IMG/VR virus record: IMGVR_UViG_3300025141_014981
Span: 1 to 64,000 of that record
Length of the DNA stretch: 64,000 bases
Origin: a virus
Reading direction: 5' to 3' (one strand)
Part shown: one piece after another, positions 1-64,000 of the stretch
Position numbering within the stretch: position 1 is the stretch's first letter
Layout of the letters: every line of letters begins with the position of its first letter
Made by a program: the position numbers and the translations under genes
Notes under the pieces: model-generated
Seen by the model: only the letters and a program-made list of their open reading frames with translations
What the model was told of the DNA's origin: nothing
Databases searched by the model: none

Positions 1-190
1 ACATCATAACAAACTTCTTCTCCGTCAACCATACAGGTCTATACTGGTCCCAACACCATGGGGCAAATAACATAATAGTATCAGCATCATTTGGTGTATT
101 AGCAAGTTCATGTTTTGTATTTTGATTAAATTCACTAGTGATTCGATCAACTATCCAATTTTCACCTGGTGGATATGCGAATACTTTCAT
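1..190 (-). CDS. Partial CDS running off the left edge, probable glycosyltransferase N-terminus
   Basis: Hand translation from ATG at 190 gives MKVFAYPPGENWIVDRITSEF..., open to the edge; ATGA overlap with the upstream gene; lies in the sugar cluster. Confidence 0.55.
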   Translation of the reverse strand, partial: MKVFAYPPGENWIVDRITSEFNQNTKHELANTPNDADTIMLFAPWCWDQYRPVWLTEKKFVMM

Positions 191-384
191 AGCAAATGCG
201 TGCATGCAGGTGAATCATGCTTACACGGTTTGTAATCTGCATTATCATCGCAACAAATAAATACTTGCTCACACACATCAGTATTGCCTTTTTGTGTGAG
301 CAACTTATCAAGCTTTGAATTAACACTTAGTGTAGCCTCTAAGAGCTCTTCAAGTAATTTATTTCTTTTTTCATCAAGGTACAT
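187..384 (-). CDS. Hypothetical protein
   Basis: 65-aa ORF overlapping both neighbours on the coding strand. Confidence 0.5.
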   Translation of the reverse strand: MYLDEKRNKLLEELLEATLSVNSKLDKLLTQKGNTDVCEQVFICCDDNADYKPCKHDSPACTHLL

Positions 385-1360
385 ATTTGTTCTCTTTTAA
401 TTTATCTACCCAATAAGCATACGTATCACGTAAGATATCATCATTATCAAATATTGGTTTCCAACCTGTTACTTTTTTAAACTTGTTGCAGTCACCAACT
501 AAGACTGGAACATCAGATGGTCGCATTCTGCTTTGATCGATTTCACATTCAATAGTTTTATCTGTGAATTTAATTAATCGCTGTAGTACTTCACTAATCT
601 TTAATCCACTACCATAACATATGTTGTATACATCACCATACTCACATTTCTCCAATGCTAACCAATAAGCTCTCACTATATCTTTGACATGTGTGAAGTC
701 TCTTATTGCATCTAAGTTGCCATGCTTTACTATTGGGTCTCGCAATCCAAGTTCAATTTCTGCTATTTGCTTTGCAAAGCTTGAGTCAACAAAATGTGCT
801 GGTCGTCTAGAACCACTATGGTTAAACGCTCTTGTGCGAACAACCTTTAAACCATATGAATGAAAGTTTTGTAATGCCATCATGTCTTGTGCCACTTTCG
901 AAACCGCATATGGGCTTAGTGGCCTCAATGAATTATCTTCAGTTATAGGTGTCTCATCTTCATGAACAAGTCCATATTCTTCAGAGCTGCCGACTACCAA
1001 TACAACAGTTTCAGGTGAGTGTGTTCTTATTGCTTCAAATAGGTTGCTTTGTGATATGATATTTGTAGTGTATGTATCATTCGGTGATAACCAGCTAGTC
1101 GCAACGTGTGATTGTGCGGCAAGGTGGAATACTTTATCAGGTTGTAACGTCTTAATTAGTTCATTGACATTATGGGAATCAACTAGATTGCATTCATGCA
1201 GCTCTACACTTCTATTAAATTCAATATTTTCAAGATTTGACCTATGCCAGTGTCGTATTGTACCATGCACTTCAATATCACAACTATTATCTGTGATAAA
1301 ATCAGCTAGGTGACTCCCAACAAAGCCATTAATTCCAGTTATTAAAACTTTTTCAGTCAT
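374..1360 (-). CDS. GDP-mannose 4,6-dehydratase / GDP-4-keto-6-deoxymannose reductase family SDR
   Basis: TGINGFVG Rossmann motif, HLAAQSHV, GSSEEYG, YAVSK, RAFNHSG, GNLDAIRDF. Confidence 0.85.
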   Translation of the reverse strand: MTEKVLITGINGFVGSHLADFITDNSCDIEVHGTIRHWHRSNLENIEFNRSVELHECNLVDSHNVNELIKTLQPDKVFHLAAQSHVATSWLSPNDTYTTNIISQSNLFEAIRTHSPETVVLVVGSSEEYGLVHEDETPITEDNSLRPLSPYAVSKVAQDMMALQNFHSYGLKVVRTRAFNHSGSRRPAHFVDSSFAKQIAEIELGLRDPIVKHGNLDAIRDFTHVKDIVRAYWLALEKCEYGDVYNICYGSGLKISEVLQRLIKFTDKTIECEIDQSRMRPSDVPVLVGDCNKFKKVTGWKPIFDNDDILRDTYAYWVDKLKENKYVP

Positions 1361-2363
1361 CTAACCACTCATCTAGATACTCATCATCTGCCTTTACTAC
1401 ACCAGTATCATCTTCACCATAAAGTACAACATAATCATTCTTTGTTGCAGTTTCTGGCTTAATAGGATTTTTCATCCAGTTTCCATTTTTATCAATTGGT
1501 TGTTGCCAGCCAATTGGCCGAGCGAGCTGTTCTAATCCTACAGGTATTCGAATGTCTGGTGACAGTTCACAATCATCAAAATTAAATATTTCATAATATC
1601 TAAAGTCAGTTTTTGGTGCCCAGTATTCACCATAACGTTTATTACCACGAATTCTTGCCATTGTACCACGCTTATCGGTATAAATTGCTACAGCTGGTGG
1701 TAACAGAGGTGCCGCACAGAAAAGCTTTAAATTATTATCTTTGATTAAAGCGCCTGTTCTCATTAACATGTCAGTCTCTGAATCATTTCCGCCTTCATGA
1801 CTTAAGTTATCTTTGTTTTTCCATGGGCCAATCATATCTAATACCTGCTTTGAATACATCACATCAGCTGCACCGTTGATTGGCGGGCGATTTAGATCGT
1901 ATACGAACTTGTATGCATCATCACTATTTTCGGGATGTGAATAACGATGTGAACTATTTGTTATACTACGCTGTGCATCAAGTAAAATACAACCCACTTC
2001 ATCAATATGATTCCAATAAAAGTCAACATACTTCTTTAGCCAGTTACCTTGTAATATAAATTGCATATCACCTTGAAGCGGAACTATGAAGTCACCTGTT
2101 GCATTATTACGAATGATATTGAGAGCATTTGCAAATTCATTGCTTGGGTCACGCTCTTGTTGTTTGAATACCATAATACCCCTTGCTTTAAGTTCAACAA
2201 GGTATTCGTCTGTTCCATCTTCTATTGATGCATTGTCAACAACAATTACTTCTTTATTACCATAGTCATCTGTACAATGCAATAATGACTCTAGACAACT
2301 TTTCAAGTAATGTAATCGATTACAATTTACAATGCCGAATGTGACTTTATGTGTTTTGTTCAT
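1353..2363 (-). CDS. Glycosyltransferase family 2
   Basis: N-terminal NCNRLHYLKSCLESL...VIVVDNASIEDGT GT-A signature. Confidence 0.75.
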   Translation of the reverse strand: MNKTHKVTFGIVNCNRLHYLKSCLESLLHCTDDYGNKEVIVVDNASIEDGTDEYLVELKARGIMVFKQQERDPSNEFANALNIIRNNATGDFIVPLQGDMQFILQGNWLKKYVDFYWNHIDEVGCILLDAQRSITNSSHRYSHPENSDDAYKFVYDLNRPPINGAADVMYSKQVLDMIGPWKNKDNLSHEGGNDSETDMLMRTGALIKDNNLKLFCAAPLLPPAVAIYTDKRGTMARIRGNKRYGEYWAPKTDFRYYEIFNFDDCELSPDIRIPVGLEQLARPIGWQQPIDKNGNWMKNPIKPETATKNDYVVLYGEDDTGVVKADDEYLDEWLDD

Positions 2364-3402
2364 TTTTCTCCAATATACTTGCTACAGTTTCATCTATTAT
2401 CTGATGGGTTGATTTTTTAATTACCCAATTAGGATAATGCATTTTAAATTTATTTAAACATGAATAATAACATATATGATCACCTTTTCTTGGGCGCTCA
2501 TCGTATGAGTAATTTAACTTTATATTATGTTTCTTATCAAGATATTCAATAGTCTCTAATATTGATATTGAATTTTCATGGCCTCCACCTATATTATAAA
2601 CTTCACCCTTTCTCGGGTTCAAATAAAATTCATAAAATGCTGAACAAAGATCTGAAAAATCTAGTTGATCACGCACTTGCTTACCACGATATCCAAAGAT
2701 TGTGTATGGTTTATTTGTCGTCGCGCATTTAACAAGATAATTTAGTGCTCCATGCAACTCAGCTCCTGCATGTGCCACGCCTGTGAGACAGCCACCTCTA
2801 AAGCAGACAGTATTCATTCCGAAATATTTTCCGTATTCTTGGACTAGCATGTCGCCGGCAACTTTGCTGGCTCCAAAAATAGAATGGAGAGACTTATCAA
2901 TTGACATGCTTTCAGTTATTCCATTTATGAAATGTTCATCATCAAATTCATATCTCATAGAGAATTCCTTTAATGGAAGCTTGTTTGGTGTATCACCATA
3001 TACTTTATTTGTACTTGTATAAATGAATGGTACTTCTGGACAGCACTTTAGAACTGACTCTAAAAGAATTAATGTTGCCCGGGCATTAATATCAAAATCT
3101 AAGATTGGATTTTTTGCTGCCCAGTCATGTGATGGTTGTGCAGCAAAATGAAATATTGCATTAAAGTCATGCGTTTCAAATATTTCATATATTTTATCTT
3201 CATTTCTAATATCAACTTCATAAAATAAAGTAAACTCTTTGAGAAAATCAAATTTACTAGACACATCACCATCATCACCAAAAAACATTCCGCGAAAGTT
3301 GTTATCGATAGAAACGACATTCCACCCACGCTCAAGAAGAAACTTCACCATTGTAAAGCCAACTCCGCCGGCCGCTCCAGTGATGCATGCTATTTTAGAC
3401 AT
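2347..3402 (-). CDS. NAD-dependent epimerase/dehydratase, CDP-paratose 2-epimerase-like
   Basis: TGAAGGVG, HFAAQPSHD, STNKVYG, FRGGCLTG, GKQVRD, RKGDH motifs. Confidence 0.8.
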   Translation of the reverse strand: MSKIACITGAAGGVGFTMVKFLLERGWNVVSIDNNFRGMFFGDDGDVSSKFDFLKEFTLFYEVDIRNEDKIYEIFETHDFNAIFHFAAQPSHDWAAKNPILDFDINARATLILLESVLKCCPEVPFIYTSTNKVYGDTPNKLPLKEFSMRYEFDDEHFINGITESMSIDKSLHSIFGASKVAGDMLVQEYGKYFGMNTVCFRGGCLTGVAHAGAELHGALNYLVKCATTNKPYTIFGYRGKQVRDQLDFSDLCSAFYEFYLNPRKGEVYNIGGGHENSISILETIEYLDKKHNIKLNYSYDERPRKGDHICYYSCLNKFKMHYPNWVIKKSTHQIIDETVASILEKNEQNT

Positions 3403-4291
3403 TTATTTTACCTGTTTTTTTATACTCTTTTAAAAGTGATTGAATTTGTCGCCCAAAGTATACTTTTGATAATGTATTTAGTTCATCATATCTAGTAACA
3501 CACATTTTTATGTTTTCATCATTACAAAACTTTTTCATTGCTTCATACTTGAGTTTTTGAACTTCTTTATTGTATACATAACCCTTCACTTCTTCAAGTG
3601 CTTTATATGTTTTATATTCAATTAAGAAATCTGGAATAAAGTAGTGTGTCTTACCCAAATATAAATATGGAATATAAATATCATGATCTTTACTCCATGC
3701 TATAACACTATCATCTTTATCTAAAATATGCATTCTAAGCTTTTCCCAAAATGATTGATAATATGTTTCTTCTTTTGTTTTAGTAGAATAATATAATCCT
3801 GTGAATGTGTTATTTGTAATAGTTTCTCCGCTTTAAATTTTTGCTTGCATATTCTCTTTTGCTATTTTATGTGCATTTTTACCACCCTCAATACAACGTT
3901 GTAAAGTTTTACCGGTGTGTGCTTTACCATAAAATCCGTTTTTATTTCCTGTTGATGCAATACTAAGTTTTTTCTTTATTTCTTTTGCACGTATGTCACC
4001 ATACAATTGTTCAAGTGTTTTTCCTTTAAAATAATTTGATATTTTTGTCTTTGCTTCTTTTGTGTGCGTTTTACCATAGAATGCATTTTGTATTCCTACA
4101 CGTCCTTTTTTCTTATTCACTTTATCATTATGTTTTCTATTTTTGTTTATGCACTTTCTTGAGCAATACTTTCTAGAACCGCCATGAGCTTCTCGTTTAT
4201 TATACCATTTAGTAGCTTTACATGTATCACATTCAATAAAGAAGCTCTTTTTTTTACGCTTACCACTTATTATTTTTGTATCTATTATCAT
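3395..4291 (-). pseudogene. Free-standing NUMOD3 + TnsA-like (PD-(D/E)xK) homing endonuclease split by one in-frame TAA
   Basis: ORFs 3833-4291 (CxxC, NAFYGKTHT, NGFYGKAHT) and 3395-3733 (YFIPDFLI...EEVKG) share a frame; the only break is TAA at 3833-3835, followed by open frame SGETITNNTFTGLYYSTK...YYQSFWEK. Confidence 0.75.
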
Positions 4292-4408
4292 ATATTATAT
4301 ATGTGACTGCACCTGTTACTAACGCCAATTTATTCATGCTAATTATTATTATATATGGAACATTGTATTTTTATATTGAGTGTCTCAGAATAAAACAGAG
4401 TATTGTTA

Positions 4409-5413
4409 CTACCCATTTTTATAGGCATTCAATACTTCTTCAAAGAAGTCAACATACTCCCTTGCACAATTTGCTATAGCAAGATGCTTTACTTTGCCCT
4501 TGCTTAAGTCATACCCATTACGTACTTTCCAAAAGTACTTCTCGCCAAATTCCATCCTTGGTGGGCTTGTGTAATCAGTGAGTTCAAAGTCGAATGGTTC
4601 TTCTTTGATTATTAATGATAGGCCATCTGCAACTTCTTTTGTTCCACCTTCTGATGAACAGATAACAGGGACTTGACAAGCTAGTGCGTCAACAACAACA
4701 TTTGGGCAATGGTCAAGATATGCAAGATGTATAAACCAATCTGCATACATTAACGGAACATATGTTTGTGATGGGGGCACATTGCCCAAGTGAATTTGTG
4801 TAAATCTATCATGATACACTGTCTCTGTGAGAGGTTCAAATTCATCTGAGTTACCCATTGTTATTAAACAACAACGCTCAAACCCATCCCACTTTGTGTA
4901 CTCATCAACGAAACGTATTGCATCATGTAATCGTTTATGAGGTCGACCTGTCCATTGTGATGATGCGACAAATACTCGATGAAAATCATTACGTATATTA
5001 TTCAACCACTCTAAGTCAATATTTGTAGTGTCGAACTTTCTTACAAATGTTCCATTCCTAATAACTCGTGTTGGTATATCATCTCTAGCACCGAAATGTT
5101 TTTCTACAAGCTTTTTATCAAAATCACTTTGAAAGATCACACCGTTGGCTTCGTTATATGCGGTGAATATCCCAATATTATTCTCCATAAAGTTGTCGGG
5201 TTTAAACCATATGCCATCAAGCCTTAAAATTGTAGGGATGTCTTCCGGGAATTCATATGACTCAATAAACACCAAATTAAGATCTGTGTCATCATCGGTG
5301 ACCCCTTGGGTCACCTTATGACCAGTAGCTTCCAATTGTGTTGCTAGCTTGAATCCGAATTGATTCGGCCCGCTAAATGACTTAAAATCAACGTTTGTAA
5401 AACCAACTTTCAT
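4409..5413 (-). CDS. Glycosyltransferase family 4 (GT-B)
   Basis: SGPNQF, RLDG, DHCPNVVVDALACQVPVICS..GGTKE. Confidence 0.85.
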   Translation of the reverse strand: MKVGFTNVDFKSFSGPNQFGFKLATQLEATGHKVTQGVTDDDTDLNLVFIESYEFPEDIPTILRLDGIWFKPDNFMENNIGIFTAYNEANGVIFQSDFDKKLVEKHFGARDDIPTRVIRNGTFVRKFDTTNIDLEWLNNIRNDFHRVFVASSQWTGRPHKRLHDAIRFVDEYTKWDGFERCCLITMGNSDEFEPLTETVYHDRFTQIHLGNVPPSQTYVPLMYADWFIHLAYLDHCPNVVVDALACQVPVICSSEGGTKEVADGLSLIIKEEPFDFELTDYTSPPRMEFGEKYFWKVRNGYDLSKGKVKHLAIANCAREYVDFFEEVLNAYKNG

Positions 5414-6162
5414 TCTTGTAAAAATTCCTTAATAGCAAAGTCAAACCACTCATTATATGTTGTTCGATTGGGTTTGCTATATCTGCCAAACAGTCGTGTA
5501 ATACCCCTACCTAAATGCATAAAGATCGGATTGTCATCATCATCTGTTCCAATATCAACTGTCAAATTCTGATATTTTTCATCCAACTTTTCTCTTAATC
5601 CTGCTTCATTAAACGTGCATGATGCCATAAAGTATTGTAGTTCATTGTCTCTGCAATACTTTGTCAATGAATCACAAACGTCCATGGTGCAGTTTCCGGC
5701 TTCATATACGGGGAACATTGAAACTGCTCTTGCAACTTCAGTATCAACTAGTAGTCCTGAAGAGTGAAGCGCATTTATTCTTGTTGCATCTTGTCGAAAA
5801 CCAATGAGTCTGTTTCCCTCATCCATCTTCTTCATCATATACTTCATCCACCCGGGATGACAAGCAACAACGTCGTTATGACACATGAATACACGCTTTG
5901 AAGAGACATGCTTTAATCCCTCCTCTATTGCGAAAGCATTCGCTTCAGAATTTATTAACTCTGTTGGATTTTGAATCCAGTAAACATTCTTTTTTCCTGT
6001 TAATCCAAGAATGTAATCTTTGTAGCTTGTATTATCTGAGTTTTCAACTATTAGATAACGAAAGTTATAACCATCACTAAATTTTTCAAATGTTGAAATA
6101 GCTAATGCTGTTAGATCTCTTGAATGAAAAGATGGTATTATAATATCAACGACTTCTAGCAT
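5410..6162 (-). CDS. Glycosyltransferase family 2
   Basis: VDIIIPSF, IVENS, FMCHNDV (DxD-like). Confidence 0.7.
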   Translation of the reverse strand: MLEVVDIIIPSFHSRDLTALAISTFEKFSDGYNFRYLIVENSDNTSYKDYILGLTGKKNVYWIQNPTELINSEANAFAIEEGLKHVSSKRVFMCHNDVVACHPGWMKYMMKKMDEGNRLIGFRQDATRINALHSSGLLVDTEVARAVSMFPVYEAGNCTMDVCDSLTKYCRDNELQYFMASCTFNEAGLREKLDEKYQNLTVDIGTDDDDNPIFMHLGRGITRLFGRYSKPNRTTYNEWFDFAIKEFLQE

Positions 6163-6163
6163 A

Positions 6164-7123
6164 TTAATTCCTGCTTCTTGTATTATACCACGTTAATGTG
6201 CTCTTTAAATTAGATTCGAAATCTGTTTCAATATTTATACCTGCATCTAACAATTTCTTATTAGAGATTGCATATCTAAAATCATGTCCTAATCTGTCAT
6301 CGACAAACTCTGTATGTGAGTCAAAGTCTAGATTATAATCATCCAGTATCTTTCTTACCAATTCTATGTTAGTTAGATGATTATTTGTCGTGATATTGAA
6401 TGTCTCATTCAGTATTCCACTAGTTAATATCTTTTCAATTATCTTAACACAATCTTTTACATACAACCAGTCTCTAACATTTTCACCATTACCATATATG
6501 GGAATCATCTTACCACTAGTGATACTTCTAACAATTGTTGGTAAAAACTTCTCAGCATGTTGCCTAGGTCCAAAATTATTACTTGGTCGAACAATTATAT
6601 ACTCAATGCCATGCGTATTCGCGTATGAGCGTATCAAATGTTCAGCAGCTGCTTTAGTAGCAGAATATGGATTCATTGGGTTTAATGTATCTGTTTCAGT
6701 GAAGAAACCCTCATTTCGTGAACCGTATACTTCATCAGTTGATATATGTAATAATTTCTTTTTATACTTTTTACAAACTTCTAATAAATTCTTGACCCCT
6801 GATATGTTTGACTTGATGAAGCTGTTTGCATTTTTTATTGAGTTATCAACGTGTGTCTCTGCTGCAAAATTTACTATCCATTCTGCTTTACTCTCTTTGC
6901 ATAAACTAGACATATCAACAAATTTGCATATATCAAAATACCGGAGAAAGAATCTTGGATTGCTGGTAGCGTCATACAAGTTATCTTTACTTGCTGCGTA
7001 TGTAAAGCAATCTGCAACATAGACTTTATATTTCATACTTAGAAAGTGATCAACAGCATGGCTACCAAGGAATCCAGCGCCACCAGTTATTATTACAGGT
7101 TTATTTTTCATATTTGAAGTCAC
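6164..7123 (-). CDS. rmlB: dTDP-glucose 4,6-dehydratase
   Basis: TGGAGFLG, FAAETHVDNS, ISTDEVYG, NPYSATKA, DRLGHDFRY. Confidence 0.9.
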   Translation of the reverse strand: MTSNMKNKPVIITGGAGFLGSHAVDHFLSMKYKVYVADCFTYAASKDNLYDATSNPRFFLRYFDICKFVDMSSLCKESKAEWIVNFAAETHVDNSIKNANSFIKSNISGVKNLLEVCKKYKKKLLHISTDEVYGSRNEGFFTETDTLNPMNPYSATKAAAEHLIRSYANTHGIEYIIVRPSNNFGPRQHAEKFLPTIVRSITSGKMIPIYGNGENVRDWLYVKDCVKIIEKILTSGILNETFNITTNNHLTNIELVRKILDDYNLDFDSHTEFVDDRLGHDFRYAISNKKLLDAGINIETDFESNLKSTLTWYNTRSRN

Positions 7124-8411
7124 CGAGTACTTTATCTATATACTCAAAAACTTCTTTTGTATATTGTGGTGCACACCCTATGAAGAAAACATTTTCAAGA
7201 ACTGTATTCGCATTTGGATACTCAGTATAATCACCAAGATGCTTGTATCCAGGGTGTAATAATATGTTGCCAGCAAAGTAATTTCTTGTTTGGATATTAT
7301 TGCTTTCGAGGTGCTCAACTAATTGACGCTTAACATCATAGCTTTTACAAATTACAGGATAGCCAAACCAGCTAGTCTTTGCCTCATTTAACTCATATGG
7401 GTACTCGAGCAATCCAGCTAGATTCGAATTTTTAGTAAACAAATAATGAATCATATGATTATGCTCACGACGCTTTTGATGAATTTCATCAAATTTATCT
7501 AATTGAACTAATCCAATTGCACCTTGCATATCAAGAGGCTTTAAGTTATAACCCATGTTTGTAAAGACATATTTATGATCAATATTAATATCTAGATTAT
7601 CTAACCATTTATCAAATCGATTTCCACACGTTCCACATGGTAGTAAATTTGCAGACCCAACACAATAACAATCTCTACCCCACCATGCAAAAGAGCGTGC
7701 CTCACTAATGATTTTTGGATTTTTTGATGAAACCATACCACCTTCACATGTAGAAATATGATGTGATGGATAAAACGAGCATGATGATGCAACACCATAA
7801 TCTGTTAGGAATTTACCTCTCCATGTACTACCTAAGCTATCACAATTGTCTATGATAATTTTTAAACCATGTTTATTCGCTATCTCAGTAAGATAATCCA
7901 TATCAGGTGGATTACCCAATACTGGTGATACAAAAATTGCTCTTGTCTTTGGTGTTATTTTTTCTTCAATCAATTGAAGATGAAAATTCAAAGTATTCAT
8001 TTCAATATCAATGAATACAGGTTTTAAATTGTTTTGAATAATTGGTGCCAGTGTTGTTGGAAATCCGACAACTGACACAATAATCTCGTCATTATCATTC
8101 CATTTGAATACTTTTTTAAGTGCTGCTAGCATTACTAAATTTGCAGAACTTCCAGAGTTTGTCATTAATGATGCATTATGATTGAATTTCTTAGAAAAGG
8201 CAATTTCAAATTTATGTACATTTGCACCTGAAGATAACCAGGTACCTGTAAGTATTGACTGCATTGCAGCTTCAATTTCTTTTTGATCCCAATAAGGCCC
8301 AGAGTAATATACCTTTGGATTTGCTGGGTTAAATTTTGTTGCATGCATATACTTTGGTGGGAAGCTAGCTTTAACTAACTTATTTATCATTTCATTTATA
8401 TGTGTTGACAT
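7101..8411 (-). CDS. rfbH: CDP-4-keto-6-deoxy-D-glucose 3-dehydrase (RfbH/DdhC-like, PMP-dependent)
   Basis: NSGSSANL, SFYPSHHISTCEGG (His at the usual Lys position), Cys cluster WGRDCYC..CGTC, DHKY, GYNLK, TRNYFAGNI. Confidence 0.88.
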   Translation of the reverse strand: MSTHINEMINKLVKASFPPKYMHATKFNPANPKVYYSGPYWDQKEIEAAMQSILTGTWLSSGANVHKFEIAFSKKFNHNASLMTNSGSSANLVMLAALKKVFKWNDNDEIIVSVVGFPTTLAPIIQNNLKPVFIDIEMNTLNFHLQLIEEKITPKTRAIFVSPVLGNPPDMDYLTEIANKHGLKIIIDNCDSLGSTWRGKFLTDYGVASSCSFYPSHHISTCEGGMVSSKNPKIISEARSFAWWGRDCYCVGSANLLPCGTCGNRFDKWLDNLDINIDHKYVFTNMGYNLKPLDMQGAIGLVQLDKFDEIHQKRREHNHMIHYLFTKNSNLAGLLEYPYELNEAKTSWFGYPVICKSYDVKRQLVEHLESNNIQTRNYFAGNILLHPGYKHLGDYTEYPNANTVLENVFFIGCAPQYTKEVFEYIDKVLGDFKYEK

Positions 8412-9244
8412 AGTTCACTTATTCCATATTTTATTGCAATTTTTTGCTTGAAGCCCAAACTTCTTAAGAAAGAAGTATCAAGAAACATATCTTTTGTTTG
8501 TACAATCTTATGAAATTCAGGAGGATCAATTGGGTTGATGCTACTTGTTGATTTGAGATTTCCGTGTGCTAAAGTAATTATTTCTCTAAAATTCTGTGGA
8601 ATCCCGCTACCAATATTTATTATGCAATTATGTGGTGCTTTGTCAATGACAAGCTTTATTGCCTTGCATACATCAAATATATGCATGTAATCTCTTATAA
8701 ATTGCCCGTCATGATATAAGTAGATATCATTATTTAATTTCATTTCTTCTATTAAATATTGAAGTGCATTCTTCTTTTCAGAAAACTTATCTCCCGTACC
8801 ATAAACATTACATAACCTTAATATTCTATATTTTACATCAAATGTCTTACAAAATGAAATTAGCATATCCTCGGCGCATTTCTTTGTTATTGAGTAAAAA
8901 CCGGTGGGGTTGCAAATAGTACTTTCATTAACTGGTAGTTTATCTTGATTACCATAGACAAACCATGAACTTACCATGTTAAACACTAAGTTATTTTTTT
9001 TACAATGTTTCAAGATACTCATTAATTTTGTCAAATTCGTATCAATGTCTTTCTTTAAATCTGTGAAGACATTATAGTTGTCAGTAGTGCTTATAAGATA
9101 TAGAATCTCATTTGATTCTGGTTTATCTTGCTCCCTAGGTATTTGAATTGTATTTATGAAATACTTACAAAAATATGTACCTATAAAGCCTGTGCTTCCA
9201 TATACAGATATCTTATCATTCATTGAACTCTCTTTCAAATACAA
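8396..9244 (-). CDS. NAD-dependent epimerase/reductase (SDR)
   Basis: GSTGFIG, SSWFVYG, YSITK, RLCNVYG, RDYMH. Confidence 0.85.
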   Translation of the reverse strand: MYLKESSMNDKISVYGSTGFIGTYFCKYFINTIQIPREQDKPESNEILYLISTTDNYNVFTDLKKDIDTNLTKLMSILKHCKKNNLVFNMVSSWFVYGNQDKLPVNESTICNPTGFYSITKKCAEDMLISFCKTFDVKYRILRLCNVYGTGDKFSEKKNALQYLIEEMKLNNDIYLYHDGQFIRDYMHIFDVCKAIKLVIDKAPHNCIINIGSGIPQNFREIITLAHGNLKSTSSINPIDPPEFHKIVQTKDMFLDTSFLRSLGFKQKIAIKYGISELCQHI

Positions 9245-9932
9245 AGTTGTTTGCCTTTATATATGATTTAAAAACGCCGGCGTCAAGCCATAGACCTTTT
9301 AATATATTATATTCTACATCATCATGATATACATAAGCATCATTCACATCTGTTATTTCAAGTTCGCCCCGAGCTGAGGGTTTTAATCTATCGATTACTT
9401 TAAATACTTTATTATCATATAAGTATAATCCAATTACAGCTAAATTAGTTTCAGGATTTTTAGGCTTTTCTACTAGCTTTACAATCACACCATTTTTTAT
9501 TGTTGCAACACCAAAACGCTCTGGATCATCAATCTCTTTTAAGAATAATTTACACCCATAACCAGAAAAGTCTTTTATTAAATTTGATAAATCATCCTCA
9601 ATAATTGTATCACCAAGGATAACTGCACAGGTATCATTATTGACAAAGTCTTCACACAATTTTAACGCTGCTGCTATTCCGTTTGCAGTATCTTGCACCT
9701 TATATGTTATTTCGCAATTATATTCTGATCCACTACCAAGTGTTGCAATCATATGTCCGGCATGATCTATTCCAGTAATTACCATTATTTCAGTAATGCC
9801 GGCACTAAGTAAAGTCTTAAGCGGGTGCACAATCATTGGTTGATTACCAACAGGTAGTAAGCATTTATTTGTTACTTTGGTTAATGGATATAGGCGACTA
9901 CCTGAACCACCTGCTAATATGATTCCCTTCAT
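9216..9932 (-). CDS. rmlA: Glucose-1-phosphate thymidylyltransferase (short form)
   Basis: MKGIILAGGSGSRLYPLT..NK.LLP, ILGD, ERFGV, EKP, SARGELEITD, WLDAG. Confidence 0.9.
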   Translation of the reverse strand: MKGIILAGGSGSRLYPLTKVTNKCLLPVGNQPMIVHPLKTLLSAGITEIMVITGIDHAGHMIATLGSGSEYNCEITYKVQDTANGIAAALKLCEDFVNNDTCAVILGDTIIEDDLSNLIKDFSGYGCKLFLKEIDDPERFGVATIKNGVIVKLVEKPKNPETNLAVIGLYLYDNKVFKVIDRLKPSARGELEITDVNDAYVYHDDVEYNILKGLWLDAGVFKSYIKANNFVFEREFNE

Positions 9933-10141
9933 AGTGAAATTTTTGGCTCAAAAAAGCTTGTTGACAAATTCATATATGCACCACCTTGTTTCATAACTTG
10001 ATACCATGAGATTCTATTATTACTCTCTCCAGTAAAATAACACAAATAAACATACTCACCATGAGCTTTATGATGTTTCTTTTTTAAGTATACTCTTCTA
10101 TATTTCTCATAGTACATAAACAAAGACCTCTTTGTCATCAA
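9929..10141 (-). CDS. Hypothetical protein
   Basis: Short ORF filling the gap, overlapping neighbours. Confidence 0.4.
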   Translation of the reverse strand: MMTKRSLFMYYEKYRRVYLKKKHHKAHGEYVYLCYFTGESNNRISWYQVMKQGGAYMNLSTSFFEPKISL

Positions 10142-10559
10142 ATACTTTTTCTATAATCTCTTTGACAATGCCCCAGTCACCCCTAGCTAATCCACAACCA
10201 ATTCGTGGAAAACCTATTTTACTAGATTCATATAAGTTTTGCTTTATAAGATCATTCTTCAAAGCGATCATTGATTCTTTAAGTTTATCATATTCAACAT
10301 ACACTTTATCATGACCATATTTATATTGTGTGTACAGATTATATATTGTCTTATCACCTTGTGTAGCTTTTGTAAATGTTCCCATTTTATTTCTATCACC
10401 TATTTTTGTTGTGAAGAAATCAACTTTTTGTGCTTCAGGAAATAATGCTTGTATTTGATAAGCAATTCCGCCCCCCATGTTATTGAAACAATTACACCCA
10501 TGCGCTATGATGTCACAATTAGATGATAATAAGTTTCCTGCTAATTCAGTTATTGGCAT
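10107..10559 (-). CDS. Macrodomain (ADP-ribose binding/hydrolase) protein
   Basis: IAHGCNC...MGGGIA, NLYTQ, FPRIGCGLARGDW. Confidence 0.88.
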   Translation of the reverse strand: MPITELAGNLLSSNCDIIAHGCNCFNNMGGGIAYQIQALFPEAQKVDFFTTKIGDRNKMGTFTKATQGDKTIYNLYTQYKYGHDKVYVEYDKLKESMIALKNDLIKQNLYESSKIGFPRIGCGLARGDWGIVKEIIEKVFDDKEVFVYVL

Positions 10560-10932
10560 TTACTAGCTCCCATAAATAAACTGATATTACTTTGCCATCG
10601 GCAGTTGCAATGTTACTTGTTTGTATAAATCTTATATTCTTTTTATGTATAGTTGAAATATTATTATGTATTTCTAAAAACTGATAAGCTGCTGTCAGAG
10701 CAACTACTTGTTGCTCAGTAAGTGATTTATGATTCTTATACCATTTAATTGCAAGTATTTCTTGTACATCTAAGCAATTTTCATAGAGCACAGCACGAAA
10801 TGCCATGTCATGAATAATAATAAGTTGTGTAATAGCAGGATTACATTCGGCTACAATATTACTCATTGTTACTTTAGGTGTTGCACAACTTGCCATAAGT
10901 AACATAGAAATAAGTAATAAAAGCTTTTTCAT
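10546..10932 (-). CDS. Putative lipoprotein
   Basis: MKKLLLLISMLLMASC signal peptide with lipobox. Confidence 0.65.
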   Translation of the reverse strand: MKKLLLLISMLLMASCATPKVTMSNIVAECNPAITQLIIIHDMAFRAVLYENCLDVQEILAIKWYKNHKSLTEQQVVALTAAYQFLEIHNNISTIHKKNIRFIQTSNIATADGKVISVYLWELVNANN

Positions 10933-11642
10933 GATTTGAAGAACACCGCCATCAATTCTTTCGCATTTGCACCTTGATCAACATAACTATATCCATGGTG
11001 CGCCCATTTTTGACTCATTCTAATATAGTCTTGTACATCTTCTTCATAGTTAAAAAAGTCAAATATCTCCTCACCAAAGAAAACAACTTCACCTAACTTA
11101 GGATCAATTTCATCAACTACATTTCTAGATCCAGGTGAATCTTTTGGTCGTGGATAAATATCATGAAATGCTATACAACCGCCTGGTCGTACTTGTTGTA
11201 TTACACATTCAAGATCAGCTTTGGTCTGTAGATAAGAATGTTCTCCGTCAATTAGGACAAAATCAAATGTTTGATCTTTCATTTTTAAAGGAATTTGTTC
11301 TTTTGAATCACCAAGAACAAAATCAACAAAACTACTTAATTCAAACTTTTTTATAAGGGTTACAGCATCGGGCTTTGGTGTTATATCAAACGTTGACACC
11401 ATGCCATCAATTCGCTCATCTCTTAGTGCTTGTGCAAAATATAATGCACTAAACCCGGGTCCAGTTCCAATATCAATAATATTTTCATATTTATTTTCAC
11501 GTATAATAGAGTATAACGTTTGTGCTTCACATGTTCGAATAGAACCCTTAACATAACCAGGAATTGACTTTTTGTTGAGTCCATGAAAATTAAGCACCAG
11601 TAGGTCATTTTTATATTTTTCTACTAGCTTTAATAAATTCAT
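10929..11642 (-). CDS. Class I SAM-dependent methyltransferase (Methyltransf_24-like)
   Basis: DIGTGPGFS, GDS, FDFVLIDGEHSY, PGGCIAFHD. Confidence 0.88.
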   Translation of the reverse strand: MNLLKLVEKYKNDLLVLNFHGLNKKSIPGYVKGSIRTCEAQTLYSIIRENKYENIIDIGTGPGFSALYFAQALRDERIDGMVSTFDITPKPDAVTLIKKFELSSFVDFVLGDSKEQIPLKMKDQTFDFVLIDGEHSYLQTKADLECVIQQVRPGGCIAFHDIYPRPKDSPGSRNVVDEIDPKLGEVVFFGEEIFDFFNYEEDVQDYIRMSQKWAHHGYSYVDQGANAKELMAVFFKS

Positions 11643-12397
11643 TCTATAAATCCTCGTGCTCTAACCATGTTTATTGTAGATAATTGATTCATCTCTGCCC
11701 AATCTCTATCATTGACAGATACTGAATTAATGTTGTACTGGTAGCATACTTCTGGTATATACACATTCTTCTTTGATTTCTTTATTAGTGGGAGCATCAA
11801 TGCTTGATCATAACCACGTTTAAACCAATTTCCATCAAGATCTTTGAAGTTATCATCAGAAATATTCTTTAATAGGTTTGCTTTAAATGTTCTAAGGTGG
11901 CTTGAGCTCCATGGCCAAAGATATGGATCAACATTATCAGGAATTGGCTTGCTAATATTTAGACCATTAATATCCCAACGATGTGCCGTCCAAACAACCT
12001 CTGCGTTCTTTTCATACTCACGTAATATCATTCCAACAGTATTAGGATTGCATAATGAATCATCACCATCAACAGTTGCGATAACTATATCATCATGATC
12101 TTCAAATTGTCTAGCAACATCTATAATATTACGAAGTGCAAACTTCTTTTCTGTATTTTTTATACCACATGTTCCATCCCATACAATTGATTTTGTAGTC
12201 GCAATTATACTATGGCTGCTAAAGTTACGATTATCTTTTGAGCATAATTTTTGAATTTCTTCCCATGTATCATCTGTTGATATATCATCAACAAACCACA
12301 CAGACCAATTATCATTCTTTTGCTCTTGTAATGATGTATATAATGTATTTAAATTCTTTGACGCATTGAAACACGGCGTCACAAAGATAACTTTCAT
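11639..12397 (-). CDS. Glycosyltransferase family 2
   Basis: VTPCFNA, VDDISTDDT, VDGDD, SHLRTF. Confidence 0.85.
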   Translation of the reverse strand: MKVIFVTPCFNASKNLNTLYTSLQEQKNDNWSVWFVDDISTDDTWEEIQKLCSKDNRNFSSHSIIATTKSIVWDGTCGIKNTEKKFALRNIIDVARQFEDHDDIVIATVDGDDSLCNPNTVGMILREYEKNAEVVWTAHRWDINGLNISKPIPDNVDPYLWPWSSSHLRTFKANLLKNISDDNFKDLDGNWFKRGYDQALMLPLIKKSKKNVYIPEVCYQYNINSVSVNDRDWAEMNQLSTINMVRARGFIE

Positions 12398-14346
12398 GAA
12401 CTTTTTTCCTTGTGACTAGCTATCCAATCATTCACAGCTTTTGGATGTGATATATCTAACTTTATTGAAGGTGTAGGTGTATCAAAATTCACCTTGTTAT
12501 GAAACACCCAACCACCCATTTCATGTTGAAGACGCTCTGAAAGATTGCAAATTTCATCATCAGATATCTCAGACCATGCTTTGTCAAAAAACATATTATT
12601 CTCTGCAGTATCTTCAACTTCTTTGTTGAACAAGGAATTCCAATGTTTTGACCAGTAATTTTTATATGTATGAATCTTTCTATTGATATCAAACCACGAA
12701 TAGTGATGAACTGCTGGAAGAATATTTATTGCACTAGCAAGCCATGCTTGATAAACTTCCAATTGCTTTGGATCTGTCAAAGCTTCTTGTCTTAATTGAT
12801 CTATGTCTGGTGTATAGAATGTTGCATGATTTAGTGGCTCAAACGTATCACTTCTAATATAGTCACACCCATCAGAACCTAATGAATACACATCACCCTC
12901 TTCATCAAAACGTCTATGTTGTATAGGGATTCCATGCGTTATATGTGGTAAGTTACGACTTAAGCGCCATTTCCATGGATGTACATCTACTCTTACTTTT
13001 TCTTCTTTGCCCCAATATTCTATGACTGGTAATATCATTAATGAAATATTCTTAGGGAAATCTCTAATTAATTGTTTAATTTTATCGTAGCTATCTTCAT
13101 GAACTACTTCATCAACATCAGCTTGCCAACAAAAATCACCTGTACACAGTGATCTTGCTAATGCTTTTTGTTGACCATCAAATACAGCAAAGCGTTTATG
13201 ATCCCAATTACGAGCGAATTGTTTGACTTTTAATTTGCTATTTTGCTCTGCGAGCTCTTGTAAGCGTTCCCATGTGCCATCAGTAGAGCCACCATCTATT
13301 ACTACTACTTCATCACAAAAACCTGATAGTGATTCTATACATGCTTCCCATGGATAATTTTGTTCTATACAGTTACGAGTTTGAGTATAACCACTTATTT
13401 TTGGATTATATTCTATGATATGTTTGATACCCTTCCAAAATCTGTCTCTTGCTAGGTATAGATAACTTGTTATAAGTTGTTCATCATTAGTGTCAAACCA
13501 TTCTTCATTTTTATGTTGGACATTATCATTCAATATTAATTCGCAACCTAGGAGTTTTGCTTCAATTACTAATCGAGGGCATGTATCACCACCACGTGGT
13601 AGATATACTAATCCTTTACTTTCAGCAAGCTTGTTGAGCATTTGTTCATATTGCAATCCAGCAATCAATTCAAACTCTAAATTATTTTCTGTGCAATGCT
13701 TAATTGCGTCATCTGTTCCTTTTATCCATGATGTTGATCCTAATACAAGATATTTATCATTCTTAGTAATCACACCATCATTTATATCTGCTTTTAGCGC
13801 ACTAAACTTTCTAAAGAATTGTTCATCAAATACAGATGACAATATTGTCACATTTTTGTCTTGTAAAAATGGAAATGACTCAAACCAAATATTTGCTTGT
13901 GCTTCAGACATAAACCATAATGATTCAGCTTGATACATGAATGTTGATATCAATTTGCCAAAAAAGCTATCAGCACAATCACATTCTTTCTTTTCACTTT
14001 CAAAGTGAAGCTCTTTTAGCCTATACTTACAAAACCTATAGTCGAAATTGATAACAGAGTACTTGATATTATTTGCTACTGTTGGTAATAAATTGAGATC
14101 GATATTTGCAATATTTGCAAATATCCAATGTAAATTCTGGAACTGCTCAAGAAGCTCCACAGTGACTTGCTTAGATCTTAGCTTTGCAACATTTAAATTT
14201 GTTGATTGTATTAGCGCTTCTGTTGTTAATTCGGCTCCGCCGATTAGGTCTTCCACGAAGAAGTCATTAACAACGATGATATTAGTATCATCTGGTATTA
14301 AAACTTTTGTTGGGATGTTAAATGCATTAGAATCTATAAATTTCAT
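12394..14346 (-). CDS. Two-domain glycosyltransferase (GT-B-like N-terminus + GT2 C-terminus)
   Basis: N half GGAE...KG...DTCPRLVIEAKLLGC; C half CDEVVVIDGGSTDGT and QADVDE. Confidence 0.8.
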   Translation of the reverse strand: MKFIDSNAFNIPTKVLIPDDTNIIVVNDFFVEDLIGGAELTTEALIQSTNLNVAKLRSKQVTVELLEQFQNLHWIFANIANIDLNLLPTVANNIKYSVINFDYRFCKYRLKELHFESEKKECDCADSFFGKLISTFMYQAESLWFMSEAQANIWFESFPFLQDKNVTILSSVFDEQFFRKFSALKADINDGVITKNDKYLVLGSTSWIKGTDDAIKHCTENNLEFELIAGLQYEQMLNKLAESKGLVYLPRGGDTCPRLVIEAKLLGCELILNDNVQHKNEEWFDTNDEQLITSYLYLARDRFWKGIKHIIEYNPKISGYTQTRNCIEQNYPWEACIESLSGFCDEVVVIDGGSTDGTWERLQELAEQNSKLKVKQFARNWDHKRFAVFDGQQKALARSLCTGDFCWQADVDEVVHEDSYDKIKQLIRDFPKNISLMILPVIEYWGKEEKVRVDVHPWKWRLSRNLPHITHGIPIQHRRFDEEGDVYSLGSDGCDYIRSDTFEPLNHATFYTPDIDQLRQEALTDPKQLEVYQAWLASAINILPAVHHYSWFDINRKIHTYKNYWSKHWNSLFNKEVEDTAENNMFFDKAWSEISDDEICNLSERLQHEMGGWVFHNKVNFDTPTPSIKLDISHPKAVNDWIASHKEKSS

Positions 14347-14654
14347 TAGTCTATCTTGTTTGCCTTATTCTTCAAAGAAGATTTAGTGTTATCAAGATTA
14401 GATTTTAAATCACGTACTGTTGATTGTAAATCACCCTTGGGTGATTTCGAGTACCCATCTTGGTACCACCCGGAACCCTTTAATTTAAAAGATGTGCGTG
14501 ATACTTGCCTTACAGATTCTTCACCTTCACAAGTGTCAGAAAAGTGTAATGGGTCAACAATTTTATTTGTTATTTTTGCATTTATTTCAAAAACTTCATT
14601 ACATCTTAAACATTTATATTCATATATCGGCATAATAATAATCTTATTACGCAA
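14346..14654 (-). CDS. FmdB-family zinc-ribbon protein (real start probably MPIYEY)
   Basis: MPIYEYKC..C...FE and FKLKGSGWY.DGY. Confidence 0.8.
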   Translation of the reverse strand: MRNKIIIMPIYEYKCLRCNEVFEINAKITNKIVDPLHFSDTCEGEESVRQVSRTSFKLKGSGWYQDGYSKSPKGDLQSTVRDLKSNLDNTKSSLKNKANKID

Positions 14655-14687
14655 GTAATAATATGTTAATTTTTGTATGAAATAGTT

Positions 14688-14969
14688 TTATTCTTGTCTT
14701 GCTAGTCTAGTATAGCAGCTTTTTAGATCTTTCCACTCTTGTAAGCGTGGTGCCCGTACTGCTTTACATTTTTCTAGTGCATTTTCAATATACTCTAATG
14801 TATATTTTTTGCATGATACAACTTTACTATTGTCAACGCCAACTGGCATGCCAGAATATTTATATGTTGCATTATTACTAGCAAATGTGTCAAATTGATC
14901 AATAGTCAACTGTTTATCTTCATCAATAGTTGCATTTGTGAAGTCTAAGTGTTTTGTTTTATATGGCAT
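14688..14969 (-). CDS. Hypothetical protein downstream of the tail fibre
   Basis: TAATG coupling to the tail fibre stop. Confidence 0.55.
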   Translation of the reverse strand: MPYKTKHLDFTNATIDEDKQLTIDQFDTFASNNATYKYSGMPVGVDNSKVVSCKKYTLEYIENALEKCKAVRAPRLQEWKDLKSCYTRLARQE

Positions 14970-17900
14970 TATTTGTCATCCGTTAATTTTTTAACTAGAT
15001 CCTTAAGCTCTTGAATCTCAGTGTATTGTTGTTTATAACCCTCAACAAGCAAAGGAACAAACTTCCAATATGCTAAGCGGTTAAATCCTGTTTCATGGTC
15101 CTTCCATGTCATGTTTATATCTTCAAATGCTTTGACAGACTCATGTGTAAACCCAAATGATAGACCAGTTTCTTTTTTCTTTAACTCATTTGCTGTTTCG
15201 TTCCACTCGAACATTTGTGACTCTAGTGATCGTAGCTTATCTAGATAACTATTGCTTATTAGTTTTGCATTAGATTCAAGTTGTTGATCAAAGAAGTCTT
15301 TGTGAGGTTTATTGTGTACAAGATAATTGTTTGCATAGTAAGTGTTGTTACCATCAAGCATAAAATTATATAGCATTTGATTACTTGCTTGCTTTGATTT
15401 TAGTGTAGTTATTTTAACTGTATTTTCTATCATGATAAGTGTATCACCTTTACTTAGCTCAGTAACACATAGTTCATTATATAATCCTTTATTTTCATGT
15501 TTTAATGCTTCGGGTACTATAGACTTCCAACCACCTGTTGTCATAAATGGATGTTCTGCGGTTACAAAATAATTGCAATCATTAATTGCGTATAATAATC
15601 TATTACCTAACATTGGCCTATCATACGCTAATACAGTATTTATTGATCGATCTTGTCCGATCACTTTATCACCAATCTTTATGTCTTCAATACTCCTTAC
15701 TGATCCATCAAACATTATAACTTTAGTTCCAGCTACAAAACAGCTCGGCATGGCGTCGTCGCCCGGAATAGACAGCTGAACTGAGCCTATTTGATGATTC
15801 CCTTCTAAATTTGCATCTTTGATAACAAATTCAAGAACACCAGCAGTGCCACCTGAGCTTGCAGATGTAAAGTACATGTGAACTTCATCATTGTTCATGT
15901 TATCGTATGCAACATGTGAACCTGACCGAGGGAGTCCAAAGACTGTTGAGCCAGTTGCATGTAATTGAGCCTGTGGTGTAGCTGTACCGATACCAACACG
16001 ATTGACATCAGCATCTAGACGCATCATCTCAGTTAATGTTCCACCTTTGTTAGCTGTGAAATATATGTCACTATCACTTGAATCATTTCTTAGTTCTAAG
16101 TTACCTGCATCAACACTAAGAGACCCACTGCTACTATCACAACCAAGATATATACGATCACCATCAGTTGCTTGAATAACTAAGTGTGGCCTAGATGTAC
16201 CTGAAATAACAATATCACCTGTGGCAACTTCTATCAACCCGTCGGCAGTGTCATGATGTAAGCCCATCCATTGTGTATTGTCTGTATCTGGATTAGTTAT
16301 TGAATGAATAAACAATGTTGTGTGGTCTTGTAGTGCATGATCAAAATCTGAACTGACACTGCCATTATCACCAATTACCAGTTGGCGACCAAACCCACTA
16401 CCAATTGTCCATACTAGTTGATCTGTGTCATTTTCACCTTGAATAAAAGCGCCGTCGGCCCCACCGGCGCGCATACGAATGGTTGCGTCACTGCCAGCAG
16501 CAGGATCTAATTCTAGTTGTGCTCGACCGGTGCCTGATAATGCGTTACCGATTGTTACTAGACCATTAGCAGGAAGCAACTCAATTGCGCCTAGGCCAGT
16601 CTCTACTAATGCTTGACTGGTATCATGATGCATCGATACCCATTGCGTATTATTTGTATCAGGGTCAGTTACCGAGTGGATGAATAGTGTAGGGTGATCA
16701 GCTTGTGCATGATCATAATCTTTTGCTCTACTGTCGAAGTCACCAAGAACAATAGCGCGCCCGGCGCCGTACGCCCCGTACGGCGCCGGGAGGCCGCGAG
16801 GTGCAAATAGTATTTGTGCAAATGTATTATTTGAAGTTATATCAAACATGTTGTTGCCACCTGCTATAAATCTAATGTCTGGGTGTCTAGACACACCACC
16901 ATTGAACGAAATATAGTTCAGACCGTCAGTGTCATGAAGTTGTATGGGTTGACTCGCTTCGGCCGTGCTAAGTATTAGCTTGCCGGCGCTGCTAGTTAGA
17001 TTTGCACTTGATCCATCATGCCAAAGTGCTACTCCATCACCGTCAGTAGCTTGGACTATTAGACCAGCATTATTTGTACCAGAAATTATTAGGTCACCAC
17101 TACCAACAGAGATTACGCCATGTGTTTTATCATGCATTAACTTGAGTGTGCCAGTGGTACCGGCAACTATGTCATTGATTAACAATGTTCCAGAAACAGA
17201 AAGAACAGTTGTGTGTGTATCTGACCCAACAAGTTGTATTGGTTGTCCATCAACGGTAACTACTGCACCAAGCCCAGTACCACTATTGTCATATGCATCA
17301 TCTAATGAACTAGCGCCACCACCACCACCACCCGTAGATGCGATCATAACTGATCCATCCGAGGCGGATGTTATTGTAATATTCGATCCCTCACGAAGAT
17401 AAGACGTACCATCCACTAATTTTGTAAGTGAGCCTGAGAAAGCAGGAGAAGTTATTATGGTCGTCGATCCTATAGAACCAGTTACCCCAACATTACCTGA
17501 AAACTGAGACCCTGTGAGGGTCGCAACAACAGAATTATCGATAGCAACTGTAAACGCTGCCCCTGCTCCGGAATCAGTAGTAGAAATTCCAGTTCCGTCT
17601 GTCCAAACTCTTTCTGCGCTTAATGAGCCCGTCGCAGTAAGTACAAGATACTGCGCGTTTGCATCTCCAGATCCACCGCCACTAGTTGCTAAATCACTAA
17701 GTGATACAGTGCCAGCATTTGCATCATAAAATGTTAAATCATTTGAGCTACTTAATGTAATTAACCCAACTGAAGAACCGCTATTAAATTGTATATCTGC
17801 AGATGTTATCTTGGTTGAACCAGAACCAACAGTCAAGGTTCCTGAAACGACTGTATCACCTTCGAAGACTGATACACCTTGTGATGAGGCACCACCAGTT

Positions 17901-20233
17901 GAACCAGAAATATGCACAGTTACATCAGAGCCTATTGTAGCTGTTGTTACACCACCACCTATGTATACACCATTTGTTGCTGAGAGATGAATGTTTGTCG
18001 CTGCAATATTCAATTCACCAGAAACTGAGGCACTCATTGCAACAGTTGAGTCTTCAAAAGCTAACGTTCCAGTTATAGCTTGAACTATAGTTGCTGGTAA
18101 AGCTCCTTGGAATTGCACTGGCTGATCATCAACTGTTACTACTGCGCCAACACCTACTCCACCAGTATCATATGCTGTATCTAAATTACCTCCAGCACCA
18201 TGAACTGTACCAGATAAATAAATATTTGTAGCTACTATGTTTAACTCACCAGGTGATGATGCACTCATTGCTGCGGTGCTATCTCTAAATTCTAATGAAC
18301 CACTATCAGAAACCCTTATTGAGCCACTTGCGCTAATTACTAATCTTTGATGTGGTGCAGAGCCAGAAACCGTGGATTCCTTGGTATATATCTCAAGCTC
18401 ACCTTGACCTTGACCACCTGTATCTTTAAAGATTAAAGCAGTTCCGACATTCTTGGTACTACCCATTGCCAATCCAGTTCCGGCGCCTGTGGCCGCCCCA
18501 CCTTCAATATACATATGATATTCTTGTGCATCGGCTATATTATCAAATGGGTCGGTTGTTGTATTCTTTATAGACAATATTGCATTTGGCTCAACAGTGT
18601 TAATACCAACTTTATGCTCACGTGTAATTGATAATACACTTGCACCGCCTTCACTTTCGCCTAGGCTTGATGTTGTAGCTATAATGAATTTATCTCGAGT
18701 AGAATTGTCTATGCCTATAGCATATGCAATATCATCATTTGATATTCTAAATTCTATTGCACAATCACCACCTGAGTTTGCTTGGTCTAATTTAATCAAT
18801 GCCTTTGTATCATTAGCACTTTTAACTACTTCAAGCGGGTGACTTCCGGTAAATGATGGAGTGCCTACTTTCAAATTTTGTGTAAATTCAACTTTACCAG
18901 TCGCCTTAAGGACATTAAGTCCAGCACCGGTTATTTGAACAGGACCTGAATCAGCAGTTATTGTCGCACCAGCCCCCGCACCACCTTGGTCATATGCTTT
19001 ATCAAGTGTATTAAAATCTGCATGTACTGTACCAGAAAGGTAGATATTAGTAGCAACTATGTTTAACTCACCGGTTGCTGAAGAGCTTATTGCCGTTGAA
19101 GAATCTCTAAGTTCGACTGAACCACTATCTAAGAATCTTGTAGAACCACTTGCTGTTATTATTACTTTTTCATCTATTGGACCACTTAAACCTGCGTGTT
19201 CTTTAGTTGAAAAAATTAATTCGGCAACATTAAAGTGGGCAATATATTTTGATGTTACAGTTGCTTGTGGTCGAGCAGCACTACCAATTGCCATACCTGT
19301 TTTACTACCTACTGTGACTGAAGGACCCTGTATGCCTAAATGATAGTTGCTTAATGATGCAGCTTCATCAGCACTGGAAATATCTTTTCCTGTATCTGTG
19401 ATTAAAAGCTTAGGGTTTGTAGTATTGAAGGCACCCTGAGTACCAATTATCACATCACCACTTTGACTAATTGCTAATGCAATGTTGCTAATATTTAATG
19501 TGCCTGTTGTTGTTATTAGTAATGCATCATCACCTACGCTATTATCTATGCCTATAGCATATTCTTGACCACCTGATAAGGCGAAACGCACATAGGCATC
19601 ACCACTACTACCTTGTTCAAGTTTTAGTAGTGGTTCATTTATTTCACTTGTATTTCCAAATATGTGCACTTTAGATGCATCATCTGCTTGTCGTGGGAAG
19701 TCATGGTCATCACTAACTTGTAATTCATGAATTGAACCGGTTATGTATATACTGCTTGCAGATATGTGTAATTTTCCTGGGGCAGAAGCGCTTATTCCAG
19801 CCGTTGTATCCCAAAAGTTTATAGAAGATGACACTGACATATCTAATGAGCCAGTAGCTATGACAAGAGTGCCTGAAATAGCCATAGCTTCATTGACTGT
19901 TGTTGCAATTAATTGAACAGGTTGTCCATCAACCGTTATAATAGCACCGGCTGAAGCGCCGGCTTCATCGTAAGCTTCATCTAATGAAACACCAAACACA
20001 CTACCTGCATGGACAGTTCCAGAAAGATAGATATTAGTAGCAACTATATTTAATTCACCAGGGTTTGAAGCACTTATTGCAGCACCAGTATCGTGAAAAT
20101 CAATAGATGATGTTGTGTTAAGCCCTAATGATGCGGAAACTTTTATTAAAGCCTCACGCTCACCTGCCCCACCATGGGAACCGGTAGTTGTTAAATCATT
20201 TACTTGTATTCTATCTGCTTTAAATAATGGCAT
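14969..20233 (-). CDS. Tail fibre / receptor-binding protein with Hint domain and C-terminal S74-like chaperone
   Basis: 1754 aa, G/S/T-rich with SGS/TGS turns, VGIGT/VGINT fibre motifs and internal repeats; Hint CFVAGT...LVHN; terminal coiled coil ..VPLLVEGYKQQYTEIQELK. Confidence 0.85.
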   Translation of the reverse strand: MPLFKADRIQVNDLTTTGSHGGAGEREALIKVSASLGLNTTSSIDFHDTGAAISASNPGELNIVATNIYLSGTVHAGSVFGVSLDEAYDEAGASAGAIITVDGQPVQLIATTVNEAMAISGTLVIATGSLDMSVSSSINFWDTTAGISASAPGKLHISASSIYITGSIHELQVSDDHDFPRQADDASKVHIFGNTSEINEPLLKLEQGSSGDAYVRFALSGGQEYAIGIDNSVGDDALLITTTGTLNISNIALAISQSGDVIIGTQGAFNTTNPKLLITDTGKDISSADEAASLSNYHLGIQGPSVTVGSKTGMAIGSAARPQATVTSKYIAHFNVAELIFSTKEHAGLSGPIDEKVIITASGSTRFLDSGSVELRDSSTAISSSATGELNIVATNIYLSGTVHADFNTLDKAYDQGGAGAGATITADSGPVQITGAGLNVLKATGKVEFTQNLKVGTPSFTGSHPLEVVKSANDTKALIKLDQANSGGDCAIEFRISNDDIAYAIGIDNSTRDKFIIATTSSLGESEGGASVLSITREHKVGINTVEPNAILSIKNTTTDPFDNIADAQEYHMYIEGGAATGAGTGLAMGSTKNVGTALIFKDTGGQGQGELEIYTKESTVSGSAPHQRLVISASGSIRVSDSGSLEFRDSTAAMSASSPGELNIVATNIYLSGTVHGAGGNLDTAYDTGGVGVGAVVTVDDQPVQFQGALPATIVQAITGTLAFEDSTVAMSASVSGELNIAATNIHLSATNGVYIGGGVTTATIGSDVTVHISGSTGGASSQGVSVFEGDTVVSGTLTVGSGSTKITSADIQFNSGSSVGLITLSSSNDLTFYDANAGTVSLSDLATSGGGSGDANAQYLVLTATGSLSAERVWTDGTGISTTDSGAGAAFTVAIDNSVVATLTGSQFSGNVGVTGSIGSTTIITSPAFSGSLTKLVDGTSYLREGSNITITSASDGSVMIASTGGGGGGASSLDDAYDNSGTGLGAVVTVDGQPIQLVGSDTHTTVLSVSGTLLINDIVAGTTGTLKLMHDKTHGVISVGSGDLIISGTNNAGLIVQATDGDGVALWHDGSSANLTSSAGKLILSTAEASQPIQLHDTDGLNYISFNGGVSRHPDIRFIAGGNNMFDITSNNTFAQILFAPRGLPAPYGAYGAGRAIVLGDFDSRAKDYDHAQADHPTLFIHSVTDPDTNNTQWVSMHHDTSQALVETGLGAIELLPANGLVTIGNALSGTGRAQLELDPAAGSDATIRMRAGGADGAFIQGENDTDQLVWTIGSGFGRQLVIGDNGSVSSDFDHALQDHTTLFIHSITNPDTDNTQWMGLHHDTADGLIEVATGDIVISGTSRPHLVIQATDGDRIYLGCDSSSGSLSVDAGNLELRNDSSDSDIYFTANKGGTLTEMMRLDADVNRVGIGTATPQAQLHATGSTVFGLPRSGSHVAYDNMNNDEVHMYFTSASSGGTAGVLEFVIKDANLEGNHQIGSVQLSIPGDDAMPSCFVAGTKVIMFDGSVRSIEDIKIGDKVIGQDRSINTVLAYDRPMLGNRLLYAINDCNYFVTAEHPFMTTGGWKSIVPEALKHENKGLYNELCVTELSKGDTLIMIENTVKITTLKSKQASNQMLYNFMLDGNNTYYANNYLVHNKPHKDFFDQQLESNAKLISNSYLDKLRSLESQMFEWNETANELKKKETGLSFGFTHESVKAFEDINMTWKDHETGFNRLAYWKFVPLLVEGYKQQYTEIQELKDLVKKLTDDK
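15311..15742 (-). other. Hint (intein-like/BIL) domain, C1498-N1641 of the tail fibre
   Basis: Block A CFVAGTKV, block B VTAEHPF, block F/G LYNFMLDGNNTYYANNYLVHN; no endonuclease; +1 residue is Lys. Confidence 0.9.
16760..16790. repeat. Perfect 14-bp GC-rich inverted repeat with 3-nt loop inside the tail fibre CDS
   Basis: CCCGGCGCCGTACG-CCC-CGTACGGCGCCGGG. Confidence 0.95.
18200..20056 (-). repeat. Dispersed intragenic repeat ELNIVATNIYLSGTVH, each followed by an LDxAYD...G..GA..T.D..PVQ module
   Basis: Identical 16-aa copies at 20009-20056, 19022-19069 and 18200-18247; degenerate copies near 19740-19800 and 17980-18015. Confidence 0.9.
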
Positions 20234-20267
20234 TGTTTTATATAGGTATTAATTTCGCTATAATTAA

Positions 20268-20891
20268 TTATAACTTTCTAATCATTAATGCTGTCCAATA
20301 TGCTGTTCCTGTAAATACTTCTGAAGCATTTAATGTAAATCCGCCGGGATCAACATCAGTTATATAAAGATTGACATTTTCTGATGCGCTGATTAATATC
20401 GTTGGTGACAAGCCATATACTTTATTTAACGTATTAAATTCACTGACTTTATTGAATGTCACGGTCGCTTTATTGCTTGACAACATTGTCACTGTTCCTG
20501 TATCAACAAGCATTGCAACTTCTCTACCACCAACACCATCTAAGTCTGTTTTATTAAGTGCTATCCAATATACATTTCCAGTAAATACATCTGATGTATG
20601 TAATGTCACTGTGGTAGTAGTTGGTGCAGATACGGACATATTGATATTGTCATCTGGAATTGCAATCACAGTTGGGGCTTCTGAGAATGTTATATCAAAA
20701 GTTATAGCTTGATTATTACTTGTAGCAAAAGCCTGTATGCCGAAATCAACTTCTAATATATCCGAGATGATAAATGAAGTTGCGACAACTTTTTCTATTA
20801 CTTTCTTTTCTAAGCCAACTTTTGTAGCAGAGTTTGCTTTAAGATATGCATAACGCACTCTATTTTTATCTAATGAAAAAGCGCTTGGCAC
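20268..20891 (-). CDS. Probable tail-associated protein with two beta-rich repeats
   Basis: Duplicated PTV/PTI...N...T...SDVFTGNVYWIAL / SEVFTGTAYWTAL; adjacent to the tail fibre. Confidence 0.6.
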   Translation of the reverse strand: MPSAFSLDKNRVRYAYLKANSATKVGLEKKVIEKVVATSFIISDILEVDFGIQAFATSNNQAITFDITFSEAPTVIAIPDDNINMSVSAPTTTTVTLHTSDVFTGNVYWIALNKTDLDGVGGREVAMLVDTGTVTMLSSNKATVTFNKVSEFNTLNKVYGLSPTILISASENVNLYITDVDPGGFTLNASEVFTGTAYWTALMIRKL

Positions 20892-20892
20892 T

Positions 20893-21282
20893 TTAAAGCA
20901 CCACCAATGCTAGTGCACCAAAGCTACCAACTTCAACATTTGACTGTGCAACCGTCACACTGCCAGTTGTAACTGCAGATACAAATAGATTTCCGAGTTG
21001 AGGGAGTGAACCAGATGTATCTATGACAAAGACATTTGGGGCTCCCTTGCTGGCATCTTTAAAAATATCAGCAAAGCTTATATCACTAGTTTCTTTTGCA
21101 GTTTGGTCACCGGAGCCGGCATTAAGCTCAAATTGATATTCAGGACTTTCTACAAATTCAATCTTATCACTTAATGCAACGGTCTGTGCCGGTACTGTCT
21201 TAACTTCAGACTTAGATGTGTCATGCCCATTAAATGGGTATACTATCTTAAGTCGACTTCTTGTATAGTTGATTGCTCCCAC
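20893..21282 (-). CDS. Probable tail-associated protein
   Basis: Beta-rich composition like the neighbour (F...PNVF...VSAVTTGSVTV); GTG start. Confidence 0.5.
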   Translation of the reverse strand: MGAINYTRSRLKIVYPFNGHDTSKSEVKTVPAQTVALSDKIEFVESPEYQFELNAGSGDQTAKETSDISFADIFKDASKGAPNVFVIDTSGSLPQLGNLFVSAVTTGSVTVAQSNVEVGSFGALALVVL

Positions 21283-21285
21283 AAA

Positions 21286-21966
21286 TTAAAGCCCTTCAAC
21301 ATCTTTGCCCAACCTATACCCTAGTTCACGTGTTGCGGTCTTTAAGTTAAACATCAGCTTTCCGTATTCTGGACGTGATGTATAGTCAGCTGGGAACTGT
21401 GCCATTAATCTTTCAACAGCATTTAAATGATCTGTCATTTGCTTATGTAAGAAGTCGACTTCAATGTTCTTCTCATCACGTGTTTCGTAATACATTCTAG
21501 CAAATTTGACAATATTGTTCTGCCATTCTGGATCTATTGCTAATTCTTCTGGAGATTTTTGTTTATATTCTGCACTTAAATCAGGATGACCGGCTACTTC
21601 TGTTGCTATTTTGATGAAAACATTATGAAGCTCATCAGCAGTTTCTTTCGCACCACCACTTTTATCTAAGTCGCTAATTTGTTTTAAATTGAGCTCTTTT
21701 GCAGCTGCTTCAGCTTTTGCTAGTTCTTGTGGAGTAGGCTCTTGACCAACTTGTCGCTTAAGCATAGGCAATGTAATTGCTTGCATTCTACGACTTACTG
21801 TCGCTATTGACCCGCCAAACTCTTCAACGAACTGCCGTACAGTCCTACCACCGAGAAGATGTCGTGCTAAGTCACGCTTTGTATACTTCTTCTCTTCAGC
21901 TTCATCAATGATTCTATTGACTTCTTCTGTGACAATTGTTTTAAGCTCGGTTAATGATATATCCAT
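21286..21966 (-). CDS. Hypothetical protein with N-terminal LKTIVTEE leader (possible virion protein)
   Basis: 226-aa ORF with GGAG RBS. Confidence 0.65.
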   Translation of the reverse strand: MDISLTELKTIVTEEVNRIIDEAEEKKYTKRDLARHLLGGRTVRQFVEEFGGSIATVSRRMQAITLPMLKRQVGQEPTPQELAKAEAAAKELNLKQISDLDKSGGAKETADELHNVFIKIATEVAGHPDLSAEYKQKSPEELAIDPEWQNNIVKFARMYYETRDEKNIEVDFLHKQMTDHLNAVERLMAQFPADYTSRPEYGKLMFNLKTATRELGYRLGKDVEGL

Positions 21967-22032
21967 GTTATATTACTCCAGATTGTGAACTCTCTAGAAG
22001 TAAATATTCTATGAAATATGAAAATGAACTGT

Positions 22033-22266
22033 TTATATACTAGCTGTTTTTAATTTATTTTTAATTTTTGCAACAGCATTGTGTTGTATTTGACATATAC
22101 GCATCTTGGTCAAATTATACATCGATGCTATTTCTTCAAAAGTTTTTGGTGATGTCGCCGACGCTATTATGGCACAATTAAGATCACAATTTGAATTGAC
22201 CCAATATCTACATGACTTTTTGTCACAAGCAACATCATACTCTTGATACGCTTGAAAGCATTTCAT
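22033..22266 (-). CDS. Stand-alone sigma-70 region 4.2-like HTH protein with Cys-rich N-terminus
   Basis: KTFEEIASMYNLTKMRICQIQHNAVAKIK matches the TLEEI..L.xTxERIRQIE..AL.KL pattern; five Cys upstream. Confidence 0.7.
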   Translation of the reverse strand: MKCFQAYQEYDVACDKKSCRYWVNSNCDLNCAIIASATSPKTFEEIASMYNLTKMRICQIQHNAVAKIKNKLKTASI

Positions 22267-22448
22267 TATTTTTCTATCGTAAGGGTTTCTGTTCTACAAT
22301 CTTTTGCTAATTCACGCAATTGCATAAGCCCTTTTCGTAATCTTAAACCGGCAGATTTGTTACCTTTTACATATGTTTTCGTTGCATCAACTTTAAGCTC
22401 ATTAACCAATTCAACAATTAATTCCCACTTGGTACGCTCTTCATTCAT
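22266..22448 (-). CDS. Histone H1-like protein Hc1 family
   Basis: DATK...KGNKSAGLRLRKGL..LRELAKDCR. Confidence 0.75.
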   Translation of the reverse strand: MNEERTKWELIVELVNELKVDATKTYVKGNKSAGLRLRKGLMQLRELAKDCRTETLTIEK

Positions 22449-22491
22449 ATTTTATGCTCCTTCGCATAATAATAATATTCTATAATCATTA

Positions 22492-23004
22492 TTATGTATA
22501 AATTTTTCTGGTGTATATTTGATGTTGTAGTCGTTTATCACTGGCATTTTTATACTTTTGCCACCCCTTCCATTCATCTTTACTGAGTTCTGGAAATTTT
22601 ATCGTATCACCTTCAATTGTTTCTGGTATATATGTAAGATCAATCAATTGTGCATGCTTAAGAGCCTCTTTATAAATTGAAGCACCACCGATAAACCACG
22701 CATGATCTTTATCATTTATGCCCTTTATTTCTTCATGGAAAAGTAATGCATCTTCTATTGAGCGACTTATACATGCACCATTAAATTTTTTAGAATATTC
22801 TTCACTAGTAATGACAATATTGTATCGCCACTTAAGTGGCTTGCATCCCATTGATTCCCATGTTTTTCTACCCATTATGACTGTGCATCCTAATGTCAAT
22901 CTCTTAAATCTCTTAAGGTCAATGGGGTATGACTCTACCCACGGAAGCTTATTATCTTTCCCAATCACACCATTCTCAGATATTGCTGCTATTATGTTCA
23001 GCAT
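22492..23004 (-). CDS. folA: Dihydrofolate reductase
   Basis: IAAISENGVIGKDNKLPW, DLKRFK.LT, IMGRKTWES, IGGASIY. Confidence 0.95.
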   Translation of the reverse strand: MLNIIAAISENGVIGKDNKLPWVESYPIDLKRFKRLTLGCTVIMGRKTWESMGCKPLKWRYNIVITSEEYSKKFNGACISRSIEDALLFHEEIKGINDKDHAWFIGGASIYKEALKHAQLIDLTYIPETIEGDTIKFPELSKDEWKGWQKYKNASDKRLQHQIYTRKIYT

Positions 23005-23720
23005 GCCAGCTCTTCATATGCATTAATTGTTGCCGGCCATAATTCTTTTGCTATTGTCAATAATGCTTCTGCAACCTTTTGGATTTCCCATTGTGCACCT
23101 TCATGTGTTCTAAGATTGATAAACTTAAGAAGATTGCTCAAGTTTACTGTGCCATAATATTCTGTGTATAAATTCTGTGGGAGAACGCCCCTTGCTTGCT
23201 CTCTACAAACACCAGCAATAATCAATGACTCATAAAGATACAAAGCACCTTGATGAAGTTCTTTCACTGCTTCGGAAGCAGTGTACCCACATGTAGATTC
23301 ATCCCATTGAAATGATACCTTAGGATCAATTAAATCACTTTCATTGCTCGCCTGTCGATTAGTTTCGTGTTGTGTCCTAAATACGTTTGGTTCATAAAAT
23401 CTCATATCAATATCCGTATATCTTCTTGATATTTCGTTATAAGACCATGTTCGATGTCTATGATGTTGTGATCTGATAAATAGTGGGACGATAAATTTAA
23501 ATGTTGCACCACAATGTTCTAATGTTGATGTATGCTTGTGCTCAATTAAGTACTTGATAAGTTTCTTGTCACGCTTTGTTATATCTTGATGCTCAATACC
23601 GAAGCTAACCCTTGCTGCATTGACAACTGTTAGATCGGTACCATAGTGTTGAATTAACTTGACACAGCCAATATCATCACCATAAAGTTTTATTGATCTA
23701 TTTAGATGTTCGTCATTCAT
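22998..23720 (-). CDS. thyX: Flavin-dependent thymidylate synthase
   Basis: NAARVS, HTSTLEH, RHRTWSYNEISRRY, EQARGVLP, AQWEI. Confidence 0.95.
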   Translation of the reverse strand: MNDEHLNRSIKLYGDDIGCVKLIQHYGTDLTVVNAARVSFGIEHQDITKRDKKLIKYLIEHKHTSTLEHCGATFKFIVPLFIRSQHHRHRTWSYNEISRRYTDIDMRFYEPNVFRTQHETNRQASNESDLIDPKVSFQWDESTCGYTASEAVKELHQGALYLYESLIIAGVCREQARGVLPQNLYTEYYGTVNLSNLLKFINLRTHEGAQWEIQKVAEALLTIAKELWPATINAYEELAC

Positions 23721-23920
23721 TATTGTATCTCTAGAATAACGTCGCCACGATTTAATTTTATTATTCTTTTACACTGGTTACTTCTATTATCTCTTGTTCC
23801 AATCCATACTTCATAGCTTTCATCAGTGACAGGATTAATTTCAGGCAATCCTTTAACGTAATTTTTTAATTCTTTAATTGTAATTCCATTGAAATTTTCA
23901 AACATTGCCTTCCTTGTCAA
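23720..23920 (-). CDS. Hypothetical protein
   Basis: TAATG coupling to thyX. Confidence 0.55.
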   Translation of the reverse strand: MTRKAMFENFNGITIKELKNYVKGLPEINPVTDESYEVWIGTRDNRSNQCKRIIKLNRGDVILEIQ

Positions 23921-24278
23921 TTATACTCTTGTTATCATTTGTGAATAGATCCCATGGCGAGATATATAATTTTCCAATTTTGTAATCCGCGTATATGACA
24001 AGTCGCTTTTGCCAGTATATCTTGATATTATCATCTATTGTCCGTAATTCAACATAATAACAAGAATCATTGTCAATTCTATATTTTTCTTCATCAGGTA
24101 TGAAATACGTATCTTCAATTAGATTATCAAATTCAAATTCAATATATGGACCACGTTCACCGACTACAACTCTATCATAGTTTGTTAATACATGTTGTCC
24201 TGAGTTTGTGTATAAGTTGAATTGATTCTTGTCATTTACAAGAGGTATTTGTAAACGCTCTTCATACGATGTTTTCAT
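23898..24278 (-). CDS. Hypothetical phage protein
   Basis: 126-aa ORF, RVVVGERGPYIEF...YADYKIG. Confidence 0.65.
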   Translation of the reverse strand: MKTSYEERLQIPLVNDKNQFNLYTNSGQHVLTNYDRVVVGERGPYIEFEFDNLIEDTYFIPDEEKYRIDNDSCYYVELRTIDDNIKIYWQKRLVIYADYKIGKLYISPWDLFTNDNKSIIDKEGNV

Positions 24279-24526
24279 TAATCTGCTTTTGCTATTATCA
24301 ATGAATCACCTTTGATTTCTTTCGCAGCATCTCGAATAGATTTCATTTGATCTCTATTTTCAAGCTCTAATGCTAAAAGATTGACAATCTCGATAATTTG
24401 CCTTTGTGAAACACCAAACTTCATTATCTCACTAACAATGTTTCTACACTCATCTTTCTCTAAAAGATCTTCTTGTGCTTTAGTTATCAACCCCTTTGGG
24501 ATATCTTTGATAATTTCTTGTGTCAT
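24278..24526 (-). CDS. Hypothetical protein
   Basis: TAATG coupled on both sides. Confidence 0.65.
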   Translation of the reverse strand: MTQEIIKDIPKGLITKAQEDLLEKDECRNIVSEIMKFGVSQRQIIEIVNLLALELENRDQMKSIRDAAKEIKGDSLIIAKAD

Positions 24527-24705
24527 TACTTACTTAATAATTCATCTTTGAATAAGTTATCAAAAAACTCAATCAAAGATTTGACATCAACTTTAACTTC
24601 ATGATTAATCCAAATTTTGTCTTTAGCTTCTTGACCAAATTTTGAATACAAGCTTATTATAGTATTACGAAATGTATGTAATTTTTCTACTTCTGTCGGT
24701 CTCAT
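24526..24705 (-). CDS. Hypothetical 59-aa protein (not in ORF track)
   Basis: MRPTEVEKLHTF...DELLSK; AGGAG RBS; TAATG overlap with the next gene. Confidence 0.6.
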   Translation of the reverse strand: MRPTEVEKLHTFRNTIISLYSKFGQEAKDKIWINHEVKVDVKSLIEFFDNLFKDELLSK

Positions 24706-24714
24706 AGTGTGCTC

Positions 24715-25191
24715 CTAGTGATTTGATTTCCAATATTCAATACTATATTTGAACTCATCATGAATCTTTAACAACTTACCTTCATGATGAGTGCTGACAT
24801 CATCTTTGATTTCATCCTTAGTTAATACTAGAAATGGTGTTATGCTATTATTTTTCCATACTCTATTGTCTATAATATATTTTGCTTCCTCAAATGTGTA
24901 TAATTCACAATTGTAGTCATTCAATATTGTAACAAGTTTTTCTGGTAGAAATATAGATAAATCATCTTTACTTACTATATTTTCAGATTCAGAATCAATA
25001 ATTTCACTTTTACATATTTCATAGACTCTATGTGTTATTCCACAATATGAACATTTTGTCAACTTAGGTATTACGTTTCCATCACCATCTAGCAATGAAA
25101 ATACTATAAACGAAAAAAATGGTGGATTGCTAAGTCTACGGTGTTGTGTTAATATACACCGACATGTTATTATATGCTTTTGTGTATCCAT
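24715..25191 (-). CDS. Hypothetical Cys-containing protein
   Basis: CRC, CSYC..H..C pattern. Confidence 0.65.
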   Translation of the reverse strand: MDTQKHIITCRCILTQHRRLSNPPFFSFIVFSLLDGDGNVIPKLTKCSYCGITHRVYEICKSEIIDSESENIVSKDDLSIFLPEKLVTILNDYNCELYTFEEAKYIIDNRVWKNNSITPFLVLTKDEIKDDVSTHHEGKLLKIHDEFKYSIEYWKSNH

Positions 25192-25194
25192 TTG

Positions 25195-25530
25195 TCAATC
25201 AATATTATTCATTATTTGAGTAAACATATTTATACCACTATTCTTCCAGTAGATATCTTTTAATTCACTATCATCCATTTCTATATTAATGATATAGTTG
25301 AGCCTAATGAAATACTCATTTAGACTTTCTATGATTGACTCTTTATTACACGTTAGCTTCCCATCTTTACATGCAACAGACCAAAGTTTCATTGCGTTTA
25401 AAACAATTTTTGTTCTTGTTGGACAATTGCTAGGGATTTTTGATTCTGATATGTGGTTGATTATATCGATGAATTCATGATTGCCAGAATACGGCAAGTT
25501 TGACTTGGTAATTGCTTGGGTAAGCAACAT
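25195..25530 (-). CDS. Hypothetical protein
   Basis: ORF in tightly packed operon. Confidence 0.55.
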   Translation of the reverse strand: MLLTQAITKSNLPYSGNHEFIDIINHISESKIPSNCPTRTKIVLNAMKLWSVACKDGKLTCNKESIIESLNEYFIRLNYIINIEMDDSELKDIYWKNSGINMFTQIMNNID

Positions 25531-25851
25531 TTATTTGTTATCTCTCGATAAAATACGTTCTCTAATACTTTGAGGTTGTGAAGCTTGTTGCAATTGCTTA
25601 TTTATTAGTGATGCCTTTAATTCTTCACGTTCACTCTTTATAGATTCTTTTATAGAGTTAAAGTCGCTTGCCATATCACGATATACTTTATCTAAAGTTA
25701 TACTCATCCTCTTGGTTATGACACCCATATCTTGCTCAGATACATCGATATTACCTTCAACATTCAAAGCAAGCAATGTACTACCTAATTGTTGCTTTGC
25801 ATATGCAAGTGTTTCATTTAGTTTAGCAAGTAAGTTATTTTCTGCACTCAT
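25531..25851 (-). CDS. Hypothetical helical protein
   Basis: ORF in tightly packed operon. Confidence 0.6.
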   Translation of the reverse strand: MSAENNLLAKLNETLAYAKQQLGSTLLALNVEGNIDVSEQDMGVITKRMSITLDKVYRDMASDFNSIKESIKSEREELKASLINKQLQQASQPQSIRERILSRDNK

Positions 25852-26143
25852 GTATATTTTTCTCCTTTAGTGTTTTAATGTTTTCAACTTCATTCATACA
25901 CTGTTCCATTATTTCTATATCATTTTGTGCACAATATAAAATAAGCTTGAGCATTTTGTTGCTTGGTATGCAATCTACAAACTCTTCCAGTGTCAATGCT
26001 GTGTTTTTTTCGTTGACATTAATGTCTTCTATAGCAACGAAAATTGTTGCTATGATATTTGGTAACCTTTCTTTGATTTTACTAGTTTTTATAAAGTCAT
26101 ATATATCGACTTTGTTATGTGCTGTCATAATCATATTAAACAT
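25835..26143 (-). CDS. Hypothetical protein
   Basis: Overlaps the groEL stop. Confidence 0.55.
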   Translation of the reverse strand: MFNMIMTAHNKVDIYDFIKTSKIKERLPNIIATIFVAIEDINVNEKNTALTLEEFVDCIPSNKMLKLILYCAQNDIEIMEQCMNEVENIKTLKEKNIHECRK

Positions 26144-27749
26144 CTTCGTTATTGATAATAAGTGTATCAGTTGTTAACAACAAGCCAGTTACCGATACAG
26201 CATTCTCTAGTGCACACCTCTCTACTTTGGTTGGGTCTATGATTCCAGCATCATACATATTTACATATTTACCAGTTAACGTGTTAAACCCATCAAAGTT
26301 GTCACGCTTTTGTTTATTTTTAAGTCGTCGCTCTATTTCTTTAGAATTATGACCAGCGTTTCTATTAATCTGTGTAAACGGTGCTTTACATGATTTAATT
26401 ACAAGCTGATGCCCGGCACATAAGCTTTTATCATCTCCTACATCATAATCTTTTTCAGACAAATCATTTGCTATTGTCAATAATGCTAACCCACCACCCT
26501 TCACGATGCCCTCATCTACAGCAGCTTGCGTAGCATTTAATGCATCTTCAATCCTCGCAACTTTCTCTTTCAGTTCAGCTTCGGTAAATGCGCCAACTTT
26601 GATAACTGCTATTCCACCTGATAGTGCGGCAATTCTATATTTAAGGCTTTCAACTTCTCTATCGGCTAGGCCATCTTGATTTAGTTGTTCCTTTAAAAGA
26701 GTGATCCTATTAGACAATGCCTCTTCATTACATGAACCATCTACAACAGTAGTTGTGGATTTTGATACAATTATTCTTCGTGCCGTTCCTAATGCCTCTG
26801 GATCAAAATCAGCCGTGAAGTCTTTATCGATATTATCATCGAAGTATCTTGCACCTGTTATGACAGCAAGATCTTGTAAGATCTTTTCACGTTGCTCTCC
26901 AAATGATGGTGCCCTTACGGCACACACCTTGATTGCCCCACGCATTTTGTTGATGACTAATGCATTAAGTGCTTCACCCTCTATGTCACCAGCGACAATC
27001 AATAGCTCTCTTCCAAGTTTTACAGAGCCTTCTAAAATAGGAACCAACTCAGCCATCTTAGTAAACTTTTTATTTGTCACTAATATAAGCGGCTCTGCAA
27101 ATACAGCTTCTTCCCTTTCAGGATTTGTAATAAAAAAGTGTGATGCATAACCTCTGTCAAAGCGTATACCTTGAACAATTTCTAATCTTGTTTCAAAGTT
27201 ATTTGATTCCTCTATTGTTATAACACCCTCTTTTCCAACCTCACGCATTGCATTTGCTATGACACTGCCAATTACTTTATCATTGTTTGCTGATATAGTG
27301 CCGACATGTTCAACCTCTGTGTAGGAGGATATTTCAGTTGACTGTTCTTGTAATGCTTGAGTTACATCTATTAGTGCCATATCCATGCCACGTTTGAGCA
27401 TTACTGGATCATGACCCTGGTCAATTAATTTGTTTCCATTCATTAATAAGTCATGCGCTAGCACTGTTGCTGTTGTTGTACCATCACCAGCTGTTTCACT
27501 TGTTCTAGTTGCAACCTCTCTAACTAATTGCGCACCTAAGTTTTCAAATTTATCTTCTAAGACAATTGATTCTGCAACTGTTACACCATCCTTTGTGACA
27601 AGTTGACTTTGATCTGATCTTTGTATGACTACATTTCTGCCCTTTGGACCTAAAGTGCTTTTCACTGCTTTTGTTAATTTAGTTGCTCCGCTTAAAAGTT
27701 TGCTTCTTGCATCGTCTTCAAATAATAATTCATTGAAATTATTTATCAT
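26136..27749 (-). CDS. groEL: Chaperonin GroEL
   Basis: [56 protein letters not shown]; no GGM tail. Confidence 0.96.
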
Positions 27750-27805
27750 ATTATACCTTTATATTTATTGTAAATCTAGTCTTTTCATCAGAAATTGTAC
27801 ACGCA

Positions 27806-27985
27806 TTATTTATCATTATTCTTACGTAATTTATTCAAGTCACCAATAATTCCGATAGCTATCAAAGTCATATTCATATATGCTAATATTTTTAATGACT
27901 CTATTTGTAGTTGTTCATGAGCACCTAGTAGAAATATATTAGCAAAGATGCATATAGAATATAAAGCAATCTTTATTCCAAACAT
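27806..27985 (-). CDS. 59-aa protein with two hydrophobic segments (not in ORF track); holin candidate
   Basis: MFGIKIALYSICIFANIFLLG...ILAYMNMTLIAIGIIGDLNKLRKNNDK; directly after the transglycosylase. Confidence 0.45.
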   Translation of the reverse strand: MFGIKIALYSICIFANIFLLGAHEQLQIESLKILAYMNMTLIAIGIIGDLNKLRKNNDK

Positions 27986-28437
27986 TGTTCCATCATATAA
28001 CCAGCATAGGTTTTCTTAAGCCTGTTACTGAAGCGTTTCAATGAGTGTGCCCATTTTTTAGATTTGTTACCACACTCATTTCCAGCATTGTAATGGCAAA
28101 TCCAATCATATCTTCTTTTATAGCGCTTCTTCCACCATGCAGCCATGAAGTTTCCAGCTTCCGCACCTTTTGAATATGATGCGTTCATTTCTTTGCAAGA
28201 GTAGACATGCCACCTTGGAATGACTTGTAGCACACCACATGCTCCAGCTCTTGACACAACATCTCTTCTATGTTTAGATTCATACCATGCAAGTGAAACC
28301 ATTTCAAAGGGATCGTTTCCATATCTTTCAGCATGATATACAATTTGTTGTACACTCTCGTGCACTTGTTCATGTTCTAAATGTGTTATGTTTGTGTTAA
28401 ACAAAAGTGCTGCTGTCAACATTAATGTATCTATCAT
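27973..28437 (-). CDS. Lytic transglycosylase (SLT domain)
   Basis: AWYES, SRAGACGVLQV, HYNAG; hydrophobic N-terminus. Confidence 0.85.
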   Translation of the reverse strand: MIDTLMLTAALLFNTNITHLEHEQVHESVQQIVYHAERYGNDPFEMVSLAWYESKHRRDVVSRAGACGVLQVIPRWHVYSCKEMNASYSKGAEAGNFMAAWWKKRYKRRYDWICHYNAGNECGNKSKKWAHSLKRFSNRLKKTYAGYMMEQCLE

Positions 28438-29426
28438 ATTGTTACTTTGCTTGAGCTAAATGTTACTTTCACAGAATTGTGATCTTTAATCCATTGTTGC
28501 ATTTCTATTATGTTGTTAAATTCAAGTTCTTCATTGTTGACAATTAATTTGTATACACCAACTTCTTCCATGACATCAATCTTATTAATAATCATTTCTG
28601 TGACGCCATTAGCTTTTTGTGCTTTAAGCAATGCATTCCAGTTTAACCAATTGCATTGTCGGGGACGACCGGTCGTTGCACCATATTCACCACCAGCCTC
28701 TCTAATAGTATCAAATATCGAATCGTTTGGTTCAAAATCTTTAGCACCAACATAAGTGTCATATATCTTAGCAAGGCCAAATACATGTCTGATAGATTGT
28801 GGTGGGACACCGGTACTAAATATGCCACCTATAGTTGGTGATGAGCAAGTTACGTAGGGATAGTCACCAAAATTAATATCTAATTCATGACCTTGTGCGC
28901 CCTCAAATAAGATAATATTATCAGGCTTATTAAGAATATCAGTAGTATCAACTAAAAATTCTTTTAATGATGCTATATCTTCAGCACGCTTGCCAGTTCT
29001 TGCAAATTTTGATGTATATGCCGGGCCAACGCCCTTGCGACATGAACCGATTCTTACATCTTTACTATCTTCTGTAATATGATCATCTGTTATTATATGC
29101 GTGTTATACGCAATTTTAATATTTTCATATGCTTCTTTGACGCCGGCTTTTACTAAGTAGTCACCTTCCTCAAAGAAGCCTCTTTCATTTAAGACACAAC
29201 CACCTCCAATTACAGATGTAATATTATGAAAAACACCCACAGGCCAGCTATGTGTTACTAGCTTTTTGCCTTTATGATAAATTGTATGTCCAGCGTTTGG
29301 ACCACCTTGCCAGCGTACCACATAGTCATAATCACTATCTTTAGTAAGGCAATATGTAACCTTGCCTTTTCCACAATCACCGTAGCGCAAGTCTATAACT
29401 ACATCTGCAATAGGAAACTTATTCAT
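28434..29426 (-). CDS. purA: Adenylosuccinate synthetase (short form)
   Basis: YGDCGKGK, QGGPNAGHT, FEGAQG, YPYVT, EYGATTGRPR, NKID. Confidence 0.92.
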   Translation of the reverse strand: MNKFPIADVVIDLRYGDCGKGKVTYCLTKDSDYDYVVRWQGGPNAGHTIYHKGKKLVTHSWPVGVFHNITSVIGGGCVLNERGFFEEGDYLVKAGVKEAYENIKIAYNTHIITDDHITEDSKDVRIGSCRKGVGPAYTSKFARTGKRAEDIASLKEFLVDTTDILNKPDNIILFEGAQGHELDINFGDYPYVTCSSPTIGGIFSTGVPPQSIRHVFGLAKIYDTYVGAKDFEPNDSIFDTIREAGGEYGATTGRPRQCNWLNWNALLKAQKANGVTEMIINKIDVMEEVGVYKLIVNNEELEFNNIIEMQQWIKDHNSVKVTFSSSKVTI

Positions 29427-29444
29427 TACTTCTCCACTCAGTAT

Positions 29445-29948
29445 TTATTGTATTTTATGTTTTGGTGTTAGTTTAAAAAATGCCATATGAACTGTGTTCG
29501 TTTGACCTTCTATTGGTGGGTCTTGTATCTTTGTAAGCACACCCAAGTACTCACTTTTAAACTCTTCTTCTAATTCAAGCTCTTGTGTTCGAAAATATGT
29601 TGCAACTGCAGTTGCTAAGACAACCTCATCATCATTTAACTCTGGACCCCACACAACTAAAAGCATTCTTTCATTTTCAAAACAATTATTAAGTTGAACT
29701 ATCATGTAATGCTTGCCAAAAGCTCTTGCTATAGCTGGTGCATCTGCTGGAGGGCAATTTGCAGACAAATATTCAACTGTGGGAATATTTGATTTTGCTT
29801 CTACTACAATAGCCTCTGTATCTGACGTTGGTTTTGAATGTGCTCTACAGGATACATTTATGCCACAAGATATTGATAGTGCTAATATTGTTAGAATTAC
29901 TAGTTTTTTCATGTCACTCCTAAATTTCATTAAAAAGATACTTATCAA
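29445..29948 (-). CDS. Secreted/lipoprotein (likely start MKKLVIL)
   Basis: MKKLVILTILALSISC signal with lipobox-like end. Confidence 0.6.
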   Translation of the reverse strand: MISIFLMKFRSDMKKLVILTILALSISCGINVSCRAHSKPTSDTEAIVVEAKSNIPTVEYLSANCPPADAPAIARAFGKHYMIVQLNNCFENERMLLVVWGPELNDDEVVLATAVATYFRTQELELEEEFKSEYLGVLTKIQDPPIEGQTNTVHMAFFKLTPKHKIQ

Positions 29949-30972
29949 ATAAGTTCATTTGTTCTATCTTACCGGTAAGAGCATACACAGTTGCAGCGAG
30001 TGAGCTTATTATGCTGTTTCCGTCTTGGGGTGTAAAGCAAAAGCCAGTCACTGTTGTTGAATGCATTGTCTCATTGACAACAATAGAATTTTCAATGAAA
30101 ACTGCTTGATTCAAGATTCTTCCATAATATCCATGATCTCTACCAAATGAAAATACTCTTGCTGAATCTTGCTTTTGAGTCAATGCAGCAAATTTGTTTT
30201 CACGAATCCTGTTGACAATATGATTTTTTGTTAGATTGCTTTCATCTATAGAAAGTTTGAATCTTATTGTATGCATGTATTGTGTGTTTTGTTTAAGCGC
30301 ACTAGAAAAAAGCTCGATATCTTTATCTAATGTTTTAAATAAATCATGTGCATCTTTTGCATGATGTGTTCCAAAGATATTATTTTCATGTAAACTTATA
30401 ACAGGTGATGGTACGAATCCTGTCTCTTGGCTAATATCATTAGCTCTTCGTATGCAGACAAAGTCACCATCTAATACTTTTGATAAATTTCGTGGAATAG
30501 TCTTTAAAATACACGCAATGTTGTGTGTATTACAACTTACTATCTGTATAAACTTATGATCCCCCTTTAAGGCAGAATCATTGACACCATGTGCGTATGG
30601 CACACCAAAACCCTTCTCAGAACCTTGTGCTATGAATACAGTCTTAGGGTTAAACATTTTACTCAAATAGAGTTCTTTGTTCTTATTTCCTGCGGGTGTG
30701 CAGTCGATGACAACATCAGAGTTCATTATAGCATCAATTTTGCTAGCATGAACTTCATGACCTAATTTTTTGAATTTATCAATTGATTCAATATCAGTGA
30801 CCAATTTAGCACCGCGATTAATAAAGTTATTGACCCTAGCTACTTCATGCCGTAATGGCGTACGCTTATGAAAATAAACATCAATATTCAATTGATCACG
30901 AAAGTCTGCAAGAAACCCTATCAAGGGTGATCCTATTGTCCCTGTTCCAATTACCAATACATTTTTCTTCAT
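29920..30972 (-). CDS. Type II (archaeal-like) glyceraldehyde-3-phosphate dehydrogenase homologue
   Basis: GTGTIG, VIDCTP, QGSEK, VSCNTH, RRAND, THHAKD, MH. Confidence 0.75.
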   Translation of the reverse strand: MKKNVLVIGTGTIGSPLIGFLADFRDQLNIDVYFHKRTPLRHEVARVNNFINRGAKLVTDIESIDKFKKLGHEVHASKIDAIMNSDVVIDCTPAGNKNKELYLSKMFNPKTVFIAQGSEKGFGVPYAHGVNDSALKGDHKFIQIVSCNTHNIACILKTIPRNLSKVLDGDFVCIRRANDISQETGFVPSPVISLHENNIFGTHHAKDAHDLFKTLDKDIELFSSALKQNTQYMHTIRFKLSIDESNLTKNHIVNRIRENKFAALTQKQDSARVFSFGRDHGYYGRILNQAVFIENSIVVNETMHSTTVTGFCFTPQDGNSIISSLAATVYALTGKIEQMNLFDKYLFNEI

Positions 30973-30986
30973 AATATAATCACCTA

Positions 30987-31328
30987 TTACATTTTAACAT
31001 GTATCTTAGATAAAGCACTTAATGATTTACGCATTTCTTTTTTATAATCAGTCTCAATTTCTGAGGCTAATTGTGCACGCATATAACCAATAACTTTTCT
31101 TAATTCAGTTTTAGGTGTTATGCCTTTTACTTTTAATACATGTAATTCTTTGCCCTTCTCTTTAATAGTATTAAGCCAAGAACGAGCTTCTGAGTGTGTC
31201 TTAAATGAGCGTTGTCGATTTTTATTATCTTGAGCTCTGTAATTTCCTCTTGATGTCTTCCAGATTTGCCATGGATAGTGTCGCTCTTTACGTCTGGCTT
31301 CTTTTATAGATTGTCTTGAATTGCTCAT
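30987..31328 (-). CDS. Basic hypothetical protein
   Basis: 113-aa K/R-rich ORF. Confidence 0.55.
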   Translation of the reverse strand: MSNSRQSIKEARRKERHYPWQIWKTSRGNYRAQDNKNRQRSFKTHSEARSWLNTIKEKGKELHVLKVKGITPKTELRKVIGYMRAQLASEIETDYKKEMRKSLSALSKIHVKM

Positions 31329-31345
31329 ATTATATTTATATAGAA

Positions 31346-31570
31346 CTAATCATCATTAATCAATTTCTTTTTAGCCCAAGCTGGCAACGAATACGTTAAT
31401 TTCTTGTGAAGCCTTTTATGCAATCGCTTGGTTTCGATATCTAAAAGTCTATTATATTTTCTTGTTGTGACAGATTTAATGTTCTTTATTTTGCTTTTAC
31501 TTTTTTCATTGTGCTTGCCATTATTATCAATCATTGATAACAAGTCAGTTAATAAATCAGGGTTTTTCAT
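31346..31570 (-). CDS. Basic hypothetical protein
   Basis: ATGA overlap with the UDG gene. Confidence 0.5.
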   Translation of the reverse strand: MKNPDLLTDLLSMIDNNGKHNEKSKSKIKNIKSVTTRKYNRLLDIETKRLHKRLHKKLTYSLPAWAKKKLINDD

Positions 31571-32124
31571 AAGTAACCCTTTATTGCATATATAACATCA
31601 TCCACATATGCATGGGCATATCTGTGGGCTGCTGGGTGATCTAATGATATGCATGCTGATGTCACCTTATCTTTATATGCAAACTGTCTGTATGCAAACT
31701 TTGATAGAAATACAACACACTTTGGTTTAGTTAGTTCAATTTCACATGCTAAAAGTTTTTGATCGGCACTGGTGACAATTGGTCGCTTGTTATTAGTCGT
31801 CCAATGCTTTACTATGTTTGTAACACCACCACTTTTATGAAAATCAATGTCAAGCTTATTGCACACATTGATAATAAATTTGACAAACATTGACTTTACC
31901 CACGACTCTTTAAAGGCTGATTGTTGTTCATCATACGCTAAGTTAGTAAATTCATTAAATAACTTAATGTGGTCTTTTTGAAATGGAGCCCCGGGGTTTT
32001 GCCCCACAAATAAAATCTCAGTACCATTAATCATACCCATCAAGGGTATGATGCACTCATCACTAGATATATGTAACTTACTATCATAATAAGCTTTGTA
32101 AAGAGTCTCTAGCTCTTCGCTCAT
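31567..32124 (-). CDS. Uracil-DNA glycosylase superfamily protein
   Basis: ILFVGQNPG, TNIVKH, EIELTKPKCVVFL, DHPAA. Confidence 0.8.
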   Translation of the reverse strand: MSEELETLYKAYYDSKLHISSDECIIPLMGMINGTEILFVGQNPGAPFQKDHIKLFNEFTNLAYDEQQSAFKESWVKSMFVKFIINVCNKLDIDFHKSGGVTNIVKHWTTNNKRPIVTSADQKLLACEIELTKPKCVVFLSKFAYRQFAYKDKVTSACISLDHPAAHRYAHAYVDDVIYAIKGYL

Positions 32125-33500
32125 AAACTTACAGCGCTTTTCTTTGAATTCGAATTAAAACCAGCCGGCTGACTCACAGAATTATTAGCTTTTTTTGAAT
32201 CAAATCCCGCTGAACGCTCTGACTTCTTAGTAACTGCTGTATTATAGTGTGTCAAGCATTGCTCTAAAGCTTCTTCTATATGTGCCTTGCCAAGTGCTTC
32301 CTTTGCGCTTAAAGCAATAATTACACTTTTGAAATAAATCTCTTTCATAAATGCCATTGACATCCCTTCACATTCTTGTGCAACATGTAACAACATTGAG
32401 TTATCCTGGAAATCTTTCTTAAAGACTTTTTGTAGATACTCAAAGCGTAACTGAAGATTGGGAACTGAAAGTTCGATAATTGTATCAAATCTAGATGGTC
32501 TATTTAAGAATGCAGAATCTAGATCTTCTGGGTAGTTGGCAGTTGCAAGAACTAACACACCATCTAACTCTTCAACACCGTCTAGGCAATTGAATAAACA
32601 ATCTTTAGTCACAGTACTGATTTGTTTCTCATGCTTGGAGAAGATTCTATCAATGTCTTCAAGTAAAAACAAAGATGGTGCATTTTCTTTTGCAGTTTTA
32701 AATGCTCTAGTGAGATCAGAATTACCTAATTGTGGATTACCAAAGTTGAATTGAACTATATTCAAGTCATATTGTGAAATTATGATCTTTGTCAAGAATG
32801 TCTTACCATTCCCAGGATAACCATGAATTAGTATTCCACGCTTGTAAGGGAACTTACGTTCTCTATACCATATTTCATTATGGTACCAAAAATCTACTGA
32901 TTCTCTGATACTATCTCTGATATCAGGGGGAATGACTATATCACCCCAGTCATAACTAAGATTATTAACTGTGTAGTTTTCACCACCATAGACCGTTACT
33001 AGCTTTTCTGTGGCACCAAGTTGACGTTTATATTCTTTGAACTCTTTAAGAAATGAGCCAAAAGCTTCAAGCTCACTTTCTTTTACAAGCCATACATTAT
33101 ATTGTACTTCAGTCTTGTCATTTTGATGACAAATAGTGTAATTATAAAAATTACACTTGCTGAAATTGATACGAAGTATTCCACCATTGACAAAGTATTT
33201 AGCTTCAAAGAAAGACTTAAGGGATCCTCTCTTACGTTTCTTTTGTATAGAGACTTCATAACCATACTCAGAAAAACCTTCTAGGTTTAGAAAATCTACT
33301 TTCGTATCTTCAATACCTTTAGCAAACTTCTTTAAGTTTTCTGATTCACCAACAAACTCTTCACCAGATATCGTGAGCTTATAATCATCAGACAAAGAAA
33401 AGAATTCTTTAACAAGCTTAGTCTTTTCTATAACTTCTTCTCTTAGATTTTTATTTAAATTTTTAACTATAAATTTATTTTCTTGCAACACTATCTCCAA
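32121..33500 (-). CDS. AAA+ ATPase (BCS1/CDC48-like)
   Basis: RGILIHGYPGNGKT Walker A, LLEDID Walker B, ATANYPEDLDSAFLNRPSRFD. Confidence 0.92.
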   Translation of the reverse strand: MEIVLQENKFIVKNLNKNLREEVIEKTKLVKEFFSLSDDYKLTISGEEFVGESENLKKFAKGIEDTKVDFLNLEGFSEYGYEVSIQKKRKRGSLKSFFEAKYFVNGGILRINFSKCNFYNYTICHQNDKTEVQYNVWLVKESELEAFGSFLKEFKEYKRQLGATEKLVTVYGGENYTVNNLSYDWGDIVIPPDIRDSIRESVDFWYHNEIWYRERKFPYKRGILIHGYPGNGKTFLTKIIISQYDLNIVQFNFGNPQLGNSDLTRAFKTAKENAPSLFLLEDIDRIFSKHEKQISTVTKDCLFNCLDGVEELDGVLVLATANYPEDLDSAFLNRPSRFDTIIELSVPNLQLRFEYLQKVFKKDFQDNSMLLHVAQECEGMSMAFMKEIYFKSVIIALSAKEALGKAHIEEALEQCLTHYNTAVTKKSERSAGFDSKKANNSVSQPAGFNSNSKKSAVSL

Positions 33501-33576
33501 ATAAAAATAAGAGAGACAAAACTCCCTCTCACCTTGCTTCTCTATTATTGTAATGATTTATGTACTGCTTGTACAA

Positions 33577-34329
33577 TTAATTCTGTAAGTATTTTGTTTC
33601 TTTTAACAAATTTTTAATTGCTTCTGAATGTAGTGCTACACTGGCATGTGGAAACCTACCATGTACACCAACTAATATACCTATCACTTCGAATCTCTTA
33701 TTGTATACAGGGCTACCTGAATTACCGCCAGTAACTGGTATAGATAGCTCAATCATATTACTATCTACAGGATATCGTCTAACCATAAAACCAGTTACCT
33801 TTGAAGGAAAATTTCCAAGTGGTGCACCTATAATTGATAATTTTTCACCCATTTCAGGAAGCTCTTTAGCAAGCTTTAGTGGGGTAAATTTTCCATTAGT
33901 ATTATAGATTCTAAAAACACATAAATCAGCAGCATCATCAATATGTAATACTTTACCTTTAAATGTCTCAGTTGTATCTATACTTGTTTGTTTAATCACC
34001 TTTAATCTATTACCATTACTTTTACAAAAATGCTTAACAGACAAACCAATGCTTGAATACTTTCCTTTTTTACTTTTAGAATTTTTTATAACAAAACCAG
34101 TTGCTATTGATGTTCCTGTATTTTCATCACCATCCATGGAAAATAAAACATTTCTTTCTAGCATTACAACAGAATTAAATACTGGATCAACAGTTGTGTC
34201 ATCAATATTAATGACACTATAATGTGAGTTGTTTGTAACGTTCAATGGGTGCTCAGGTTGATCAACTGTAATGCAACTTGTTAATATTAAACTTATTAGG
34301 CACCCAAACATCATTACTACACGTTGCAT
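33577..34329 (-). CDS. Trypsin-like serine protease with lipoprotein signal
   Basis: LTSC lipobox; KHFC, ADL, GGNSGSP catalytic triad. Confidence 0.88.
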   Translation of the reverse strand: MQRVVMMFGCLISLILTSCITVDQPEHPLNVTNNSHYSVINIDDTTVDPVFNSVVMLERNVLFSMDGDENTGTSIATGFVIKNSKSKKGKYSSIGLSVKHFCKSNGNRLKVIKQTSIDTTETFKGKVLHIDDAADLCVFRIYNTNGKFTPLKLAKELPEMGEKLSIIGAPLGNFPSKVTGFMVRRYPVDSNMIELSIPVTGGNSGSPVYNKRFEVIGILVGVHGRFPHASVALHSEAIKNLLKETKYLQN

Positions 34330-34405
34330 ATATACTATATATTAGCTGTGCTACTATTTTTGTCAATTAACTAGTTTTTTATGTTTAATAATCCTATATA
34401 ATACT

Positions 34406-34434
34406 ATTATAATACATAATTGATGTATGTTTCA
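34406..34434 (-). promoter_or_regulatory. TGAAACA-N16-TATAAT promoter upstream of the protease
   Basis: Exact match to the 9-copy motif. Confidence 0.7.
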
Positions 34435-34460
34435 ACGGTAGGAAGAATAGTTATAATAAT

Positions 34461-36614
34461 ATGATATTACTAGAAGGTGGAATACCCGGGCACATGCCTC
34501 ACCCATATGAGGTATTTGAACCAAAAGATTTACTTGATTTTGTTGATAAGTTATTTTCGGGTGATCTTATAGGTACAGAAAAGGTTGATGGTGTAAATAT
34601 TCTCTTGGGGCTTGATAATGACAAAAAAATAGTTTTTGCACGTAATAAAACAGAAGAACCATTCTCGGTCGTTGGCGAAAAGTTTCATACAACACATCCT
34701 GCACATGATGCGTTTGCAGCAGCATTAATAGCAACACAAACTGCATTTGCTGCACTAAGCGATGAAGAATTAGAACACTTTACATTATTACGTAAAGGGC
34801 AACCTAATAACTTCATTAATACAGAAATTCTGTATGGTGAAGTACCAAACTTGATTCCATATAGTAAAGTAAAAAATTATATAGTATTTCATGGATTTAA
34901 AGGAAGAAAAGACACGAGCTATGGTGATCCTATAATTGACTCTGATGTTGATACAACAAAACTTCTTAATAAGTTAACAAATAGACTTGGTGAACTTGAA
35001 ATTTCATCAAATGTTGTTAAGTTTTTTGGCGCGCCTGGAGGTGTTATAAAGGAAATTGTACCAGAGAAAAGTAAGTGGCAATTTTCTGGCCCTGTTAATG
35101 TTGATCTTAGTAATATCAAAGATCAACTAGATTCAATTCTTAAAGAGCTAAAGACACATGATGAATATAAAGCGCTTTATAAACATATAAAAGGTGATAT
35201 TACATTAACTGATGAACAAAGGCTTGATGTCGGTAAAGAATTAATTGCATTAGCCGGCAGTAAAATGCTAGCAATACTTAAATCTGCATTAGCTGATCCG
35301 GATGTTAGAATACAAACTGGACACCCAGGAATTGAGGGCGTAGTATTTAAGACGTCTACCGGTGATCTTAAAGATCAATTAATTAAAATAACTGGAGATT
35401 TTTCTGCGCTTAATCAAGATTCATGGGAATACTTACGAAATACAATTCCATCTGTTAAAAAGCTATTTACAGGTAAAGTATTAGATGAAGCATTTGGTGT
35501 CAAAAATTTAATGTCAATAACAGATGCCTCATTTAAAAAGTATGCTGGTCAAAAACAAACAAAACATTCAATTGCAAGGGCATTTCTTGCAAATAGATCT
35601 AAAAAATATAAAAAGCTTGATTACATGCTTGATCAAGAAGATATAAATGTCTATAATATTTTAGTGCGATATGCAACAACAGCAACAGACAGGCTTTCAG
35701 AAATTTGGACTGAAATAGAAGAGAATCCTGACAAACTTGGTGAAAAACTTGAACAAACGAAACATTCACTATTAATTTCAGCATATCAATTTGAGCAATT
35801 TTTAAAAATACTTGATTCATCTGATACTGTTGCTAGTATGTTTTTAAAAATGCTTCAAACATTATTTCCAATCAAGTTTATTAGAAAAACTGATGGTGTT
35901 GTTGAGTCATTTGATCTCAACGAATATGATTATCCTGTTGGTGATGTTAAAAGAATATCAATTTTTATAGGTAAATTTGATCCTGCACATGATGGACATA
36001 TGCAGATAGTACGTGAAATGTTGCATGAAAGTGATGAAGTAATACTATTCGTTTCTAAAGTCAAAAAATATCTTGATCTAGAAAGAAAGAAAGAGATACT
36101 AAACAAGTATATAAGCGATAGTGGGCACGCTAGCAAAGTTAGAATATTTGATATGGCTACAGGATTTATACCTGACTTACTTAAACAGACATTTACTGAT
36201 GATGAAATACAAGAAACTGAATTTACTGTATGGTCAGGATCTGATCGTGCTTATTTAAAGAATGAACCTGATGATGCTGATGAGAAACGTAGAGGATTAG
36301 AAAGCACGTACAAGAAGCACTTTACACGCTATCATAAAACCGGTAAGCCAAATTGGCAATATAAGGTACCAAAGTTTAGAATATTAATACGTGATGATGA
36401 TTCATTAAAAGATAGTGGCAACATTGATAATTTATTATCATTAAGTAAGATACCTATTAAGATGATGTCCAGTTCTTTACTTAGAGAATTAGTCAAGATA
36501 GGAACTAAAGATGCATTAAGGTTGTTTTTGAATTCACAACCTACGAAAGATAAGAAATTTATAAAAGGTGTTTGGGATGATCTCAAGCATGCTATAGAGG
36601 TTAAAGATGGTTGA
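34461..36614 (+). CDS. Fusion of ligase-fold nucleotidyltransferase (N) and HxGH cytidylyltransferase-like domain (C)
   Basis: GHMPHP, TEKVDG, IEGVVF, KITGDF; C-terminal FIGKFDPAHDGH, GSDR, MSSS..RE. Confidence 0.75.
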   Translation: MILLEGGIPGHMPHPYEVFEPKDLLDFVDKLFSGDLIGTEKVDGVNILLGLDNDKKIVFARNKTEEPFSVVGEKFHTTHPAHDAFAAALIATQTAFAALSDEELEHFTLLRKGQPNNFINTEILYGEVPNLIPYSKVKNYIVFHGFKGRKDTSYGDPIIDSDVDTTKLLNKLTNRLGELEISSNVVKFFGAPGGVIKEIVPEKSKWQFSGPVNVDLSNIKDQLDSILKELKTHDEYKALYKHIKGDITLTDEQRLDVGKELIALAGSKMLAILKSALADPDVRIQTGHPGIEGVVFKTSTGDLKDQLIKITGDFSALNQDSWEYLRNTIPSVKKLFTGKVLDEAFGVKNLMSITDASFKKYAGQKQTKHSIARAFLANRSKKYKKLDYMLDQEDINVYNILVRYATTATDRLSEIWTEIEENPDKLGEKLEQTKHSLLISAYQFEQFLKILDSSDTVASMFLKMLQTLFPIKFIRKTDGVVESFDLNEYDYPVGDVKRISIFIGKFDPAHDGHMQIVREMLHESDEVILFVSKVKKYLDLERKKEILNKYISDSGHASKVRIFDMATGFIPDLLKQTFTDDEIQETEFTVWSGSDRAYLKNEPDDADEKRRGLESTYKKHFTRYHKTGKPNWQYKVPKFRILIRDDDSLKDSGNIDNLLSLSKIPIKMMSSSLLRELVKIGTKDALRLFLNSQPTKDKKFIKGVWDDLKHAIEVKDG

Positions 36615-36948
36615 TAGAGCGCAAATACTAGACGATGTCATAAGAACATTAGCAAGGTTAAGTAATGATGTGCAGTCATGGAAGATATATGAAAGACATG
36701 ATGATATTACACGTGAATTACGCTTTGTTGCAAATTCTATGAAAAATATCAATGCTGATAGGACTTTATTATTAAAGGCATTAGATGCACATGCACTTGG
36801 CTATACACAACTTGCATACAATTATTTATTTTCAAATAATCCATTGAACACTTCTGAAGAAGATGTTCTCAATGCAAAGTTTCGAAATAATGAAACAAAC
36901 TTAACTGGGCGCTTAGTAGTGTGGCGTAATCAACTCAAGAAAAAGTAA
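36607..36948 (+). CDS. Hypothetical protein
   Basis: Overlaps the previous gene; GAGG RBS. Confidence 0.6.
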   Translation: MVDRAQILDDVIRTLARLSNDVQSWKIYERHDDITRELRFVANSMKNINADRTLLLKALDAHALGYTQLAYNYLFSNNPLNTSEEDVLNAKFRNNETNLTGRLVVWRNQLKKK

Positions 36949-36949
36949 A

Positions 36950-37327
36950 ATGAGATATATAATAGCATTATTAATCGCAATATGTTTACTACTGACACCA
37001 AGCTATCCATATGCGAAAAAAGAGACTGATGTAAATATTGTAAGCAAGTTACAAAGTGTAGCTAGTACAAGAGATGTATACATGATACACATACCTGATG
37101 ATACACGCCAATCATATGTACGTACACGTGTATCATCTGAGTATAACTATGATGCAATTATATTACAAGATTATACAGATAAGAGGTTATATTTAATAGT
37201 GTATGATGGGAATGAATATAAGATATTCATGACGCCCATGAACACTGGTGACTTTTATATTATTACTGATGAAGAGGCAGTTACAGAAATTATCAACAAG
37301 ATATTATTGGAAAGAAAAAAACTATGA
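36950..37327 (+). CDS. Secreted hypothetical protein
   Basis: MRYIIALLIAICLLLTPSYPYA signal peptide. Confidence 0.6.
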   Translation: MRYIIALLIAICLLLTPSYPYAKKETDVNIVSKLQSVASTRDVYMIHIPDDTRQSYVRTRVSSEYNYDAIILQDYTDKRLYLIVYDGNEYKIFMTPMNTGDFYIITDEEAVTEIINKILLERKKL

Positions 37328-37761
37328 CAACAAACGAACTTCGAAAGCATGTTAAAGGTATCCTTAAAGAGATGTTACAAATTGAGCAAGAGGGTCCCGA
37401 AGGGGAAGAAGCACCACCGATGGAGGCTGAACCAGAGCCTGAGCCAGAATCTAACGCAACTGATGAAGAAACAGGTGAAGCACTTTACACTATAGAGACA
37501 ATGATTAAATTATTCAATGCAATAAGATCAGGTTCATCAATGAAAGACGAAAATGTTGTTAAGAGCTTAAATGGGTGGTGGGATAAAGCAAAGCTTGAAG
37601 ACCTTAAGAAATTCTTGTCAGCATTAGCTAACGTTGCTCAAATAGTTAGTAAGAGTGAAACAGAAGATTCTTCTGAGCCAGATGTTGAACTCGAGTCAGA
37701 GCCAATAACTGACGAAATTCCTGATGAAGGGGAAGAAGCACCTGATATTGAGGGTACCTAA
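37324..37761 (+). CDS. Acidic hypothetical protein (possible virion internal protein)
   Basis: ELRKHVKGILKEM leader, E/P-rich tails, core KLFNAIRSGSS. Confidence 0.65.
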   Translation: MTTNELRKHVKGILKEMLQIEQEGPEGEEAPPMEAEPEPEPESNATDEETGEALYTIETMIKLFNAIRSGSSMKDENVVKSLNGWWDKAKLEDLKKFLSALANVAQIVSKSETEDSSEPDVELESEPITDEIPDEGEEAPDIEGT

Positions 37762-38618
37762 TTATCAAGTAAAATCATATTCAATACTTTTACAAGCTCT
37801 CTAATCGACTTAAATATGTTGTAACGCTCATATAACTTATATCTTATCTCAGCAGGTCCAGAATTTTCAAAGTCAGTATCAAGGGTGCCTCTTCTAACAT
37901 CTTTTATTCGCTTAGTAACACTTTCTAATGCATTTAAGTCTACTTCTAGCTTTTTCTTTAACATATGCAACCTATTACATAACACTAATACTTGCTCATG
38001 TCCCCCGACATTACTGCTTATCTCAGATTTTAACATTTTATAGTCAATTATGTCCATGGACGTGCTCGAAATTATTTTATTAATTTTCATTACACACTTA
38101 CGAACTATGTCCTTTTGAACTCTTATTTCATTTGAGTCATATGTAATCTTGTCAGTTTTCTTTGTCCATCTATTTGTTATAAAATTGTAGATGTTTATAT
38201 CAAGTTTAAAGATTTGATCGTTAATATCATTAACATAGAAATTAATAGGGTGTTGACCAATAAAACGCTTGCCATTGACACTTTGTAAAAAGCTTGCCAA
38301 GTACTTATTAGCAGCTACCCTATTATTCACTTGTAAGCTTTTTACAAGTTTGTCATAATCAATTACTATACCAACATCAATATCAGAATGCTCTGTCCAT
38401 TGCAGTGTCAAGATACTTCCAACTAGTACTATACCTTCAATTTTTGGAAAAGCTTTAATACTATTAAGGAGTTCTTGTAATGCATTGTTGATTTGCTTTC
38501 TTGAATTATTTGTTAATGTCAAGTCTACATTAAATACATGTTGATCTAGAGATTTTTTAGGTGGGTCTATTATTGATTCAAAGATTTTCTGTACTATCTT
38601 TACTAGTTTGTTCATCAT
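37758..38618 (-). CDS. Pol-beta superfamily nucleotidyltransferase
   Basis: LVGSI...W..SDIDV, HPINFYV. Confidence 0.75.
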   Translation of the reverse strand: MMNKLVKIVQKIFESIIDPPKKSLDQHVFNVDLTLTNNSRKQINNALQELLNSIKAFPKIEGIVLVGSILTLQWTEHSDIDVGIVIDYDKLVKSLQVNNRVAANKYLASFLQSVNGKRFIGQHPINFYVNDINDQIFKLDINIYNFITNRWTKKTDKITYDSNEIRVQKDIVRKCVMKINKIISSTSMDIIDYKMLKSEISSNVGGHEQVLVLCNRLHMLKKKLEVDLNALESVTKRIKDVRRGTLDTDFENSGPAEIRYKLYERYNIFKSIRELVKVLNMILLDN

Positions 38619-39801
38619 TTAGATTTAGCAATTTGAGCACATTATTTATTTTTGTTCTTTTTAATGCGCTCAATATAAAACTATATAAATTTTCTGTATC
38701 TTTACCAAACAACTTAAAGAGAAAGGAAGAAATATTTTTATATTTACTCAAAACATGTGCAGCATATTCTTTTCTATTGTCAATATGTTGTACATCGTTG
38801 ATTGCGTCTTGAATACTGTCAACTAGCATGTCAATACCATTTTCAATATTGTCAAACATTGCTTTTGATTCTTCAAAGTATGTCTCTATTTCTTCTCGTT
38901 CGCCTTCTAACCATAATGGTACTAAGTTTTTATATTGCAATTGCCCTATTAATCTATGACGCTTCAAATATGTTTCTTTCTTTATTTTAATACGCTTGTT
39001 AGTGCCTCGTTGCCTCACTACAAAACCTTCAAAGTCATCTTGAAATGTATCCATCATTTTAGAGATGCTATCATAATCTGCTTTTACATCAAATATTCTA
39101 GGGCGTTTTGCATTTATTTTTTTGGCTAATTTATTTAGCTCTGCTTCACTAAGCTCATCTAGTGTTTCTAAATCACGTGCACCTATTAGGTATAAGCCAA
39201 GCTCTTCACGGGTATATTGTGTAACAACAGGTCGTTCTGACAAAATTGCTTCGAAGATCAAAGTGTAGTTGTATACATCACTAGATAGTGATAGCTTTTT
39301 TACATATTCACCGATCTCTTTTAGCAAGCTAACTCTACCACCAGTAAAGAGGTTTATAACGACATTAAGGTCGACATCTGATGATGACAGCATCTTGCGT
39401 GTGTGCCAAATTGGTTTGTTATTTTGATCACGTAAAAATGCTAAACCAACAAGTGTGCCGTCCATTTTTTCTATGATATCACTACTTGCTAAGTCAATAG
39501 GTTCAGCTTCTTTTTCTCCTAGATTGAAAAATCTAATAAATGGAAAGCTTACAATATTACCATGTTTGTCTATTACAAGACCACGCGTTAATCTGTTTAA
39601 GTCATTTCTATCACCAAACTGGTTATAGTTCAAGACAATGTAATCACCTTTATATTTAACATCAATCGACTTTTCTTCTAACCATTCTTCATCATTGGTT
39701 AGCACTTTGTCAATTACTACTTGTAGCTTATTTTTAAGTTCAGAATTCTTATTCTCTAGAAGAATAGATTTCTTTATATAACTGTGTAATGCATCTTGCA
39801 T
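38578..39801 (-). CDS. RNA ligase 1 (T4 Rnl1-like)
   Basis: RGL, RFFNLGE, EKMDGT (motif I), FE, EGFVV (IV), KIK (V). Confidence 0.9.
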   Translation of the reverse strand: MQDALHSYIKKSILLENKNSELKNKLQVVIDKVLTNDEEWLEEKSIDVKYKGDYIVLNYNQFGDRNDLNRLTRGLVIDKHGNIVSFPFIRFFNLGEKEAEPIDLASSDIIEKMDGTLVGLAFLRDQNNKPIWHTRKMLSSSDVDLNVVINLFTGGRVSLLKEIGEYVKKLSLSSDVYNYTLIFEAILSERPVVTQYTREELGLYLIGARDLETLDELSEAELNKLAKKINAKRPRIFDVKADYDSISKMMDTFQDDFEGFVVRQRGTNKRIKIKKETYLKRHRLIGQLQYKNLVPLWLEGEREEIETYFEESKAMFDNIENGIDMLVDSIQDAINDVQHIDNRKEYAAHVLSKYKNISSFLFKLFGKDTENLYSFILSALKRTKINNVLKLLNLNDEQTSKDSTENL

Positions 39802-39810
39802 AAATTAACT

Positions 39811-40203
39811 CTATTGATTATTTATTTTTTTTACGTCTTCAATTAATCGTGATTGTCTACTCTTAATAACTGCTTGTTGTGTTTGGATACGATCAACTTT
39901 GTTATTAAGTCCATCATGTTTATCATTCAAGTCATCTTTAAGGTCTGTCATTTGTTTATTGACATCATTCTTTAAATTTCTGATTGTACTCTTAACTTCA
40001 TCACCACTCTCAGTGATACTATTTTGAATAGTGTCTAGCTTTTCAGTGATACTTACTTGTTGTGCATTATATACGTCTTTATTGACAAAAGTAGATCCTA
40101 CATCACTATAATACCATACCATGACACCAGCAACTAAGCTTCCTATAAAAACAAAAAACTTTATCCAGTCAAGCAAGTCGCGATTTTTGTTGACTAGTGC
40201 CAA
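39811..40203 (-). CDS. Single-pass membrane protein with coiled coil
   Basis: FFVFIGSLVAGVMVWYY followed by heptad-rich region. Confidence 0.6.
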   Translation of the reverse strand: MALVNKNRDLLDWIKFFVFIGSLVAGVMVWYYSDVGSTFVNKDVYNAQQVSITEKLDTIQNSITESGDEVKSTIRNLKNDVNKQMTDLKDDLNDKHDGLNNKVDRIQTQQAVIKSRQSRLIEDVKKINNQ

Positions 40204-40205
40204 TG

Positions 40206-40976
40206 TTATATTCTTGCATCCTCAATTTGCTTATTGAAGTCGAAAAGTTTTGACTCTGTTTCTAGTAATATTTTCTGTAATTTTATAATTGTGTCTTTAG
40301 GGGTTCTAAATTCATTTTCTTTTAGAAGTAAAGTATTTCTCCACCATTCAAGTGCCTTTGGTTCTGCTGACTCTTTAATTGTTCTCAATGAGACAGCTGC
40401 TAGTGTTCCTAAGTCATTAAACATTGTTGCTGACGAACTGGCTGTAGCTAATAGACTCTTTGTTGATGTGCTAATAGCTATGTCGACAACATTTTTGTAA
40501 GACTCAAATACGTTATTTACATCACCACTTTTTAGTGACTCTGTCATTAATTTACAAGATTTATTTATTTTACCAACTAGTGCCTTCTCTTTTAATGAAA
40601 GTACATTATTTAGTACACTAAATAACCCAAACAGCTCATTGATATGTCCCGTATGCTTCTCTAGAAGTTTTATATTTTGGCGCTTCTTAATCTCTGCTTT
40701 AAGTTGCTCTTGTACCAGGTCTTTAATATCTTGCTTAGAAAGATTTTCATTTAATGAATTATATGAGTTATCACTAAATGATTTTATATTTTTGATATTT
40801 GCTACTACATTTTCTACTAGCTTAAGATGCTCATGAATTCGTTTGCTAAAGTTTCTATTAAAAAGCTTTACAAACTCTCTTGAATCTTTCGCTTCTTCTA
40901 ATAGAATTATATTAGCTTTTGCTAAACGCTTGACTTTACTATTGGACATATACACTGCCTCCACATTGTTGTACAT
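40206..40976 (-). CDS. Hypothetical protein rich in (I/L)xE motifs (possible virion protein)
   Basis: ILLE, LVE, LNE, LLE, INE, LKE and IKE motifs. Confidence 0.6.
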   Translation of the reverse strand: MYNNVEAVYMSNSKVKRLAKANIILLEEAKDSREFVKLFNRNFSKRIHEHLKLVENVVANIKNIKSFSDNSYNSLNENLSKQDIKDLVQEQLKAEIKKRQNIKLLEKHTGHINELFGLFSVLNNVLSLKEKALVGKINKSCKLMTESLKSGDVNNVFESYKNVVDIAISTSTKSLLATASSSATMFNDLGTLAAVSLRTIKESAEPKALEWWRNTLLLKENEFRTPKDTIIKLQKILLETESKLFDFNKQIEDARI

Positions 40977-41044
40977 TATATATATTACAAATATGCGTGA
41001 TACACAATATAAAATTATAAATAAAAGCGAATGCTTTAAATTAG

Positions 41045-41320
41045 CTAATCTTCGTCTATAAGCATTAGAGCCATGGCTGAATAATTATGCAAGTCTATAA
41101 GAGTATCGCGTAATGTTTCTGATTCGACATTAATAGCACTGTTAGTGATTGTTGTGTAACGCTTGATTTTATCACCTAATCTAATTATGACGCCAACTGG
41201 TCCATATTCTGAAAATGCGTCCCCATAATCTTTATTTTTCGAGTAAAATAACTCCTTAGCTTCATCATGAATTTTCTGATATTGTTCTAATCTTTTCTCA
41301 GGTGTTTTGTTTAAGCCCAT
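41045..41320 (-). CDS. DUF1599 / nucleotide-modification-associated domain 1 protein
   Basis: KNKDYGDAF, RLGDKIKR, ETLRDTLIDLHNY. Confidence 0.85.
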   Translation of the reverse strand: MGLNKTPEKRLEQYQKIHDEAKELFYSKNKDYGDAFSEYGPVGVIIRLGDKIKRYTTITNSAINVESETLRDTLIDLHNYSAMALMLIDED

Positions 41321-41445
41321 TAAAGCACCACCAATATTCTGTAATTACACTTATATTCTTCCATCAATTTCTATTGCCTATTAAAGTAGATAACTTTTAT
41401 CATGATACATTATAGTCTCTCAGAGTTGAATGTTCTAAACATACC

Positions 41446-42768
41446 CTATCTGATGTTATCATCTGCATTTTTTGCTCTAATAAACTTGGCAACTTTTTCT
41501 TTTGTTATACTAGGGTCGTTAAACCATAACTCTCGTTGTAGTGAAATTAGCTTACCAATTTCAGGCCCGGGCTTCAAATTGAAGGTTTTAATCAGGTAAC
41601 CACCATCAAAGAATATAACAGGTTGCTTACCAAATTCTCTTAGCTTAGTAATTTGATTACGTAACTCTGGCATAATAATGTATAACACATCTAGATATTT
41701 TAGGCTATTATGCTTTGCTAAAGATGCACCAACCTTCATTACTATATTTTTTGCATTATTTGTCTTTAGTATTTGTATAGCACGTATTATTGTTTTGACA
41801 TGTTTTATGATGTCATTTTTTACCTTTAAAGTTCTTAAGCTGGCATCAATGACTTCTGGATCTAAGTTATGTAGCATGATTATTAACATTTCTGTAAATG
41901 ACAACTTACCATCTTGCTTCTTTAAAAGTTTATTAATGATATCATCTGGAGCATATTCTGGAATAATGAACTCCATTAAATTATTATCAACTAGCAACTT
42001 GATAGCATGCGGAGCATTTTCGTTAACAATCATTTTTTCAAATTCATCTCTAATGCGTTCTTTAGAGATATTCTTTAGTTCACTTACTTTCTCTTTTATT
42101 GATCGTTCAAGCTCTTTGTCTAGCTTATATTTATAGCGTGATGTAAAGCGAATTGCTCGTAATATTCTGAGCGGGTCTTCTTCAAGGATAGCATTTGCTG
42201 ATCCTGGTGTTCTGATAATACCCTTCTTTATATCATTGAACCCTTTACCAGTTAGATCAAGAACATTGCCTGTTGTTAAATCTTTGACTAATGAATTAAT
42301 TGTCAAATCTCTACGCATTACATCTTGATTTATTGTACCAAAAGAAATTTCTGGTTTTCTACTTCCTGGTTCATATACTTCTGTTCTTGTTACAACTGCT
42401 TCTATATCTACACCAGTTAGATCAACATCATTATGTTTTACTCCACGTAAGTCGATCTTTGCAGTTCCAAATTTTGGATATACAACAGGGTTTGAACCTT
42501 GCTTGAAAATACCAAGTCGTTTTGCAAGATACTCTGCAAACCTTATACCACCCTCAGGAAGATCAATTACTATATCTAAATCTTTAGTTTCTTTCCCCAT
42601 CACATGGTCACGAACAGCCCCACCTACAAGAAAAACATGTGACTTAAATTCTGATGATGACTTTACTATTTTCTGTAACAGATCAAGTGCTGAGTCAATT
42701 TGCCCTTTTGATGGTTGTATTGATTCAACTATAACTTGTGATATGTACTTTTGCAGTAGTGGTCGCAT
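41446..42768 (-). CDS. cca: Class II tRNA nucleotidyltransferase (CCA-adding enzyme family)
   Basis: VGGAVRD, DLD, RRDLTIN, EDPLRILRAIRF, ERIRDE, C-terminal PGPEIG. Confidence 0.9.
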   Translation of the reverse strand: MRPLLQKYISQVIVESIQPSKGQIDSALDLLQKIVKSSSEFKSHVFLVGGAVRDHVMGKETKDLDIVIDLPEGGIRFAEYLAKRLGIFKQGSNPVVYPKFGTAKIDLRGVKHNDVDLTGVDIEAVVTRTEVYEPGSRKPEISFGTINQDVMRRDLTINSLVKDLTTGNVLDLTGKGFNDIKKGIIRTPGSANAILEEDPLRILRAIRFTSRYKYKLDKELERSIKEKVSELKNISKERIRDEFEKMIVNENAPHAIKLLVDNNLMEFIIPEYAPDDIINKLLKKQDGKLSFTEMLIIMLHNLDPEVIDASLRTLKVKNDIIKHVKTIIRAIQILKTNNAKNIVMKVGASLAKHNSLKYLDVLYIIMPELRNQITKLREFGKQPVIFFDGGYLIKTFNLKPGPEIGKLISLQRELWFNDPSITKEKVAKFIRAKNADDNIR

Positions 42769-42788
42769 GATAATATATATGCTATAAT

Positions 42789-43322
42789 TTAATTGTTGTT
42801 CTTTTTCCTTATTCTTGCTATCTTCTTTTTTACTTTTTTAAGCTTGTCATTAGCAAGTTTTTTACTGAGGTTTCCAATTTTATCGAAGAATGTTATACCA
42901 TTAATGTGATCAATTTCATGTTGTAAGCAAACGGCTAGCAAGTCAGATGCTTCAAATTCAATTTCGTTTTCATCAATATCAAGTGCTTTTATGAATACAC
43001 TTTTGGCGCGCTTCACATTGACAGTAATCTCTGGGAAGGACAAGCATCCTTCTTTGACGATCAGTTCACCATGTGAATCTACTATTTCTGGATTAAACAA
43101 GACATGTAGTGTTGATTCATCAAACATATAACCAACATCGGCGACTACTATTCGCTTTAATATGTTGACTTGATTCGCAGCAAGGCCTATACCCTTGCTT
43201 CTATACATTGTTTCTGACATGTCACTTGCAATAGTGACATTATCTCCTGTTATACTAGTGACTATCTCTGCAGGTGTCACCAATACTTTACTTGGAAATA
43301 GTTCAATTTTTAATTCTGGCAT
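42789..43322 (-). CDS. def: Peptide deformylase
   Basis: GIGLAANQ, EGCLS, QHEIDHING. Confidence 0.96.
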   Translation of the reverse strand: MPELKIELFPSKVLVTPAEIVTSITGDNVTIASDMSETMYRSKGIGLAANQVNILKRIVVADVGYMFDESTLHVLFNPEIVDSHGELIVKEGCLSFPEITVNVKRAKSVFIKALDIDENEIEFEASDLLAVCLQHEIDHINGITFFDKIGNLSKKLANDKLKKVKKKIARIRKKNNN

Positions 43323-43336
43323 ATTAACTTCCCTTA

Positions 43337-43564
43337 TTATGCAAGCTCACTATATGGTATGACATATTTTTCAGCTATTAATGTAAAGTTTTCTCTAAGA
43401 GAACTTTGTGCAATATCACGTGTATATAATATATTTCCTGTAAATAAATTGTCAATAGTAAACATGTATACGTTATCTTTACTCACATTCATTACAACAA
43501 GAATTCTTTCTTTATACGTGTTCTCTTGCCATACTTGACCAATTTTAATTTGCAATTGATTCAC
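43337..43564 (-). CDS. Hypothetical protein
   Basis: IKIGQVW SH3-like start; GTG start. Confidence 0.5.
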   Translation of the reverse strand: MNQLQIKIGQVWQENTYKERILVVMNVSKDNVYMFTIDNLFTGNILYTRDIAQSSLRENFTLIAEKYVIPYSELA

Positions 43565-43609
43565 TACTTGATTGTATTTTACTGTTACTAATATTGAACA
43601 TCATTTATT

Positions 43610-43852
43610 TTATGCTCGTTTTATTTGTTGCTTACAAGACACATATATTATTTGCTTGCAGTAGTTATTACTTTGTGTGTATAGCATAACATCATAAGTG
43701 TCTATAACATGATGTTTATCTGGTATTTCACCATCGCTAGCCCAACAAGCTGGACAATCTTCACAATATACACTATATTCTAAACCATTTAGTTTATATC
43801 TTTGTGCAAAGTATGGTGCAAAGTCATTACCTTTTGGTGGTCTGTCAATCAT
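43610..43852 (-). CDS. Hypothetical protein
   Basis: ATGA overlap. Confidence 0.5.
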   Translation of the reverse strand: MIDRPPKGNDFAPYFAQRYKLNGLEYSVYCEDCPACWASDGEIPDKHHVIDTYDVMLYTQSNNYCKQIIYVSCKQQIKRA

Positions 43853-44604
43853 TCTTCGTTAAACGTTATTTCACCATGTAACCACTTATAGTAATACTGC
43901 TTACACTCTTCTTTATGTTCTTCATACCATTGTTTGTCTTTTGGTGTTTCAAAAAATTCTTCTGGTGTTGTTGGGAGCTCATCCCACCCACCTTCAAGTG
44001 CTATCTCACCATATAAATTTTCTAGCCTTGTTTCAATGATGTCTATCACTTCTGATTTTTCATCAAGAGGTTTATACGTAAATTTTATATCATGATACTT
44101 ACCTGTTAAGTTAGTCAACCAGTGAGATAGTGTTTCATTAATATCACTGGTTGATGATAACTTTCCAATAGCAGGAATATGTAGTGCATTAAATTCTTTA
44201 CTATCTAACAAGTCTTTTATTATACTGCCAACAAAAAATGCTATATCATCATCCAATGTATTCACCTCAATTAAATCTTTAAGGCAGTCAGCTGGACCAA
44301 CTGAATATTGTGGTTCAATGATTAGATCGTAATTATTTTCATTATCGATACAACAGTGAAATTTTATATCATGCCAGTGATCATTATACTGTGATTCATG
44401 ATCATTAAACACTTCCTCTGAGATATCTAGGCAAGGATGCGACGTCCAATAAATAATATTATGACCATTACATAAGTGTGTCAACAATGGAACGAAGACC
44501 TCAATGATATCTTTCTCAGAATCATTGAGGTCATCTCTTTTTTTTGTGTTAATTGCTTGAAGTATTTCTAGTAAGTTAATTTTTGGAAAATCATTTTTGA
44601 TCAT
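43849..44604 (-). CDS. Acidic hypothetical protein
   Basis: 251-aa ORF. Confidence 0.65.
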   Translation of the reverse strand: MIKNDFPKINLLEILQAINTKKRDDLNDSEKDIIEVFVPLLTHLCNGHNIIYWTSHPCLDISEEVFNDHESQYNDHWHDIKFHCCIDNENNYDLIIEPQYSVGPADCLKDLIEVNTLDDDIAFFVGSIIKDLLDSKEFNALHIPAIGKLSSTSDINETLSHWLTNLTGKYHDIKFTYKPLDEKSEVIDIIETRLENLYGEIALEGGWDELPTTPEEFFETPKDKQWYEEHKEECKQYYYKWLHGEITFNEE

Positions 44605-45166
44605 TCAGCTTTTCGTTTTCATCAATATCTGAAAATGTCTCGATAGCAATGGATTCGGCATCAATTTTTCCACCATCTTCAATTTCAAACTCTTCAAGAT
44701 CAAGAATGATTTCTTCATTTACAAAAAATGTGGGTTGTTCTTTATCATTTTTGTTTATAGCACCTGTCAACAATAGCTCTTCAAACTCTTTTGATGATAA
44801 GGAGTTGACATCAATCACATCTTCGACTGATAATTCTTGCTTAATGTCATCAGCATGATGATTTGATCTAATCATTCCGATACCAAAGTGCTTATTAACT
44901 AATTTTATTCTATCCTTAAGGGGTCCAAGCATAGCATGTGTTAACTTCTTCTTATTTTCCCAGCTTTCTTTTACAAAGACTAGTTTTGTGTCTCTCGATA
45001 TCTCATTAAACGAATATGACAAACCATTGAGTTCTTTAAGCTTAAGAGCTTCTTCTTCAACTACACGCACAGCCATATCATATTGAAGCTTAATTGACTT
45101 TTGCTTGTTAAGCCTAAACTTGTTATTTCTAACAATAGTTCTTTCTAAAGTATTTGTATTTGTCAT
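44591..45166 (-). CDS. Hypothetical protein
   Basis: 191-aa ORF with acidic C-terminus. Confidence 0.65.
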   Translation of the reverse strand: MTNTNTLERTIVRNNKFRLNKQKSIKLQYDMAVRVVEEEALKLKELNGLSYSFNEISRDTKLVFVKESWENKKKLTHAMLGPLKDRIKLVNKHFGIGMIRSNHHADDIKQELSVEDVIDVNSLSSKEFEELLLTGAINKNDKEQPTFFVNEEIILDLEEFEIEDGGKIDAESIAIETFSDIDENEKLNDQK

Positions 45167-45183
45167 AGTTATAATTATCTCAT

Positions 45184-45345
45184 TTATATGATAGTAACAT
45201 CATTTATTGAAAATTTACTTGGGCGCCCTCGCCGGCATATTTTCTTTTCTAGATCAACAACAAATGATCCCCATACTGTATCATTTTCAACTTTAGTTAC
45301 TTTGTAAGTTAGTCCCTTTACTTGTATTAATGTTCCTCTATTCAT
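45184..45345 (-). CDS. 53-aa protein with RRGRP motif (not in ORF track)
   Basis: MNRGTLIQVKG...ICRRGRPSKF; AAGGG RBS; immediately downstream of promoter 45363-45391. Confidence 0.6.
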   Translation of the reverse strand: MNRGTLIQVKGLTYKVTKVENDTVWGSFVVDLEKKICRRGRPSKFSINDVTII

Positions 45346-45362
45346 TACTTTCCCTTATTACT

Positions 45363-45391
45363 ATAATAACACCATTGTTATTAATGTTTCA
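45363..45391 (-). promoter_or_regulatory. TGAAACA-N16-TATTAT promoter
   Basis: Motif match, same spacing. Confidence 0.7.
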
Positions 45392-45941
45392 CATTATATG
45401 AATTATAATGTTTTACTACACGTCGTAATACTTCTGCTTCTACTCTAACGTCTTCTAATGCATCATGTGCATTGATCCTTTTTATCCCAAAGTGTTCACA
45501 TACAAAGTCTAATCCATGTGTCCGCTCTTTAGGTAATTCTATATTATTTATGGCGAAATAAGGATATGTAAAGCTCCATAATTCTAGAGCTTTATGTGTG
45601 TTCCCTATACCACTCTGTGTAAACTTTCTTATCACTTCAACATCAAATATATTCCATGATGAAAGTCGTAAGAAATTTAGATCAAATAGTGACTCAAATT
45701 CTTTAAAGACTAAGTTATGATCATATCCAGCTTTGATCAAAAAATTCCTATCAAAGCCATGGACTGCTGCTGCCTTGTCAAACCAGTCATCAGTATAAGG
45801 TTTGATAAGCTTTACATACTCTTCTTTAGTTTCTAATGTATCTTTATCAAGAAGAGCTGCACCAATTTGTAATGGGTTACACACACTAGGGTTATTTGAG
45901 CTCATTTCTAAGTCAACAAGTAATATATCACTATGAAACAT
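45381..45941 (-). CDS. DEDDh 3'-5' exonuclease
   Basis: VDLEMS, QIGA, WNIFD, AHDALED. Confidence 0.88.
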   Translation of the reverse strand: MFHSDILLVDLEMSSNNPSVCNPLQIGAALLDKDTLETKEEYVKLIKPYTDDWFDKAAAVHGFDRNFLIKAGYDHNLVFKEFESLFDLNFLRLSSWNIFDVEVIRKFTQSGIGNTHKALELWSFTYPYFAINNIELPKERTHGLDFVCEHFGIKRINAHDALEDVRVEAEVLRRVVKHYNSYNVKH

Positions 45942-46316
45942 TTAATTACTTTGCTTGCTTGCAAGCTTCTGCTTAGCATGTCTTTGCAAGTGCCCAACTA
46001 CAATTTGCTTGATAGCTTTGAATTGTGCTTCTGTCATATCTGGTATTTTTTCTTGAATATTTAACTTCAATAATTCTTCCATTGAATCTGGTGAATTAAT
46101 AATTGTCTCATCAAGCATTGCTACACTTGCAACATCAACAAGCTTATCAAAGGATACTTCAAGAAGCTGCTCTGCTAAGCCTTCATCCCAATCACATACT
46201 TCAATTAACTCTGTATAATTAGAGAGTAAAAGTGCTTCATCGGCAAAAAAATCATCATCTACTTTAAGTGGTTTTCTTTTTGGGTCGTCCACGTTTTTTC
46301 TTTTTGGGTCGCTCAT
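45942..46316 (-). CDS. Hypothetical protein
   Basis: 124-aa ORF; DPKRK duplicated at the N-terminus. Confidence 0.55.
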   Translation of the reverse strand: MSDPKRKNVDDPKRKPLKVDDDFFADEALLLSNYTELIEVCDWDEGLAEQLLEVSFDKLVDVASVAMLDETIINSPDSMEELLKLNIQEKIPDMTEAQFKAIKQIVVGHLQRHAKQKLASKQSN

Positions 46317-46629
46317 CTTCTTTCTCTTTATCTTGTTTTATACGCTTTTCTATAGCAAGCACTTTTAACCAATCTTCATCATTCTTCATGTCAACTTCTG
46401 CAAATGAACATGATGTACCATAACGCATATAATCAATAGTCAACTTTTCATTATCACCCTCATTGATGACTTTTACAAGTTTACACATTACTATACCACT
46501 TTCATCACGCTTAATAGGTATCAAAAAACGTATACCTAGATCTTTTCTATCTAGATAGCGACCCTCTTTATAAACTTGCCAAAGTTCAACATCTTCTGTC
46601 TGTATAGTTATTATATTTTTTTTAGCCAT
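46264..46629 (-). CDS. Hypothetical protein with C-terminal AT-hook-like motif
   Basis: KKKRGRPKKK. Confidence 0.6.
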   Translation of the reverse strand: MAKKNIITIQTEDVELWQVYKEGRYLDRKDLGIRFLIPIKRDESGIVMCKLVKVINEGDNEKLTIDYMRYGTSCSFAEVDMKNDEDWLKVLAIEKRIKQDKEKEDERPKKKKRGRPKKKTT

Positions 46630-46651
46630 AATGTTCTATGTATGCAGTTCG

Positions 46652-46987
46652 CTATCCATTATTTAATAATTTTTGCAATTGAACCCATATATTTGGTCCA
46701 TCTCCAGATACTATATTGACCATCTTTCGTAACCATTGTGGTGTTTCTGATACTTCTATATATTTTGTTCTTTTTTTACTTATTACCGTATTTGCTTCTC
46801 GCAAACTAGGAATATTAAAGAATTGTGCAGTACCCTTACTGCCATACCCTGGTATTCTACCATATGCAGATTTATATTTGTATGTTTGCTCACTATCTTT
46901 GAATACAAGATAATATTTGTGTGCATTCTTTACACTATTATGACACTCACCATAAAATTTAATTTCGTCTTCTTTTATCTCAGTCAT
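46652..46987 (-). CDS. WGR-domain-like protein
   Basis: HKYY...AYGRI...KK.TKY pattern. Confidence 0.5.
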   Translation of the reverse strand: MTEIKEDEIKFYGECHNSVKNAHKYYLVFKDSEQTYKYKSAYGRIPGYGSKGTAQFFNIPSLREANTVISKKRTKYIEVSETPQWLRKMVNIVSGDGPNIWVQLQKLLNNG

Positions 46988-47597
46988 TATTATAGTGATA
47001 TTTAGATGTTAACCTGTCAGCCGTCGACCACCCCTTATTATATACAAACTTGATAGGGTTGCTAGCTTTGCCTGATGTAACAGCCTTATCTGTGATAAGC
47101 AATTTAATATCTTTCTTTATCAAATTTGGGATGACTGATTTGGTTGTTGGGATAAGTGATATATGTCGTTTGACTTCTTTAGTATTAATTGAATTAAATA
47201 GATCAGCAAATCCTTTTCCTGCAAAGTATTTATGATTCCAAACATGTAAACCATGCTGTTCGGTATCAATAGTACGTAAACCAGGTACAAACATAATTGC
47301 CAGCATATATTGATAATACTTCAATCTAGCATCTGAATTACCGCATATGATTTTATCTACTTTAGAGTTACGTCGTCTCTTACAGATATCTAATTCTATC
47401 GACGCTAAAAGCTTTGCATATTTTGCAAATGTTTTTGACTTTCTATTTTTCCACACGATATTATGTATGTCAAGAATATCTTCTGTACGGAGAGCCATAA
47501 ACCAGAGCGGATTTTTCATAACCCAATTAGGATCTGCTATCTTTGTTGTCTTCAATGTTCTTGCAACAAGAAGTGCGCTATCAATATTAAAGCTCAT
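46980..47597 (-). CDS. Basic hypothetical protein
   Basis: 205-aa ORF after MoxR. Confidence 0.6.
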   Translation of the reverse strand: MSFNIDSALLVARTLKTTKIADPNWVMKNPLWFMALRTEDILDIHNIVWKNRKSKTFAKYAKLLASIELDICKRRRNSKVDKIICGNSDARLKYYQYMLAIMFVPGLRTIDTEQHGLHVWNHKYFAGKGFADLFNSINTKEVKRHISLIPTTKSVIPNLIKKDIKLLITDKAVTSGKASNPIKFVYNKGWSTADRLTSKYHYNND

Positions 47598-47599
47598 AA

Positions 47600-48385
47600 T
47601 TAATCTGTCCAGATATGCTCAATGATTTTATCCATCTTATTGGCAATTGTTTGTTTGTCACCAAAATCAAGACCCTTGATACCGACTTTGCTTTGTTTTA
47701 GATAGGTATCTAATATTCCTAGAGTATTAGGGGGAATTGCATCACCAGCAGCATCTAATACACTAATACCAGCATCATGACATGTTCCCAGGTATTCTAA
47801 TCTACGTGGTGTTACTTTTTCTCTATCTTCCTCTTTAAGATGACTCCACCAATTATAGACAAAATTCGCAGTGTCATCTTCCATCTTGGTTTTCAAGAAG
47901 TCAATACTCGGTGTTGGTGCCAACTCAACATGGACATGAAATCTATCTCTAAGTGCAGGATCTAAATCATCAACTTGATACTCTTCAGTTGGTGGATTGA
48001 TTGCCGCCCAAACCATTCTTAATTTAGGTAGCTTGACACCATTGATTTGTTTAAATTGAATTAATTCAAGAATAGAGTTTCTAACTTTTAGATGTGCTCT
48101 ATTAAGTTCATCAAAGAATAAAAATTCCATGTCAAAGATATCATTTCTTTGAGCAAACTTAAGTCGCCCTGTATCTTTATCAGGATATGGTACACCAACA
48201 AGATCAATATAAGGATCCATTGTTGCTGCACTCCAATAACCTAAGTTAAGCTTTAACTCTTGTGCAATTTCTTGTACCATGTATGTTTTACCAATACCAT
48301 GTGTACCAACAATAATTGCATTAAAGTTGCCCTTTGCTGTCTTGATTAAAAGATTTTTTGTAGCGTCGTAATCTAATCTTTGCAT
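47600..48385 (-). CDS. MoxR-like AAA ATPase
   Basis: GTHGIGKT, DLVGVP, FFDELNRA, AAINPP, LDPALRDRF. Confidence 0.9.
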   Translation of the reverse strand: MQRLDYDATKNLLIKTAKGNFNAIIVGTHGIGKTYMVQEIAQELKLNLGYWSAATMDPYIDLVGVPYPDKDTGRLKFAQRNDIFDMEFLFFDELNRAHLKVRNSILELIQFKQINGVKLPKLRMVWAAINPPTEEYQVDDLDPALRDRFHVHVELAPTPSIDFLKTKMEDDTANFVYNWWSHLKEEDREKVTPRRLEYLGTCHDAGISVLDAAGDAIPPNTLGILDTYLKQSKVGIKGLDFGDKQTIANKMDKIIEHIWTD

Positions 48386-48426
48386 TCTTTACCTAAATTT
48401 GTTAATGAAAACAATCTGTTATATAT

Positions 48427-48455
48427 ATTATATAACATTAATTATTAATGTTTCA
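48427..48455 (-). promoter_or_regulatory. TGAAACA-N16-TATAAT promoter upstream of MoxR
   Basis: Exact motif match. Confidence 0.8.
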
Positions 48456-50135
48456 GACATTGCCAAGAATTTTAGCGAACTTTGTAAAGCCAAAAAATCT
48501 TGCTTTATTCCATTCAATGTCTTTACATGGTGAATTATTCCATGCGTTAATTAACTTGTCAACATCAACGGCACCATCATTTTTCTCATAATAAGGGCAC
48601 CGAATGACGAAGTTCCAATTTTGCGGGTCATTTACTTTATAGCGCCAATATGAGCCACCATCAGTAATTACAACAACCCTATCTGGATCATAATTGCTTT
48701 CTTTGATCCAGTCACAAATTGAGCTAAACTCAGTACCATAACCAACATGGCCATGTTTAATTTCTTTAGTCTTACTATCAAGTGTAACTTCTGCACACCT
48801 ATTTGCAAATGCAACAGTCTTTACATCAAACATATTTCTTGGGATCCCACGATAACAAGCAAAGAATAATTTTTTATCTGCAGCCGATACTGATCCTGAA
48901 ACATCAAGTGCAACAAGGATCTTTAATTGTGGCTCCCCTTCTTCATGAGGAAGCCTGTAAAGTGAATCATAACCCATTAACACTGTTGGTTGTCGGCGCC
49001 ATGTGAACTTTTGTTTTTCTTTTTTTGCTCTACCATCTTCTAAAATGGCGCGCCAATTGGCTCTAACATTAGACAATTTGTCAATGTCAAAGATTGCGCC
49101 GGCACCAACAATATGATCCGCAGTTTGATGAAAGTCAGGTTTGCTCTCTGTCTCGGATCCTGATTCTATTTGTGAATCAGTGTATGAGTCAGTATCAGAG
49201 GTACGAATTTCATCATCTTCTTCTTGTTCTTTACTATCACTGTCACCACTTTCTGCATCTGTTTGATTACCAGCTTTATCATTTAATTTGTCTTTAAACT
49301 CTTTAGATACATTTTTGTCAATCCAATCACTGGCAGCTTCATGATCTACGTTTTTCCAGTTACCATGATCATCAACCATTTCTCCGCCCATGCCATTATG
49401 TGCATTTGGACATGTTGATTCACCACTCTCACCGTCTTGACCACTACTATGTGTGCAACCTTCACCCCCATCACACTCCCCACCCTCACTATCATCATTA
49501 CCTGGTGCTTGGTCCTGCTCTTCGAAACGCTCAAGTGTCCACTTAAACACCTCCCTTAGCGATTTATCAGAGCAATCAATTCCATCACACCCTTTAAGGG
49601 TTCTGCAACCAAGGCCCTTGCAAGCTTTACATTCCTTTCCTTTACATATGTCTAATAAGTCACCACACCCATATCCATTACAATTGTCACAAAAATATTT
49701 TTTACCATAAAACCATGGTCCTTCTGGATAGTTTTCTTCATGTAACCAATCATTAATGATACAATCTGCAGCAACATTGAATGCGCGCCACTTCTCTTTA
49801 TATTCTTCGTTTGACTTTAGTCGTACAAGATGTTCAAGCACCATATGTGAAGTTTCGTGTGCAATTACAAATGCAACCTCTTCATCATTCAGCCTATCAA
49901 AGAAATCTGGATTGAATTTAAATACTGGCTTTACAAGCTTTGGCATAAAACCAACACATGCTGTTGGTATTCTTTTATCCCATTGCACGCTTAATACATT
50001 TACACTTCGTAATGCTAGTACAATTTGTCGATCTGCAAATGTATTCCAGATCTTAACTAAGCGTTGCATGCGTGCATTACGCTCTGCCTTTAATTGTTTT
50101 GCAGTTTTATCTTGTTTCTTAGACATGTTATCCAA
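48453..50135 (-). CDS. DUF2201-type metallopeptidase + VWA domain protein
   Basis: IAHETSH..LEH, NVAADCIIN, DDH..W, LDVSGS MIDAS, GTEF, ITDG. Confidence 0.85.
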   Translation of the reverse strand: MDNMSKKQDKTAKQLKAERNARMQRLVKIWNTFADRQIVLALRSVNVLSVQWDKRIPTACVGFMPKLVKPVFKFNPDFFDRLNDEEVAFVIAHETSHMVLEHLVRLKSNEEYKEKWRAFNVAADCIINDWLHEENYPEGPWFYGKKYFCDNCNGYGCGDLLDICKGKECKACKGLGCRTLKGCDGIDCSDKSLREVFKWTLERFEEQDQAPGNDDSEGGECDGGEGCTHSSGQDGESGESTCPNAHNGMGGEMVDDHGNWKNVDHEAASDWIDKNVSKEFKDKLNDKAGNQTDAESGDSDSKEQEEDDEIRTSDTDSYTDSQIESGSETESKPDFHQTADHIVGAGAIFDIDKLSNVRANWRAILEDGRAKKEKQKFTWRRQPTVLMGYDSLYRLPHEEGEPQLKILVALDVSGSVSAADKKLFFACYRGIPRNMFDVKTVAFANRCAEVTLDSKTKEIKHGHVGYGTEFSSICDWIKESNYDPDRVVVITDGGSYWRYKVNDPQNWNFVIRCPYYEKNDGAVDVDKLINAWNNSPCKDIEWNKARFFGFTKFAKILGNV

Positions 50136-50161
50136 AGTATATAATTCCTCTGTATAGATAA

Positions 50162-50190
50162 ATTATATATTATTTTTAATTCTTGTTTCA
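50162..50190 (-). promoter_or_regulatory. TGAAACA-N16-TATAAT promoter upstream of the VWA peptidase
   Basis: Exact motif match. Confidence 0.8.
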
Positions 50191-50205
50191 GATACAGATA
50201 AAATG

Positions 50206-50946
50206 TTATTTGACTTTATTCTTGATTTGTTCAATATCTTGATCTGTGATTTCAAGATCTTCAATATCTGCTGGGTTGATTCCAAATCGCATATGAACAA
50301 TATTTGCTTCACGCTCTGATAGCTTATTTATAGCTTTTTGTGTTACACTTGTTAGGTCTTTGAATATAACAGTATCTTCTGGCGAAGAAGCCTTTGTGTC
50401 TTCAACAATATCCATGATATCACGACCCTCCGTACCTATAGGCAATTCAAGTGAAATAGTATTTTTTGGCATAGTCATTATCTTATTATAATCACTAATT
50501 GATATATCTATTTCGCCACTCACTTCCTCAGGTGTTGGATCTCTCCCAAGTACAGATCTCAATTTATCAGTAGTCTTAACTATTTTACTTTGTAACAACG
50601 TTGCATACACAGGTCGTCTTATGGTTCTTGACTTATCAGCAATAGCACGAGTAATTCCCTGCCTAATCCACCAAACAACATATGTGCTTAATTTGAAGCC
50701 ATATCTGTAATTGAACTTTTCAATACCACGAATAAGCCCTATAGTACCTTCTTGAATTAAATCATCAAGTGTCAATGAGTTACATTTATACTTTTTTGCA
50801 ACAGATACAACAAGACGAAGATTTGCAGTGATCATTTGCTCTTTTGCTTTTTCATCACCAGCTTCTATTCGTTTTGCTAATTCAACTTCTTGCTTTTTTG
50901 TTAAAAGAGGAACCTTTGAAATTTCTTTAAAGTAATGCTCTAGCAT
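50206..50946 (-). CDS. Sigma-70 family factor with regions 1.2-4.1, lacking 4.2
   Basis: [55 protein letters not shown], then 22 unrelated residues and stop. Confidence 0.92.
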
Positions 50947-51439
50947 AATAGTCCTTCGGGTCTAGCCCTATGTTTTTCCCAATCATATAGATATCAGAGA
51001 GTTTGAGTTTATTCTCACGACTTGCTATATTCATGGTCATATATGTACCTGAGTAGGCTTTTTTTCCTGTCCAGAAAGCAATTAGGCTAGTTCCATTACG
51101 AATCATGGCCTCATTTCTATCACGATATGTTGTTCCCTTTTCAAGTTTTATTATATGTGTAGCATATTCATGTACATCTTTTGGTACTTTACTTAGGTTA
51201 CTTGGCAGGATTGCTATATGCTTTGTGTCTGGAAAATATTTTGTAATCATTTGGGCTACAAAATAATCAACCCCAATACAACCACCAGTGATGAACCCAT
51301 CAGGTTCAACCATGTTAGAGATAACAAATTCAATTAAAGATTTATCTTCTTTAGAAATAATTTGTGAACCAGTAAATGCAACTATACTAGTTCCAGACAA
51401 TAGTGTTCTCACTATTATGCAACAATAAAGCTTGCACAA
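50927..51439 (-). CDS. SLOG superfamily (DprA/YspA-like) protein; start uncertain
   Basis: [29 protein letters not shown]. Confidence 0.7.
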
Positions 51440-51578
51440 CGACTACCAAGCCATCATTTACAAATTCTTCACCATGCTCTTCTTCTATTGATTTAATATC
51501 ATTAAGTGTAGAGATTAGTGTGAGTGTGCCTAAAATGTTATTAATTGTGTTAACAATGCTTTCAGGTTTAGTTGCCAT
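51387..51578 (-). CDS. Hypothetical protein
   Basis: Short ORF on the coding strand. Confidence 0.5.
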   Translation of the reverse strand: MATKPESIVNTINNILGTLTLISTLNDIKSIEEEHGEEFVNDGLVVVVQALLLHNSENTIVWN

Positions 51579-51765
51579 TTTCGTCTTTATATTCTTGAAG
51601 CAATGAATCTATGATGCTTTCATCTTCATTATCAATTAAGTCATGTTCATTGGACACCTCATGAAAGCCATAAAGTGCTAACTCATCACCGTCATTGTCC
51701 GAGTATACCCAATCATTTTCTTGATCATGAAATATTTCACGTTCATGAAACTTTTTACCTATCAT
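51568..51765 (-). CDS. Acidic hypothetical protein
   Basis: AAGGT RBS. Confidence 0.55.
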   Translation of the reverse strand: MIGKKFHEREIFHDQENDWVYSDNDGDELALYGFHEVSNEHDLIDNEDESIIDSLLQEYKDENGN

Positions 51766-51792
51766 TAATTTACCTTTATTTATATTGTATCA

Positions 51793-52107
51793 TTAGTTTT
51801 CTAAATGTTTCAGAAAATTGGCTTTAAATTTGTCACTAAATACAATACCTTTATCTTCTAATTCTGAGAGACGCTTTAGTAAAAAGATATCTAATTCACT
51901 TTTACCAACAATAAACTCAATTGGAACTCTAGATCTAGATCGTTTAACAAAGACATCTGCTTCAGTAAATACGATACCGGTATCTTTGTGCTCAGCACTT
52001 AGATGATATGCTGGATTATTATTTATTTCAATTGCTTTTTTCGAAAATGCATCTTGAAGATCTAGTAGAAGCTTATAGTTTTCTTTAGTTAATAACTTGT
52101 CACTCAT
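51793..52107 (-). CDS. Hypothetical protein
   Basis: ATGA overlap. Confidence 0.55.
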   Translation of the reverse strand: MSDKLLTKENYKLLLDLQDAFSKKAIEINNNPAYHLSAEHKDTGIVFTEADVFVKRSRSRVPIEFIVGKSELDIFLLKRLSELEDKGIVFSDKFKANFLKHLEN

Positions 52108-52412
52108 CTGTCAATAATTGCTATTTGTGTGAATGGGCCCAAAAAGTTAGATAATATGAATTCAATTCTAGTGTTATTGCGCTTCCAATGCGTCAATGAT
52201 CCCTTAGTAAATCCAGGTTCAGATGCTTCATCTCTATGATAACCATTCTCTCTAATAATCTTTAAGATTGCACGCGTATGCCCATGTCCCTCTAGTTGAA
52301 AGTTTGATTTAGCTCCATCTAAGATTGATGCATAAATCAAAGCATGATTGTTATTCTCTTTTGCCCAATCTGGAGCATCAAGCACTTTATCTAATTTTTC
52401 AAATATATTCAT
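52104..52412 (-). CDS. Hypothetical protein (start moved to MNIFEK, downstream of the tRNA)
   Basis: The track GTG start at 52430 lies inside tRNA-Ile; ATG at 52412. Confidence 0.55.
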   Translation of the reverse strand: MNIFEKLDKVLDAPDWAKENNNHALIYASILDGAKSNFQLEGHGHTRAILKIIRENGYHRDEASEPGFTKGSLTHWKRNNTRIEFILSNFLGPFTQIAIIDR

Positions 52413-52423
52413 ATCATCTCTAG

Positions 52424-52496
52424 TGCGCACACGTAGACTTGAACTACGAGTTTCCGGTCATCAGCCGGAGGTTTTAACCAATTAAACTATGCGCGC
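52424..52496 (-). tRNA. tRNA-Ile(GAU), CCA not encoded
   Basis: GCGCGCA/UGUGCGC acceptor, GUUU/AAAC D stem, UCCGG-CUGAUGA-CCGGA anticodon arm, CGUAG-UUCAAGU-CUACG T arm, A73. Confidence 0.92.
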
Positions 52497-52500
52497 TTAA

Positions 52501-52716
52501 TTAATCTAAGATTACTTTAATCTTAGGATTTGTGAATTCCCATAGGTGCCAAATTTGTGATCTAGCACCATTTTCCCAAAGTATACCAATGTCTAAACCA
52601 TCTCTACCATCTTCTACTGAAAGTATCTCTCCTGGTGTTCCTTTGACGGATATCAACTTCATTCCAACTTTGATATCCTGTTCATTCATATTACCAAGGA
52701 GTATTGTCTTAGTCAT
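52501..52716 (-). CDS. Hypothetical SH3-like protein
   Basis: IKVGMKL...G.I..V...I.WENG. Confidence 0.5.
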   Translation of the reverse strand: MTKTILLGNMNEQDIKVGMKLISVKGTPGEILSVEDGRDGLDIGILWENGARSQIWHLWEFTNPKIKVILD

Positions 52717-52942
52717 TCATTTCACTTATTGTCTTTTGAATTGAAGCGGCTTGCTTTCTAATCCAGCGCATGTATAGTAAAGCTTTGTCATCAGGAAGCA
52801 TAGTCGCAATACCAATATCCTCAATTGGTACCGGAAATACAAAGTTGTCCTCACGGACTTCATACCATAGTGCTCTATCTCTATAGAACTTAAAATAAAC
52901 TCTTTTATTCTTTACGAGGTCTTTTACAGATAAATTGAACAT
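52709..52942 (-). CDS. Conserved-looking small phage protein
   Basis: F..YR...LWY...F.FPVPIEDIG.A.....DKA...MRWIRK; 7 nt after a -10 box. Confidence 0.7.
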   Translation of the reverse strand: MFNLSVKDLVKNKRVYFKFYRDRALWYEVREDNFVFPVPIEDIGIATMLPDDKALLYMRWIRKQAASIQKTISEMND

Positions 52943-52949
52943 AATATTT

Positions 52950-52978
52950 ATTATATCATTATTTAATGAAATGTTTCA
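52950..52978 (-). promoter_or_regulatory. TGAAACA-N16-TATAAT promoter
   Basis: Exact motif match with TGn extension; ATG 7 nt after -10. Confidence 0.82.
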
Positions 52979-52980
52979 GA

Positions 52981-53232
52981 TTATGAATTTAATTTGTGAA
53001 TGAATTCTAAGTTCAATCGTCGTGCCATCTTTTTTGCAACACGCTCTTCAAGGTTTGCCGTAGCCCAACTATCATAAGGTTTATTAGTTTTCCTATTAAT
53101 CACGGCCCAACTAAATTTTCCTTCCCTACCTATGCGCTTAGCAACAAAGCGTATATCTAAATATATGATATTATTGGCACTATTGTCTTTTTCAGAGCCA
53201 CCATCACCAAGTTGCTTTTTTACGCTCTTCAC
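52981..53232 (-). CDS. Hypothetical protein
   Basis: 83-aa ORF, GTG start. Confidence 0.45.
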   Translation of the reverse strand: MKSVKKQLGDGGSEKDNSANNIIYLDIRFVAKRIGREGKFSWAVINRKTNKPYDSWATANLEERVAKKMARRLNLEFIHKLNS

Positions 53233-53259
53233 GTATATAAGTATTAAAAACTGAGTATG

Positions 53260-53802
53260 TTACTCATCAAAATCTTCTTCTGTGATAAATTCTACACAAA
53301 TTGATTCTAGCTTGCCATCATTGTCACGTGTAATTGTGCAATCATATGCACCATCACCAAATCCAGTACTACTACATGCTGCAACTTGCTTATCATCGAT
53401 GCTATAAATTCCAGCTTGCTTTACTGTATTTGTTGAGTATGTTGCATTACAAGCATCATTATAAAGCCCCGACCCACCATAGTCACCCTCATGGATATAA
53501 CATGGATCTGAAATTACTAATGCTTGCTCTTCGTTATCAATTTTGACTTTACCTACAAAGTCTACATCAACAGGTTTTGGTAGGTCATCACGTTGTAATA
53601 TGAAATGACTTACACGAATACCCCAGCTACCTGAATCAACTTCCCGTACAAAGCTATTATATTCATTGTTCAATCCCTTGACAAGACCGATTCCGTTACC
53701 TGGCTTTGCAAAGCCAGATCCCTCTTTTGCACCACTGTATTGTGGAATAAATGCCACTTGCCCTGAGTCAACCCAAACTTCAAATGTTTCTTGCTTATTC
53801 AT
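53260..53802 (-). CDS. DUF4241-like protein
   Basis: VDSGQ, ISDPCY, SSTGFGDGAYD. Confidence 0.65.
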   Translation of the reverse strand: MNKQETFEVWVDSGQVAFIPQYSGAKEGSGFAKPGNGIGLVKGLNNEYNSFVREVDSGSWGIRVSHFILQRDDLPKPVDVDFVGKVKIDNEEQALVISDPCYIHEGDYGGSGLYNDACNATYSTNTVKQAGIYSIDDKQVAACSSTGFGDGAYDCTITRDNDGKLESICVEFITEEDFDE

Positions 53803-54934
53803 TTTCTCTTCCTTTGTCTTCTTGAACTCTTTCTTCTAAGATATCACACCATTGTGATGTTTGCATTTCTGTTCCAGTTGGAACCATATTCAAAAACGCT
53901 GATGCATTTATTACATAAGATGAATAAAAGTCATGACGCCGTGGCTCGAACCGCTCGAGCTGAAGACACGCATATTTCGCATTTGCATTTTTTATATAAG
54001 TGTATGCTTGTTCTTTTTTTATTTGTATAACATCTGTAGGTACTATAAGTTTACCTATGCTTTCAATAAATGAGTGGTTTTTTGAAATTGAATAGCCCCA
54101 CGTATTAATTCCGCTTGATTGAAGCTTTGTATCAAAAGTTTTTTGATCAATTTCTGAGTTGTGTAATTCAAGCCATAACCCATGATTTTTTTGTGTACGT
54201 GAATAATACTTTGAGGGTTTTATTAATCTGTTGTTTACTCCCCATGCCCATGAACCTCTTTGATATTCATATGTTTCTTGTGTCTTCCCATATACTTTGG
54301 TATCAACAAAACCAAGAAGTACCTTAGTTATTCCACTTTTTGTTCTGTATATCGTACCGACTTCTAATTCTGAATTGGGGATTTTCTTTTTCTTACCACG
54401 TATAGTTGTCTCTTTGAGTGCTTTATGTAATTCTGAATTAGCTCTAATTAGTTTCATTTGTGAACCAACTCTTGCCCAAAGAAATTCACCGTTCAGCACA
54501 CCACCAGGTTGTATTCCAACTCTAAGAATTGTGTCTAATAATACATCTTCTCTAAGGTCAAAATAGAATCCTTCATTGGTGACAACTTTATATGCCCGCC
54601 CACCTTGTGAGTGTGTCTCAAGATTGACAATTTTCAATCCTACAAGTGGCTTGTTATCAACAGCCTTGATAACTGGTTCCTGTGTCGATACTTGTATACT
54701 TCGCTGAGCCTTTTCATCCCATTTATAAATTGCTTTTGTTGCCCAATGTTTGCCGGTCTCAATAGATTTATTATTTGTCGCACTTGTACAAAATGCAGGA
54801 ATTACTTCAACATCTTCATCAATTGGTACATCGATTCGATCCCACATATGTCGTTTGATTTTTTTCTTGCTACCTTCCCCATAGATATAGGCTAACTTAG
54901 TTGGAATGTCTTCAATACGTATATTACTTGCCAT
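53795..54934 (-). CDS. Hypothetical phage protein
   Basis: 379-aa ORF with GGGAG RBS; GGRAYKV...FDLREDVLLD. Confidence 0.75.
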   Translation of the reverse strand: MASNIRIEDIPTKLAYIYGEGSKKKIKRHMWDRIDVPIDEDVEVIPAFCTSATNNKSIETGKHWATKAIYKWDEKAQRSIQVSTQEPVIKAVDNKPLVGLKIVNLETHSQGGRAYKVVTNEGFYFDLREDVLLDTILRVGIQPGGVLNGEFLWARVGSQMKLIRANSELHKALKETTIRGKKKKIPNSELEVGTIYRTKSGITKVLLGFVDTKVYGKTQETYEYQRGSWAWGVNNRLIKPSKYYSRTQKNHGLWLELHNSEIDQKTFDTKLQSSGINTWGYSISKNHSFIESIGKLIVPTDVIQIKKEQAYTYIKNANAKYACLQLERFEPRRHDFYSSYVINASAFLNMVPTGTEMQTSQWCDILEERVQEDKGRENE

Positions 54935-55055
54935 TGTTTTCTCCCTTTAAAGGATTTTTAATTTTATAGGTATTTACCCCTATAGAATGTTTCGCAGAAT
55001 TTCTCGGGGCCTACGGCGGCCTCCCGATTATCTATTTACAAGGAATTATTCATCC

Positions 55056-55364
55056 TTAGATAACCTCAATGCCTACAACTTTATATTGCCCGTAACTAAG
55101 CAATTTTTCAAAATCAAATATTTGATAGTTGCTTCTTTGATACATGAATAACCAATCATCACATTTTATTACAAATGCTTTCTTGAAGAAAAGGGATGTT
55201 CCATCTTTGAAGACAAGTGACACACAATATTGAAAACGTATATCATCACCCCTTACTGTTTCATTGAACATGCGGGCTCTATGAGCCGCTTCAGGATAAC
55301 TAATATCTATTGTTATTTCTTTTGGTGTAACTTGATCACGAATAATTTCTGTTTCATGTAGCAT
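55056..55364 (-). CDS. Hypothetical protein
   Basis: Overlaps the upstream gene. Confidence 0.55.
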   Translation of the reverse strand: MLHETEIIRDQVTPKEITIDISYPEAAHRARMFNETVRGDDIRFQYCVSLVFKDGTSLFFKKAFVIKCDDWLFMYQRSNYQIFDFEKLLSYGQYKVVGIEVI

Positions 55365-55578
55365 TTTTTATTATCGCCAATAATTCACGTGTACCAATGA
55401 GCACACATTTGTTTGTAATTTCTTCAATTCTCCGCTTAGGGATATCATAATGTGGAAATTTACCAGCATGATACCAACAACGTTTTATATTTAATGACTT
55501 TGCCATCTTATGTAAGTTACCTACACCATAGGGTTTACAAATTAGATGTCGCTTATTGTCACATAGATATGTAAGCAT
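55354..55578 (-). CDS. DUF4031-like protein
   Basis: NLHKMA..L.IKRCWYH....HYDIP. Confidence 0.65.
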   Translation of the reverse strand: MLTYLCDNKRHLICKPYGVGNLHKMAKSLNIKRCWYHAGKFPHYDIPKRRIEEITNKCVLIGTRELLAIIKNAT

Positions 55579-55579
55579 G

Positions 55580-56155
55580 TTACAGCTTACAGGTTTCTAA
55601 TACCTTAGCAAGAACTTTTGCAATATTCTCTGCATCATCATGACCTCTATGATGTGTTCCTTTAAGGGGAATATCAAAGTGCTTCAATCCACCAAGCATA
55701 CCACACTCTTGACCATTGTTGCAAAGCAATGCAAACAATGATTTCACATTCAAGTGGCGCGGCCCAAATGGGTAAAGTGAATCTTTGAATGGATAGATCT
55801 TTTGTGTTCCCTCAAACATCTTACGATCATAGTCACCCCAGCTTGCCCACATTCTATTTTTAGTAAAATATTCTTGTTTCAAGATATCAATCGCCTTAAG
55901 CATGCTAATGCCTGATCCAGTAATCATCTTAGGTGTCAATGTAGTTAACTCTGTACAGAATTTGCTTACTGTTGACTTGATTGGCTTCACTAAGATGCTT
56001 TTCTTATCAGTGATTTCGAAATCATCTAAATGTAGACAGCAAATCCCTATTTCAATAATCTCACTTACTTGACCGCCCCCCTGACCACGTTCCCAACATG
56101 TGCTTTCAACATCAACAACATTTATTATTTTGTGTTGTCTTTTCTTTTTGCTCAT
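55580..56155 (-). CDS. DEDDh exonuclease (ERI1/KapD-like)
   Basis: VDVESTCW, EIIEIG, FCTELT, WGDYD, HHRGHDDA. Confidence 0.9.
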   Translation of the reverse strand: MSKKKRQHKIINVVDVESTCWERGQGGGQVSEIIEIGICCLHLDDFEITDKKSILVKPIKSTVSKFCTELTTLTPKMITGSGISMLKAIDILKQEYFTKNRMWASWGDYDRKMFEGTQKIYPFKDSLYPFGPRHLNVKSLFALLCNNGQECGMLGGLKHFDIPLKGTHHRGHDDAENIAKVLAKVLETCKL

Positions 56156-56403
56156 GATACTCTTGGTTTATTTAGGTGTGGGAAGCAACGCTTACATCCA
56201 ACATTTGCACATGCTGGCCCTTCACCTGCTTGATGATTATTTGTCTTTACACCCTGTGACCGCCGTGCTTTTAATCTTGAGCGCTTTGCAGATCTTGATT
56301 CTTTTCCGCCAGCCATTGATTCATATGCTGTTTTACGAATTTGATTTTTAGTTCGAGTCTTCAGCTTATTTTGTTGTGCTCGTCTTTTTCCTGCTTTACT
56401 CAT
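56152..56403 (-). CDS. Very basic protein with C-terminal Cys cluster
   Basis: K/R-rich; H...CANVGCKRC. Confidence 0.65.
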   Translation of the reverse strand: MSKAGKRRAQQNKLKTRTKNQIRKTAYESMAGGKESRSAKRSRLKARRSQGVKTNNHQAGEGPACANVGCKRCFPHLNKPRVS

Positions 56404-56617
56404 TTGTATTGTCCGATATAATAATTTTATCTGATGTCCAAGTTTTTGGTGCTTTCTTCATTTTTACCACTGGTAAGTCATTATCTTTTATTGCACCACA
56501 CTCTTCACATGTCGGTGTTGGCGCTATAATCCCCCACCACATTTGTGGCACAGTGACATTCCCACCACAAATACTGCATTTGCCAATTGTCTTAGTGTTT
56601 ACAAAGTTACTATTCAT
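56396..56617 (-). CDS. Zinc-ribbon protein
   Basis: CSICGG...CEECG; AGGAG RBS. Confidence 0.7.
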   Translation of the reverse strand: MNSNFVNTKTIGKCSICGGNVTVPQMWWGIIAPTPTCEECGAIKDNDLPVVKMKKAPKTWTSDKIIISDNTNE

Positions 56618-56637
56618 TAAATTTCTCCTAGTTTATT

Positions 56638-56666
56638 ATTATATACCAATGAAGAAATATGTTTCA
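56638..56666 (-). promoter_or_regulatory. TGAAACA-N16-TATAAT promoter
   Basis: Exact motif match, just 3' of tRNA-Arg. Confidence 0.8.
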
Positions 56667-56675
56667 CATTTATAG

Positions 56676-56751
56676 TACCCATGGCACGATTTGAACGCGC
56701 GACAACCTCGGTTCGTAGCCGAGTGCTCTAATTCCGCTGAGCTACATGGGC
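56676..56751 (-). tRNA. tRNA-Arg(ACG), CCA not encoded
   Basis: GCCCAUG/CAUGGGU acceptor, GCUC/GAGC D stem, CUCGG-CUACGAA-CCGAG, GCGCG-UUCAAAU-CGUGC. Confidence 0.92.
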
Positions 56752-56759
56752 ATTAATAA

Positions 56760-57602
56760 TTAATCAGTCCAGTTGATCTTTGGACAATAATTCTCTTTCG
56801 CTGCTTTAATATAACTTCCAAAGAAAGTGAATACATCACTTACACGCTTACCAAGTCGCTCAATGAAATTACTCCCAATTAATATTTCTGAACCTAGTAT
56901 AACACCGACACCAATTGTAATGGCACCAGCGCATGCCAAAATTAACATGGCAGTATCTAATGTAATATTAACAATTATAAACATTATTAGTGTTCCAAGC
57001 ACCCACCCTACTACACCAGATAAAACCACCAAGCTGAATTTAGCTATTGGCTTTGTAAACCTGATAATAGTATTAAACAAATTATTCATTCGAATGAAGT
57101 TTCTTTCTTTTCGCTCACTTGACTTCTCTATTGCTATTCTTCGTTTTTCTTGTGCCTCATTCCATTCTTGAACATACTGTTTGACATGCTCATCAATAGA
57201 AATGTCATTATCAAGCCTTGACTTCCACTCAACCCAACAACTATAGTAGAACGAATAATATCTTTCATACTCGTACCTACCATAGAACGCCACATGAGAT
57301 CGCCACATCAACATGTATAAATCATACATCTCAACATTTGATGCTCTATCAAGCCATTGATTTACACTTGTAACATTTCTGTTATCAATATCAATAAATG
57401 TAACAACAAGGTTGGCAAGTTTGCTAAACGGAAATGCTATAAGTCTAAAAATACCAACAGGAGCAGCCACAGACATACAAAAGATTGTCAACCAGAAATA
57501 TGGACAATAGTTATCATATCGTTTAATATGCTTTTTGAAAATCCACTTTTGTAACCCCCAACTAAATGCTCTTTCGCTTACATTGACGCCATTGCTAAGC
57601 AT
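56760..57602 (-). CDS. Membrane protein
   Basis: Three hydrophobic segments; YCPYFW and YCPKINW motifs. Confidence 0.7.
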   Translation of the reverse strand: MLSNGVNVSERAFSWGLQKWIFKKHIKRYDNYCPYFWLTIFCMSVAAPVGIFRLIAFPFSKLANLVVTFIDIDNRNVTSVNQWLDRASNVEMYDLYMLMWRSHVAFYGRYEYERYYSFYYSCWVEWKSRLDNDISIDEHVKQYVQEWNEAQEKRRIAIEKSSERKERNFIRMNNLFNTIIRFTKPIAKFSLVVLSGVVGWVLGTLIMFIIVNITLDTAMLILACAGAITIGVGVILGSEILIGSNFIERLGKRVSDVFTFFGSYIKAAKENYCPKINWTD

Positions 57603-57853
57603 TACTTTCTACTTTTTCTTTTTTTATCTTTCTTGCGATTGCTTTTAACTCCACCAAACTTATCTTGTAAACGCTGAATAGTTGCAACACTTTCAAGCTT
57701 AGTACGTTCTTTTTTTGCACCGATGTCTTTACCCAATAATCTATCAAGTTCTACAAGCTGCTCATCAGAACTACGTTCTTCATAAGCAGCTTGACGCTCG
57801 GTTGCTTCTAGCTGACGTTGTTCTTTGCGACCTGGAAAATTCATTCTTTTCAT
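57602..57853 (-). CDS. Basic hypothetical protein
   Basis: EQL..LD..LG...GAKKER.KL; AAGGA RBS. Confidence 0.7.
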   Translation of the reverse strand: MKRMNFPGRKEQRQLEATERQAAYEERSSDEQLVELDRLLGKDIGAKKERTKLESVATIQRLQDKFGGVKSNRKKDKKRKSRK

Positions 57854-57874
57854 TTTTATTCCTTATCTGTGATA

Positions 57875-57903
57875 ATTTTATCATTCATTGATGAAATGTT
57901 TCA
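57875..57903 (-). promoter_or_regulatory. TGAAACA-N16-TAAAAT promoter
   Basis: Motif match with TGn extension. Confidence 0.8.
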
Positions 57904-57905
57904 CT

Positions 57906-58559
57906 TTATAGTTCTAGTATATCTTCTGGATTAGCTTTTTCTAACTCTTCGTATTCTTTTTCTAGAATCCATTCCTGCATAGCAGCGTCAATCTCACTTG
58001 GCATTACTTCATCAATCATATACCTAGGTCCAACTAATACGAGTTGACCTAATTTACTTCTTATTTTAAGGGTATCAAAGAACTTTATTGTACTTGCTTT
58101 ACCAAATATTACCAATGCTGGTAATGGTAATGCTAAAAATGGCCACCATGATTCAAATACGAGACCAAAAAATGGTACAAGTACCATAGTAATTAAAATA
58201 AGCCCCACTCCTATTTGTGCTATAGTTGACTTGTCTTTGTTTACAACATATTTTATTTGGTCCCAAATTGGTGAATTAATATGTTTGCTTTTTATATTTG
58301 CATCTACAAGATATTCTTTTGCATACTTGTTATACGCAAATAGCGTTCTTGCAACTTCCTCTTTTCTAATTCTATCACGAACATCACGTATTGCTTTAAG
58401 CTCTAGAGCACTCGGATTATTACCCTTTATACGAACTTCAAGTATTGCTTGTTCAAGTTGCTCTTTATTGAGTTCAGATGTTGACATATTTTTCAATATA
58501 CTCTCTGTCTTGTGAGAAGATAGGAATTCCAAGGTCACACTTCCAAGCTCCATTGTCAT
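57906..58559 (-). CDS. Membrane protein (start probably MSTSEL)
   Basis: Hydrophobic hairpin IGVGLILITMVLVPFFG...WWPFLALPLPALVIF. Confidence 0.6.
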   Translation of the reverse strand: MTMELGSVTLEFLSSHKTESILKNMSTSELNKEQLEQAILEVRIKGNNPSALELKAIRDVRDRIRKEEVARTLFAYNKYAKEYLVDANIKSKHINSPIWDQIKYVVNKDKSTIAQIGVGLILITMVLVPFFGLVFESWWPFLALPLPALVIFGKASTIKFFDTLKIRSKLGQLVLVGPRYMIDEVMPSEIDAAMQEWILEKEYEELEKANPEDILEL

Positions 58560-59178
58560 CTTTTATAATACATGTACCACGCTTTTGCCATATATGACAA
58601 TCATTCCAGTTAATTTTGTGTTCTGAATGAAGTTTTTCTTGAAGCTTTGTACCATTTAACCCTTGTAGCTCTTTATGTGAAAAGAAGCTTCTTGCTAATG
58701 ACTGAATGCTGTTTTTTGTTGCATCTTGCTGACGCCATAAGAAGTAATTAGTCACTTCTTCTCTTGGAAGAACAAAGCACCTGCTATCAAATGTTGGTCG
58801 GTCGGCACATCTATTTGCAATAAATGCTGCAGTTGCAATGCTTGCTGAGACAGATGCAATCTTTTGTGTGTTTTTACCAAACCATGGTTGAGTATTTAAG
58901 TTTTTGTAATCTTGTACAAGAATGCTGATTTCATCACTTTGTGTGTACGCAAATTGTGCACCAGCAATCTCTTTACAAAGTGCTTTAGCTGTTTCACACA
59001 TTACATTATGAACACTTGCATCCCATGGTTTTTCTGCATCTCGTAATAATGTATGAAATGCGCGCCCATCAATACGAATAATCATTGGTGTGCGTAAAGT
59101 CAAAAACATCTTTGAAGCACTTTCATAACACTTCATGCGCTCCCCCAATGAATTACGAGTATTTTGTTTTTTACACAT
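58474..59178 (-). CDS. tRNA(His) guanylyltransferase Thg1 / Thg1-like 3'-5' polymerase
   Basis: LGERMK.YE, IRIDGRAFH, QSDEIS, FDSR, NYFLWRQQDA.KNS, KRG. Confidence 0.95.
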   Translation of the reverse strand: MCKKQNTRNSLGERMKCYESASKMFLTLRTPMIIRIDGRAFHTLLRDAEKPWDASVHNVMCETAKALCKEIAGAQFAYTQSDEISILVQDYKNLNTQPWFGKNTQKIASVSASIATAAFIANRCADRPTFDSRCFVLPREEVTNYFLWRQQDATKNSIQSLARSFFSHKELQGLNGTKLQEKLHSEHKINWNDCHIWQKRGTCIIKDDNGAWKCDLGIPIFSQDREYIEKYVNI

Positions 59179-59452
59179 TTGGAATTTTAAATAATCCGCA
59201 CCAGCTTACAGTGGTGCCATTGGTGTATACCCAACAAGGATGATTTTCAAGTTCATTGACATCTAATACTTTCGTTTTAAATAAAAACTGCCTAAGTGCA
59301 TCTTTGCTAAAGGATAACTCATAACAAAACTTTTCGCTCAACCATACGGTGAACCAAAGCTTTGGTTCTATATTTCCTTTTGTGCGTAAGCCAAAGCTGA
59401 CATTCTTGATCACAGCCATGGTCTTGATTGATGTATTAGAATCATCAAGCAT
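59171..59452 (-). CDS. Hypothetical protein
   Basis: AAGGA upstream; overlaps the Thg1 start. Confidence 0.55.
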   Translation of the reverse strand: MLDDSNTSIKTMAVIKNVSFGLRTKGNIEPKLWFTVWLSEKFCYELSFSKDALRQFLFKTKVLDVNELENHPCWVYTNGTTVSWCGLFKIPNV

Positions 59453-59477
59453 AATATTATGCTTTCCTTTGTAAGGG

Positions 59478-59600
59478 TTATTTCTTCTTACGTTTTTTTG
59501 ACTTCTTCTTGTTTAACTTACTAAATGATGAGTCTTTGAAGCGATATGTGTTTTCTTTTTCTCTTTTTTTATCACGTCTGCTCCATTTATTTTCGCTCAT
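59478..59600 (-). CDS. 40-aa extremely basic peptide (not in ORF track)
   Basis: MSENKWSRRDKKREKENTYRFKDSSFSKLNKKKSKKRKKK; ATGA overlap with the upstream gene. Confidence 0.5.
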   Translation of the reverse strand: MSENKWSRRDKKREKENTYRFKDSSFSKLNKKKSKKRKKK

Positions 59601-59932
59601 TTGCCCTTGTTGTTCCCTGCTTGTTTAAGCATCGCATCTAGCACACTCCACATTGCTTTACCACAACCACATGGATATACTAGATCATCTTTTTTGATAT
59701 TGACTGACATACGTGAATAATATTTGCATTTGTAAGTTGACTTATCATTTTCATCACGCTCACAATCACAACCAGCAATACGACAACTAAATAGGTTAGC
59801 ATTTCTCTTTATAGTCTTGATACAAAGAATATGATTTTTACCATTGACTTTGAACGGCCAGTGAAATCTCTTATCTTTTGATTCTTTAAATGCGTTTTTT
59901 AATTTAATTGGTGCGGATGTTATTGATAGCAT
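59597..59932 (-). CDS. Cys-rich hypothetical protein
   Basis: Downstream of promoter 59973-60001. Confidence 0.6.
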   Translation of the reverse strand: MLSITSAPIKLKNAFKESKDKRFHWPFKVNGKNHILCIKTIKRNANLFSCRIAGCDCERDENDKSTYKCKYYSRMSVNIKKDDLVYPCGCGKAMWSVLDAMLKQAGNNKGK

Positions 59933-59972
59933 ATACTTGCTTCATTACCACGCTGTTTTATCATCTATAATA

Positions 59973-60001
59973 ATTATATCATTAATTGATGAAATGTTTC
60001 A
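59973..60001 (-). promoter_or_regulatory. TGAAACA-N16-TATAAT promoter
   Basis: Exact motif match with TGn extension. Confidence 0.82.
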
Positions 60002-60011
60002 TAAATGCTTT

Positions 60012-60260
60012 CTAGTTTGTGGGCCAAAGTACAACAACAGGTTCTGTGTCTTCTTTATCTATCTCACAATCTTCAAGATCTTCTTCATCATATACATCAC
60101 CATACCATGAGGTATTTGCAATATAGAATAAGCCATCACTTGGTTCATAGCACGGCGAAAATGAATTTCCTTCACTATCTTTCGAAAGAACAACTAGGGG
60201 ATCATCATCACGCTTGTTAGCAATGCCCCTTAGTTGTTTTATTAATTCACTTAACTTCAT
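60012..60260 (-). CDS. Small phage protein
   Basis: VVLSKDSEGNSFSP...VVLWPTN. Confidence 0.7.
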   Translation of the reverse strand: MKLSELIKQLRGIANKRDDDPLVVLSKDSEGNSFSPCYEPSDGLFYIANTSWYGDVYDEEDLEDCEIDKEDTEPVVVLWPTN

Positions 60261-60270
60261 TTGGCTTTAC

Positions 60271-61851
60271 TCAATCTCTTGAGAAATCAGAGATGATCTT
60301 TGGAGTTGCTGTGTCAAATCCAACAACATCTAACATTCCTGCATCTTTTGGATCAGCAATTGTACGATAACTACTTATCATGCCAACAACTACCAACTTA
60401 GCTGGGATACCCATCTTTTGGCGATACTCTTGTAGAGCTTGTGTTGGGTGAACATCACCATACCAAGTCTCACTATCTGTGTAGATAACAAATGTATCAA
60501 CAGGCACTTTCTTTTTCAAAGCGTCAATCATTGGAAGTGCACAATCTGTACCACCCATTCTAACTTTTTCAGTTGCACGCACTGCATCATCTAGTCTTTG
60601 ACGCGGCGAGATATTCACCGGTACCATACCATCACTAAATCCAGCAATATGCCAGTTTTGCTCAGTTGCAGCAGTGATCAACGCCATCGCTGCAGTACCA
60701 ACTCTTGGAGTCAACCCAGGTATACCTGCAATATTTCCCCAAGTCATTGATCCTGATACATCTAGACCTAAGTAGAATCTCTTACCAGTTGGTTCAACAT
60801 TCTGAAATGTCTTGTAGAATGCACCATCAAGTGCATCAACAATCCCAGTCACAGGATTCCATGACAACTTGCCCTTGATGCCTCGACCATTTTCATAAGT
60901 CTTTAGTGCTGACAAAATTTGTATTGGATGTACTCTGCCCCTACGTAAGAGATCTTCATTCGCTAATGAATTGACTACATGCTGTGTAGCATCATTGAGT
61001 GAATCTAACAATCCAATGCTTGTCATCTTACCTAGATTACGAACCATAGCTGTGATTGGCATGTGCTTTAGAAGCGCGCCCCAAACATCTGCATCATTTA
61101 AGAACTCAGTTGGTACACACTCTCGTGGTAGATTATGATTGCTAATTAGATCAACAACTTCATTCTTGTTAGTCGCTACTTGAATACGATTGAACGCATC
61201 AACAATAGTACTATCACATGCCTTACCTTGGGTCACCCAATTGTACAACGCTTGGTGCTCATCTGTTGAGGCTTTAGGATGTGCCAGCCGTAATAGATCT
61301 CTATGTGACCAACCATTTCTTTGACGATACTTTACAAGTTGATATGATAATCTATCAGTATCTTTGTCATTATACCAGTTTGTAACAGCTGTTCTCAGCG
61401 CACGACCCCAACCTCTGAATTGCTCAACGAATCCTGCAAAGTTGAATAGATGTGTGCCAATACGGGCTACTTTTGGTAATGCTTCAAGAGCGGCCTTACG
61501 TGTTTCTAAGCTATCTGCAGCTGCACAAAGTGCCAAAGCAAACAACGCTGTGTCATTTTTTGGTGCTCGACCATTGACACTAATATCAACAATTGCATTA
61601 ACAGTACGCAGCCCATCAGAGTTGATACAACGTAACACTGCTTCTGCGTTTTCTTTTGTCAGTTGTGTTTGTCCCACGTAGTAAGATCCACCTTCTGTGC
61701 CAAGAATCAAGAATCTTTCTAAGCGCTTCCAGTCGTCAATCTCAAATGAGAAACCACCAGCTGCATTTCTACTCATGTCACTACGACCAGGAATTGGTTG
61801 TGACTGAGATGTTCTTTTTGTGCTAAAACTTTTAAGATGTGATGTGCTCAT
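60271..61851 (-). CDS. rsr: Ro60/Rsr TROVE-domain RNA-binding protein with vWA domain
   Basis: NAAGG, RFLILGTEGGSYY, KYRQRNGWSHRDLLRLAHPK, AMVRNLGKM, LDVSGSM, GGTDCALP, YTDSETW, LDVVGFD; ATG 61851 after GAAGGAAGGG. Confidence 0.97.
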   Translation of the reverse strand: MSTSHLKSFSTKRTSQSQPIPGRSDMSRNAAGGFSFEIDDWKRLERFLILGTEGGSYYVGQTQLTKENAEAVLRCINSDGLRTVNAIVDISVNGRAPKNDTALFALALCAAADSLETRKAALEALPKVARIGTHLFNFAGFVEQFRGWGRALRTAVTNWYNDKDTDRLSYQLVKYRQRNGWSHRDLLRLAHPKASTDEHQALYNWVTQGKACDSTIVDAFNRIQVATNKNEVVDLISNHNLPRECVPTEFLNDADVWGALLKHMPITAMVRNLGKMTSIGLLDSLNDATQHVVNSLANEDLLRRGRVHPIQILSALKTYENGRGIKGKLSWNPVTGIVDALDGAFYKTFQNVEPTGKRFYLGLDVSGSMTWGNIAGIPGLTPRVGTAAMALITAATEQNWHIAGFSDGMVPVNISPRQRLDDAVRATEKVRMGGTDCALPMIDALKKKVPVDTFVIYTDSETWYGDVHPTQALQEYRQKMGIPAKLVVVGMISSYRTIADPKDAGMLDVVGFDTATPKIISDFSRD

Positions 61852-61879
61852 TTTAAATCTCCCTTCCTTCAAAATCAAA

Positions 61880-61984
61880 AAGTGGTCAAGTTATGACATC
61901 GAGTAGTTTGGCTCCACAGCCCAAGGAGGAATCGAACCCCACTTTTTCCATTCAAAAAGATAACCGATAATCTCCGGCCCACTT
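61880..61984 (-). ncRNA. Y RNA-like unit 4 (proximal to Ro60), with T-arm
   Basis: AAGUGGGC(C)GGAG...CUUGACCACUU terminal stem with bulged C; GGUUAUC; GGGG-UUCGAUU-CCUC T-arm. Confidence 0.8.
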
Positions 61985-61986
61985 AG

Positions 61987-62040
61987 ATGCTGTTCTAAGA
62001 TTTGAACTTAGATCTACCCGGCCAGGCAGCAATAAGAGCA
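61987..62040 (-). ncRNA. 54-nt D-armless tRNA-like element
   Basis: UGCUCUU/AACAGCA acceptor (one C-C mismatch), CUGCC-UGGCCG-GGUAG hairpin, CUAAG-UUCAAAU-CUUAG T arm, U73, then CUA. Confidence 0.6.
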
Positions 62041-62079
62041 TAAATTATTTTAAGTCGCTCGCTCAAGACGACAGAAAGA

Positions 62080-62233
62080 TTGGGGCAAGTTTATGAAACT
62101 CGGGATAATATGACTTTTGCTCTGCCACTGAGCTACATGAACTGTTATAACTATAAGTCAACAATTCATAGCTGGATTCGAACCAGCGTCCCAAAGTTGG
62201 TTGTTTATGATAACCGTGCCTCTTCGGCCCCAA
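62080..62233 (-). ncRNA. yrlA: YrlA-type Y RNA (unit 3) with complete circularly permuted tRNA-like domain
   Basis: UUGGGGC(C)GA/UUGCCCCAA Ro-binding stem; ACUUU/AAAGU; T arm GCUGG-UUCGAAU-CCAGC; closed acceptor-like stem AUGAAUUGUU/AACAGUUCAU; D arm GCUC-AGUGGCA-GAGC. Confidence 0.9.
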
Positions 62234-62245
62234 ATTTAAGAAACG

Positions 62246-62333
62246 TATGGGCAAATAGTGAAAATTGTCTGTGGAATCGAACCACTAGGACGTAGTCCCA
62301 TCAAACTAGATAACCAAATTTCTTCGGCCCATA
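62246..62333 (-). ncRNA. Y RNA-like unit 2, with T-arm
   Basis: UAUGGGC(C)GA/UUGCCCAUA stem; GGUUAUC; UGGGAC-UAC-GUCCUA hairpin; GUGG-UUCGAUU-CCAC T arm. Confidence 0.82.
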
Positions 62334-62340
62334 TAATAAT

Positions 62341-62406
62341 TGAGGGCAAGTAAGTGCGTTATGGGAGTGTCGTTATAAAGATAACCCAAGATGCTCCGGC
62401 CCTACA
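62341..62406 (-). ncRNA. Minimal Y RNA-like unit 1, no tRNA-like domain
   Basis: AGGGC(C)GG/UUGCCCU stem; UGGG/CCCA second helix; GGUUAUC. Confidence 0.75.
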
Positions 62407-62459
62407 AATTTTTAAACTGTATTGTTAATGATCAAACCCTTTATTGTGATGACCTTACT

Positions 62460-62488
62460 ATAATAACATCAAGACTTTGTTTGTACAC
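62460..62488 (-). promoter_or_regulatory. Candidate promoter for the Y RNA-Ro60 transcript (GTGTACA-N16-TATTAT)
   Basis: Variant of the main motif about 55 nt upstream of the first Y RNA unit. Confidence 0.4.
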
Positions 62489-62495
62489 CAAAAAA

Positions 62496-62678
62496 TCAAT
62501 TAAGTTGTTTTTTATACTGCTCAACAATTCCGGAATCAATATCACATCTTTGATGTTTACAAGCTGGCATCTTACAATTTATCCTCTGGTTACCATTATA
62601 AGTATTACATGCACAACAACCCCACCCTGGCATCAGGTTTGGATGCTCGAGCTTTATGCACTTTTCATGTTTTTTCAT
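62496..62678 (-). CDS. Small Cys-rich (zinc-finger-like) protein
   Basis: GWGCCAC..N...R..C...C.H.RC; ATGA overlap. Confidence 0.6.
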   Translation of the reverse strand: MKKHEKCIKLEHPNLMPGWGCCACNTYNGNQRINCKMPACKHQRCDIDSGIVEQYKKQLN

Positions 62679-63220
62679 AGCTTATTTGTTGCACCACGTT
62701 TCAAAAGAAGCTCAAGAATCTTTTCTTCATCACCACCAGACTTAAACATCTCAGCTAGCGTATGTGCAAGCTCAGCTTCATCAGAGTCGAATTCATTAAG
62801 TGAATTAACTCTCAAAGTCTTCTCTTTAATCACAGATGCCAACTTTGTAGCTTCTTCTACAAGAGCTGCTGCTCTTTTCTCATCGTTATTAATTTCTGCT
62901 TGAAGACTAGCTACTTTTCGTTGTCTAGGTGACAAGCCATTATATGTATCATCAATAAGCTCTAAGCAGGTATGTGTTGTTACCTTTACTATTGAACCAA
63001 CCTTTAACTTAGTACAAGAAAATTGATTAAGCACAGGCATTTCTACTATTTTATATTTTGTAAAACGACCCCATGCTTTATTATCTATGCTTATACATTC
63101 AAGAATAGTTCCCTTTGAAAGTTGCGCCACTGTATTATCACAATCAAGTTTGACATCATAATAATTTGGTGAACGCTTAGCTCGGTATAAGCAACCTACA
63201 ATTGCATCTGAAAATTTCAT
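62675..63220 (-). CDS. Hypothetical protein with C-terminal coiled coil
   Basis: AAGGA RBS; downstream of promoter 63248-63276. Confidence 0.7.
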   Translation of the reverse strand: MKFSDAIVGCLYRAKRSPNYYDVKLDCDNTVAQLSKGTILECISIDNKAWGRFTKYKIVEMPVLNQFSCTKLKVGSIVKVTTHTCLELIDDTYNGLSPRQRKVASLQAEINNDEKRAAALVEEATKLASVIKEKTLRVNSLNEFDSDEAELAHTLAEMFKSGGDEEKILELLLKRGATNKL

Positions 63221-63247
63221 TTATTTATTCCTTTGATTGATTGATAA

Positions 63248-63276
63248 ATTATATCATTGATTCAATCAATGTTTCA
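63248..63276 (-). promoter_or_regulatory. TGAAACA-N16-TATAAT promoter
   Basis: Exact motif match with TGn extension. Confidence 0.82.
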
Positions 63277-63293
63277 CTTGATAATAGCTTGTT

Positions 63294-63375
63294 TGGTGGA
63301 TCGCCTGTGACTTGAACACAGAGACTACGAGGTGCTCCTACCAGCCTTCTACACGCTGTCCGACCATCACGACCC
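63294..63375 (-). ncRNA. Atypical tRNA-like RNA with alanine identity elements and encoded CCA
   Basis: GGGUCGU/GCGAUCC acceptor (G1-C72, G2-C71, G3.U70), A73-CCA, CUGUG-UUCAAGU-CACAG T arm; no D stem, no canonical anticodon loop. Confidence 0.8.
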
Positions 63376-63639
63376 TTATTTATTGTTAGGATTATCTTCA
63401 TGATCTTCCCATTCACCTTCAAAGACAATTTCATCTAAATTTTTTGGAAGACCATCAAATTTATCTGTAGCAAGCTAACCAAACCAATTGTCATCTATTA
63501 TCTTATAGTCATATTTAATATTAAGAATATTAAGCAATTCAAATGGATGAAGATAGTCGTGCTGATAAACACATTTTCCATTAATAAATATGCCATAATA
63601 TTCACCATCACTAGTTATTGTTATTTTTTTATCTGTCAT
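63376..63639 (-). pseudogene. 87-codon ORF interrupted by in-frame TAG at 63475-63477
   Basis: MTDKKITITSDGEYYGIFINGKC...DDNWFG*LATDKFDGLPKNLDEIVFEG...NNK; TAATG-coupled to the upstream gene. Confidence 0.5.
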
Positions 63640-63851
63640 TATTTTCTCTCAAATTCACATTTGACTTCTTTCTTCTTCTCTTTTGGTTCACAACAGTAAA
63701 TTATAGCGCCCTTGTCTTTGACAACCATTCTTGTTCCATGTGGACAATAGTCTACACCATGTAAGACACGAACACTACGAACAACACCATACCCACTAGG
63801 GATATAGCATGCTGAAATCAATAAAGTTGCTAGTAAAATAAGCGTTTTCAT
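63639..63851 (-). CDS. Putative lipoprotein
   Basis: MKTLILLATLLISAC lipobox. Confidence 0.65.
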   Translation of the reverse strand: MKTLILLATLLISACYIPSGYGVVRSVRVLHGVDYCPHGTRMVVKDKGAIIYCCEPKEKKKEVKCEFERK

Positions 63852-64000
63852 TGTTTTATTTGTCCCATTTAATTTTTCTACCTTGTACCCAACCTAATGC
63901 TAACCAATGATTAAGTTTATTTTTTTTAATTCTTTTTGACTCTCTTAAGTTTGTGTTAAAGATCCAACACGTACCATATTGTGAATTTTTCTTACCTTGT

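Follow-up and report, generated by a model that had tools for sequence, protein, structure and literature searches.

Few split sigma factors have been described, and each has been instructive. In bacteriophage T4, gp55 resembles little more than sigma region 2, whereas gp33 contacts the beta-flap, not DNA, and needs the sliding clamp. The T4 protein MotA recognizes a box, TGCTTtA, at about -30 to -35 and docks on the C-terminal tail of sigma. To our knowledge, the described split sigmas (T4 gp55/gp33, SPO1 gp33/34, SigO-RsoA, and Tn916 Sig7-8) all separate domain 2 from domain 4. The gp55/gp33 pair has been called a split sigma (Tn916 preprint 10.64898/2026.10.01.756105; PMC2988020). [quoted passage not shown] Here, we analyzed a window of viral DNA (the whole stretch of 64,000 nt, IMGVR_UViG_3300025141_014981:1-64000), for which a preliminary description had suggested a sigma-70 factor without region 4.2 and a stand-alone Cys-rich protein supplying it.

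A sigma factor without a complete region 4

The minus-strand gene at 50,206–50,946 encodes an RpoD-like phage sigma factor of 246 aa. Pfam assigned Sigma70_r1_2 to aa 2–32 (54 bits), Sigma70_r2 to aa 38–108 (72 bits), and Sigma70_r3 to aa 120–192 (66 bits), each above its own cut-off. The protein begins at region 1.2, with region 1.1 absent, shares 44%–47% identity with bacterial SigA, and matched PHROG 351 with an E-value of 6e-65. It contains the melting/-10 motif WWIRQ.ITR, where a 13-residue stretch aligned to SigA chains. Sigma70_r4 was matched at profile positions 1–18 only (aa 205–223, E = 0.037). This remnant of region 4.1, with a characteristic 15-residue segment, is encoded at 50,278–50,334 (minus strand) and forms a helix at residues 211–221 in the AF2 model; its residues L209, E213, R220, F221, and G222 are invariant in 13/13 truncated sigmas. 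The alignments of solved SigA/RpoD chains to the phage protein break off at a 13-residue stretch, in agreement with Pfam that regions 1.2, 2, 3, and 4.1 are kept and the 4.2 helix-turn-helix (HTH) is not, as the preliminary description had stated. A complete region 4 including this HTH was not found in the 246-aa protein, and no r4 match was found in nearby frames. The absence of region 4.2 from other frames, also claimed earlier, held when all 76,289 bp of the record were scanned in six frames; the scan yielded two r4 pieces, one r2 match, and no more. Only 70 nt, with a promoter inside, separate the sigma stop codon from the next gene. The 246-aa protein is a member of the sigma-70 family, group 1-like (RpoD/SigA), without a complete region 4.

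The truncation persists in homologues with as little as 33% identity, and the sequence across the stop codon is the same in independent marine contigs. We therefore rejected misassembly and pseudogene formation as its source. The same truncation, together with the tail motif described below, occurs in P0008–P0011, in 10 sigmas whose records also encode the small protein, and in ~25 further IMG/VR sigmas.

In the preliminary description, the protein ends before the -35 HTH. The HTH is indeed missing, but the chain does not simply end after region 4.1, because a conserved acidic tail of 23 residues (aa 224–246; 50,209–50,277, minus strand), including a 10-residue acidic segment, occupies the place of the HTH. 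The tail consists of a flexible linker followed by a short helix within a 13-residue stretch; in the AF2 model, residues 226–232 have pLDDT < 50, and residues 235–244 are helical. When the tail is aligned to the 4.2 recognition helix VTRERIRQIE, Arg is replaced with Asp/Glu and the first HTH helix is deleted, so that by its sequence the tail looks like a degenerate recognition helix unable to bind DNA. Its motif, [FYL]x[ILV][TS]-acidic...[IM]K, is kept in truncated sigmas down to 33% identity, and the tail may serve as a docking peptide.

A stand-alone four-Cys protein with a region 4.2-like HTH

The minus-strand gene at 22,033–22,266 encodes a stand-alone protein of 77 aa, in which a four-Cys module is followed by a sigma-4.2-like HTH. 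Residues 40–69 matched positions 20–49 of Sigma70_r4 (PF04545) with 32.7 bits, above the curated (gathering) cut-off of 24.1 bits. The r4 fragments of the two proteins are thus exactly complementary, with positions 1–18 in the sigma and 20–49 in the small protein. The best solved match was region 4 of Thermotoga sigma-A (1tty, aa 39–71). The HTH (aa 39–71) is encoded at 22,054–22,152 (minus strand). The region 4.1 helix that precedes the HTH in sigma factors was not found in the 77-aa protein, where profile positions 1–19 are unmatched and the Cys4 module and a short helix (aa 32–38) stand instead. These results bear out the earlier assignment of this gene to the missing region 4.2 with an altered recognition helix, TKMRICQIQ (T53-K-M-R-I-C-Q-I60). 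Of this helix, T53, M55, R56, I57, C58, Q59, and I60 are invariant in 72 sequences, and position 54 is Lys here and Arg in nearly all relatives. In E. coli sigma-70 numbering, the equivalents of R584 (as K54), R586, and Q589 are kept, and E585 and R588 are replaced with Met and Cys, respectively. Both replaced positions are presumably base-contacting in sigma-70, which would fit an altered -35 word.

The N-terminal module (aa 1–38; 22,153–22,266, minus strand) contains four of the six Cys residues of the protein in a C-x10-C-x4-C-x11-C arrangement. C3, C14, C19, and C31 are invariant across the 72 sequences (alignment A3), and the module presumably binds a metal, as Zn or Fe-S. Structure comparison gave no clear match for this module, and Pfam DUF1540 matched the protein weakly (E = 0.049).

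The protein is predicted with confidence to fold alone (AF2 pLDDT 92.4). Its HTH superposed over 33–34 aa on 1ku3 and on holoenzyme sigmas with an rmsd of 1.1–1.2 Å, at Foldseek E > 1. VIA-align Z-scores did not exceed 3.1, and the many rows included HTHs of both sigma and LuxR type. The first-ranked Foldseek entry was a chimera of WhiB6 and sigma-A region 4, in which the matched chain is sigma-A region 4. Assignment to the WhiB-like (Wbl) proteins was rejected, as the Cys spacing differs from theirs and they lack a sigma-4.2 HTH.

The family of the small protein is viral and comprises ~145 clusters at E ≤ 1e-10, with lengths of 37–162 aa except for three long proteins that match through the HTH part only. 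Here, the start of the small gene overlaps the stop of a Hc1-type histone-like gene (22,266–22,448, minus strand; Pfam Hc1, E = 7e-15), and a Hc1-like gene adjoins the small gene in 41 related loci. The distance between the small gene and the sigma gene is 28 kb here and >100 kb in G022, and the two are never adjacent.

Some of these properties would suit an alternative that we consider unlikely, namely that the truncated sigma acts alone, independently of a -35 element, on -10 or extended -10 promoters, and that the small protein is a separate regulator. Such a regulator could mimic region 4, either sitting on the beta-flap or competing with region 4 of host sigma-70 (in host shut-off or sigma appropriation), or it could simply activate or repress transcription by binding near -35. 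Since the small protein folds alone, region 4.1 of the sigma is not needed to complete its domain. The small gene has its own promoter and, in 77/80 distant loci, is an isolated gene that diverges from PIN-PhoH on the opposite strand; this points to regulation of its own. In keeping with separate roles, no form fused to sigma was found among the ~145 clusters. On the other side, the small protein, unlike T4 gp33, keeps the Arg/Gln pattern with which region 4.2 contacts DNA, and it pairs strictly with truncated sigmas, as follows.

Co-occurrence of the two proteins

The small protein was found in 48 IMG/VR records. A strong sigma r2 match was present in 10 of these, including both of those with a completeness of 90% or more (one is 293 kb long and has terminal repeats), and the sigma was truncated in all 10. 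A marine MAG contig of 89 kb carries an 82%-identical pair, 44 genes apart, again with a truncated sigma, so that the truncated type accompanied the small protein in 11/11 cases with a strong sigma match. Conversely, about a dozen viral records encode a full-length sigma, and there the profile of the small protein matched only region 4.2 of that sigma. This strict pairing with truncated sigmas, and absence where the sigma is full-length, argues against a separate regulator. The two genes are inherited together; co-occurrence across related phages was a check named in the preliminary description.

When the search was started from the truncated sigmas, the small protein was present in three large contigs (G056, G057, and G067) and was not found in three others, G050 (87% complete), G059 (71%), and G063 (73%). 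The resulting 3/6 compares with 4.5 expected from completeness (P = 0.15 for ≤3/6). PIN-PhoH, the usual neighbor of the small gene, is likewise absent from all three, and incompleteness could therefore explain the absence of the small protein. G050 retains the Hc1 block without the small gene. The distance between the genes, the lack of a fused form, and these three contigs count against a two-part sigma. A gp23-type capsid gene is common to all truncated-sigma phages tested, which indicates that they form one lineage.

Promoters with a TGnAA box

The preliminary description had noted repeated promoters with a canonical -10 and a non-canonical -35 element, TGAAACA. This is confirmed by seven exact copies of TGAAACA-N16-TATAAT in the window (0.11 expected), all on the minus strand between 34 and 64 kb; the minus strand of the whole record holds 11 exact copies and 5 with one mismatch. 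One promoter (50,162–50,190) lies in the 70-nt gap after the sigma gene. The nearest one upstream of the sigma operon, TGAAACA-N16-TACAAT with an extended -10 TGa, is at 51,784–51,812, and the nearest on the upstream side of the small gene is ~12 kb away (34,406–34,434). The others, likewise on the minus strand, are at 45,363–45,391 (-10 TATTAT), 48,427–48,455, 52,950–52,978 (extended -10), 56,638–56,666, 57,875–57,903 (-10 TAAAAT), 59,973–60,001 (extended -10), and 63,248–63,276 (extended -10).

TGAAACA as such is found in this phage only. In relatives whose recognition helix is likewise invariant, the box is TGTAAA or TGCAAA, and only the TGnAA core is thus shared. That one invariant recognition helix faces varying boxes (TGAAAC, TGTAAA, TGCAAA) counts against a two-part sigma. 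We counted TG[ACT]AA-N17-19-TA[TG]AAT on both strands and compared the counts with the shuffle mean. In six truncated-sigma phages, the observed and shuffled values were 12/4.7, 32/9.5, 22/4.0, 26/4.1, 18/6.2, and 17/5.0, and the sites were strongly strand-biased in all six. TTGAC-type sites numbered 0–1 per phage in these six. In contrast, the control phage G079 (99% complete, with a full-length sigma and no small protein) had 43 TTGAC-type sites, with 1.3 expected. Promoter type tracks sigma type in this comparison, in which a single phage served as control and phylogeny is a confounder; this limits its weight for a two-part sigma.

The sigma gene itself, and in many relatives the small gene too, lies downstream of TGnAA promoters; something else must therefore fire them first, which also counts against a two-part sigma. 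Many have an extended -10 TGn. In E. coli sigma, H455 and E458 are presumably the region 3.0 residues that read this element, and the equivalents of both are present in host primary sigmas. These reading residues were not found in region 3.0 of the 246-aa sigma, where PVYATLL aligns with PVHMVET and H455 is replaced with Tyr; the E458 equivalent is absent in 13/13 truncated sigmas. The frequent extended -10, the position of the promoters, and the lack of its readers in the phage sigma together suggest that host sigma may read the TGnAA promoters, at least initially.

Taken further, TGnAA-N17-TATAAT would be nothing but plain early promoters of the host primary sigma, with the phage pair acting later elsewhere, together or apart, and with co-occurrence reflecting common descent within one phage clade. 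T4 early promoters have a -35 flavor of their own. We consider this explanation rather improbable. It would account for the clustering of the promoters near the genome ends in G022, where they drive the sigma gene itself, for the extended -10, which suits region 3.0 of host sigma, and for other upstream motifs in G022, such as ATA(C/G)TTA; the shared capsid gene also fits descent within one lineage. However, phages of 35% to 45% GC share a box that is not TTGACA and have essentially no TTGAC-type sites, as opposed to the 43 of the sole full-length-sigma control. In addition, the search for another class of promoters with a -35-like element gave none, and the invariant phage 4.2-like helix with two changed specificity positions is an obvious candidate reader.

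The promoters also bear on the possibility that the truncated sigma acts alone. The frequency of extended -10 elements would favor it, as would G050, which has TGTAA promoters with no small protein detected. However, the phage sigmas lack the region 3.0 residue for the extended -10, and some protein has to read the TGnAA box, which is strongly conserved and lies at -35 spacing.

The reading we favor, with slightly less than even confidence, is a two-part sigma in which -35 recognition is supplied in trans by the small protein. The 246-aa sigma would use regions 2 and 3 to bind host core RNA polymerase and would read the TATAAT-type -10 element. The self-folding and probably metal-stabilized 77-aa protein would substitute for region 4 in the holoenzyme and read the non-canonical -35 box (TGnAA in the clade, TGAAACA in this phage), and the conserved sigma tail may recruit it. 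From the sequences, we infer RNA polymerase binding, the contact between the two proteins, and which of them reads the box. Of the earlier proposal, recognition in trans is partly supported by the clade-wide co-occurrence, the complementary r4 fragments, and the contrast between TGnAA and the TTGACA control; its TGAAACA word did not extend beyond this phage.

Discussion

On a broader view, a large clade of uncultured T4-core jumbo phages could harbor a third split-sigma architecture, in which a primary-like sigma is cut inside domain 4, a free metal-stabilized region 4.2 with altered specificity (E585M, R588C) directs host RNA polymerase to TGnAA, and the acidic tail acts as a tether. We regard this as possible, with the balance leaning against it. 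We found no earlier description of such an arrangement. Its novelty would lie in a near-complete primary-type sigma cut inside domain 4, with a free four-Cys mini-protein as the candidate -35 reader. If correct, -35 recognition can be delivered as an independent, separately regulated subunit, possibly sensitive to redox or metal, and genome sequences directly reveal a new -35 specificity. The arrangement would further account for the way in which widespread uncultured giant phages, marine like this one, redirect host RNA polymerase, and the compact 4.2 module could serve as an orthogonal promoter-specificity part.

The proposed arrangement resembles T4 gp55 and gp33 in that phage sigma function would be divided between two chains, both bound to the host core enzyme, with one serving the -10 element and melting and the other standing in for region 4; these phages also have a T4-type (gp23) capsid gene. 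Unlike gp55, the large part here is a nearly complete RpoD-like sigma (regions 1.2, 2, 3, and 4.1), and unlike gp33, the small part keeps the DNA-reading residues of region 4.2 and adds a four-Cys module. In the T4 AsiA/MotA system, a separate phage DNA-binding protein replaces region 4 at -35, often with an extended -10, and the TGCAAA/TGTAAA/TGAAAC box and the conserved sigma tail are formally similar to it. However, AsiA and MotA act on host sigma-70 and have unrelated folds, whereas here the phage's own sigma already lacks region 4.2 and the candidate DNA reader is a 4.2 homologue. The Wbl proteins of actinobacteria and actinophages, small four-Cys proteins acting at region 4 and the beta-flap, share only this theme. 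Tn916 Sig7-8 activates transcription from its own promoter, and this positive loop offers one way to resolve the puzzle of TGnAA promoters upstream of their presumed readers. Sig7-Sig8 and SigO-RsoA are split between domains 2 and 4 of ECF-like sigmas and encoded by adjacent genes, whereas here a group-1-like sigma is broken inside domain 4, between regions 4.1 and 4.2, tens of kilobases separate the genes, and the smaller protein carries a Cys4 module.

Truncation of the phage sigma factor

The RpoD-like sigma factor (246 aa; 50206-50946, minus strand) gave strong Pfam matches to regions 1.2, 2, and 3, and Sigma70_r4 (PF04545) was matched at profile positions 1–18 only. Its alignments with solved SigA/RpoD chains (44–47% identity) stopped at a 13-residue stretch. 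The next gene follows the stop codon after 70 nt, with a promoter inside this gap. Scanned for families in all six frames, the complete record gave one Sigma70_r2 match and only two Sigma70_r4 fragments. The preliminary description of a sigma factor without region 4.2, and with none in another frame, therefore holds. Four protein homologues (P0008–P0011; 82, 57, 51, and 51% identity) are 246–258 aa long and likewise devoid of PF04545. They have a tail motif in common with the phage sigma, and its version in this phage aligns with the canonical recognition helix F.VTRERIRQIE; compared with canonical 4.2, the arginines are replaced by acidic residues and the first HTH helix is deleted. A search started from the sigma yielded ~25 further truncated sigmas in IMG/VR. 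The truncated form is thus conserved among homologues. The best GenBank ‘phage’ sigma matches were full length and host-like in appearance (MaAM05), and the sigma of the jumbo Vibrio phage 2.275.O was also full length. In the AlphaFold2 model, regions 2 and 3 were well modelled and the 4.1 helix spanned residues 211–221, followed by a disordered acidic linker (pLDDT <50 at 226–232) and a short tail helix (235–244).

The six-frame scan, the truncated homologues, and independent contigs that are identical across the stop led us to reject a frameshift, read-through, or an assembly error as the cause of the truncation. The sigma region is present in marine metagenomes of several studies, and exactly matching contigs from two sequencing runs span the stop codon.

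A gene for a 170-aa SLOG/DprA-like protein (50927-51439, minus strand; PHROG 289, with weak Pfam matches to DNA_processg_A, YpsA, and LDcluster4) runs into the start of the sigma gene, with which it is co-transcribed. A pair of genes at 47600-50135 (minus strand) follows immediately downstream of the sigma gene: one for a MoxR-type ATPase (47600-48385) and, upstream of it, one for a 560-aa metallopeptidase-like (DUF2201_N) and VWA protein into which a long stretch rich in Cys, Gly, and Asp is inserted (CDNCNGYGCGDLLDICKGKECKACKGLGC...).

The window covers the opening 64 kb of an IMG/VR virus record of 76,289 bp and 34.5% GC, which CheckV rates as ~40% complete. Nearly all window genes are on the minus strand. 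The auxiliary genes comprise sugar epimerases, GroEL, DHFR, an adenylosuccinate-synthetase-like gene, a CCA-adding enzyme, an RNA ligase, and a Ro-like protein. The GroEL is full length (26136-27749, minus strand; PHROG 5725, E 2e-153). A 330-aa protein (28434-29426, minus strand) matched PHROG 1211 (‘2-aminooxy adenylosuccinate synthetase’, PurZ-like; E 1e-64) in two stretches, and by sequence it could be PurA-like or a member of a modified-base pathway. The 1754-aa ORF at 14969-20233 (minus strand) had no PHROG match at E ≤ 1e-5.

The small protein carries the missing part of region 4

Residues 40–69 of the 77-aa small protein (ORF 22033-22266, minus strand) matched Sigma70_r4 profile positions 20–49 with 32.7 bits (cut-off 24.1), and residues 39–71 aligned with region 4 of Thermotoga sigma-A. 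This bears out the proposal that the ORF encodes the element missing from the sigma. Since the sigma match ends at profile position 18, the two pieces are complementary to within one profile position.

The small protein represents a viral family of considerable size. As a single-sequence query against viral contigs, it gave no matches, whereas an alignment of seven homologues (A2) retrieved 204 relatives in IMG/VR. In a 72-sequence alignment, C3, C14, C19, C31, T53, M55, R56, I57, C58, Q59, and I60 were invariant. The family profile matched ~145 clusters at E ≤ 1e-10 among 1.84 billion representatives, all of 37–162 aa except three long proteins matching through the HTH part only; no protein fusing sigma, Cys module, and 4.2 was found among these representatives. 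In the ESM Atlas, the neighbouring clusters were viral and labelled ‘Sigma-70 region 4 domain’. Three distinct family members used as tblastn queries gave no match in 50,697 GenBank phage records, and no cultured phage carrying the small protein was found in GenBank. In E. coli sigma-70 numbering, the recognition helix keeps R584, R586, and Q589, with E585 replaced by Met and R588 by Cys; the R584-equivalent position in this phage is Lys.

AlphaFold2 predicted a confident stand-alone fold (pLDDT 92.4; helices 3–10, 32–38, 43–50, and 54–76). The last two helices superposed on sigma region 4 with 1.1–1.2 Å rmsd over 33–34 residues (Foldseek E >1), and the Cys module had no clear match in structure searches. 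Being predicted to fold alone, the small protein does not make up one half of a divided domain, which counts against a two-part sigma.

Co-occurrence and genomic neighbourhood

Co-occurrence across related phages had been put forward as a check on the pairing. The Sigma70_r2 scan covered 48 of the records holding the small protein. Strong matches were obtained in 10, among them 9 of the 11 contigs of ≥180 kb and the two ≥90% complete records. All ten sigmas stop just past ILRLRFG and have a similar acidic tail. In the 82%-identical relative, a single 89-kb marine MAG contig carries both genes, that of the small protein (MAG26401.1, CMI47_12700) lying 44 genes from that of the sigma (MAG26445.1, CMI47_12920). 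Pairing with a truncated sigma was observed in every record with a strong r2 match and in this MAG contig. When the search started from the truncated sigmas, the small protein was found, among six large contigs, in G056 (92% complete), G057, and G067, but not in G050 (87% complete), G059 (71%), or G063 (73%), i.e., in three compared to 4.5 expected from completeness (P = 0.15). The PIN-PhoH gene is likewise missing from the latter three contigs. G059 and G063 lack the entire small-gene neighbourhood. In G050, the Hc1 block is kept and the small gene is missing, which makes this contig the one possible true exception. For about a dozen viral records whose sigma is full length, including two large ones of ≥96% completeness, the small-protein profile matched only the sigma's own 4.2.

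A gene for a 60-aa Hc1-type protein (chlamydial/Bacteroidota histone H1-like; 22266-22448, minus strand; 10280-10465 in the related locus L004, and 40 other loci) adjoins the small gene clade-wide. In this phage, the two genes are co-directional and overlap at start and stop; most relatives have them in convergent orientation. The conserved block also includes 153-aa and 70-aa proteins of no assigned function. In 77 of 80 related loci (L004:8613-9902, minus strand, and 76 others), a PIN and PhoH fusion gene is divergent from the small gene, with ~67 nt between them; the window does not contain this fusion gene. At ~33501-33560 (minus strand), a GC-rich hairpin with a T-run behind it (GAGAGGGAGTTTTGTCTCTCTTATTTTT) immediately follows the first gene downstream of the 34434 promoter. 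This probable intrinsic terminator would separate the small-gene region from that promoter.

The small gene never adjoins the sigma gene, and in most relatives it stands alone on the opposite strand under a promoter of its own. Both observations count against a two-part sigma. Alternatively, the phage sigma could work independently of a -35 box, with the small protein as an unrelated regulator or flap competitor. We regard this as a live reading, less likely than a two-part sigma: separate folding and gene placement would suit it, and the strict pairing and exact complementarity of the two pieces argue for a -35 reader.

A TGnAA promoter class accompanies the truncated sigma

The repetition of promoters with a canonical -10 and a TGAAACA -35 was confirmed: TGAAACA-N16-TATAAT occurs exactly seven times in the window (0.11 expected), always on the coding strand and within 34–64 kb, and 16 times in the whole record at ≤1 mismatch. 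An extended -10 TGn is present at 6 of 10 window sites. The exact sequence was not enriched in 80 related 20-kb loci, nor in the related records G020, G022, G056, and G067, and the exact TGAAACA word was dropped as a clade-wide motif in favour of a TGnAA core. Every relative has its own promoter class with unchanged layout: ttcTGTAAAAAA...TGGTATAAT in G022, TGTAA(G/A) in G050, cgTGCAA(A/G) and TGTAAA in G056, and GTGCAA in G063. Many truncated-sigma genes are preceded by GTGCAAA, GTGTAA, or TGTAAAA.

In six truncated-sigma phages, TG[ACT]AA-N17-19-TA[TG]AAT sites numbered 12, 32, 22, 26, 18, and 17 (shuffle means 4–9.5) and were strongly strand-biased, with 0–1 TTGAC-type sites per phage. In contrast, the control G079 (full-length sigma, without the small protein, 99% complete) had 43 TTGAC-type sites compared to 1.3 expected, with TGnAA at background. 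This promoter contrast relies on a single control phage, with phylogeny as a confounder, which counts against a two-part sigma.

In the 194-kb G079 (loci L248–L257), 36 of the 43 TTGAC-N17-19-TA[TG]AAT sites are on one strand; so dense an array of consensus sigma-70 promoters is unusual. In the complete 293-kb G022 (loci L184–L198; upstream regions at ~45–265 kb), ATA(C/G)TTA is a second recurrent upstream motif, placed 20–40 nt ahead of many start codons across the structural region of the genome. By analogy with TATAAATA in T4, it may represent a late-promoter class.

Since the sigma gene, and often the small gene as well, is driven by TGnAA promoters, initial firing must come from the host enzyme. 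The extended -10 fits well with region 3.0 of the host sigma, whereas the phage sigmas have no E458 equivalent. Moreover, the box varies while the helix is constant. All these points count against a two-part sigma. Alternatively, the TGnAA promoters could be early promoters read by the host, a live reading that we rate as less probable again than a -35-independent sigma; the clade-wide non-TTGACA -35 box and the paired proteins speak against it.

A possible two-part sigma and its relation to known systems

Taken together, the strict pairing, the exact complementarity, the DNA-contact pattern kept with two invariant changes, and the clade-wide non-TTGACA -35 box all favour the small protein as the -35 reader of a two-part sigma, the likeliest reading, at slightly below even chances. 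Candidate contact surfaces would be, on the sigma, the conserved acidic tail helix with its flexible tether and, on the small protein, the basic KKSC(R/K) knuckle. A positive feedback loop, as described for Tn916 Sig7-8 (10.64898/2026.10.01.756105), could conceivably reconcile a two-part sigma with the points against it.

A gp23-type capsid gene, present in the related phages tested, places them among the T4-core ‘group 2’ jumbo phages, for which sigma factors have been reported and no such split described (PMC7824862; PMC13282480). No description of a truncated sigma paired with the small protein was found in open-access papers or bioRxiv. Known split sigmas are T4 gp55/gp33, SPO1 gp33/34, SigO-RsoA, and Tn916 Sig7-8 (10.64898/2026.10.01.756105), all of which are divided between domain 2 and domain 4. 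In this phage, by contrast, the cut in a primary-type sigma falls between 4.1 and 4.2, and the proposed -35 reader is a 4.2 homologue, presumably stabilised by its Cys4 module. T4 AsiA/MotA differs again, in that -35 reading is replaced on the host sigma.

What the first reader, a model, noticed from the sequence alone, without database searches (positions are those of the whole stretch)
60271..62406. Ro60 preceded by a tandem array of four Y RNAs with a constant Ro-binding stem and different cargo domains
Seen: four units (62341-62406, 62246-62333, 62080-62233, 61880-61984) share 5' GGGC(C)GRAG-N5-7-GGUUAUC and 3' AYUUGMCC. These form a terminal helix with a bulged C, plus a second helix whose sequence differs between units while pairing is kept. 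The inserts differ: none; hairpin plus T-arm; full permuted tRNA (T arm, closed acceptor stem, D arm); T-arm plus hairpin. Known: Ro60 binds a bulged-C helix, YrlA RNAs mimic tRNA, some phages carry Ro60/Y RNA, and characterised bacterial loci have about two Y RNAs. Inference: a modular RNP system in which one Ro60 ring is given different adaptors or decoys, each tethering or titrating a different host factor (PNPase, tRNases, T-loop readers).
Basis: partly seen in the sequence, partly recalled or inferred. Interest (0 to 1): 0.88.

Follow-up and report, generated by a model that had tools for sequence, protein, structure and literature searches.

The report
Phage Ro60 gene with four Y RNAs
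A marine phage carries the RNA-binding ring protein Ro60 preceded by four small "Y RNA" genes that share one Ro60-binding stem but carry different tRNA-like pieces; the array is real, but I found similar arrays in many other phage Ro60 loci, so it is a typical member of a known system.

Summary
Four units lie at 62406-62340, 62334-62245, 62234-62079 and 61984-61880 on the minus strand, directly upstream of a canonical Ro60 gene (TROVE plus vWA domains). All four share the same module: a terminal stem, a bulged C, a GR/UU step, a roughly 10-bp helix 2 and then UAUC. A covariance model built only from other phage loci hits these four places full length (32-46 bits, E 3e-5 to 1.5e-8). It hits nothing else in the 64 kb.

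A marine relative whose Ro60 is 80% identical has the same four units in the same order, with compensatory changes in the stems.

The array is not exceptional. Of 60 IMG/VR phage Ro60 loci with enough flank, 24 carry 3 or more such units and 15 carry 4 or more. Earlier agents of this scan reported similar arrays on other DNA. Published work already describes two or more Y RNAs per locus, tRNA mimicry and polycistronic synthesis.

Expression, Ro60 binding and the "different partner for each RNA" idea remain untested. Verdict: a new member of a known kind, of moderate-to-low interest.

The parts
62460..62487 (-). Promoter-like site (TGTACA, 16 nt, TG-extended TATTAT) about 55 nt upstream of unit 1
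   Evidence: Consensus scan. The hexamers and much of the surrounding block are conserved in the 80%-Ro60 relative L088. The motif is unique in the window. Inferred promoter; no transcript data.
62340..62406 (-). Y RNA unit 1: Ro module only, with a short loop (YrlB/Yrn2-like hairpin type)
   Evidence: R1 39.9 bits, E 5.8e-7. R2 39.0 bits. Helix 2 pairs only 5 of 10 positions here but 8 of 10 in the L088 orthologue.
62245..62334 (-). Y RNA unit 2: Ro module plus a small hairpin and a T arm (GUGG-UUCGAUU-CCAC)
   Evidence: R1 32.4 bits, R2 32.1 bits. MFE z-score -2.5. T-loop motif present. Helix 2 pairs 8 of 10 positions.
62079..62234 (-). Y RNA unit 3: YrlA-like, with Ro module, T arm, long closed 'acceptor' stem-loop and D arm
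   Evidence: R2 46.1 bits, E 1.5e-8. Rfam YrlA 27.7 bits, E 0.0012, over model positions 23-85, below the gathering score of 69. MFE z-score -2.8. 91% identical to L088 over ungapped columns, with a C-G to U-A swap in the T stem.
62033..62078 (-). Spacer with a relic-like hairpin. In L088 the equivalent reads as a Ro-type stem without a bulge and without helix 2.
   Evidence: Read from sequence. Not hit by R2 at E up to 10.
61988..62032 (-). Mini tRNA-like element: a short closing stem, a 6-bp hairpin and a perfect T arm (CUAAG-UUCAAAU-CUUAG). It has no Ro module.
   Evidence: 93% identical in L088, against 50-58% for units 1-2. Two hairpins are predicted in both sequences, but there is no covariation. 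The fold energy is not exceptional, z -0.5.
61880..61984 (-). Y RNA unit 4: Ro module (metazoan-type CUUGACC 3' strand, with a G.A mismatch in stem 1) plus hairpin, T arm (GGGG-UUCGAUU-CCUC) and hairpin
   Evidence: R2 44.9 bits, E 2.9e-8. Three compensatory changes against L088, and the G.A mismatch is kept in both.
60271..61851 (-). Ro60 gene (526 aa; TROVE ring plus vWA domain with a DVSGS MIDAS motif)
   Evidence: Pfam PF25045 4.5e-64 and PF05731 1.9e-48. PDB matches: Ro60 9nen 1.9e-133, X. laevis Ro 1yvp 1.8e-131, D. radiodurans Rsr 2nvo 1.5e-124. The MIDAS motif is seen in the consensus.

Best explanation
This is an operon-like Ro60/Y RNA locus of a marine phage. A conserved promoter-like site at about 62487-62460 probably drives one transcript that runs through four Y RNA genes, a mini tRNA-like element and the Ro60 gene. 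No intrinsic terminator is predicted between the units, or between unit 4 and Ro60; the one terminator-like call in the array is a hairpin inside unit 4. The precursor would be cut into small RNAs of about 66, 89, 155 and 105 nt. Each RNA closes on itself through the same module. The order is: a terminal stem; an unpaired C; G.U and A-U (or G.U) pairs; a small internal loop; a roughly 10-bp helix 2 whose sequence is private to each unit; and then UAUC. This module matches the bulged helix that Ro60 binds in animal and Deinococcus Y RNAs, so each RNA should dock on the outside of the phage Ro60 ring. The far end of each RNA differs. It is nothing (unit 1), a hairpin plus T arm (unit 2), a YrlA-type tRNA mimic with T arm, closed stem and D arm (unit 3), or hairpin, T arm and hairpin (unit 4). 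Each would therefore present a different tRNA-like surface to host proteins such as PNPase or tRNA-binding enzymes, or would gate Ro60's access to its substrates. Shown here: the gene anatomy, the covarying module, its specificity for Ro60 loci, and its conservation in a relative. Inferred: transcription, processing, Ro60 binding and any partner.
For: - **Motif and model hits.** The motif matches exactly four times in 64 kb, all upstream of Ro60 on its strand. Models trained on other phages hit only these four sites.
- **Specificity for Ro60 loci.** In 76 IMG/VR Ro60 loci, all 166 R2 hits at E<=0.001 lie on the Ro60 strand. In five whole bacterial genomes of 1.8-5 Mb, the only R2 hits lie within about 1 kb of Ro60, on its strand.
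- **Covariation.** Over 142 distinct units, 90% of cells are paired, against 62% when shuffled and about 40% when slid. There are 882 double changes against 267 in shuffles. Over the 8 window and L088 units, 83% are paired against 67%.
- **Conservation in a relative.** L088 (Ro60 80% identical) has the same four units in the same order, with 3, 0, 0 and 3 compensatory pairs.
- **Match to published features.** The 5' strand fits the published GNCGAAN0-1G Ro60-binding motif (PMC4201824), and unit 3 aligns to the Rfam YrlA T, closed-stem and D arms.
- **Independent Rfam support.** The nematode stem-bulge (Y RNA homologue) model RF01656 scores above its gathering threshold on units of the same family in L076 and L025.
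- **Precedents.** Y RNAs are processed from one precursor upstream of rsr in M. smegmatis and D. radiodurans. Phage phiLo Ro60 binds two upstream Y-like RNAs and host PNPase.
- **Not an assembly artefact.** The same DNA is present unchanged in contigs from four further marine metagenome runs.
Against: - There is no expression or binding evidence: no RNA run holds the stretch.
- Rfam's curated models do not reach threshold. YrlA scores 27.7 against a gathering score of 69, and no Y_RNA hit was found.
- Unit 1's helix 2 pairs only 5 of 10 positions, and its fold is no better than shuffles (z -0.67). Unit 4's MFE is also unremarkable, z 0.02.
- Units 1 and 4 read GCCGGAG rather than the published GNCGAA core.
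- The alignments used for covariation were selected by, or fitted to, the structure, which inflates the pairing figures.
Confidence: 0.8

Rival explanations
1. The units are not free RNAs. They are cis-acting Ro60-binding sites in the long 5' leader of the Ro60 mRNA, letting Ro60 regulate its own translation or stability.
For: No terminator is predicted between unit 4 and the Ro60 start. The array sits immediately 5' of the RBS.
Against: In several other phages the same kind of array lies downstream of Ro60, for example L026, L065, L035, L020, L044 and L055. Characterised bacterial Y RNAs are cut out of such precursors as stable RNAs. Each unit is closed by its own terminal stem with private helix 2 pairing.
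Confidence: 0.07
2. The tRNA-like parts act on their own as decoys or substrates for host tRNA-targeting nucleases or tRNA enzymes. In this reading the Ro-type stem is only a stabilising clamp, and Ro60 is incidental.
For: T arms recur in units 2-4 and in the mini element, and the most tRNA-like parts (unit 3, mini element) are the most conserved at 91-93%. The phage also encodes a Thg1-like enzyme, a CCA-adding-type enzyme and Rnl1.
Against: The module is found only next to Ro60 genes and on their strand, in phages and bacteria alike. Unit 1 has no tRNA-like part at all.
Confidence: 0.06
3. Part of the array is decaying. Unit 1 (weak helix 2) and the hairpin at 62078-62033 are non-functional remnants of a once larger array, and only units 2-4 work.
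For: Unit 1's helix 2 pairs 5 of 10 positions against 8 of 10 in L088. Units 1 and 2 are only 50-58% identical to their L088 counterparts. The relic-like hairpin is not hit by R2.
Against: Unit 1 still scores 39-40 bits with both models, and both strands of the Ro-binding helix are intact. Its orthologue is retained in L088.
Confidence: 0.15

Closest known systems
Bacterial and phage Rsr/Ro60 with YrlA and YrlB Y RNAs (S. Typhimurium, M. smegmatis, mycobacteriophages; Chen et al. 2014, PMC4201824; Rfam RF02553)
   Same: The RNAs are encoded next to Ro60 on the same strand. They carry the GNCGAA-type 5' strand. One RNA has T arm, closed stem and D arm in the YrlA order, and one is a plain hairpin type. 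M. smegmatis YrlB also has a T arm, and its Y RNAs come from one precursor.
   Different: There are four units rather than the two characterised per species. Both strands of the Ro-binding helix are recognisable here, whereas only the 5' strand is in Salmonella and M. smegmatis. Unit 3 scores only 27.7 bits on RF02553, well under the gathering score of 69.
D. radiodurans rsr locus: Yrn1, Yrn2 and small RNAs a, b, d, made as a polycistron with tRNA-Asp (PMC4201824)
   Same: Several small RNAs lie upstream of Ro60, and some have T arms but no canonical stem (compare the mini element here). A tRNA sits inside the precursor. The bulged helix is metazoan-type, with both strands kept.
   Different: Here all four units carry the canonical stem. 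The embedded tRNA-like piece is a roughly 45-nt mini element with no D or anticodon arm, not a real tRNA.
Thermus phage phiLo Ro60 with Yrl1 and Yrl2 (PMC12135203)
   Same: A phage Ro60 has Y-like RNAs directly upstream with a CGAA motif. Binding to phage Ro60 and to host PNPase was shown there.
   Different: phiLo has two RNAs, not four. No tRNA-like inserts are mentioned in the passages I read.
Metazoan Y RNAs and nematode stem-bulge RNAs (Rfam RF01656)
   Same: The bulged-C helix has a GGNCCGA 5' strand and a CUUGNCC 3' strand, followed by GGUUAUC-like sequence (my recollection of the human Y RNAs). RF01656 passes its gathering score on sister phage units.
   Different: No window unit was reported by Rfam for these families. 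The inserts here are tRNA-derived, unlike the pyrimidine-rich loops of animal Y RNAs.

Membership tests
Y RNA (Ro60-associated small RNA) | Encoded beside a Ro60/TROVE gene, on the same strand in bacteria and phages | tested here: met
   All four units lie within 530 nt upstream of Ro60 on the minus strand.
Y RNA (Ro60-associated small RNA) | The 5' and 3' ends pair into a stem carrying the conserved Ro-binding helix with a bulged C (GNCGAAN0-1G 5' strand) | tested here: met
   The bulged C is invariant. Units 2 and 3 read GCCGAAG. Units 1 and 4 read GCCGGAG, which keeps a G.U pair; this variant occurs in 53 of 142 family members.
Y RNA (Ro60-associated small RNA) | Structure supported by covariation | tested here: met
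   Double changes were seen at 17 of 20 pairs over 142 units, and both the slid and shuffled controls score far lower. The alignment is fitted to the model, so the figures lean towards the structure.
Y RNA (Ro60-associated small RNA) | Expressed as a discrete small RNA and bound by Ro60 | not testable with these tools
   No RNA run holds the stretch.
YrlA (Rfam RF02553), unit 3 only | Score at or above the curated gathering threshold (69 bits) | tested here: not met
   27.7 bits, E 0.0012, over model positions 23-85 only. None of 18 other phage loci reached the threshold either.
YrlA (Rfam RF02553), unit 3 only | tRNA-like domain in the order T arm, closed acceptor-like stem, D arm, enclosed by the Ro-binding stem | tested here: met
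   The cmscan alignment places GCUGG-UUCGAAU-CCAGC, then a 33-nt stem-loop, then UAGCUCAGUGGCAGAGC. The enclosing stem is hit by R2. The T stem shows a compensatory change in L088.
Ro60 / Rsr protein | TROVE HEAT-repeat ring plus C-terminal vWA domain with a MIDAS motif | tested here: met
   Both Pfam domains score far above their cut-offs. Full-length matches to the Ro60 structures 9nen, 1yvp and 2nvo. DVSGS is present.

The most novel reading that the evidence does not exclude
Expanded Y RNA arrays may be a phage speciality. One Ro60 ring would be armed with a graded series of tRNA-part mimics: no insert, T arm only, T arm plus stem, and a full T/acceptor/D set. These would serve as separate adaptors or decoys against host tRNA-directed defences. 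They would be released from one precursor by RNase P/Z acting on the embedded, 93%-conserved mini-tRNA. They would work together with the phage's own Thg1-like, CCA-adding and Rnl1 enzymes as a tRNA-protection island. In my small sample, five bacterial genomes had 1-2 units, while 25% of phage loci had 4-6.
Probability: 0.2. Interest if true: 0.65.

Novelty: new member of a known kind. Interest (0 to 1): 0.35.

Why it matters
Ro60/Y RNA particles are conserved from bacteria to humans, and human Ro60 is a major autoantigen, yet what the variable half of a Y RNA does is still largely unknown. This locus adds nothing new in principle. Together with the roughly 60 phage loci surveyed here, it does show three things. 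Phages commonly carry 3-6 Y RNAs with one constant handle and different tRNA-derived ends. Rfam annotates none of them. A simple covariance model finds them with very high specificity. That gives a ready catalogue for testing the "one ring, many adaptors" idea in phage-host systems.

Tried and rejected
- I could not fetch the contig of P0002 directly and found its relative through metagenome contigs instead.
- **No close relatives in two collections.** Megablast of the locus against the phage collection gave no match. Genome contigs held no close relative, only Ro60s at 52-55% identity.
- **Rfam.** The gathering scan annotated none of the units.
- **Model R1.** R1 could not span the long inserts of units 3 and 4 and paired their 5' halves with wrong partners. 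Retraining as R2 on the wider hit set solved this.
- **Crude partner finder.** My first 3'-partner script mis-paired unit 1 with unit 3's 3' end and missed unit 4 because of its G.A mismatch.
- **Single-sequence folding.** Fold z-scores are not significant for unit 1, unit 4 or the mini element, so folding energy alone does not support them.
- **Sequencing runs.** No RNA holder is listed. Laying contigs from four DNA runs showed no variants, so they gave no population-level covariation.
- **Literature.** The 2020 review PMC10870794 is not held.
- **Sampling bacteria.** A draw of 401 genomes from one phylum yielded only 4 with Ro60, so the phage-versus-cell comparison rests on five genomes.
- **Promoter alternative.** I rejected a second promoter at TTGATC...AAAAAT just before unit 1, because L088 has a 7-nt deletion in its spacer.
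Full report
**What is there.** The window is part of a 76-kb uncultured virus record, estimated about 40% complete. Its DNA recurs unchanged in several marine metagenomes. The ORF at 60271-61851 (minus strand, 526 aa) is a canonical Ro60. Pfam gives vWA_Ro60 at 4.5e-64 and TROVE at 1.9e-48. It matches the solved Ro60 structures 9nen, 1yvp and 2nvo over its full length, with E-values from 1e-124 to 1e-133. Ro60 homologues are annotated in 363 phage records, mostly actinophages, at under 60% identity.

**Checking the observation.** I wrote the shared 5' motif as a regex: G.CG[AG]A.?G, then 3-10 nt, then G[GT]T[AT]TC. It matches four times in the whole window on both strands, and all four matches lie in the 430 nt upstream of Ro60 on its strand. 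The same regex matches 86 times on the Ro60 strand and twice on the opposite strand across 80 IMG/VR Ro60 loci.

Inspecting those units gave a common architecture, in this order:
- a terminal stem of 6-8 bp;
- one unpaired C;
- G.U followed by A-U or G.U;
- one unpaired A on the 5' side;
- a helix 2 of about 10 bp that ends in GG(U);
- UAUC, then a variable insert;
- the 3' strand of helix 2;
- a 5-7 nt loop (ACUCAC-like), then UU or UC;
- the 3' strand of the terminal stem.

**Model test.** I aligned 31 short units from other phages (A2) and built model R1. The window's units were not in the training set. R1 hit the window only at the four units. Units 1 and 2 were hit full length (39.9 and 32.4 bits), while units 3 and 4 were hit only in their 5' halves because of their long inserts.

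I rebuilt the model on the 135 hits from the other loci (R2). R2 gave full-length hits for all four units:

| Unit | Coordinates (minus strand) | Bits | E-value |
|---|---|---|---|
| 3 | 62079-62234 | 46.1 | 1.5e-8 |
| 4 | 61880-61984 | 44.9 | 2.9e-8 |
| 1 | 62340-62406 | 39.0 | 7e-7 |
| 2 | 62245-62334 | 32.1 | 3.1e-5 |

Nothing else in the window scored at E up to 10.

**Is the structure real?**
- On 142 distinct units aligned to R2, 90.2% of cells form pairs. The figure is 61.8% in shuffles and 36-48% when the 3' partners are slid. There are 882 double-sided changes against 267 in shuffles.
- On the 8 window and L088 units, the figures are 82.9% against 66.9%.
- These alignments are fitted to the model, and my seed units were chosen by pairing, so the numbers lean towards the structure.
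- The strand bias is independent of that caveat: all 166 R2 hits at E<=0.001 lie on the Ro60 strand.
- So is the whole-genome specificity. In five bacterial genomes of 1.8-5 Mb, the only R2 hits lie within about 1 kb of Ro60, on its strand.

**A close relative.** A Tara-type marine contig, L088, has a Ro60 80% identical to this one. It carries the same promoter-like block, the same four units in the same order and the same intervening element. Identity differs sharply by segment:

| Segment | Identity to L088 (ungapped columns) |
|---|---|
| Mini element | 93% |
| Unit 3 | 91% |
| Unit 4 | 70% |
| Unit 2 | 58% |
| Unit 1 | 50% |

- Orthologous units 1 and 4 each show three compensatory pairs. 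Unit 3's T stem changes C-G to U-A.
- Unit 4 keeps a G.A mismatch inside stem 1 in both phages, while the neighbouring pair changes U-A to C-G.
- Unit 2 keeps its Ro module, but its insert is rearranged: the T arm lies 3' of the small hairpin here and 5' of it in L088.
- The weak point is unit 1 of the window. Its helix 2 pairs only 5 of 10 positions, against 8 of 10 in L088.

**The inserts.**
- Unit 1 has only an 18-nt loop.
- Unit 2 has a 4-bp hairpin and a T arm.
- Unit 3 aligns to Rfam YrlA positions 23-85, covering T arm, closed stem and D arm, at 27.7 bits and E 0.0012. That is well under the gathering score of 69.
- Unit 4 has a U/A hairpin, a T arm and another hairpin.
- Between units 3 and 4 lie a relic-like hairpin and a roughly 45-nt element: a short closing stem, a 6-bp hairpin and a perfect T arm. 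It has no Ro module.
- In other arrays, T-arm hairpins and real tRNAs are also common in the spacers, at 18 in 4.8 kb.

**How unusual is it?** I counted R2 hits (E<=0.001) for each non-redundant IMG/VR locus with at least 1200 nt of upstream flank:

| Units per locus | 0 | 1 | 2 | 3 | 4 | 5 | 6 |
|---|---|---|---|---|---|---|---|
| Loci (n = 60) | 7 | 9 | 20 | 9 | 9 | 4 | 2 |

So 24 of 60 loci have 3 or more units, and 15 of 60 have 4 or more. The arrays mix short units (106), T-arm units (21 with one T-loop motif and one with two), T+D units (17) and other long units (21). A four-unit array with mixed inserts is therefore ordinary for phage Ro60 loci. Earlier agents of this scan reached the same view on other DNA.

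Five bacterial genomes had only 1-2 units. That hints that the expansion is a phage trait, but the sample is small.

**Comparison with the literature.**
- Chen et al. 2014 (PMC4201824) reported YrlA-like RNAs next to Ro60 in 254 bacteria and 22 phages, the GNCGAAN0-1G motif, and at least two Y RNAs per characterised species.
- They also found a T arm in M. smegmatis YrlB and processing of its Y RNAs from one precursor.
- For D. radiodurans they described five small RNAs upstream of rsr, co-transcribed with tRNA-Asp.
- Phage phiLo Ro60 binds two upstream Y-like RNAs and host PNPase (PMC12135203).
- I found no held paper describing arrays of 4-6 units in phages. The step from what is published is one of number, not of kind.
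- One real difference from Salmonella and M. smegmatis: both strands of the Ro-binding helix are recognisable here, as in Deinococcus and animals. Consistent with that, Rfam's nematode stem-bulge RNA model passes its threshold on sister units in L076 and L025.

**Context.** Within 23 kb, the phage also encodes:
- a Thg1-like enzyme at 58474-59178;
- a CCA-adding-type nucleotidyltransferase at 42211-42636;
- an Rnl1-type RNA ligase at 38968-39588;
- two tRNAs.

No RtcB was found.

**Mechanism and verdict.** The most likely reading (confidence 0.8) is a co-transcribed set of four Y RNAs that dock on phage Ro60 through a shared bulged helix and present different tRNA-derived ends. Transcription, processing, binding and partners are all inferred. 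The finding is real and well delimited, but it is a new member of a known kind. I score interest at 0.35.

Noticed in passing
window 61988-62032 (-): Mini tRNA-like element inside the array: a closing stem, a 6-bp hairpin and a perfect T arm, with no D or anticodon arm and no Ro module. It is 93% identical in the relative L088, far above units 1-2. It may be an RNase P/Z processing handle or a fifth T-arm RNA.
   Followed up: partly
window 62033-62078 (-); L088 2770-2808: Relic-like hairpin. In L088 it reads as a Ro-type stem (UGAGUCGGAG ... CUUGACUCA) with no bulge and no helix 2. In the window it is more degraded. It may be a decayed fifth unit.
   Followed up: partly
window 58474-59178 (-): Thg1-like 3'-5' nucleotidyltransferase (PF04446 2.6e-29; phrog_4717 1.7e-84), 1.1 kb downstream of Ro60.
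   Followed up: partly
window 42211-42636 (-) and 38968-39588 (-): A CCA-adding/PolyA_pol family enzyme (79 bits) and an Rnl1-type RNA ligase (62 bits). With the Thg1-like enzyme, Ro60 and the tRNAs they form a tRNA/RNA repair kit. No RtcB was found in the record.
   Followed up: partly
window 63290-63380 (-): A T-loop motif (GTTCAAGTC) lies in a short gene-poor stretch where another first-reader note proposes a CCA-ended tRNA mimic. The MFE is not better than shuffles (z -0.55), and neither ARAGORN nor Rfam at gathering threshold calls a tRNA there.
   Followed up: partly
L088 2602-2675; L062 2881-2954; L076 2483-2557: ARAGORN calls 'tRNA' genes that actually lie inside YrlA-like Y RNA units. 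This is a likely source of false tRNA annotations in phage genomes.
   Followed up: no
L076 2398-2471 and 2743-2866; L025 2708-2781: Rfam's nematode stem-bulge RNA family RF01656 scores above its gathering threshold on phage Y RNA units. RF02553 (YrlA) reached threshold in none of the 18 phage loci scanned.
   Followed up: no
L026, L065, L035, L020, L044, L055 (downstream of Ro60): In some phages the Y RNA array lies downstream of Ro60 rather than upstream, often leading into tRNA clusters. L026 also has a permuted tmRNA.
   Followed up: no
window 61880-61984 (-), stem 1: A G.A mismatch inside the Ro-binding stem of unit 4 is conserved in L088 while the adjacent pair covaries. It may be a functional non-canonical pair.
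   Followed up: partly

What the first reader, a model, noticed from the sequence alone, without database searches (positions are those of the whole stretch)
63294..63375. CCA-ended, alanine-identity tRNA mimic with no D stem, resembling a tmRNA tRNA-like domain without its message
Seen: G1-C72, G2-C71, G3.U70, A73-CCA and a canonical T arm. The 47-nt middle has no D stem and folds either as a 21-nt open loop plus an AGGCUG/UAGUCU helix capped by AGG-AGCA-CCU, or as a CAGC/GCUG arm around GUGUAGAAG plus a long variable arm. Known: G3.U70 with A73 specifies AlaRS charging independent of the anticodon, and tmRNA has this acceptor with a stemless D loop. Inference: a chargeable Ala donor or decoy, for example an SmpB sponge or tag-less ribosome-rescue RNA, an Ala-tailing or cell-envelope Ala donor, or a tRNase decoy. 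It lies 0.9 kb upstream of the Y RNA array.
Basis: partly seen in the sequence, partly recalled or inferred. Interest (0 to 1): 0.8.

Follow-up and report, generated by a model that had tools for sequence, protein, structure and literature searches.

The report
Anticodon-less alanine tRNA mimic in phage
A large uncultured marine phage carries, among its tRNA genes, a conserved 82-base RNA that keeps the alanine-accepting half of a tRNA but has a long hairpin in place of the codon-reading half; it is built like the tag-less tmRNA fragment of mycobacteriophage DS6A, is not detectably related to tmRNA, and has no tested function.

Summary
Window 63294-63375 (minus strand) has a 7-bp acceptor stem with G3.U70, A73, an encoded CCA and a canonical T arm, but no D stem.

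It is not decay. A collinear marine phage contig (L004) has an 82-nt homologue with no indels. All 25 proposed pairs form in both copies and 8 changed on both sides. G1-C72, G2-C71, G3.U70 and A73 stay fixed while acceptor pairs 4-7 all turned over.

The conserved fold is a 7-nt D-loop-like linker plus one long irregular arm that abuts the T arm. No anticodon-type loop is conserved, so it is not a decoder.

The layout matches the published TLD-only tmRNA of phage DS6A. However, the Rfam tmRNA model scores the DS6A RNA at 43 bits and gives this element nothing.

The same phage has an uncalled tRNA-Ala(UGC) without a proper D stem and with a nearly identical acceptor stem. This suggests the element derives from tRNA-Ala.

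Best reading: a processed, probably alanylated, non-decoding tRNA mimic. Its target is unknown. It is a new variant of a known but unexplained kind (DS6A TLD-only tmRNA, T5 tRNA-like stable RNAs). Earlier notes of this scan describe similar mimics on other phage DNA.

The parts
63294..63375 (-). Whole 82-nt tRNA-shaped RNA gene (alignment column c = window 63376 - c)
   Evidence: homologue at L004 4748-4829(+), same length, no indels
63369..63375 (-). Acceptor stem, 5' strand (positions 1-7, GGGUCGU)
   Evidence: Pairs with 63298-63304. Pairs 1-3 including G3.U70 are invariant; pairs 4-6 are compensatory and pair 7 changed on one side in L004
63362..63368 (-). 7-nt single-stranded linker GAUGGUC, a D-loop substitute; its GG acts as the G18/G19 equivalent
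   Evidence: Column 12 is G here and A in L004, changing together with T-loop position 56 (C here, U in L004). This keeps a 19:56-type elbow pair
63322..63361 (-). Long irregular arm (columns 15-54): helices 15-18/51-54, 20-22/47-49, 24-25/43-44, 31-33/40-42; 5-nt NGAAR bulge; non-conserved 6-nt apical loop
   Evidence: RNAalifold consensus. Three compensatory pairs and no broken pair; -21.8/-22.0 kcal/mol in the two copies. Shuffle control: 19 of 2000
63305..63321 (-). T arm: 5-bp stem and 7-nt loop UUCAAGU, abutting the long arm with no variable region
   Evidence: pair 50-64 is compensatory in L004
63298..63304 (-). Acceptor stem, 3' strand (positions 66-72, includes U70)
63294..63297 (-). 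Discriminator A73 and encoded CCA (A-CAA in L004)
63248..63277 (-). Conserved extended -10 promoter (GTGAAA, 18-nt spacer, TATAAT) of the next gene. It marks the downstream limit of the RNA's transcription unit and is not part of the RNA
   Evidence: same motif in L004 at 4934-4963
62675..63220 (-). ORF181, a conserved syntenic neighbour of unknown function (52% identical in L004); no link to the RNA is shown

Best explanation
This is a functional, non-decoding tRNA mimic. It keeps the top half of an alanine tRNA: a 7-bp acceptor stem with G1-C72, G2-C71, G3.U70 and A73, a 5-bp T stem with a T loop, and a 19:56-type elbow contact made by a 7-nt D-loop-like linker. The D, anticodon and variable arms are replaced by one long irregular hairpin.

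Shown: the RNA and this fold are conserved between two diverged phages, and no anticodon-type loop is conserved.

Inferred: it is transcribed with the tRNA cluster and released by RNase P and 3' trimming. Its end is completed by the phage CCA-adding enzyme where CCA is not encoded. Host AlaRS charges it with alanine, because AlaRS needs only a G3.U70 acceptor helix. It then acts through the proteins that read the top half of a (charged) tRNA or of the tmRNA tRNA-like domain, such as AlaRS, EF-Tu, SmpB or an unknown phage or host factor. It would do so as a competitor or adaptor, not in decoding.

Its most likely origin is a duplicate of the phage's own tRNA-Ala. It then converged on the architecture of a TLD-only tmRNA.
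For: A homologue sits at the syntenic site of a collinear phage (Ro60 81%, ORF181 52% amino-acid identity; about 70% DNA identity in coding regions). The flanking spacers cannot be aligned.

The two copies are both 82 nt with no indels. All 25 proposed pairs form in both copies, 8 changed on both sides, and slid controls give 0. Of the 26 differing columns, 17 lie in pairs and none breaks a pair.

Pairs 1-3 and A73 are invariant while pairs 4-7 all changed.

No hairpin with a 7-nt loop is shared by the two copies, and the apical loop has 6 nt with 4 of 6 positions different.

The alanine descriptor is highly specific.

The same phage has a 76-nt tRNA-Ala(UGC) without a proper D stem. Its acceptor stem is identical at 6 of 7 pairs and it has A19:U56.

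The element lies inside a tRNA cluster, 10 nt after tRNA-Trp in L004, with no promoter or terminator of its own. The phage encodes a CCA-adding enzyme, RNA ligases, an RNase T-like exonuclease and a Thg1-like protein.

Established knowledge: AlaRS charges minihelices that carry G3.U70, and RNase P cleaves acceptor/T-arm minihelices.

Published precedent: the DS6A TLD-only tmRNA; a similar molecule inhibits tmRNA (PMC4131195, PMC11915505).
Against: Only two family members were found, so the covariation rests on a single pairwise comparison. The long arm alone is modestly supported (at least 3 compensatory pairs in 19 of 2000 column shuffles; alifold energy p about 0.11).

There is no expression, processing or charging data. 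No RNA run holds the locus.

L004 encodes CAA rather than CCA.

No partner protein was identified, and there is no SmpB in the 76 kb available.

Conservation of G3.U70 in two sequences could be inheritance from a tRNA-Ala ancestor rather than selection for charging.
Confidence: 0.55

Rival explanations
1. It is a true tmRNA derivative (a TLD-only tmRNA like that of phage DS6A). It binds host SmpB and blocks or hijacks trans-translation.
For: The size and layout are nearly the same as the DS6A RNA: 7-bp G3.U70 acceptor, 48-nt versus 47-nt middle, stemless D loop, long irregular arm, T arm, A73. The linker GAUGGUCGGAC loosely resembles the tmRNA D-loop consensus seen. A published TLD-like molecule inhibits tmRNA (PMC4131195).
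Against: The Rfam tmRNA model gives no hit at E<=10 in a 451-nt search. The DS6A RNA scores 43.2 bits (E=5e-16) in a search of the same size. ARAGORN finds no tmRNA even at a 60% threshold. In the tmRNA consensus the base of helix 2a is GAC against GGA, which I read as non-Watson-Crick G.A pairs. Here it is an ordinary GGAC/GUCU helix that directly abuts the T stem. The acceptor stem matches the phage's own tRNA-Ala-like gene. My model R1 scores the DS6A RNA no better than ordinary tRNAs (27.7 versus 27.5 bits).
Confidence: 0.12
2. It is only processing punctuation or a stabilising tRNA-like end: an RNase P/RNase Z site that cuts the polycistronic transcript. The alanine identity would then be an inherited relic without function.
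For: It sits between transcription units, directly after a stop codon in G000 and 10 nt after tRNA-Trp in L004, and has no promoter of its own.
Against: Punctuation needs only the acceptor/T-arm stack. It does not explain the conserved 40-nt arm with compensatory changes, the conserved linker and bulge, the 19:56 covariation, or the fixed pairs 1-3 and A73 while pairs 4-7 turned over.
Confidence: 0.13
3. It is a decaying tRNA pseudogene (simple decay of a tRNA-Ala or a type II tRNA).
For: It is not called by tRNA finders. The single-sequence fold is not better than shuffles. There are local similarities to the phage tRNA-Leu(UAG) anticodon arm and to the tRNA-Ala-like gene.
Against: The homologue has identical length, no broken pair and 8 double changes, at a divergence where the flanking spacers cannot be aligned.
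Confidence: 0.04
4. It is a rewired but decoding tRNA, like the D-hairpin-less phage tRNA-Arg(UCU) family noted elsewhere in this scan.
For: Same length class (82 nt). ARAGORN at an 80% threshold forces a 'tRNA-Leu(aag)' on the L004 copy.
Against: No hairpin with a 7-nt loop is shared by the two copies. The forced ARAGORN loop has neither U33 nor a purine at 37, and that fold is unstable in the window copy (-5.7 kcal/mol). The apical loop has 6 nt and is not conserved.
Confidence: 0.04
5. It is a component or client of the neighbouring Ro60/Y RNA system, for example a tRNA-shaped cargo or substrate without its own Ro-binding stem.
For: The order tRNAs - element - ORF181 - Y RNA array - Ro60 is conserved in both phages. 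[quoted passage not shown]
Against: No homologue was found within about 6 kb of Ro60 in 80 other Ro60-bearing viral loci or in the complete relative G001. The element has no Ro-binding helix and no YrlA hit. A promoter and a protein gene separate it from the array.
Confidence: 0.08

Closest known systems
TLD-only ('Standard, no CDS') tmRNA of mycobacteriophage DS6A (Hudson, Lau and Williams 2014, PMC4131195; tmRNA database 2025, PMC11915505); located here at JN698994 28478-28560
   Same: Phage-encoded and about 82-83 nt. It has a 7-bp acceptor stem with G3.U70 and A73, a stemless D region, one long irregular arm in place of the rest of the molecule, a canonical T arm and no tag reading frame.
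   Different: The DS6A RNA is a recognisable tmRNA homologue (43.2 bits with RF00023) and this element is not (no hit). The linker is 7 nt here against about 15. The arm abuts the T stem with a Watson-Crick/GU helix, not the GAC/GGA base of helix 2a. The acceptor stem matches the phage's own tRNA-Ala-like gene.
Phage T5 RNA1, RNA2 and RNA3 (GenBank AY543070 misc_RNA: 'tRNA-like stable RNA with unknown functions', 'putative tRNA-like RNA'); T4 stable RNAs rnaC/rnaD are cited from memory and earlier notes and were not checked here
   Same: They are embedded in a phage tRNA cluster, have acceptor/T-arm ends, no usable anticodon and no known function. T5 RNA3 (73 nt) has the same order: acceptor, linker, hairpin with a 6-nt loop, T arm, ACCA.
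   Different: None of the T5 RNAs carries the alanine identity set, and there is no sequence similarity. T5 annotates its RNAs as stable RNAs; this element has no RNA data.
Canonical tRNA-Ala / alanine minihelix substrates of AlaRS
   Same: G1-C72, G2-C71, G3.U70 and A73, a 12-bp acceptor/T-arm stack, and a T loop with a 19:56 partner.
   Different: No D stem and no anticodon arm. The tRNA model RF00005 gives no hit.
D-arm-lacking mitochondrial tRNAs
   Same: A short D-replacement loop joins the acceptor stem to an extended arm.
   Different: Those tRNAs keep a 7-nt anticodon loop and decode. This RNA has none, and ARAGORN in mitochondrial mode does not call it.
YrlA-type Y RNAs (RF02553; Chen et al. 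2014, PMC4201824)
   Same: tRNA mimicry encoded next to a phage Ro60 gene.
   Different: YrlA is permuted (T arm, acceptor-like stem, D arm) and carries a Ro-binding stem. This element has the normal order, no D arm, no Ro-binding stem and no YrlA hit.

Membership tests
Canonical tRNA (Rfam RF00005) | 7-bp acceptor stem and 5-bp T stem with a 7-nt T loop | tested here: met
Canonical tRNA (Rfam RF00005) | D arm (3-4 bp stem) | tested here: not met
   Only a 7-nt linker precedes the long arm in both copies
Canonical tRNA (Rfam RF00005) | Anticodon arm with a 7-nt loop, U33 and a purine at 37 | tested here: not met
   No shared hairpin with a 7-nt loop; the forced ARAGORN loop lacks U33 and R37
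Canonical tRNA (Rfam RF00005) | Model score at or above the gathering threshold (29 bits), or an ARAGORN call | tested here: not met
   No RF00005 hit at E<=10; ARAGORN negative
tmRNA, including TLD-only forms (Rfam RF00023) | Alanine acceptor: G3.U70 and A73 with a 3' CCA | tested here: met
   L004 has CAA in place of CCA
tmRNA, including TLD-only forms (Rfam RF00023) | T arm plus a stemless D loop that contacts the T loop | tested here: met
   7-nt linker; 12:62 (19:56-type) covariation
tmRNA, including TLD-only forms (Rfam RF00023) | Sequence/structure homology to the tmRNA tRNA-like domain (D-loop consensus, GAC/GGA base of helix 2a) | tested here: not met
   No RF00023 hit at E<=10 in a 451-nt search. 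Positive control: the DS6A TLD-only RNA scores 43.2 bits. ARAGORN tmRNA mode is negative at a 60% threshold
tmRNA, including TLD-only forms (Rfam RF00023) | mRNA-like domain with a resume codon and tag ORF (absent by definition in TLD-only forms) | tested here: not met
   The middle is a closed 40-nt hairpin
tmRNA, including TLD-only forms (Rfam RF00023) | Binding to SmpB | not testable with these tools
   No SmpB gene in G000 or G001; host unknown
YrlA / Y RNA (Rfam RF02553) | Ro60-binding stem and permuted T / acceptor-like / D module order | tested here: not met
   The YrlA hit lies at 62115-62195, not at the element. The element has normal tRNA order and no D arm
Phage tRNA-like stable RNAs (T5 RNA1-3 type; an operational class) | Lies within a phage tRNA cluster, has acceptor/T-arm ends and no usable anticodon | tested here: met
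Phage tRNA-like stable RNAs (T5 RNA1-3 type; an operational class) | Accumulates as a stable processed RNA | not testable with these tools
   No RNA run holds the locus
AlaRS substrate (alanine identity set) | G3.U70 in a 7-bp acceptor helix, A73 and G2-C71 | tested here: met
   Present and invariant in both copies while pairs 4-7 changed; actual charging was not tested

The most novel reading that the evidence does not exclude
Large marine phages evolved an alanine-charged, anticodon-less tRNA mimic from their own tRNA-Ala, independently of tmRNA. It converged on the shape of the tmRNA tRNA-like domain. It acts in trans on host translation quality control (SmpB/EF-Tu-dependent entry into stalled ribosomes, or titration of these factors), or it donates alanine outside normal decoding. 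If so, the many anticodon-less alanine mimics now turning up in unrelated phages would be one functional class of translation-targeting RNAs.
Probability: 0.2. Interest if true: 0.8.

Novelty: new variant of a known kind. Interest (0 to 1): 0.55.

Why it matters
Phage tRNA clusters have long been annotated with tRNA-like stable RNAs of unknown function, for example in T5. One phage (DS6A) is known to carry a tag-less tmRNA fragment.

This element gives a compact, conserved case with a clear and cheap test. It keeps exactly the nucleotides that AlaRS reads and discards everything the ribosome needs for decoding. It also seems to derive from a tRNA rather than from tmRNA.

If it is charged, it would show that phages repeatedly build non-decoding alanyl-RNAs. 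It would also make their target (SmpB, EF-Tu, AlaRS, a transferase or a defence nuclease) directly testable.

It sits in an island of RNA-end repair genes (CCA-adding enzyme, Thg1-like protein, RNA ligases, Ro60 with Y RNAs). Its biology may therefore bear on tRNA-directed phage-host conflict.

Tried and rejected
- ARAGORN-like cloverleaf: -5.7 kcal/mol in the window copy.
- Stop-codon recoding or a suppressor tRNA, prompted by an in-frame TAG just upstream: the standard code already covers 86% of the contig, and the element contains no CUA, UUA or UCA in a loop.
- Derivation from the phage tRNA-Leu(UAG): the local similarity is not supported by the homologue.
- K-turn reading of the NGAAR bulge: the opposite strand has no unpaired G.A partners (by inspection).

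Searches for more members, all empty or at chance level:
- IMG/VR exact patterns.
- ORF181-based scans of IMG/VR.
- GenBank phages by blastn and tblastn.
- Covariance model R1 over G000, G001 and 80 Ro60 loci.
- Genome contigs pattern: 17 hits, which is the chance expectation, and none scores with R1.
- This scan's look-alike index.

Other dead ends:
- No RNA holder is listed among the sequencing runs. Four DNA runs showed only the same strain, with no variant letters.
- ORF181 has no family and no informative fold match.
- No SmpB, FemAB, tRNA_SAD or Pth in the 76 kb.
- The AcrIIIA1 paper concerns host t(m)RNA fragments and is not relevant.
The L004 record is not held for extension. I therefore could not fetch the rest of the Tara contig or the other five contigs that encode the identical ORF181.

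Full report
**What is there**

On the minus strand, window 63294-63375 reads as an 82-nt RNA. It has a 7-bp acceptor stem (G1-C72, G2-C71, G3.U70, U4-A69, C5-G68, G6-C67, U7.G66), A73 and an encoded CCA. Its T arm is CUGUG/UUCAAGU/CACAG. The 47-nt middle cannot form a D stem. ARAGORN and the Rfam tRNA, tmRNA and YrlA models do not call it, even at E<=10. The folding energy of the single sequence is no better than that of shuffles (z = -0.25).

**Context**

The window belongs to a 76,289-bp IMG/VR viral contig. It is about 40% complete, has 35% GC and uses the standard code. All genes in this region lie on the minus strand. In transcription order the region holds:
- tRNA-Met (two), tRNA-Cys, tRNA-Phe, tRNA-Leu(UAG), tRNA-Trp and tRNA-Gly (two);
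- small ORFs and a homing-endonuclease remnant;
- the element;
- a promoter and ORF181 (unknown function);
- four Y-RNA-like units (YrlA hit);
- Ro60 (TROVE + vWA domains) and a Thg1-like protein;
- further downstream, tRNA-Arg and tRNA-Ile.

Nearby genes encode a CCA-adding enzyme, Rnl1, a second RNA ligase, an RNase T-like exonuclease and a SpoU methylase. The element therefore sits in a tRNA and RNA-repair island. It has no promoter or terminator of its own. The only strong promoter motif lies just downstream and serves ORF181.

**A homologue, and what it shows**

ORF181 has only two protein clusters in 5.8 billion proteins. The second one led to a 67.7-kb Tara contig, L004. L004 is collinear with this phage: about 70% DNA identity in coding regions, Ro60 81% and ORF181 52% amino-acid identity.

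Directly upstream of its ORF181, and 10 nt after its tRNA-Trp, L004 has an 82-nt homologue at 4748-4829. The two copies align without a gap and differ at 26 columns. The surrounding spacers cannot be aligned apart from the ORF181 promoter.

RNAalifold keeps the acceptor and T arms. It folds the middle as a 7-nt linker (GAUGRUC) followed by one long irregular arm (columns 15-54) that abuts the T stem. The arm consists of helices 15-18/51-54, 20-22/47-49, 24-25/43-44 and 31-33/40-42. It has a 1x1 A.A loop, a 5-nt NGAAR bulge and a 6-nt apical loop that differs at 4 of 6 positions.

Compensatory double changes occur at 4-75, 5-74, 6-73, 18-51, 22-47, 33-40 and 56-70. Pair 7-72 changed on one side. 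In addition, linker column 12 (G in the window, A in L004) changes together with T-loop position 56 (C in the window, U in L004). This keeps a G19:C56-type elbow pair.

With that pair included, all 25 pairs form in both copies and 8 changed on both sides. Structures slid by 1-3 columns give none. Seventeen of the 26 differences lie in pairs. The other nine lie in loops, the bulge or the CCA.

For the 47-nt middle alone, at least 3 compensatory pairs arose in 19 of 2000 column shuffles. That is moderate support, limited by having only two sequences. This fold is the only one tested that is stable in both copies (-21.8 and -22.0 kcal/mol).

**Alanine identity**

G1-C72, G2-C71, G3.U70 and A73 are unchanged between the copies. 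The other four acceptor pairs all changed.

I wrote a sequence-independent descriptor: GGG at positions 1-3, a 7-bp stem with U70, C71 and C72, A73, and a T arm. I ran it over about 1 Mb, both strands, of Ro60-bearing phage DNA. It returned 17 hits:
- 14 canonical tRNA-Ala genes;
- the two copies of the element;
- one further uncalled locus in this same phage, G000 70503-70578(-).

That locus is a 76-nt tRNA-Ala(UGC). CUUGCAA sits exactly at positions 32-38, and it has a 5-nt variable loop and a T arm. In the normal register only 1 of 4 D-stem pairs can form; a slipped 3-bp alternative with two G.U pairs is possible. It has A19 with U56. Rfam gives it only 16 bits, against the tRNA-Sec model.

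Its acceptor stem is identical to the element's at 6 of 7 pairs. These pairs differ completely between the two phages' elements. So within this genome the element and the tRNA-Ala-like gene either share recent ancestry or are kept alike.

Without identity constraints, the descriptor gives 0.85 hits per shuffled genome.

**Not a decoder**

No hairpin with a 7-nt loop is shared by the two copies. ARAGORN at an 80% threshold forces a 'tRNA-Leu(aag)' on L004, but that loop has neither U33 nor a purine at 37. The rival raised by earlier notes of this scan, a rewired but decoding phage tRNA, is therefore not supported here.

**Comparison with tmRNA**

Earlier notes of this scan pointed to a published precedent, which I checked. 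Hudson, Lau and Williams list 'Mycobacterium phage DS6A (TLD only)'. They state that a similar molecule strongly inhibits tmRNA, perhaps by titrating SmpB (PMC4131195). The 2025 tmRNA database lists CDS-less forms (PMC11915505).

I located the DS6A RNA, which is unannotated in GenBank, at JN698994 28478-28560. It has a 7-bp G3.U70 acceptor stem, a 48-nt middle, a T arm and A73. That is almost the size and layout of this element.

As a positive control, the Rfam tmRNA model scores the DS6A RNA at 43.2 bits (E=5e-16) in a 451-nt search. The same search around this element returns no tmRNA or tRNA hit. My model R1 scores the DS6A RNA at 27.7 bits, the same as ordinary tRNAs (27.5 bits).

So the element is built like a TLD-only tmRNA but fails the homology test. 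I do not file it as a tmRNA.

**Other precedents**

The T5 GenBank record annotates RNA1 and RNA2 ('tRNA-like stable RNA with unknown functions') and RNA3 ('putative tRNA-like RNA') inside its tRNA cluster. RNA3 has the same order of parts, but none of the three is alanine-type.

Earlier notes of this scan describe anticodon-less alanine mimics in other phages: an N4-like marine phage, a T5-like Klebsiella phage, and others. I treat these as leads only. I found no sequence relative of this element among them.

**Mechanism**

Shown:
- a conserved, structured, non-decoding RNA gene with an intact alanine identity set and a tRNA elbow.

Inferred from established enzymology:
- release by RNase P, which needs an acceptor/T-arm stack;
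- 3' maturation with the phage CCA-adding enzyme;
- charging by AlaRS, which accepts G3.U70 minihelices.

Speculative:
- the target. My order of preference is: (1) competition or adaptor action on factors that read a charged top half (EF-Tu, SmpB, AlaRS, or a phage or host protein); (2) processing punctuation only; (3) a link to Ro60.

**Limits**

- The family has only two members.
- No RNA data exist for the locus.
- The contig is incomplete.

**Verdict**

The element is a new variant of a known but unexplained kind. Interest: 0.55.

Noticed in passing
L002 8503-8578 (-) = G000 70503-70578, beyond the window end: Uncalled 76-nt tRNA-Ala(UGC), 19 nt downstream of tRNA-Cys. The anticodon loop CUUGCAA sits exactly at positions 32-38, and it has A19:U56. 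Only 1 of 4 D-stem pairs forms in the normal register. Its acceptor stem is nearly identical to the element's. ARAGORN misses it and Rfam gives only 16 bits (tRNA-Sec model). It may be the phage's working tRNA-Ala with a degenerate D arm.
   Followed up: partly
window 63379-63639 (-): The small ORF just upstream of the element has an in-frame TAG after 54 codons and continues in frame for 32 more codons, ending 3 nt before the element. There is no genome-wide recoding (the standard code gives 86% coverage). It could be two ORFs, a broken gene or local readthrough.
   Followed up: partly
window 63376-64000 and L002 2001-2832 (G000 63376-64832): Compared with L004, where the element follows tRNA-Trp by 10 nt, this phage has about 1.4 kb inserted. 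The insert holds two tRNA-Gly genes, small ORFs and a 70-aa remnant that matches homing endonucleases (phrog_314) at G000 63945-64157.
   Followed up: partly
window 63248-63277 (-) and L004 4934-4963 (+): The same extended -10 promoter (GTGAAA, 18-nt spacer, TG-TATAAT, preceded by a conserved GTGAAACATTGAT) stands in front of ORF181 in both phages. It is probably a phage promoter class, and the phage encodes its own sigma-70-like factor at 50206-50946.
   Followed up: no
L004 6012-6085 (+): ARAGORN calls a 'tRNA-Asp(atc)' here. It overlaps a YrlA-like hit (6053-6116) in the Y RNA array upstream of Ro60, so it is probably a Y RNA tRNA-like module miscalled as a tRNA.
   Followed up: no
L003 599-679 (+): An 81-nt type II tRNA-like gene with a CUUGAAA loop (anticodon UGA, Ser) and a long variable arm. 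ARAGORN misses it and it scores 36.6 bits with the tRNA-Sec model. It is probably an unusual phage tRNA-Ser.
   Followed up: no
L027 1193-1264 (-): An uncalled 72-nt tRNA-like gene with an AUCCGAA loop (anticodon CCG, Arg), a miniature 3-bp D hairpin and an encoded CCA.
   Followed up: no
L085 28478-28560 (+) (Mycobacterium phage DS6A, JN698994): The published TLD-only tmRNA is not annotated in the GenBank record. It lies between gp33 and gp34.
   Followed up: yes
window 34247-34306 (+): A weak, AT-rich acceptor/T-arm descriptor hit on the opposite strand. It is consistent with the chance expectation of about 0.85 per genome.
   Followed up: no
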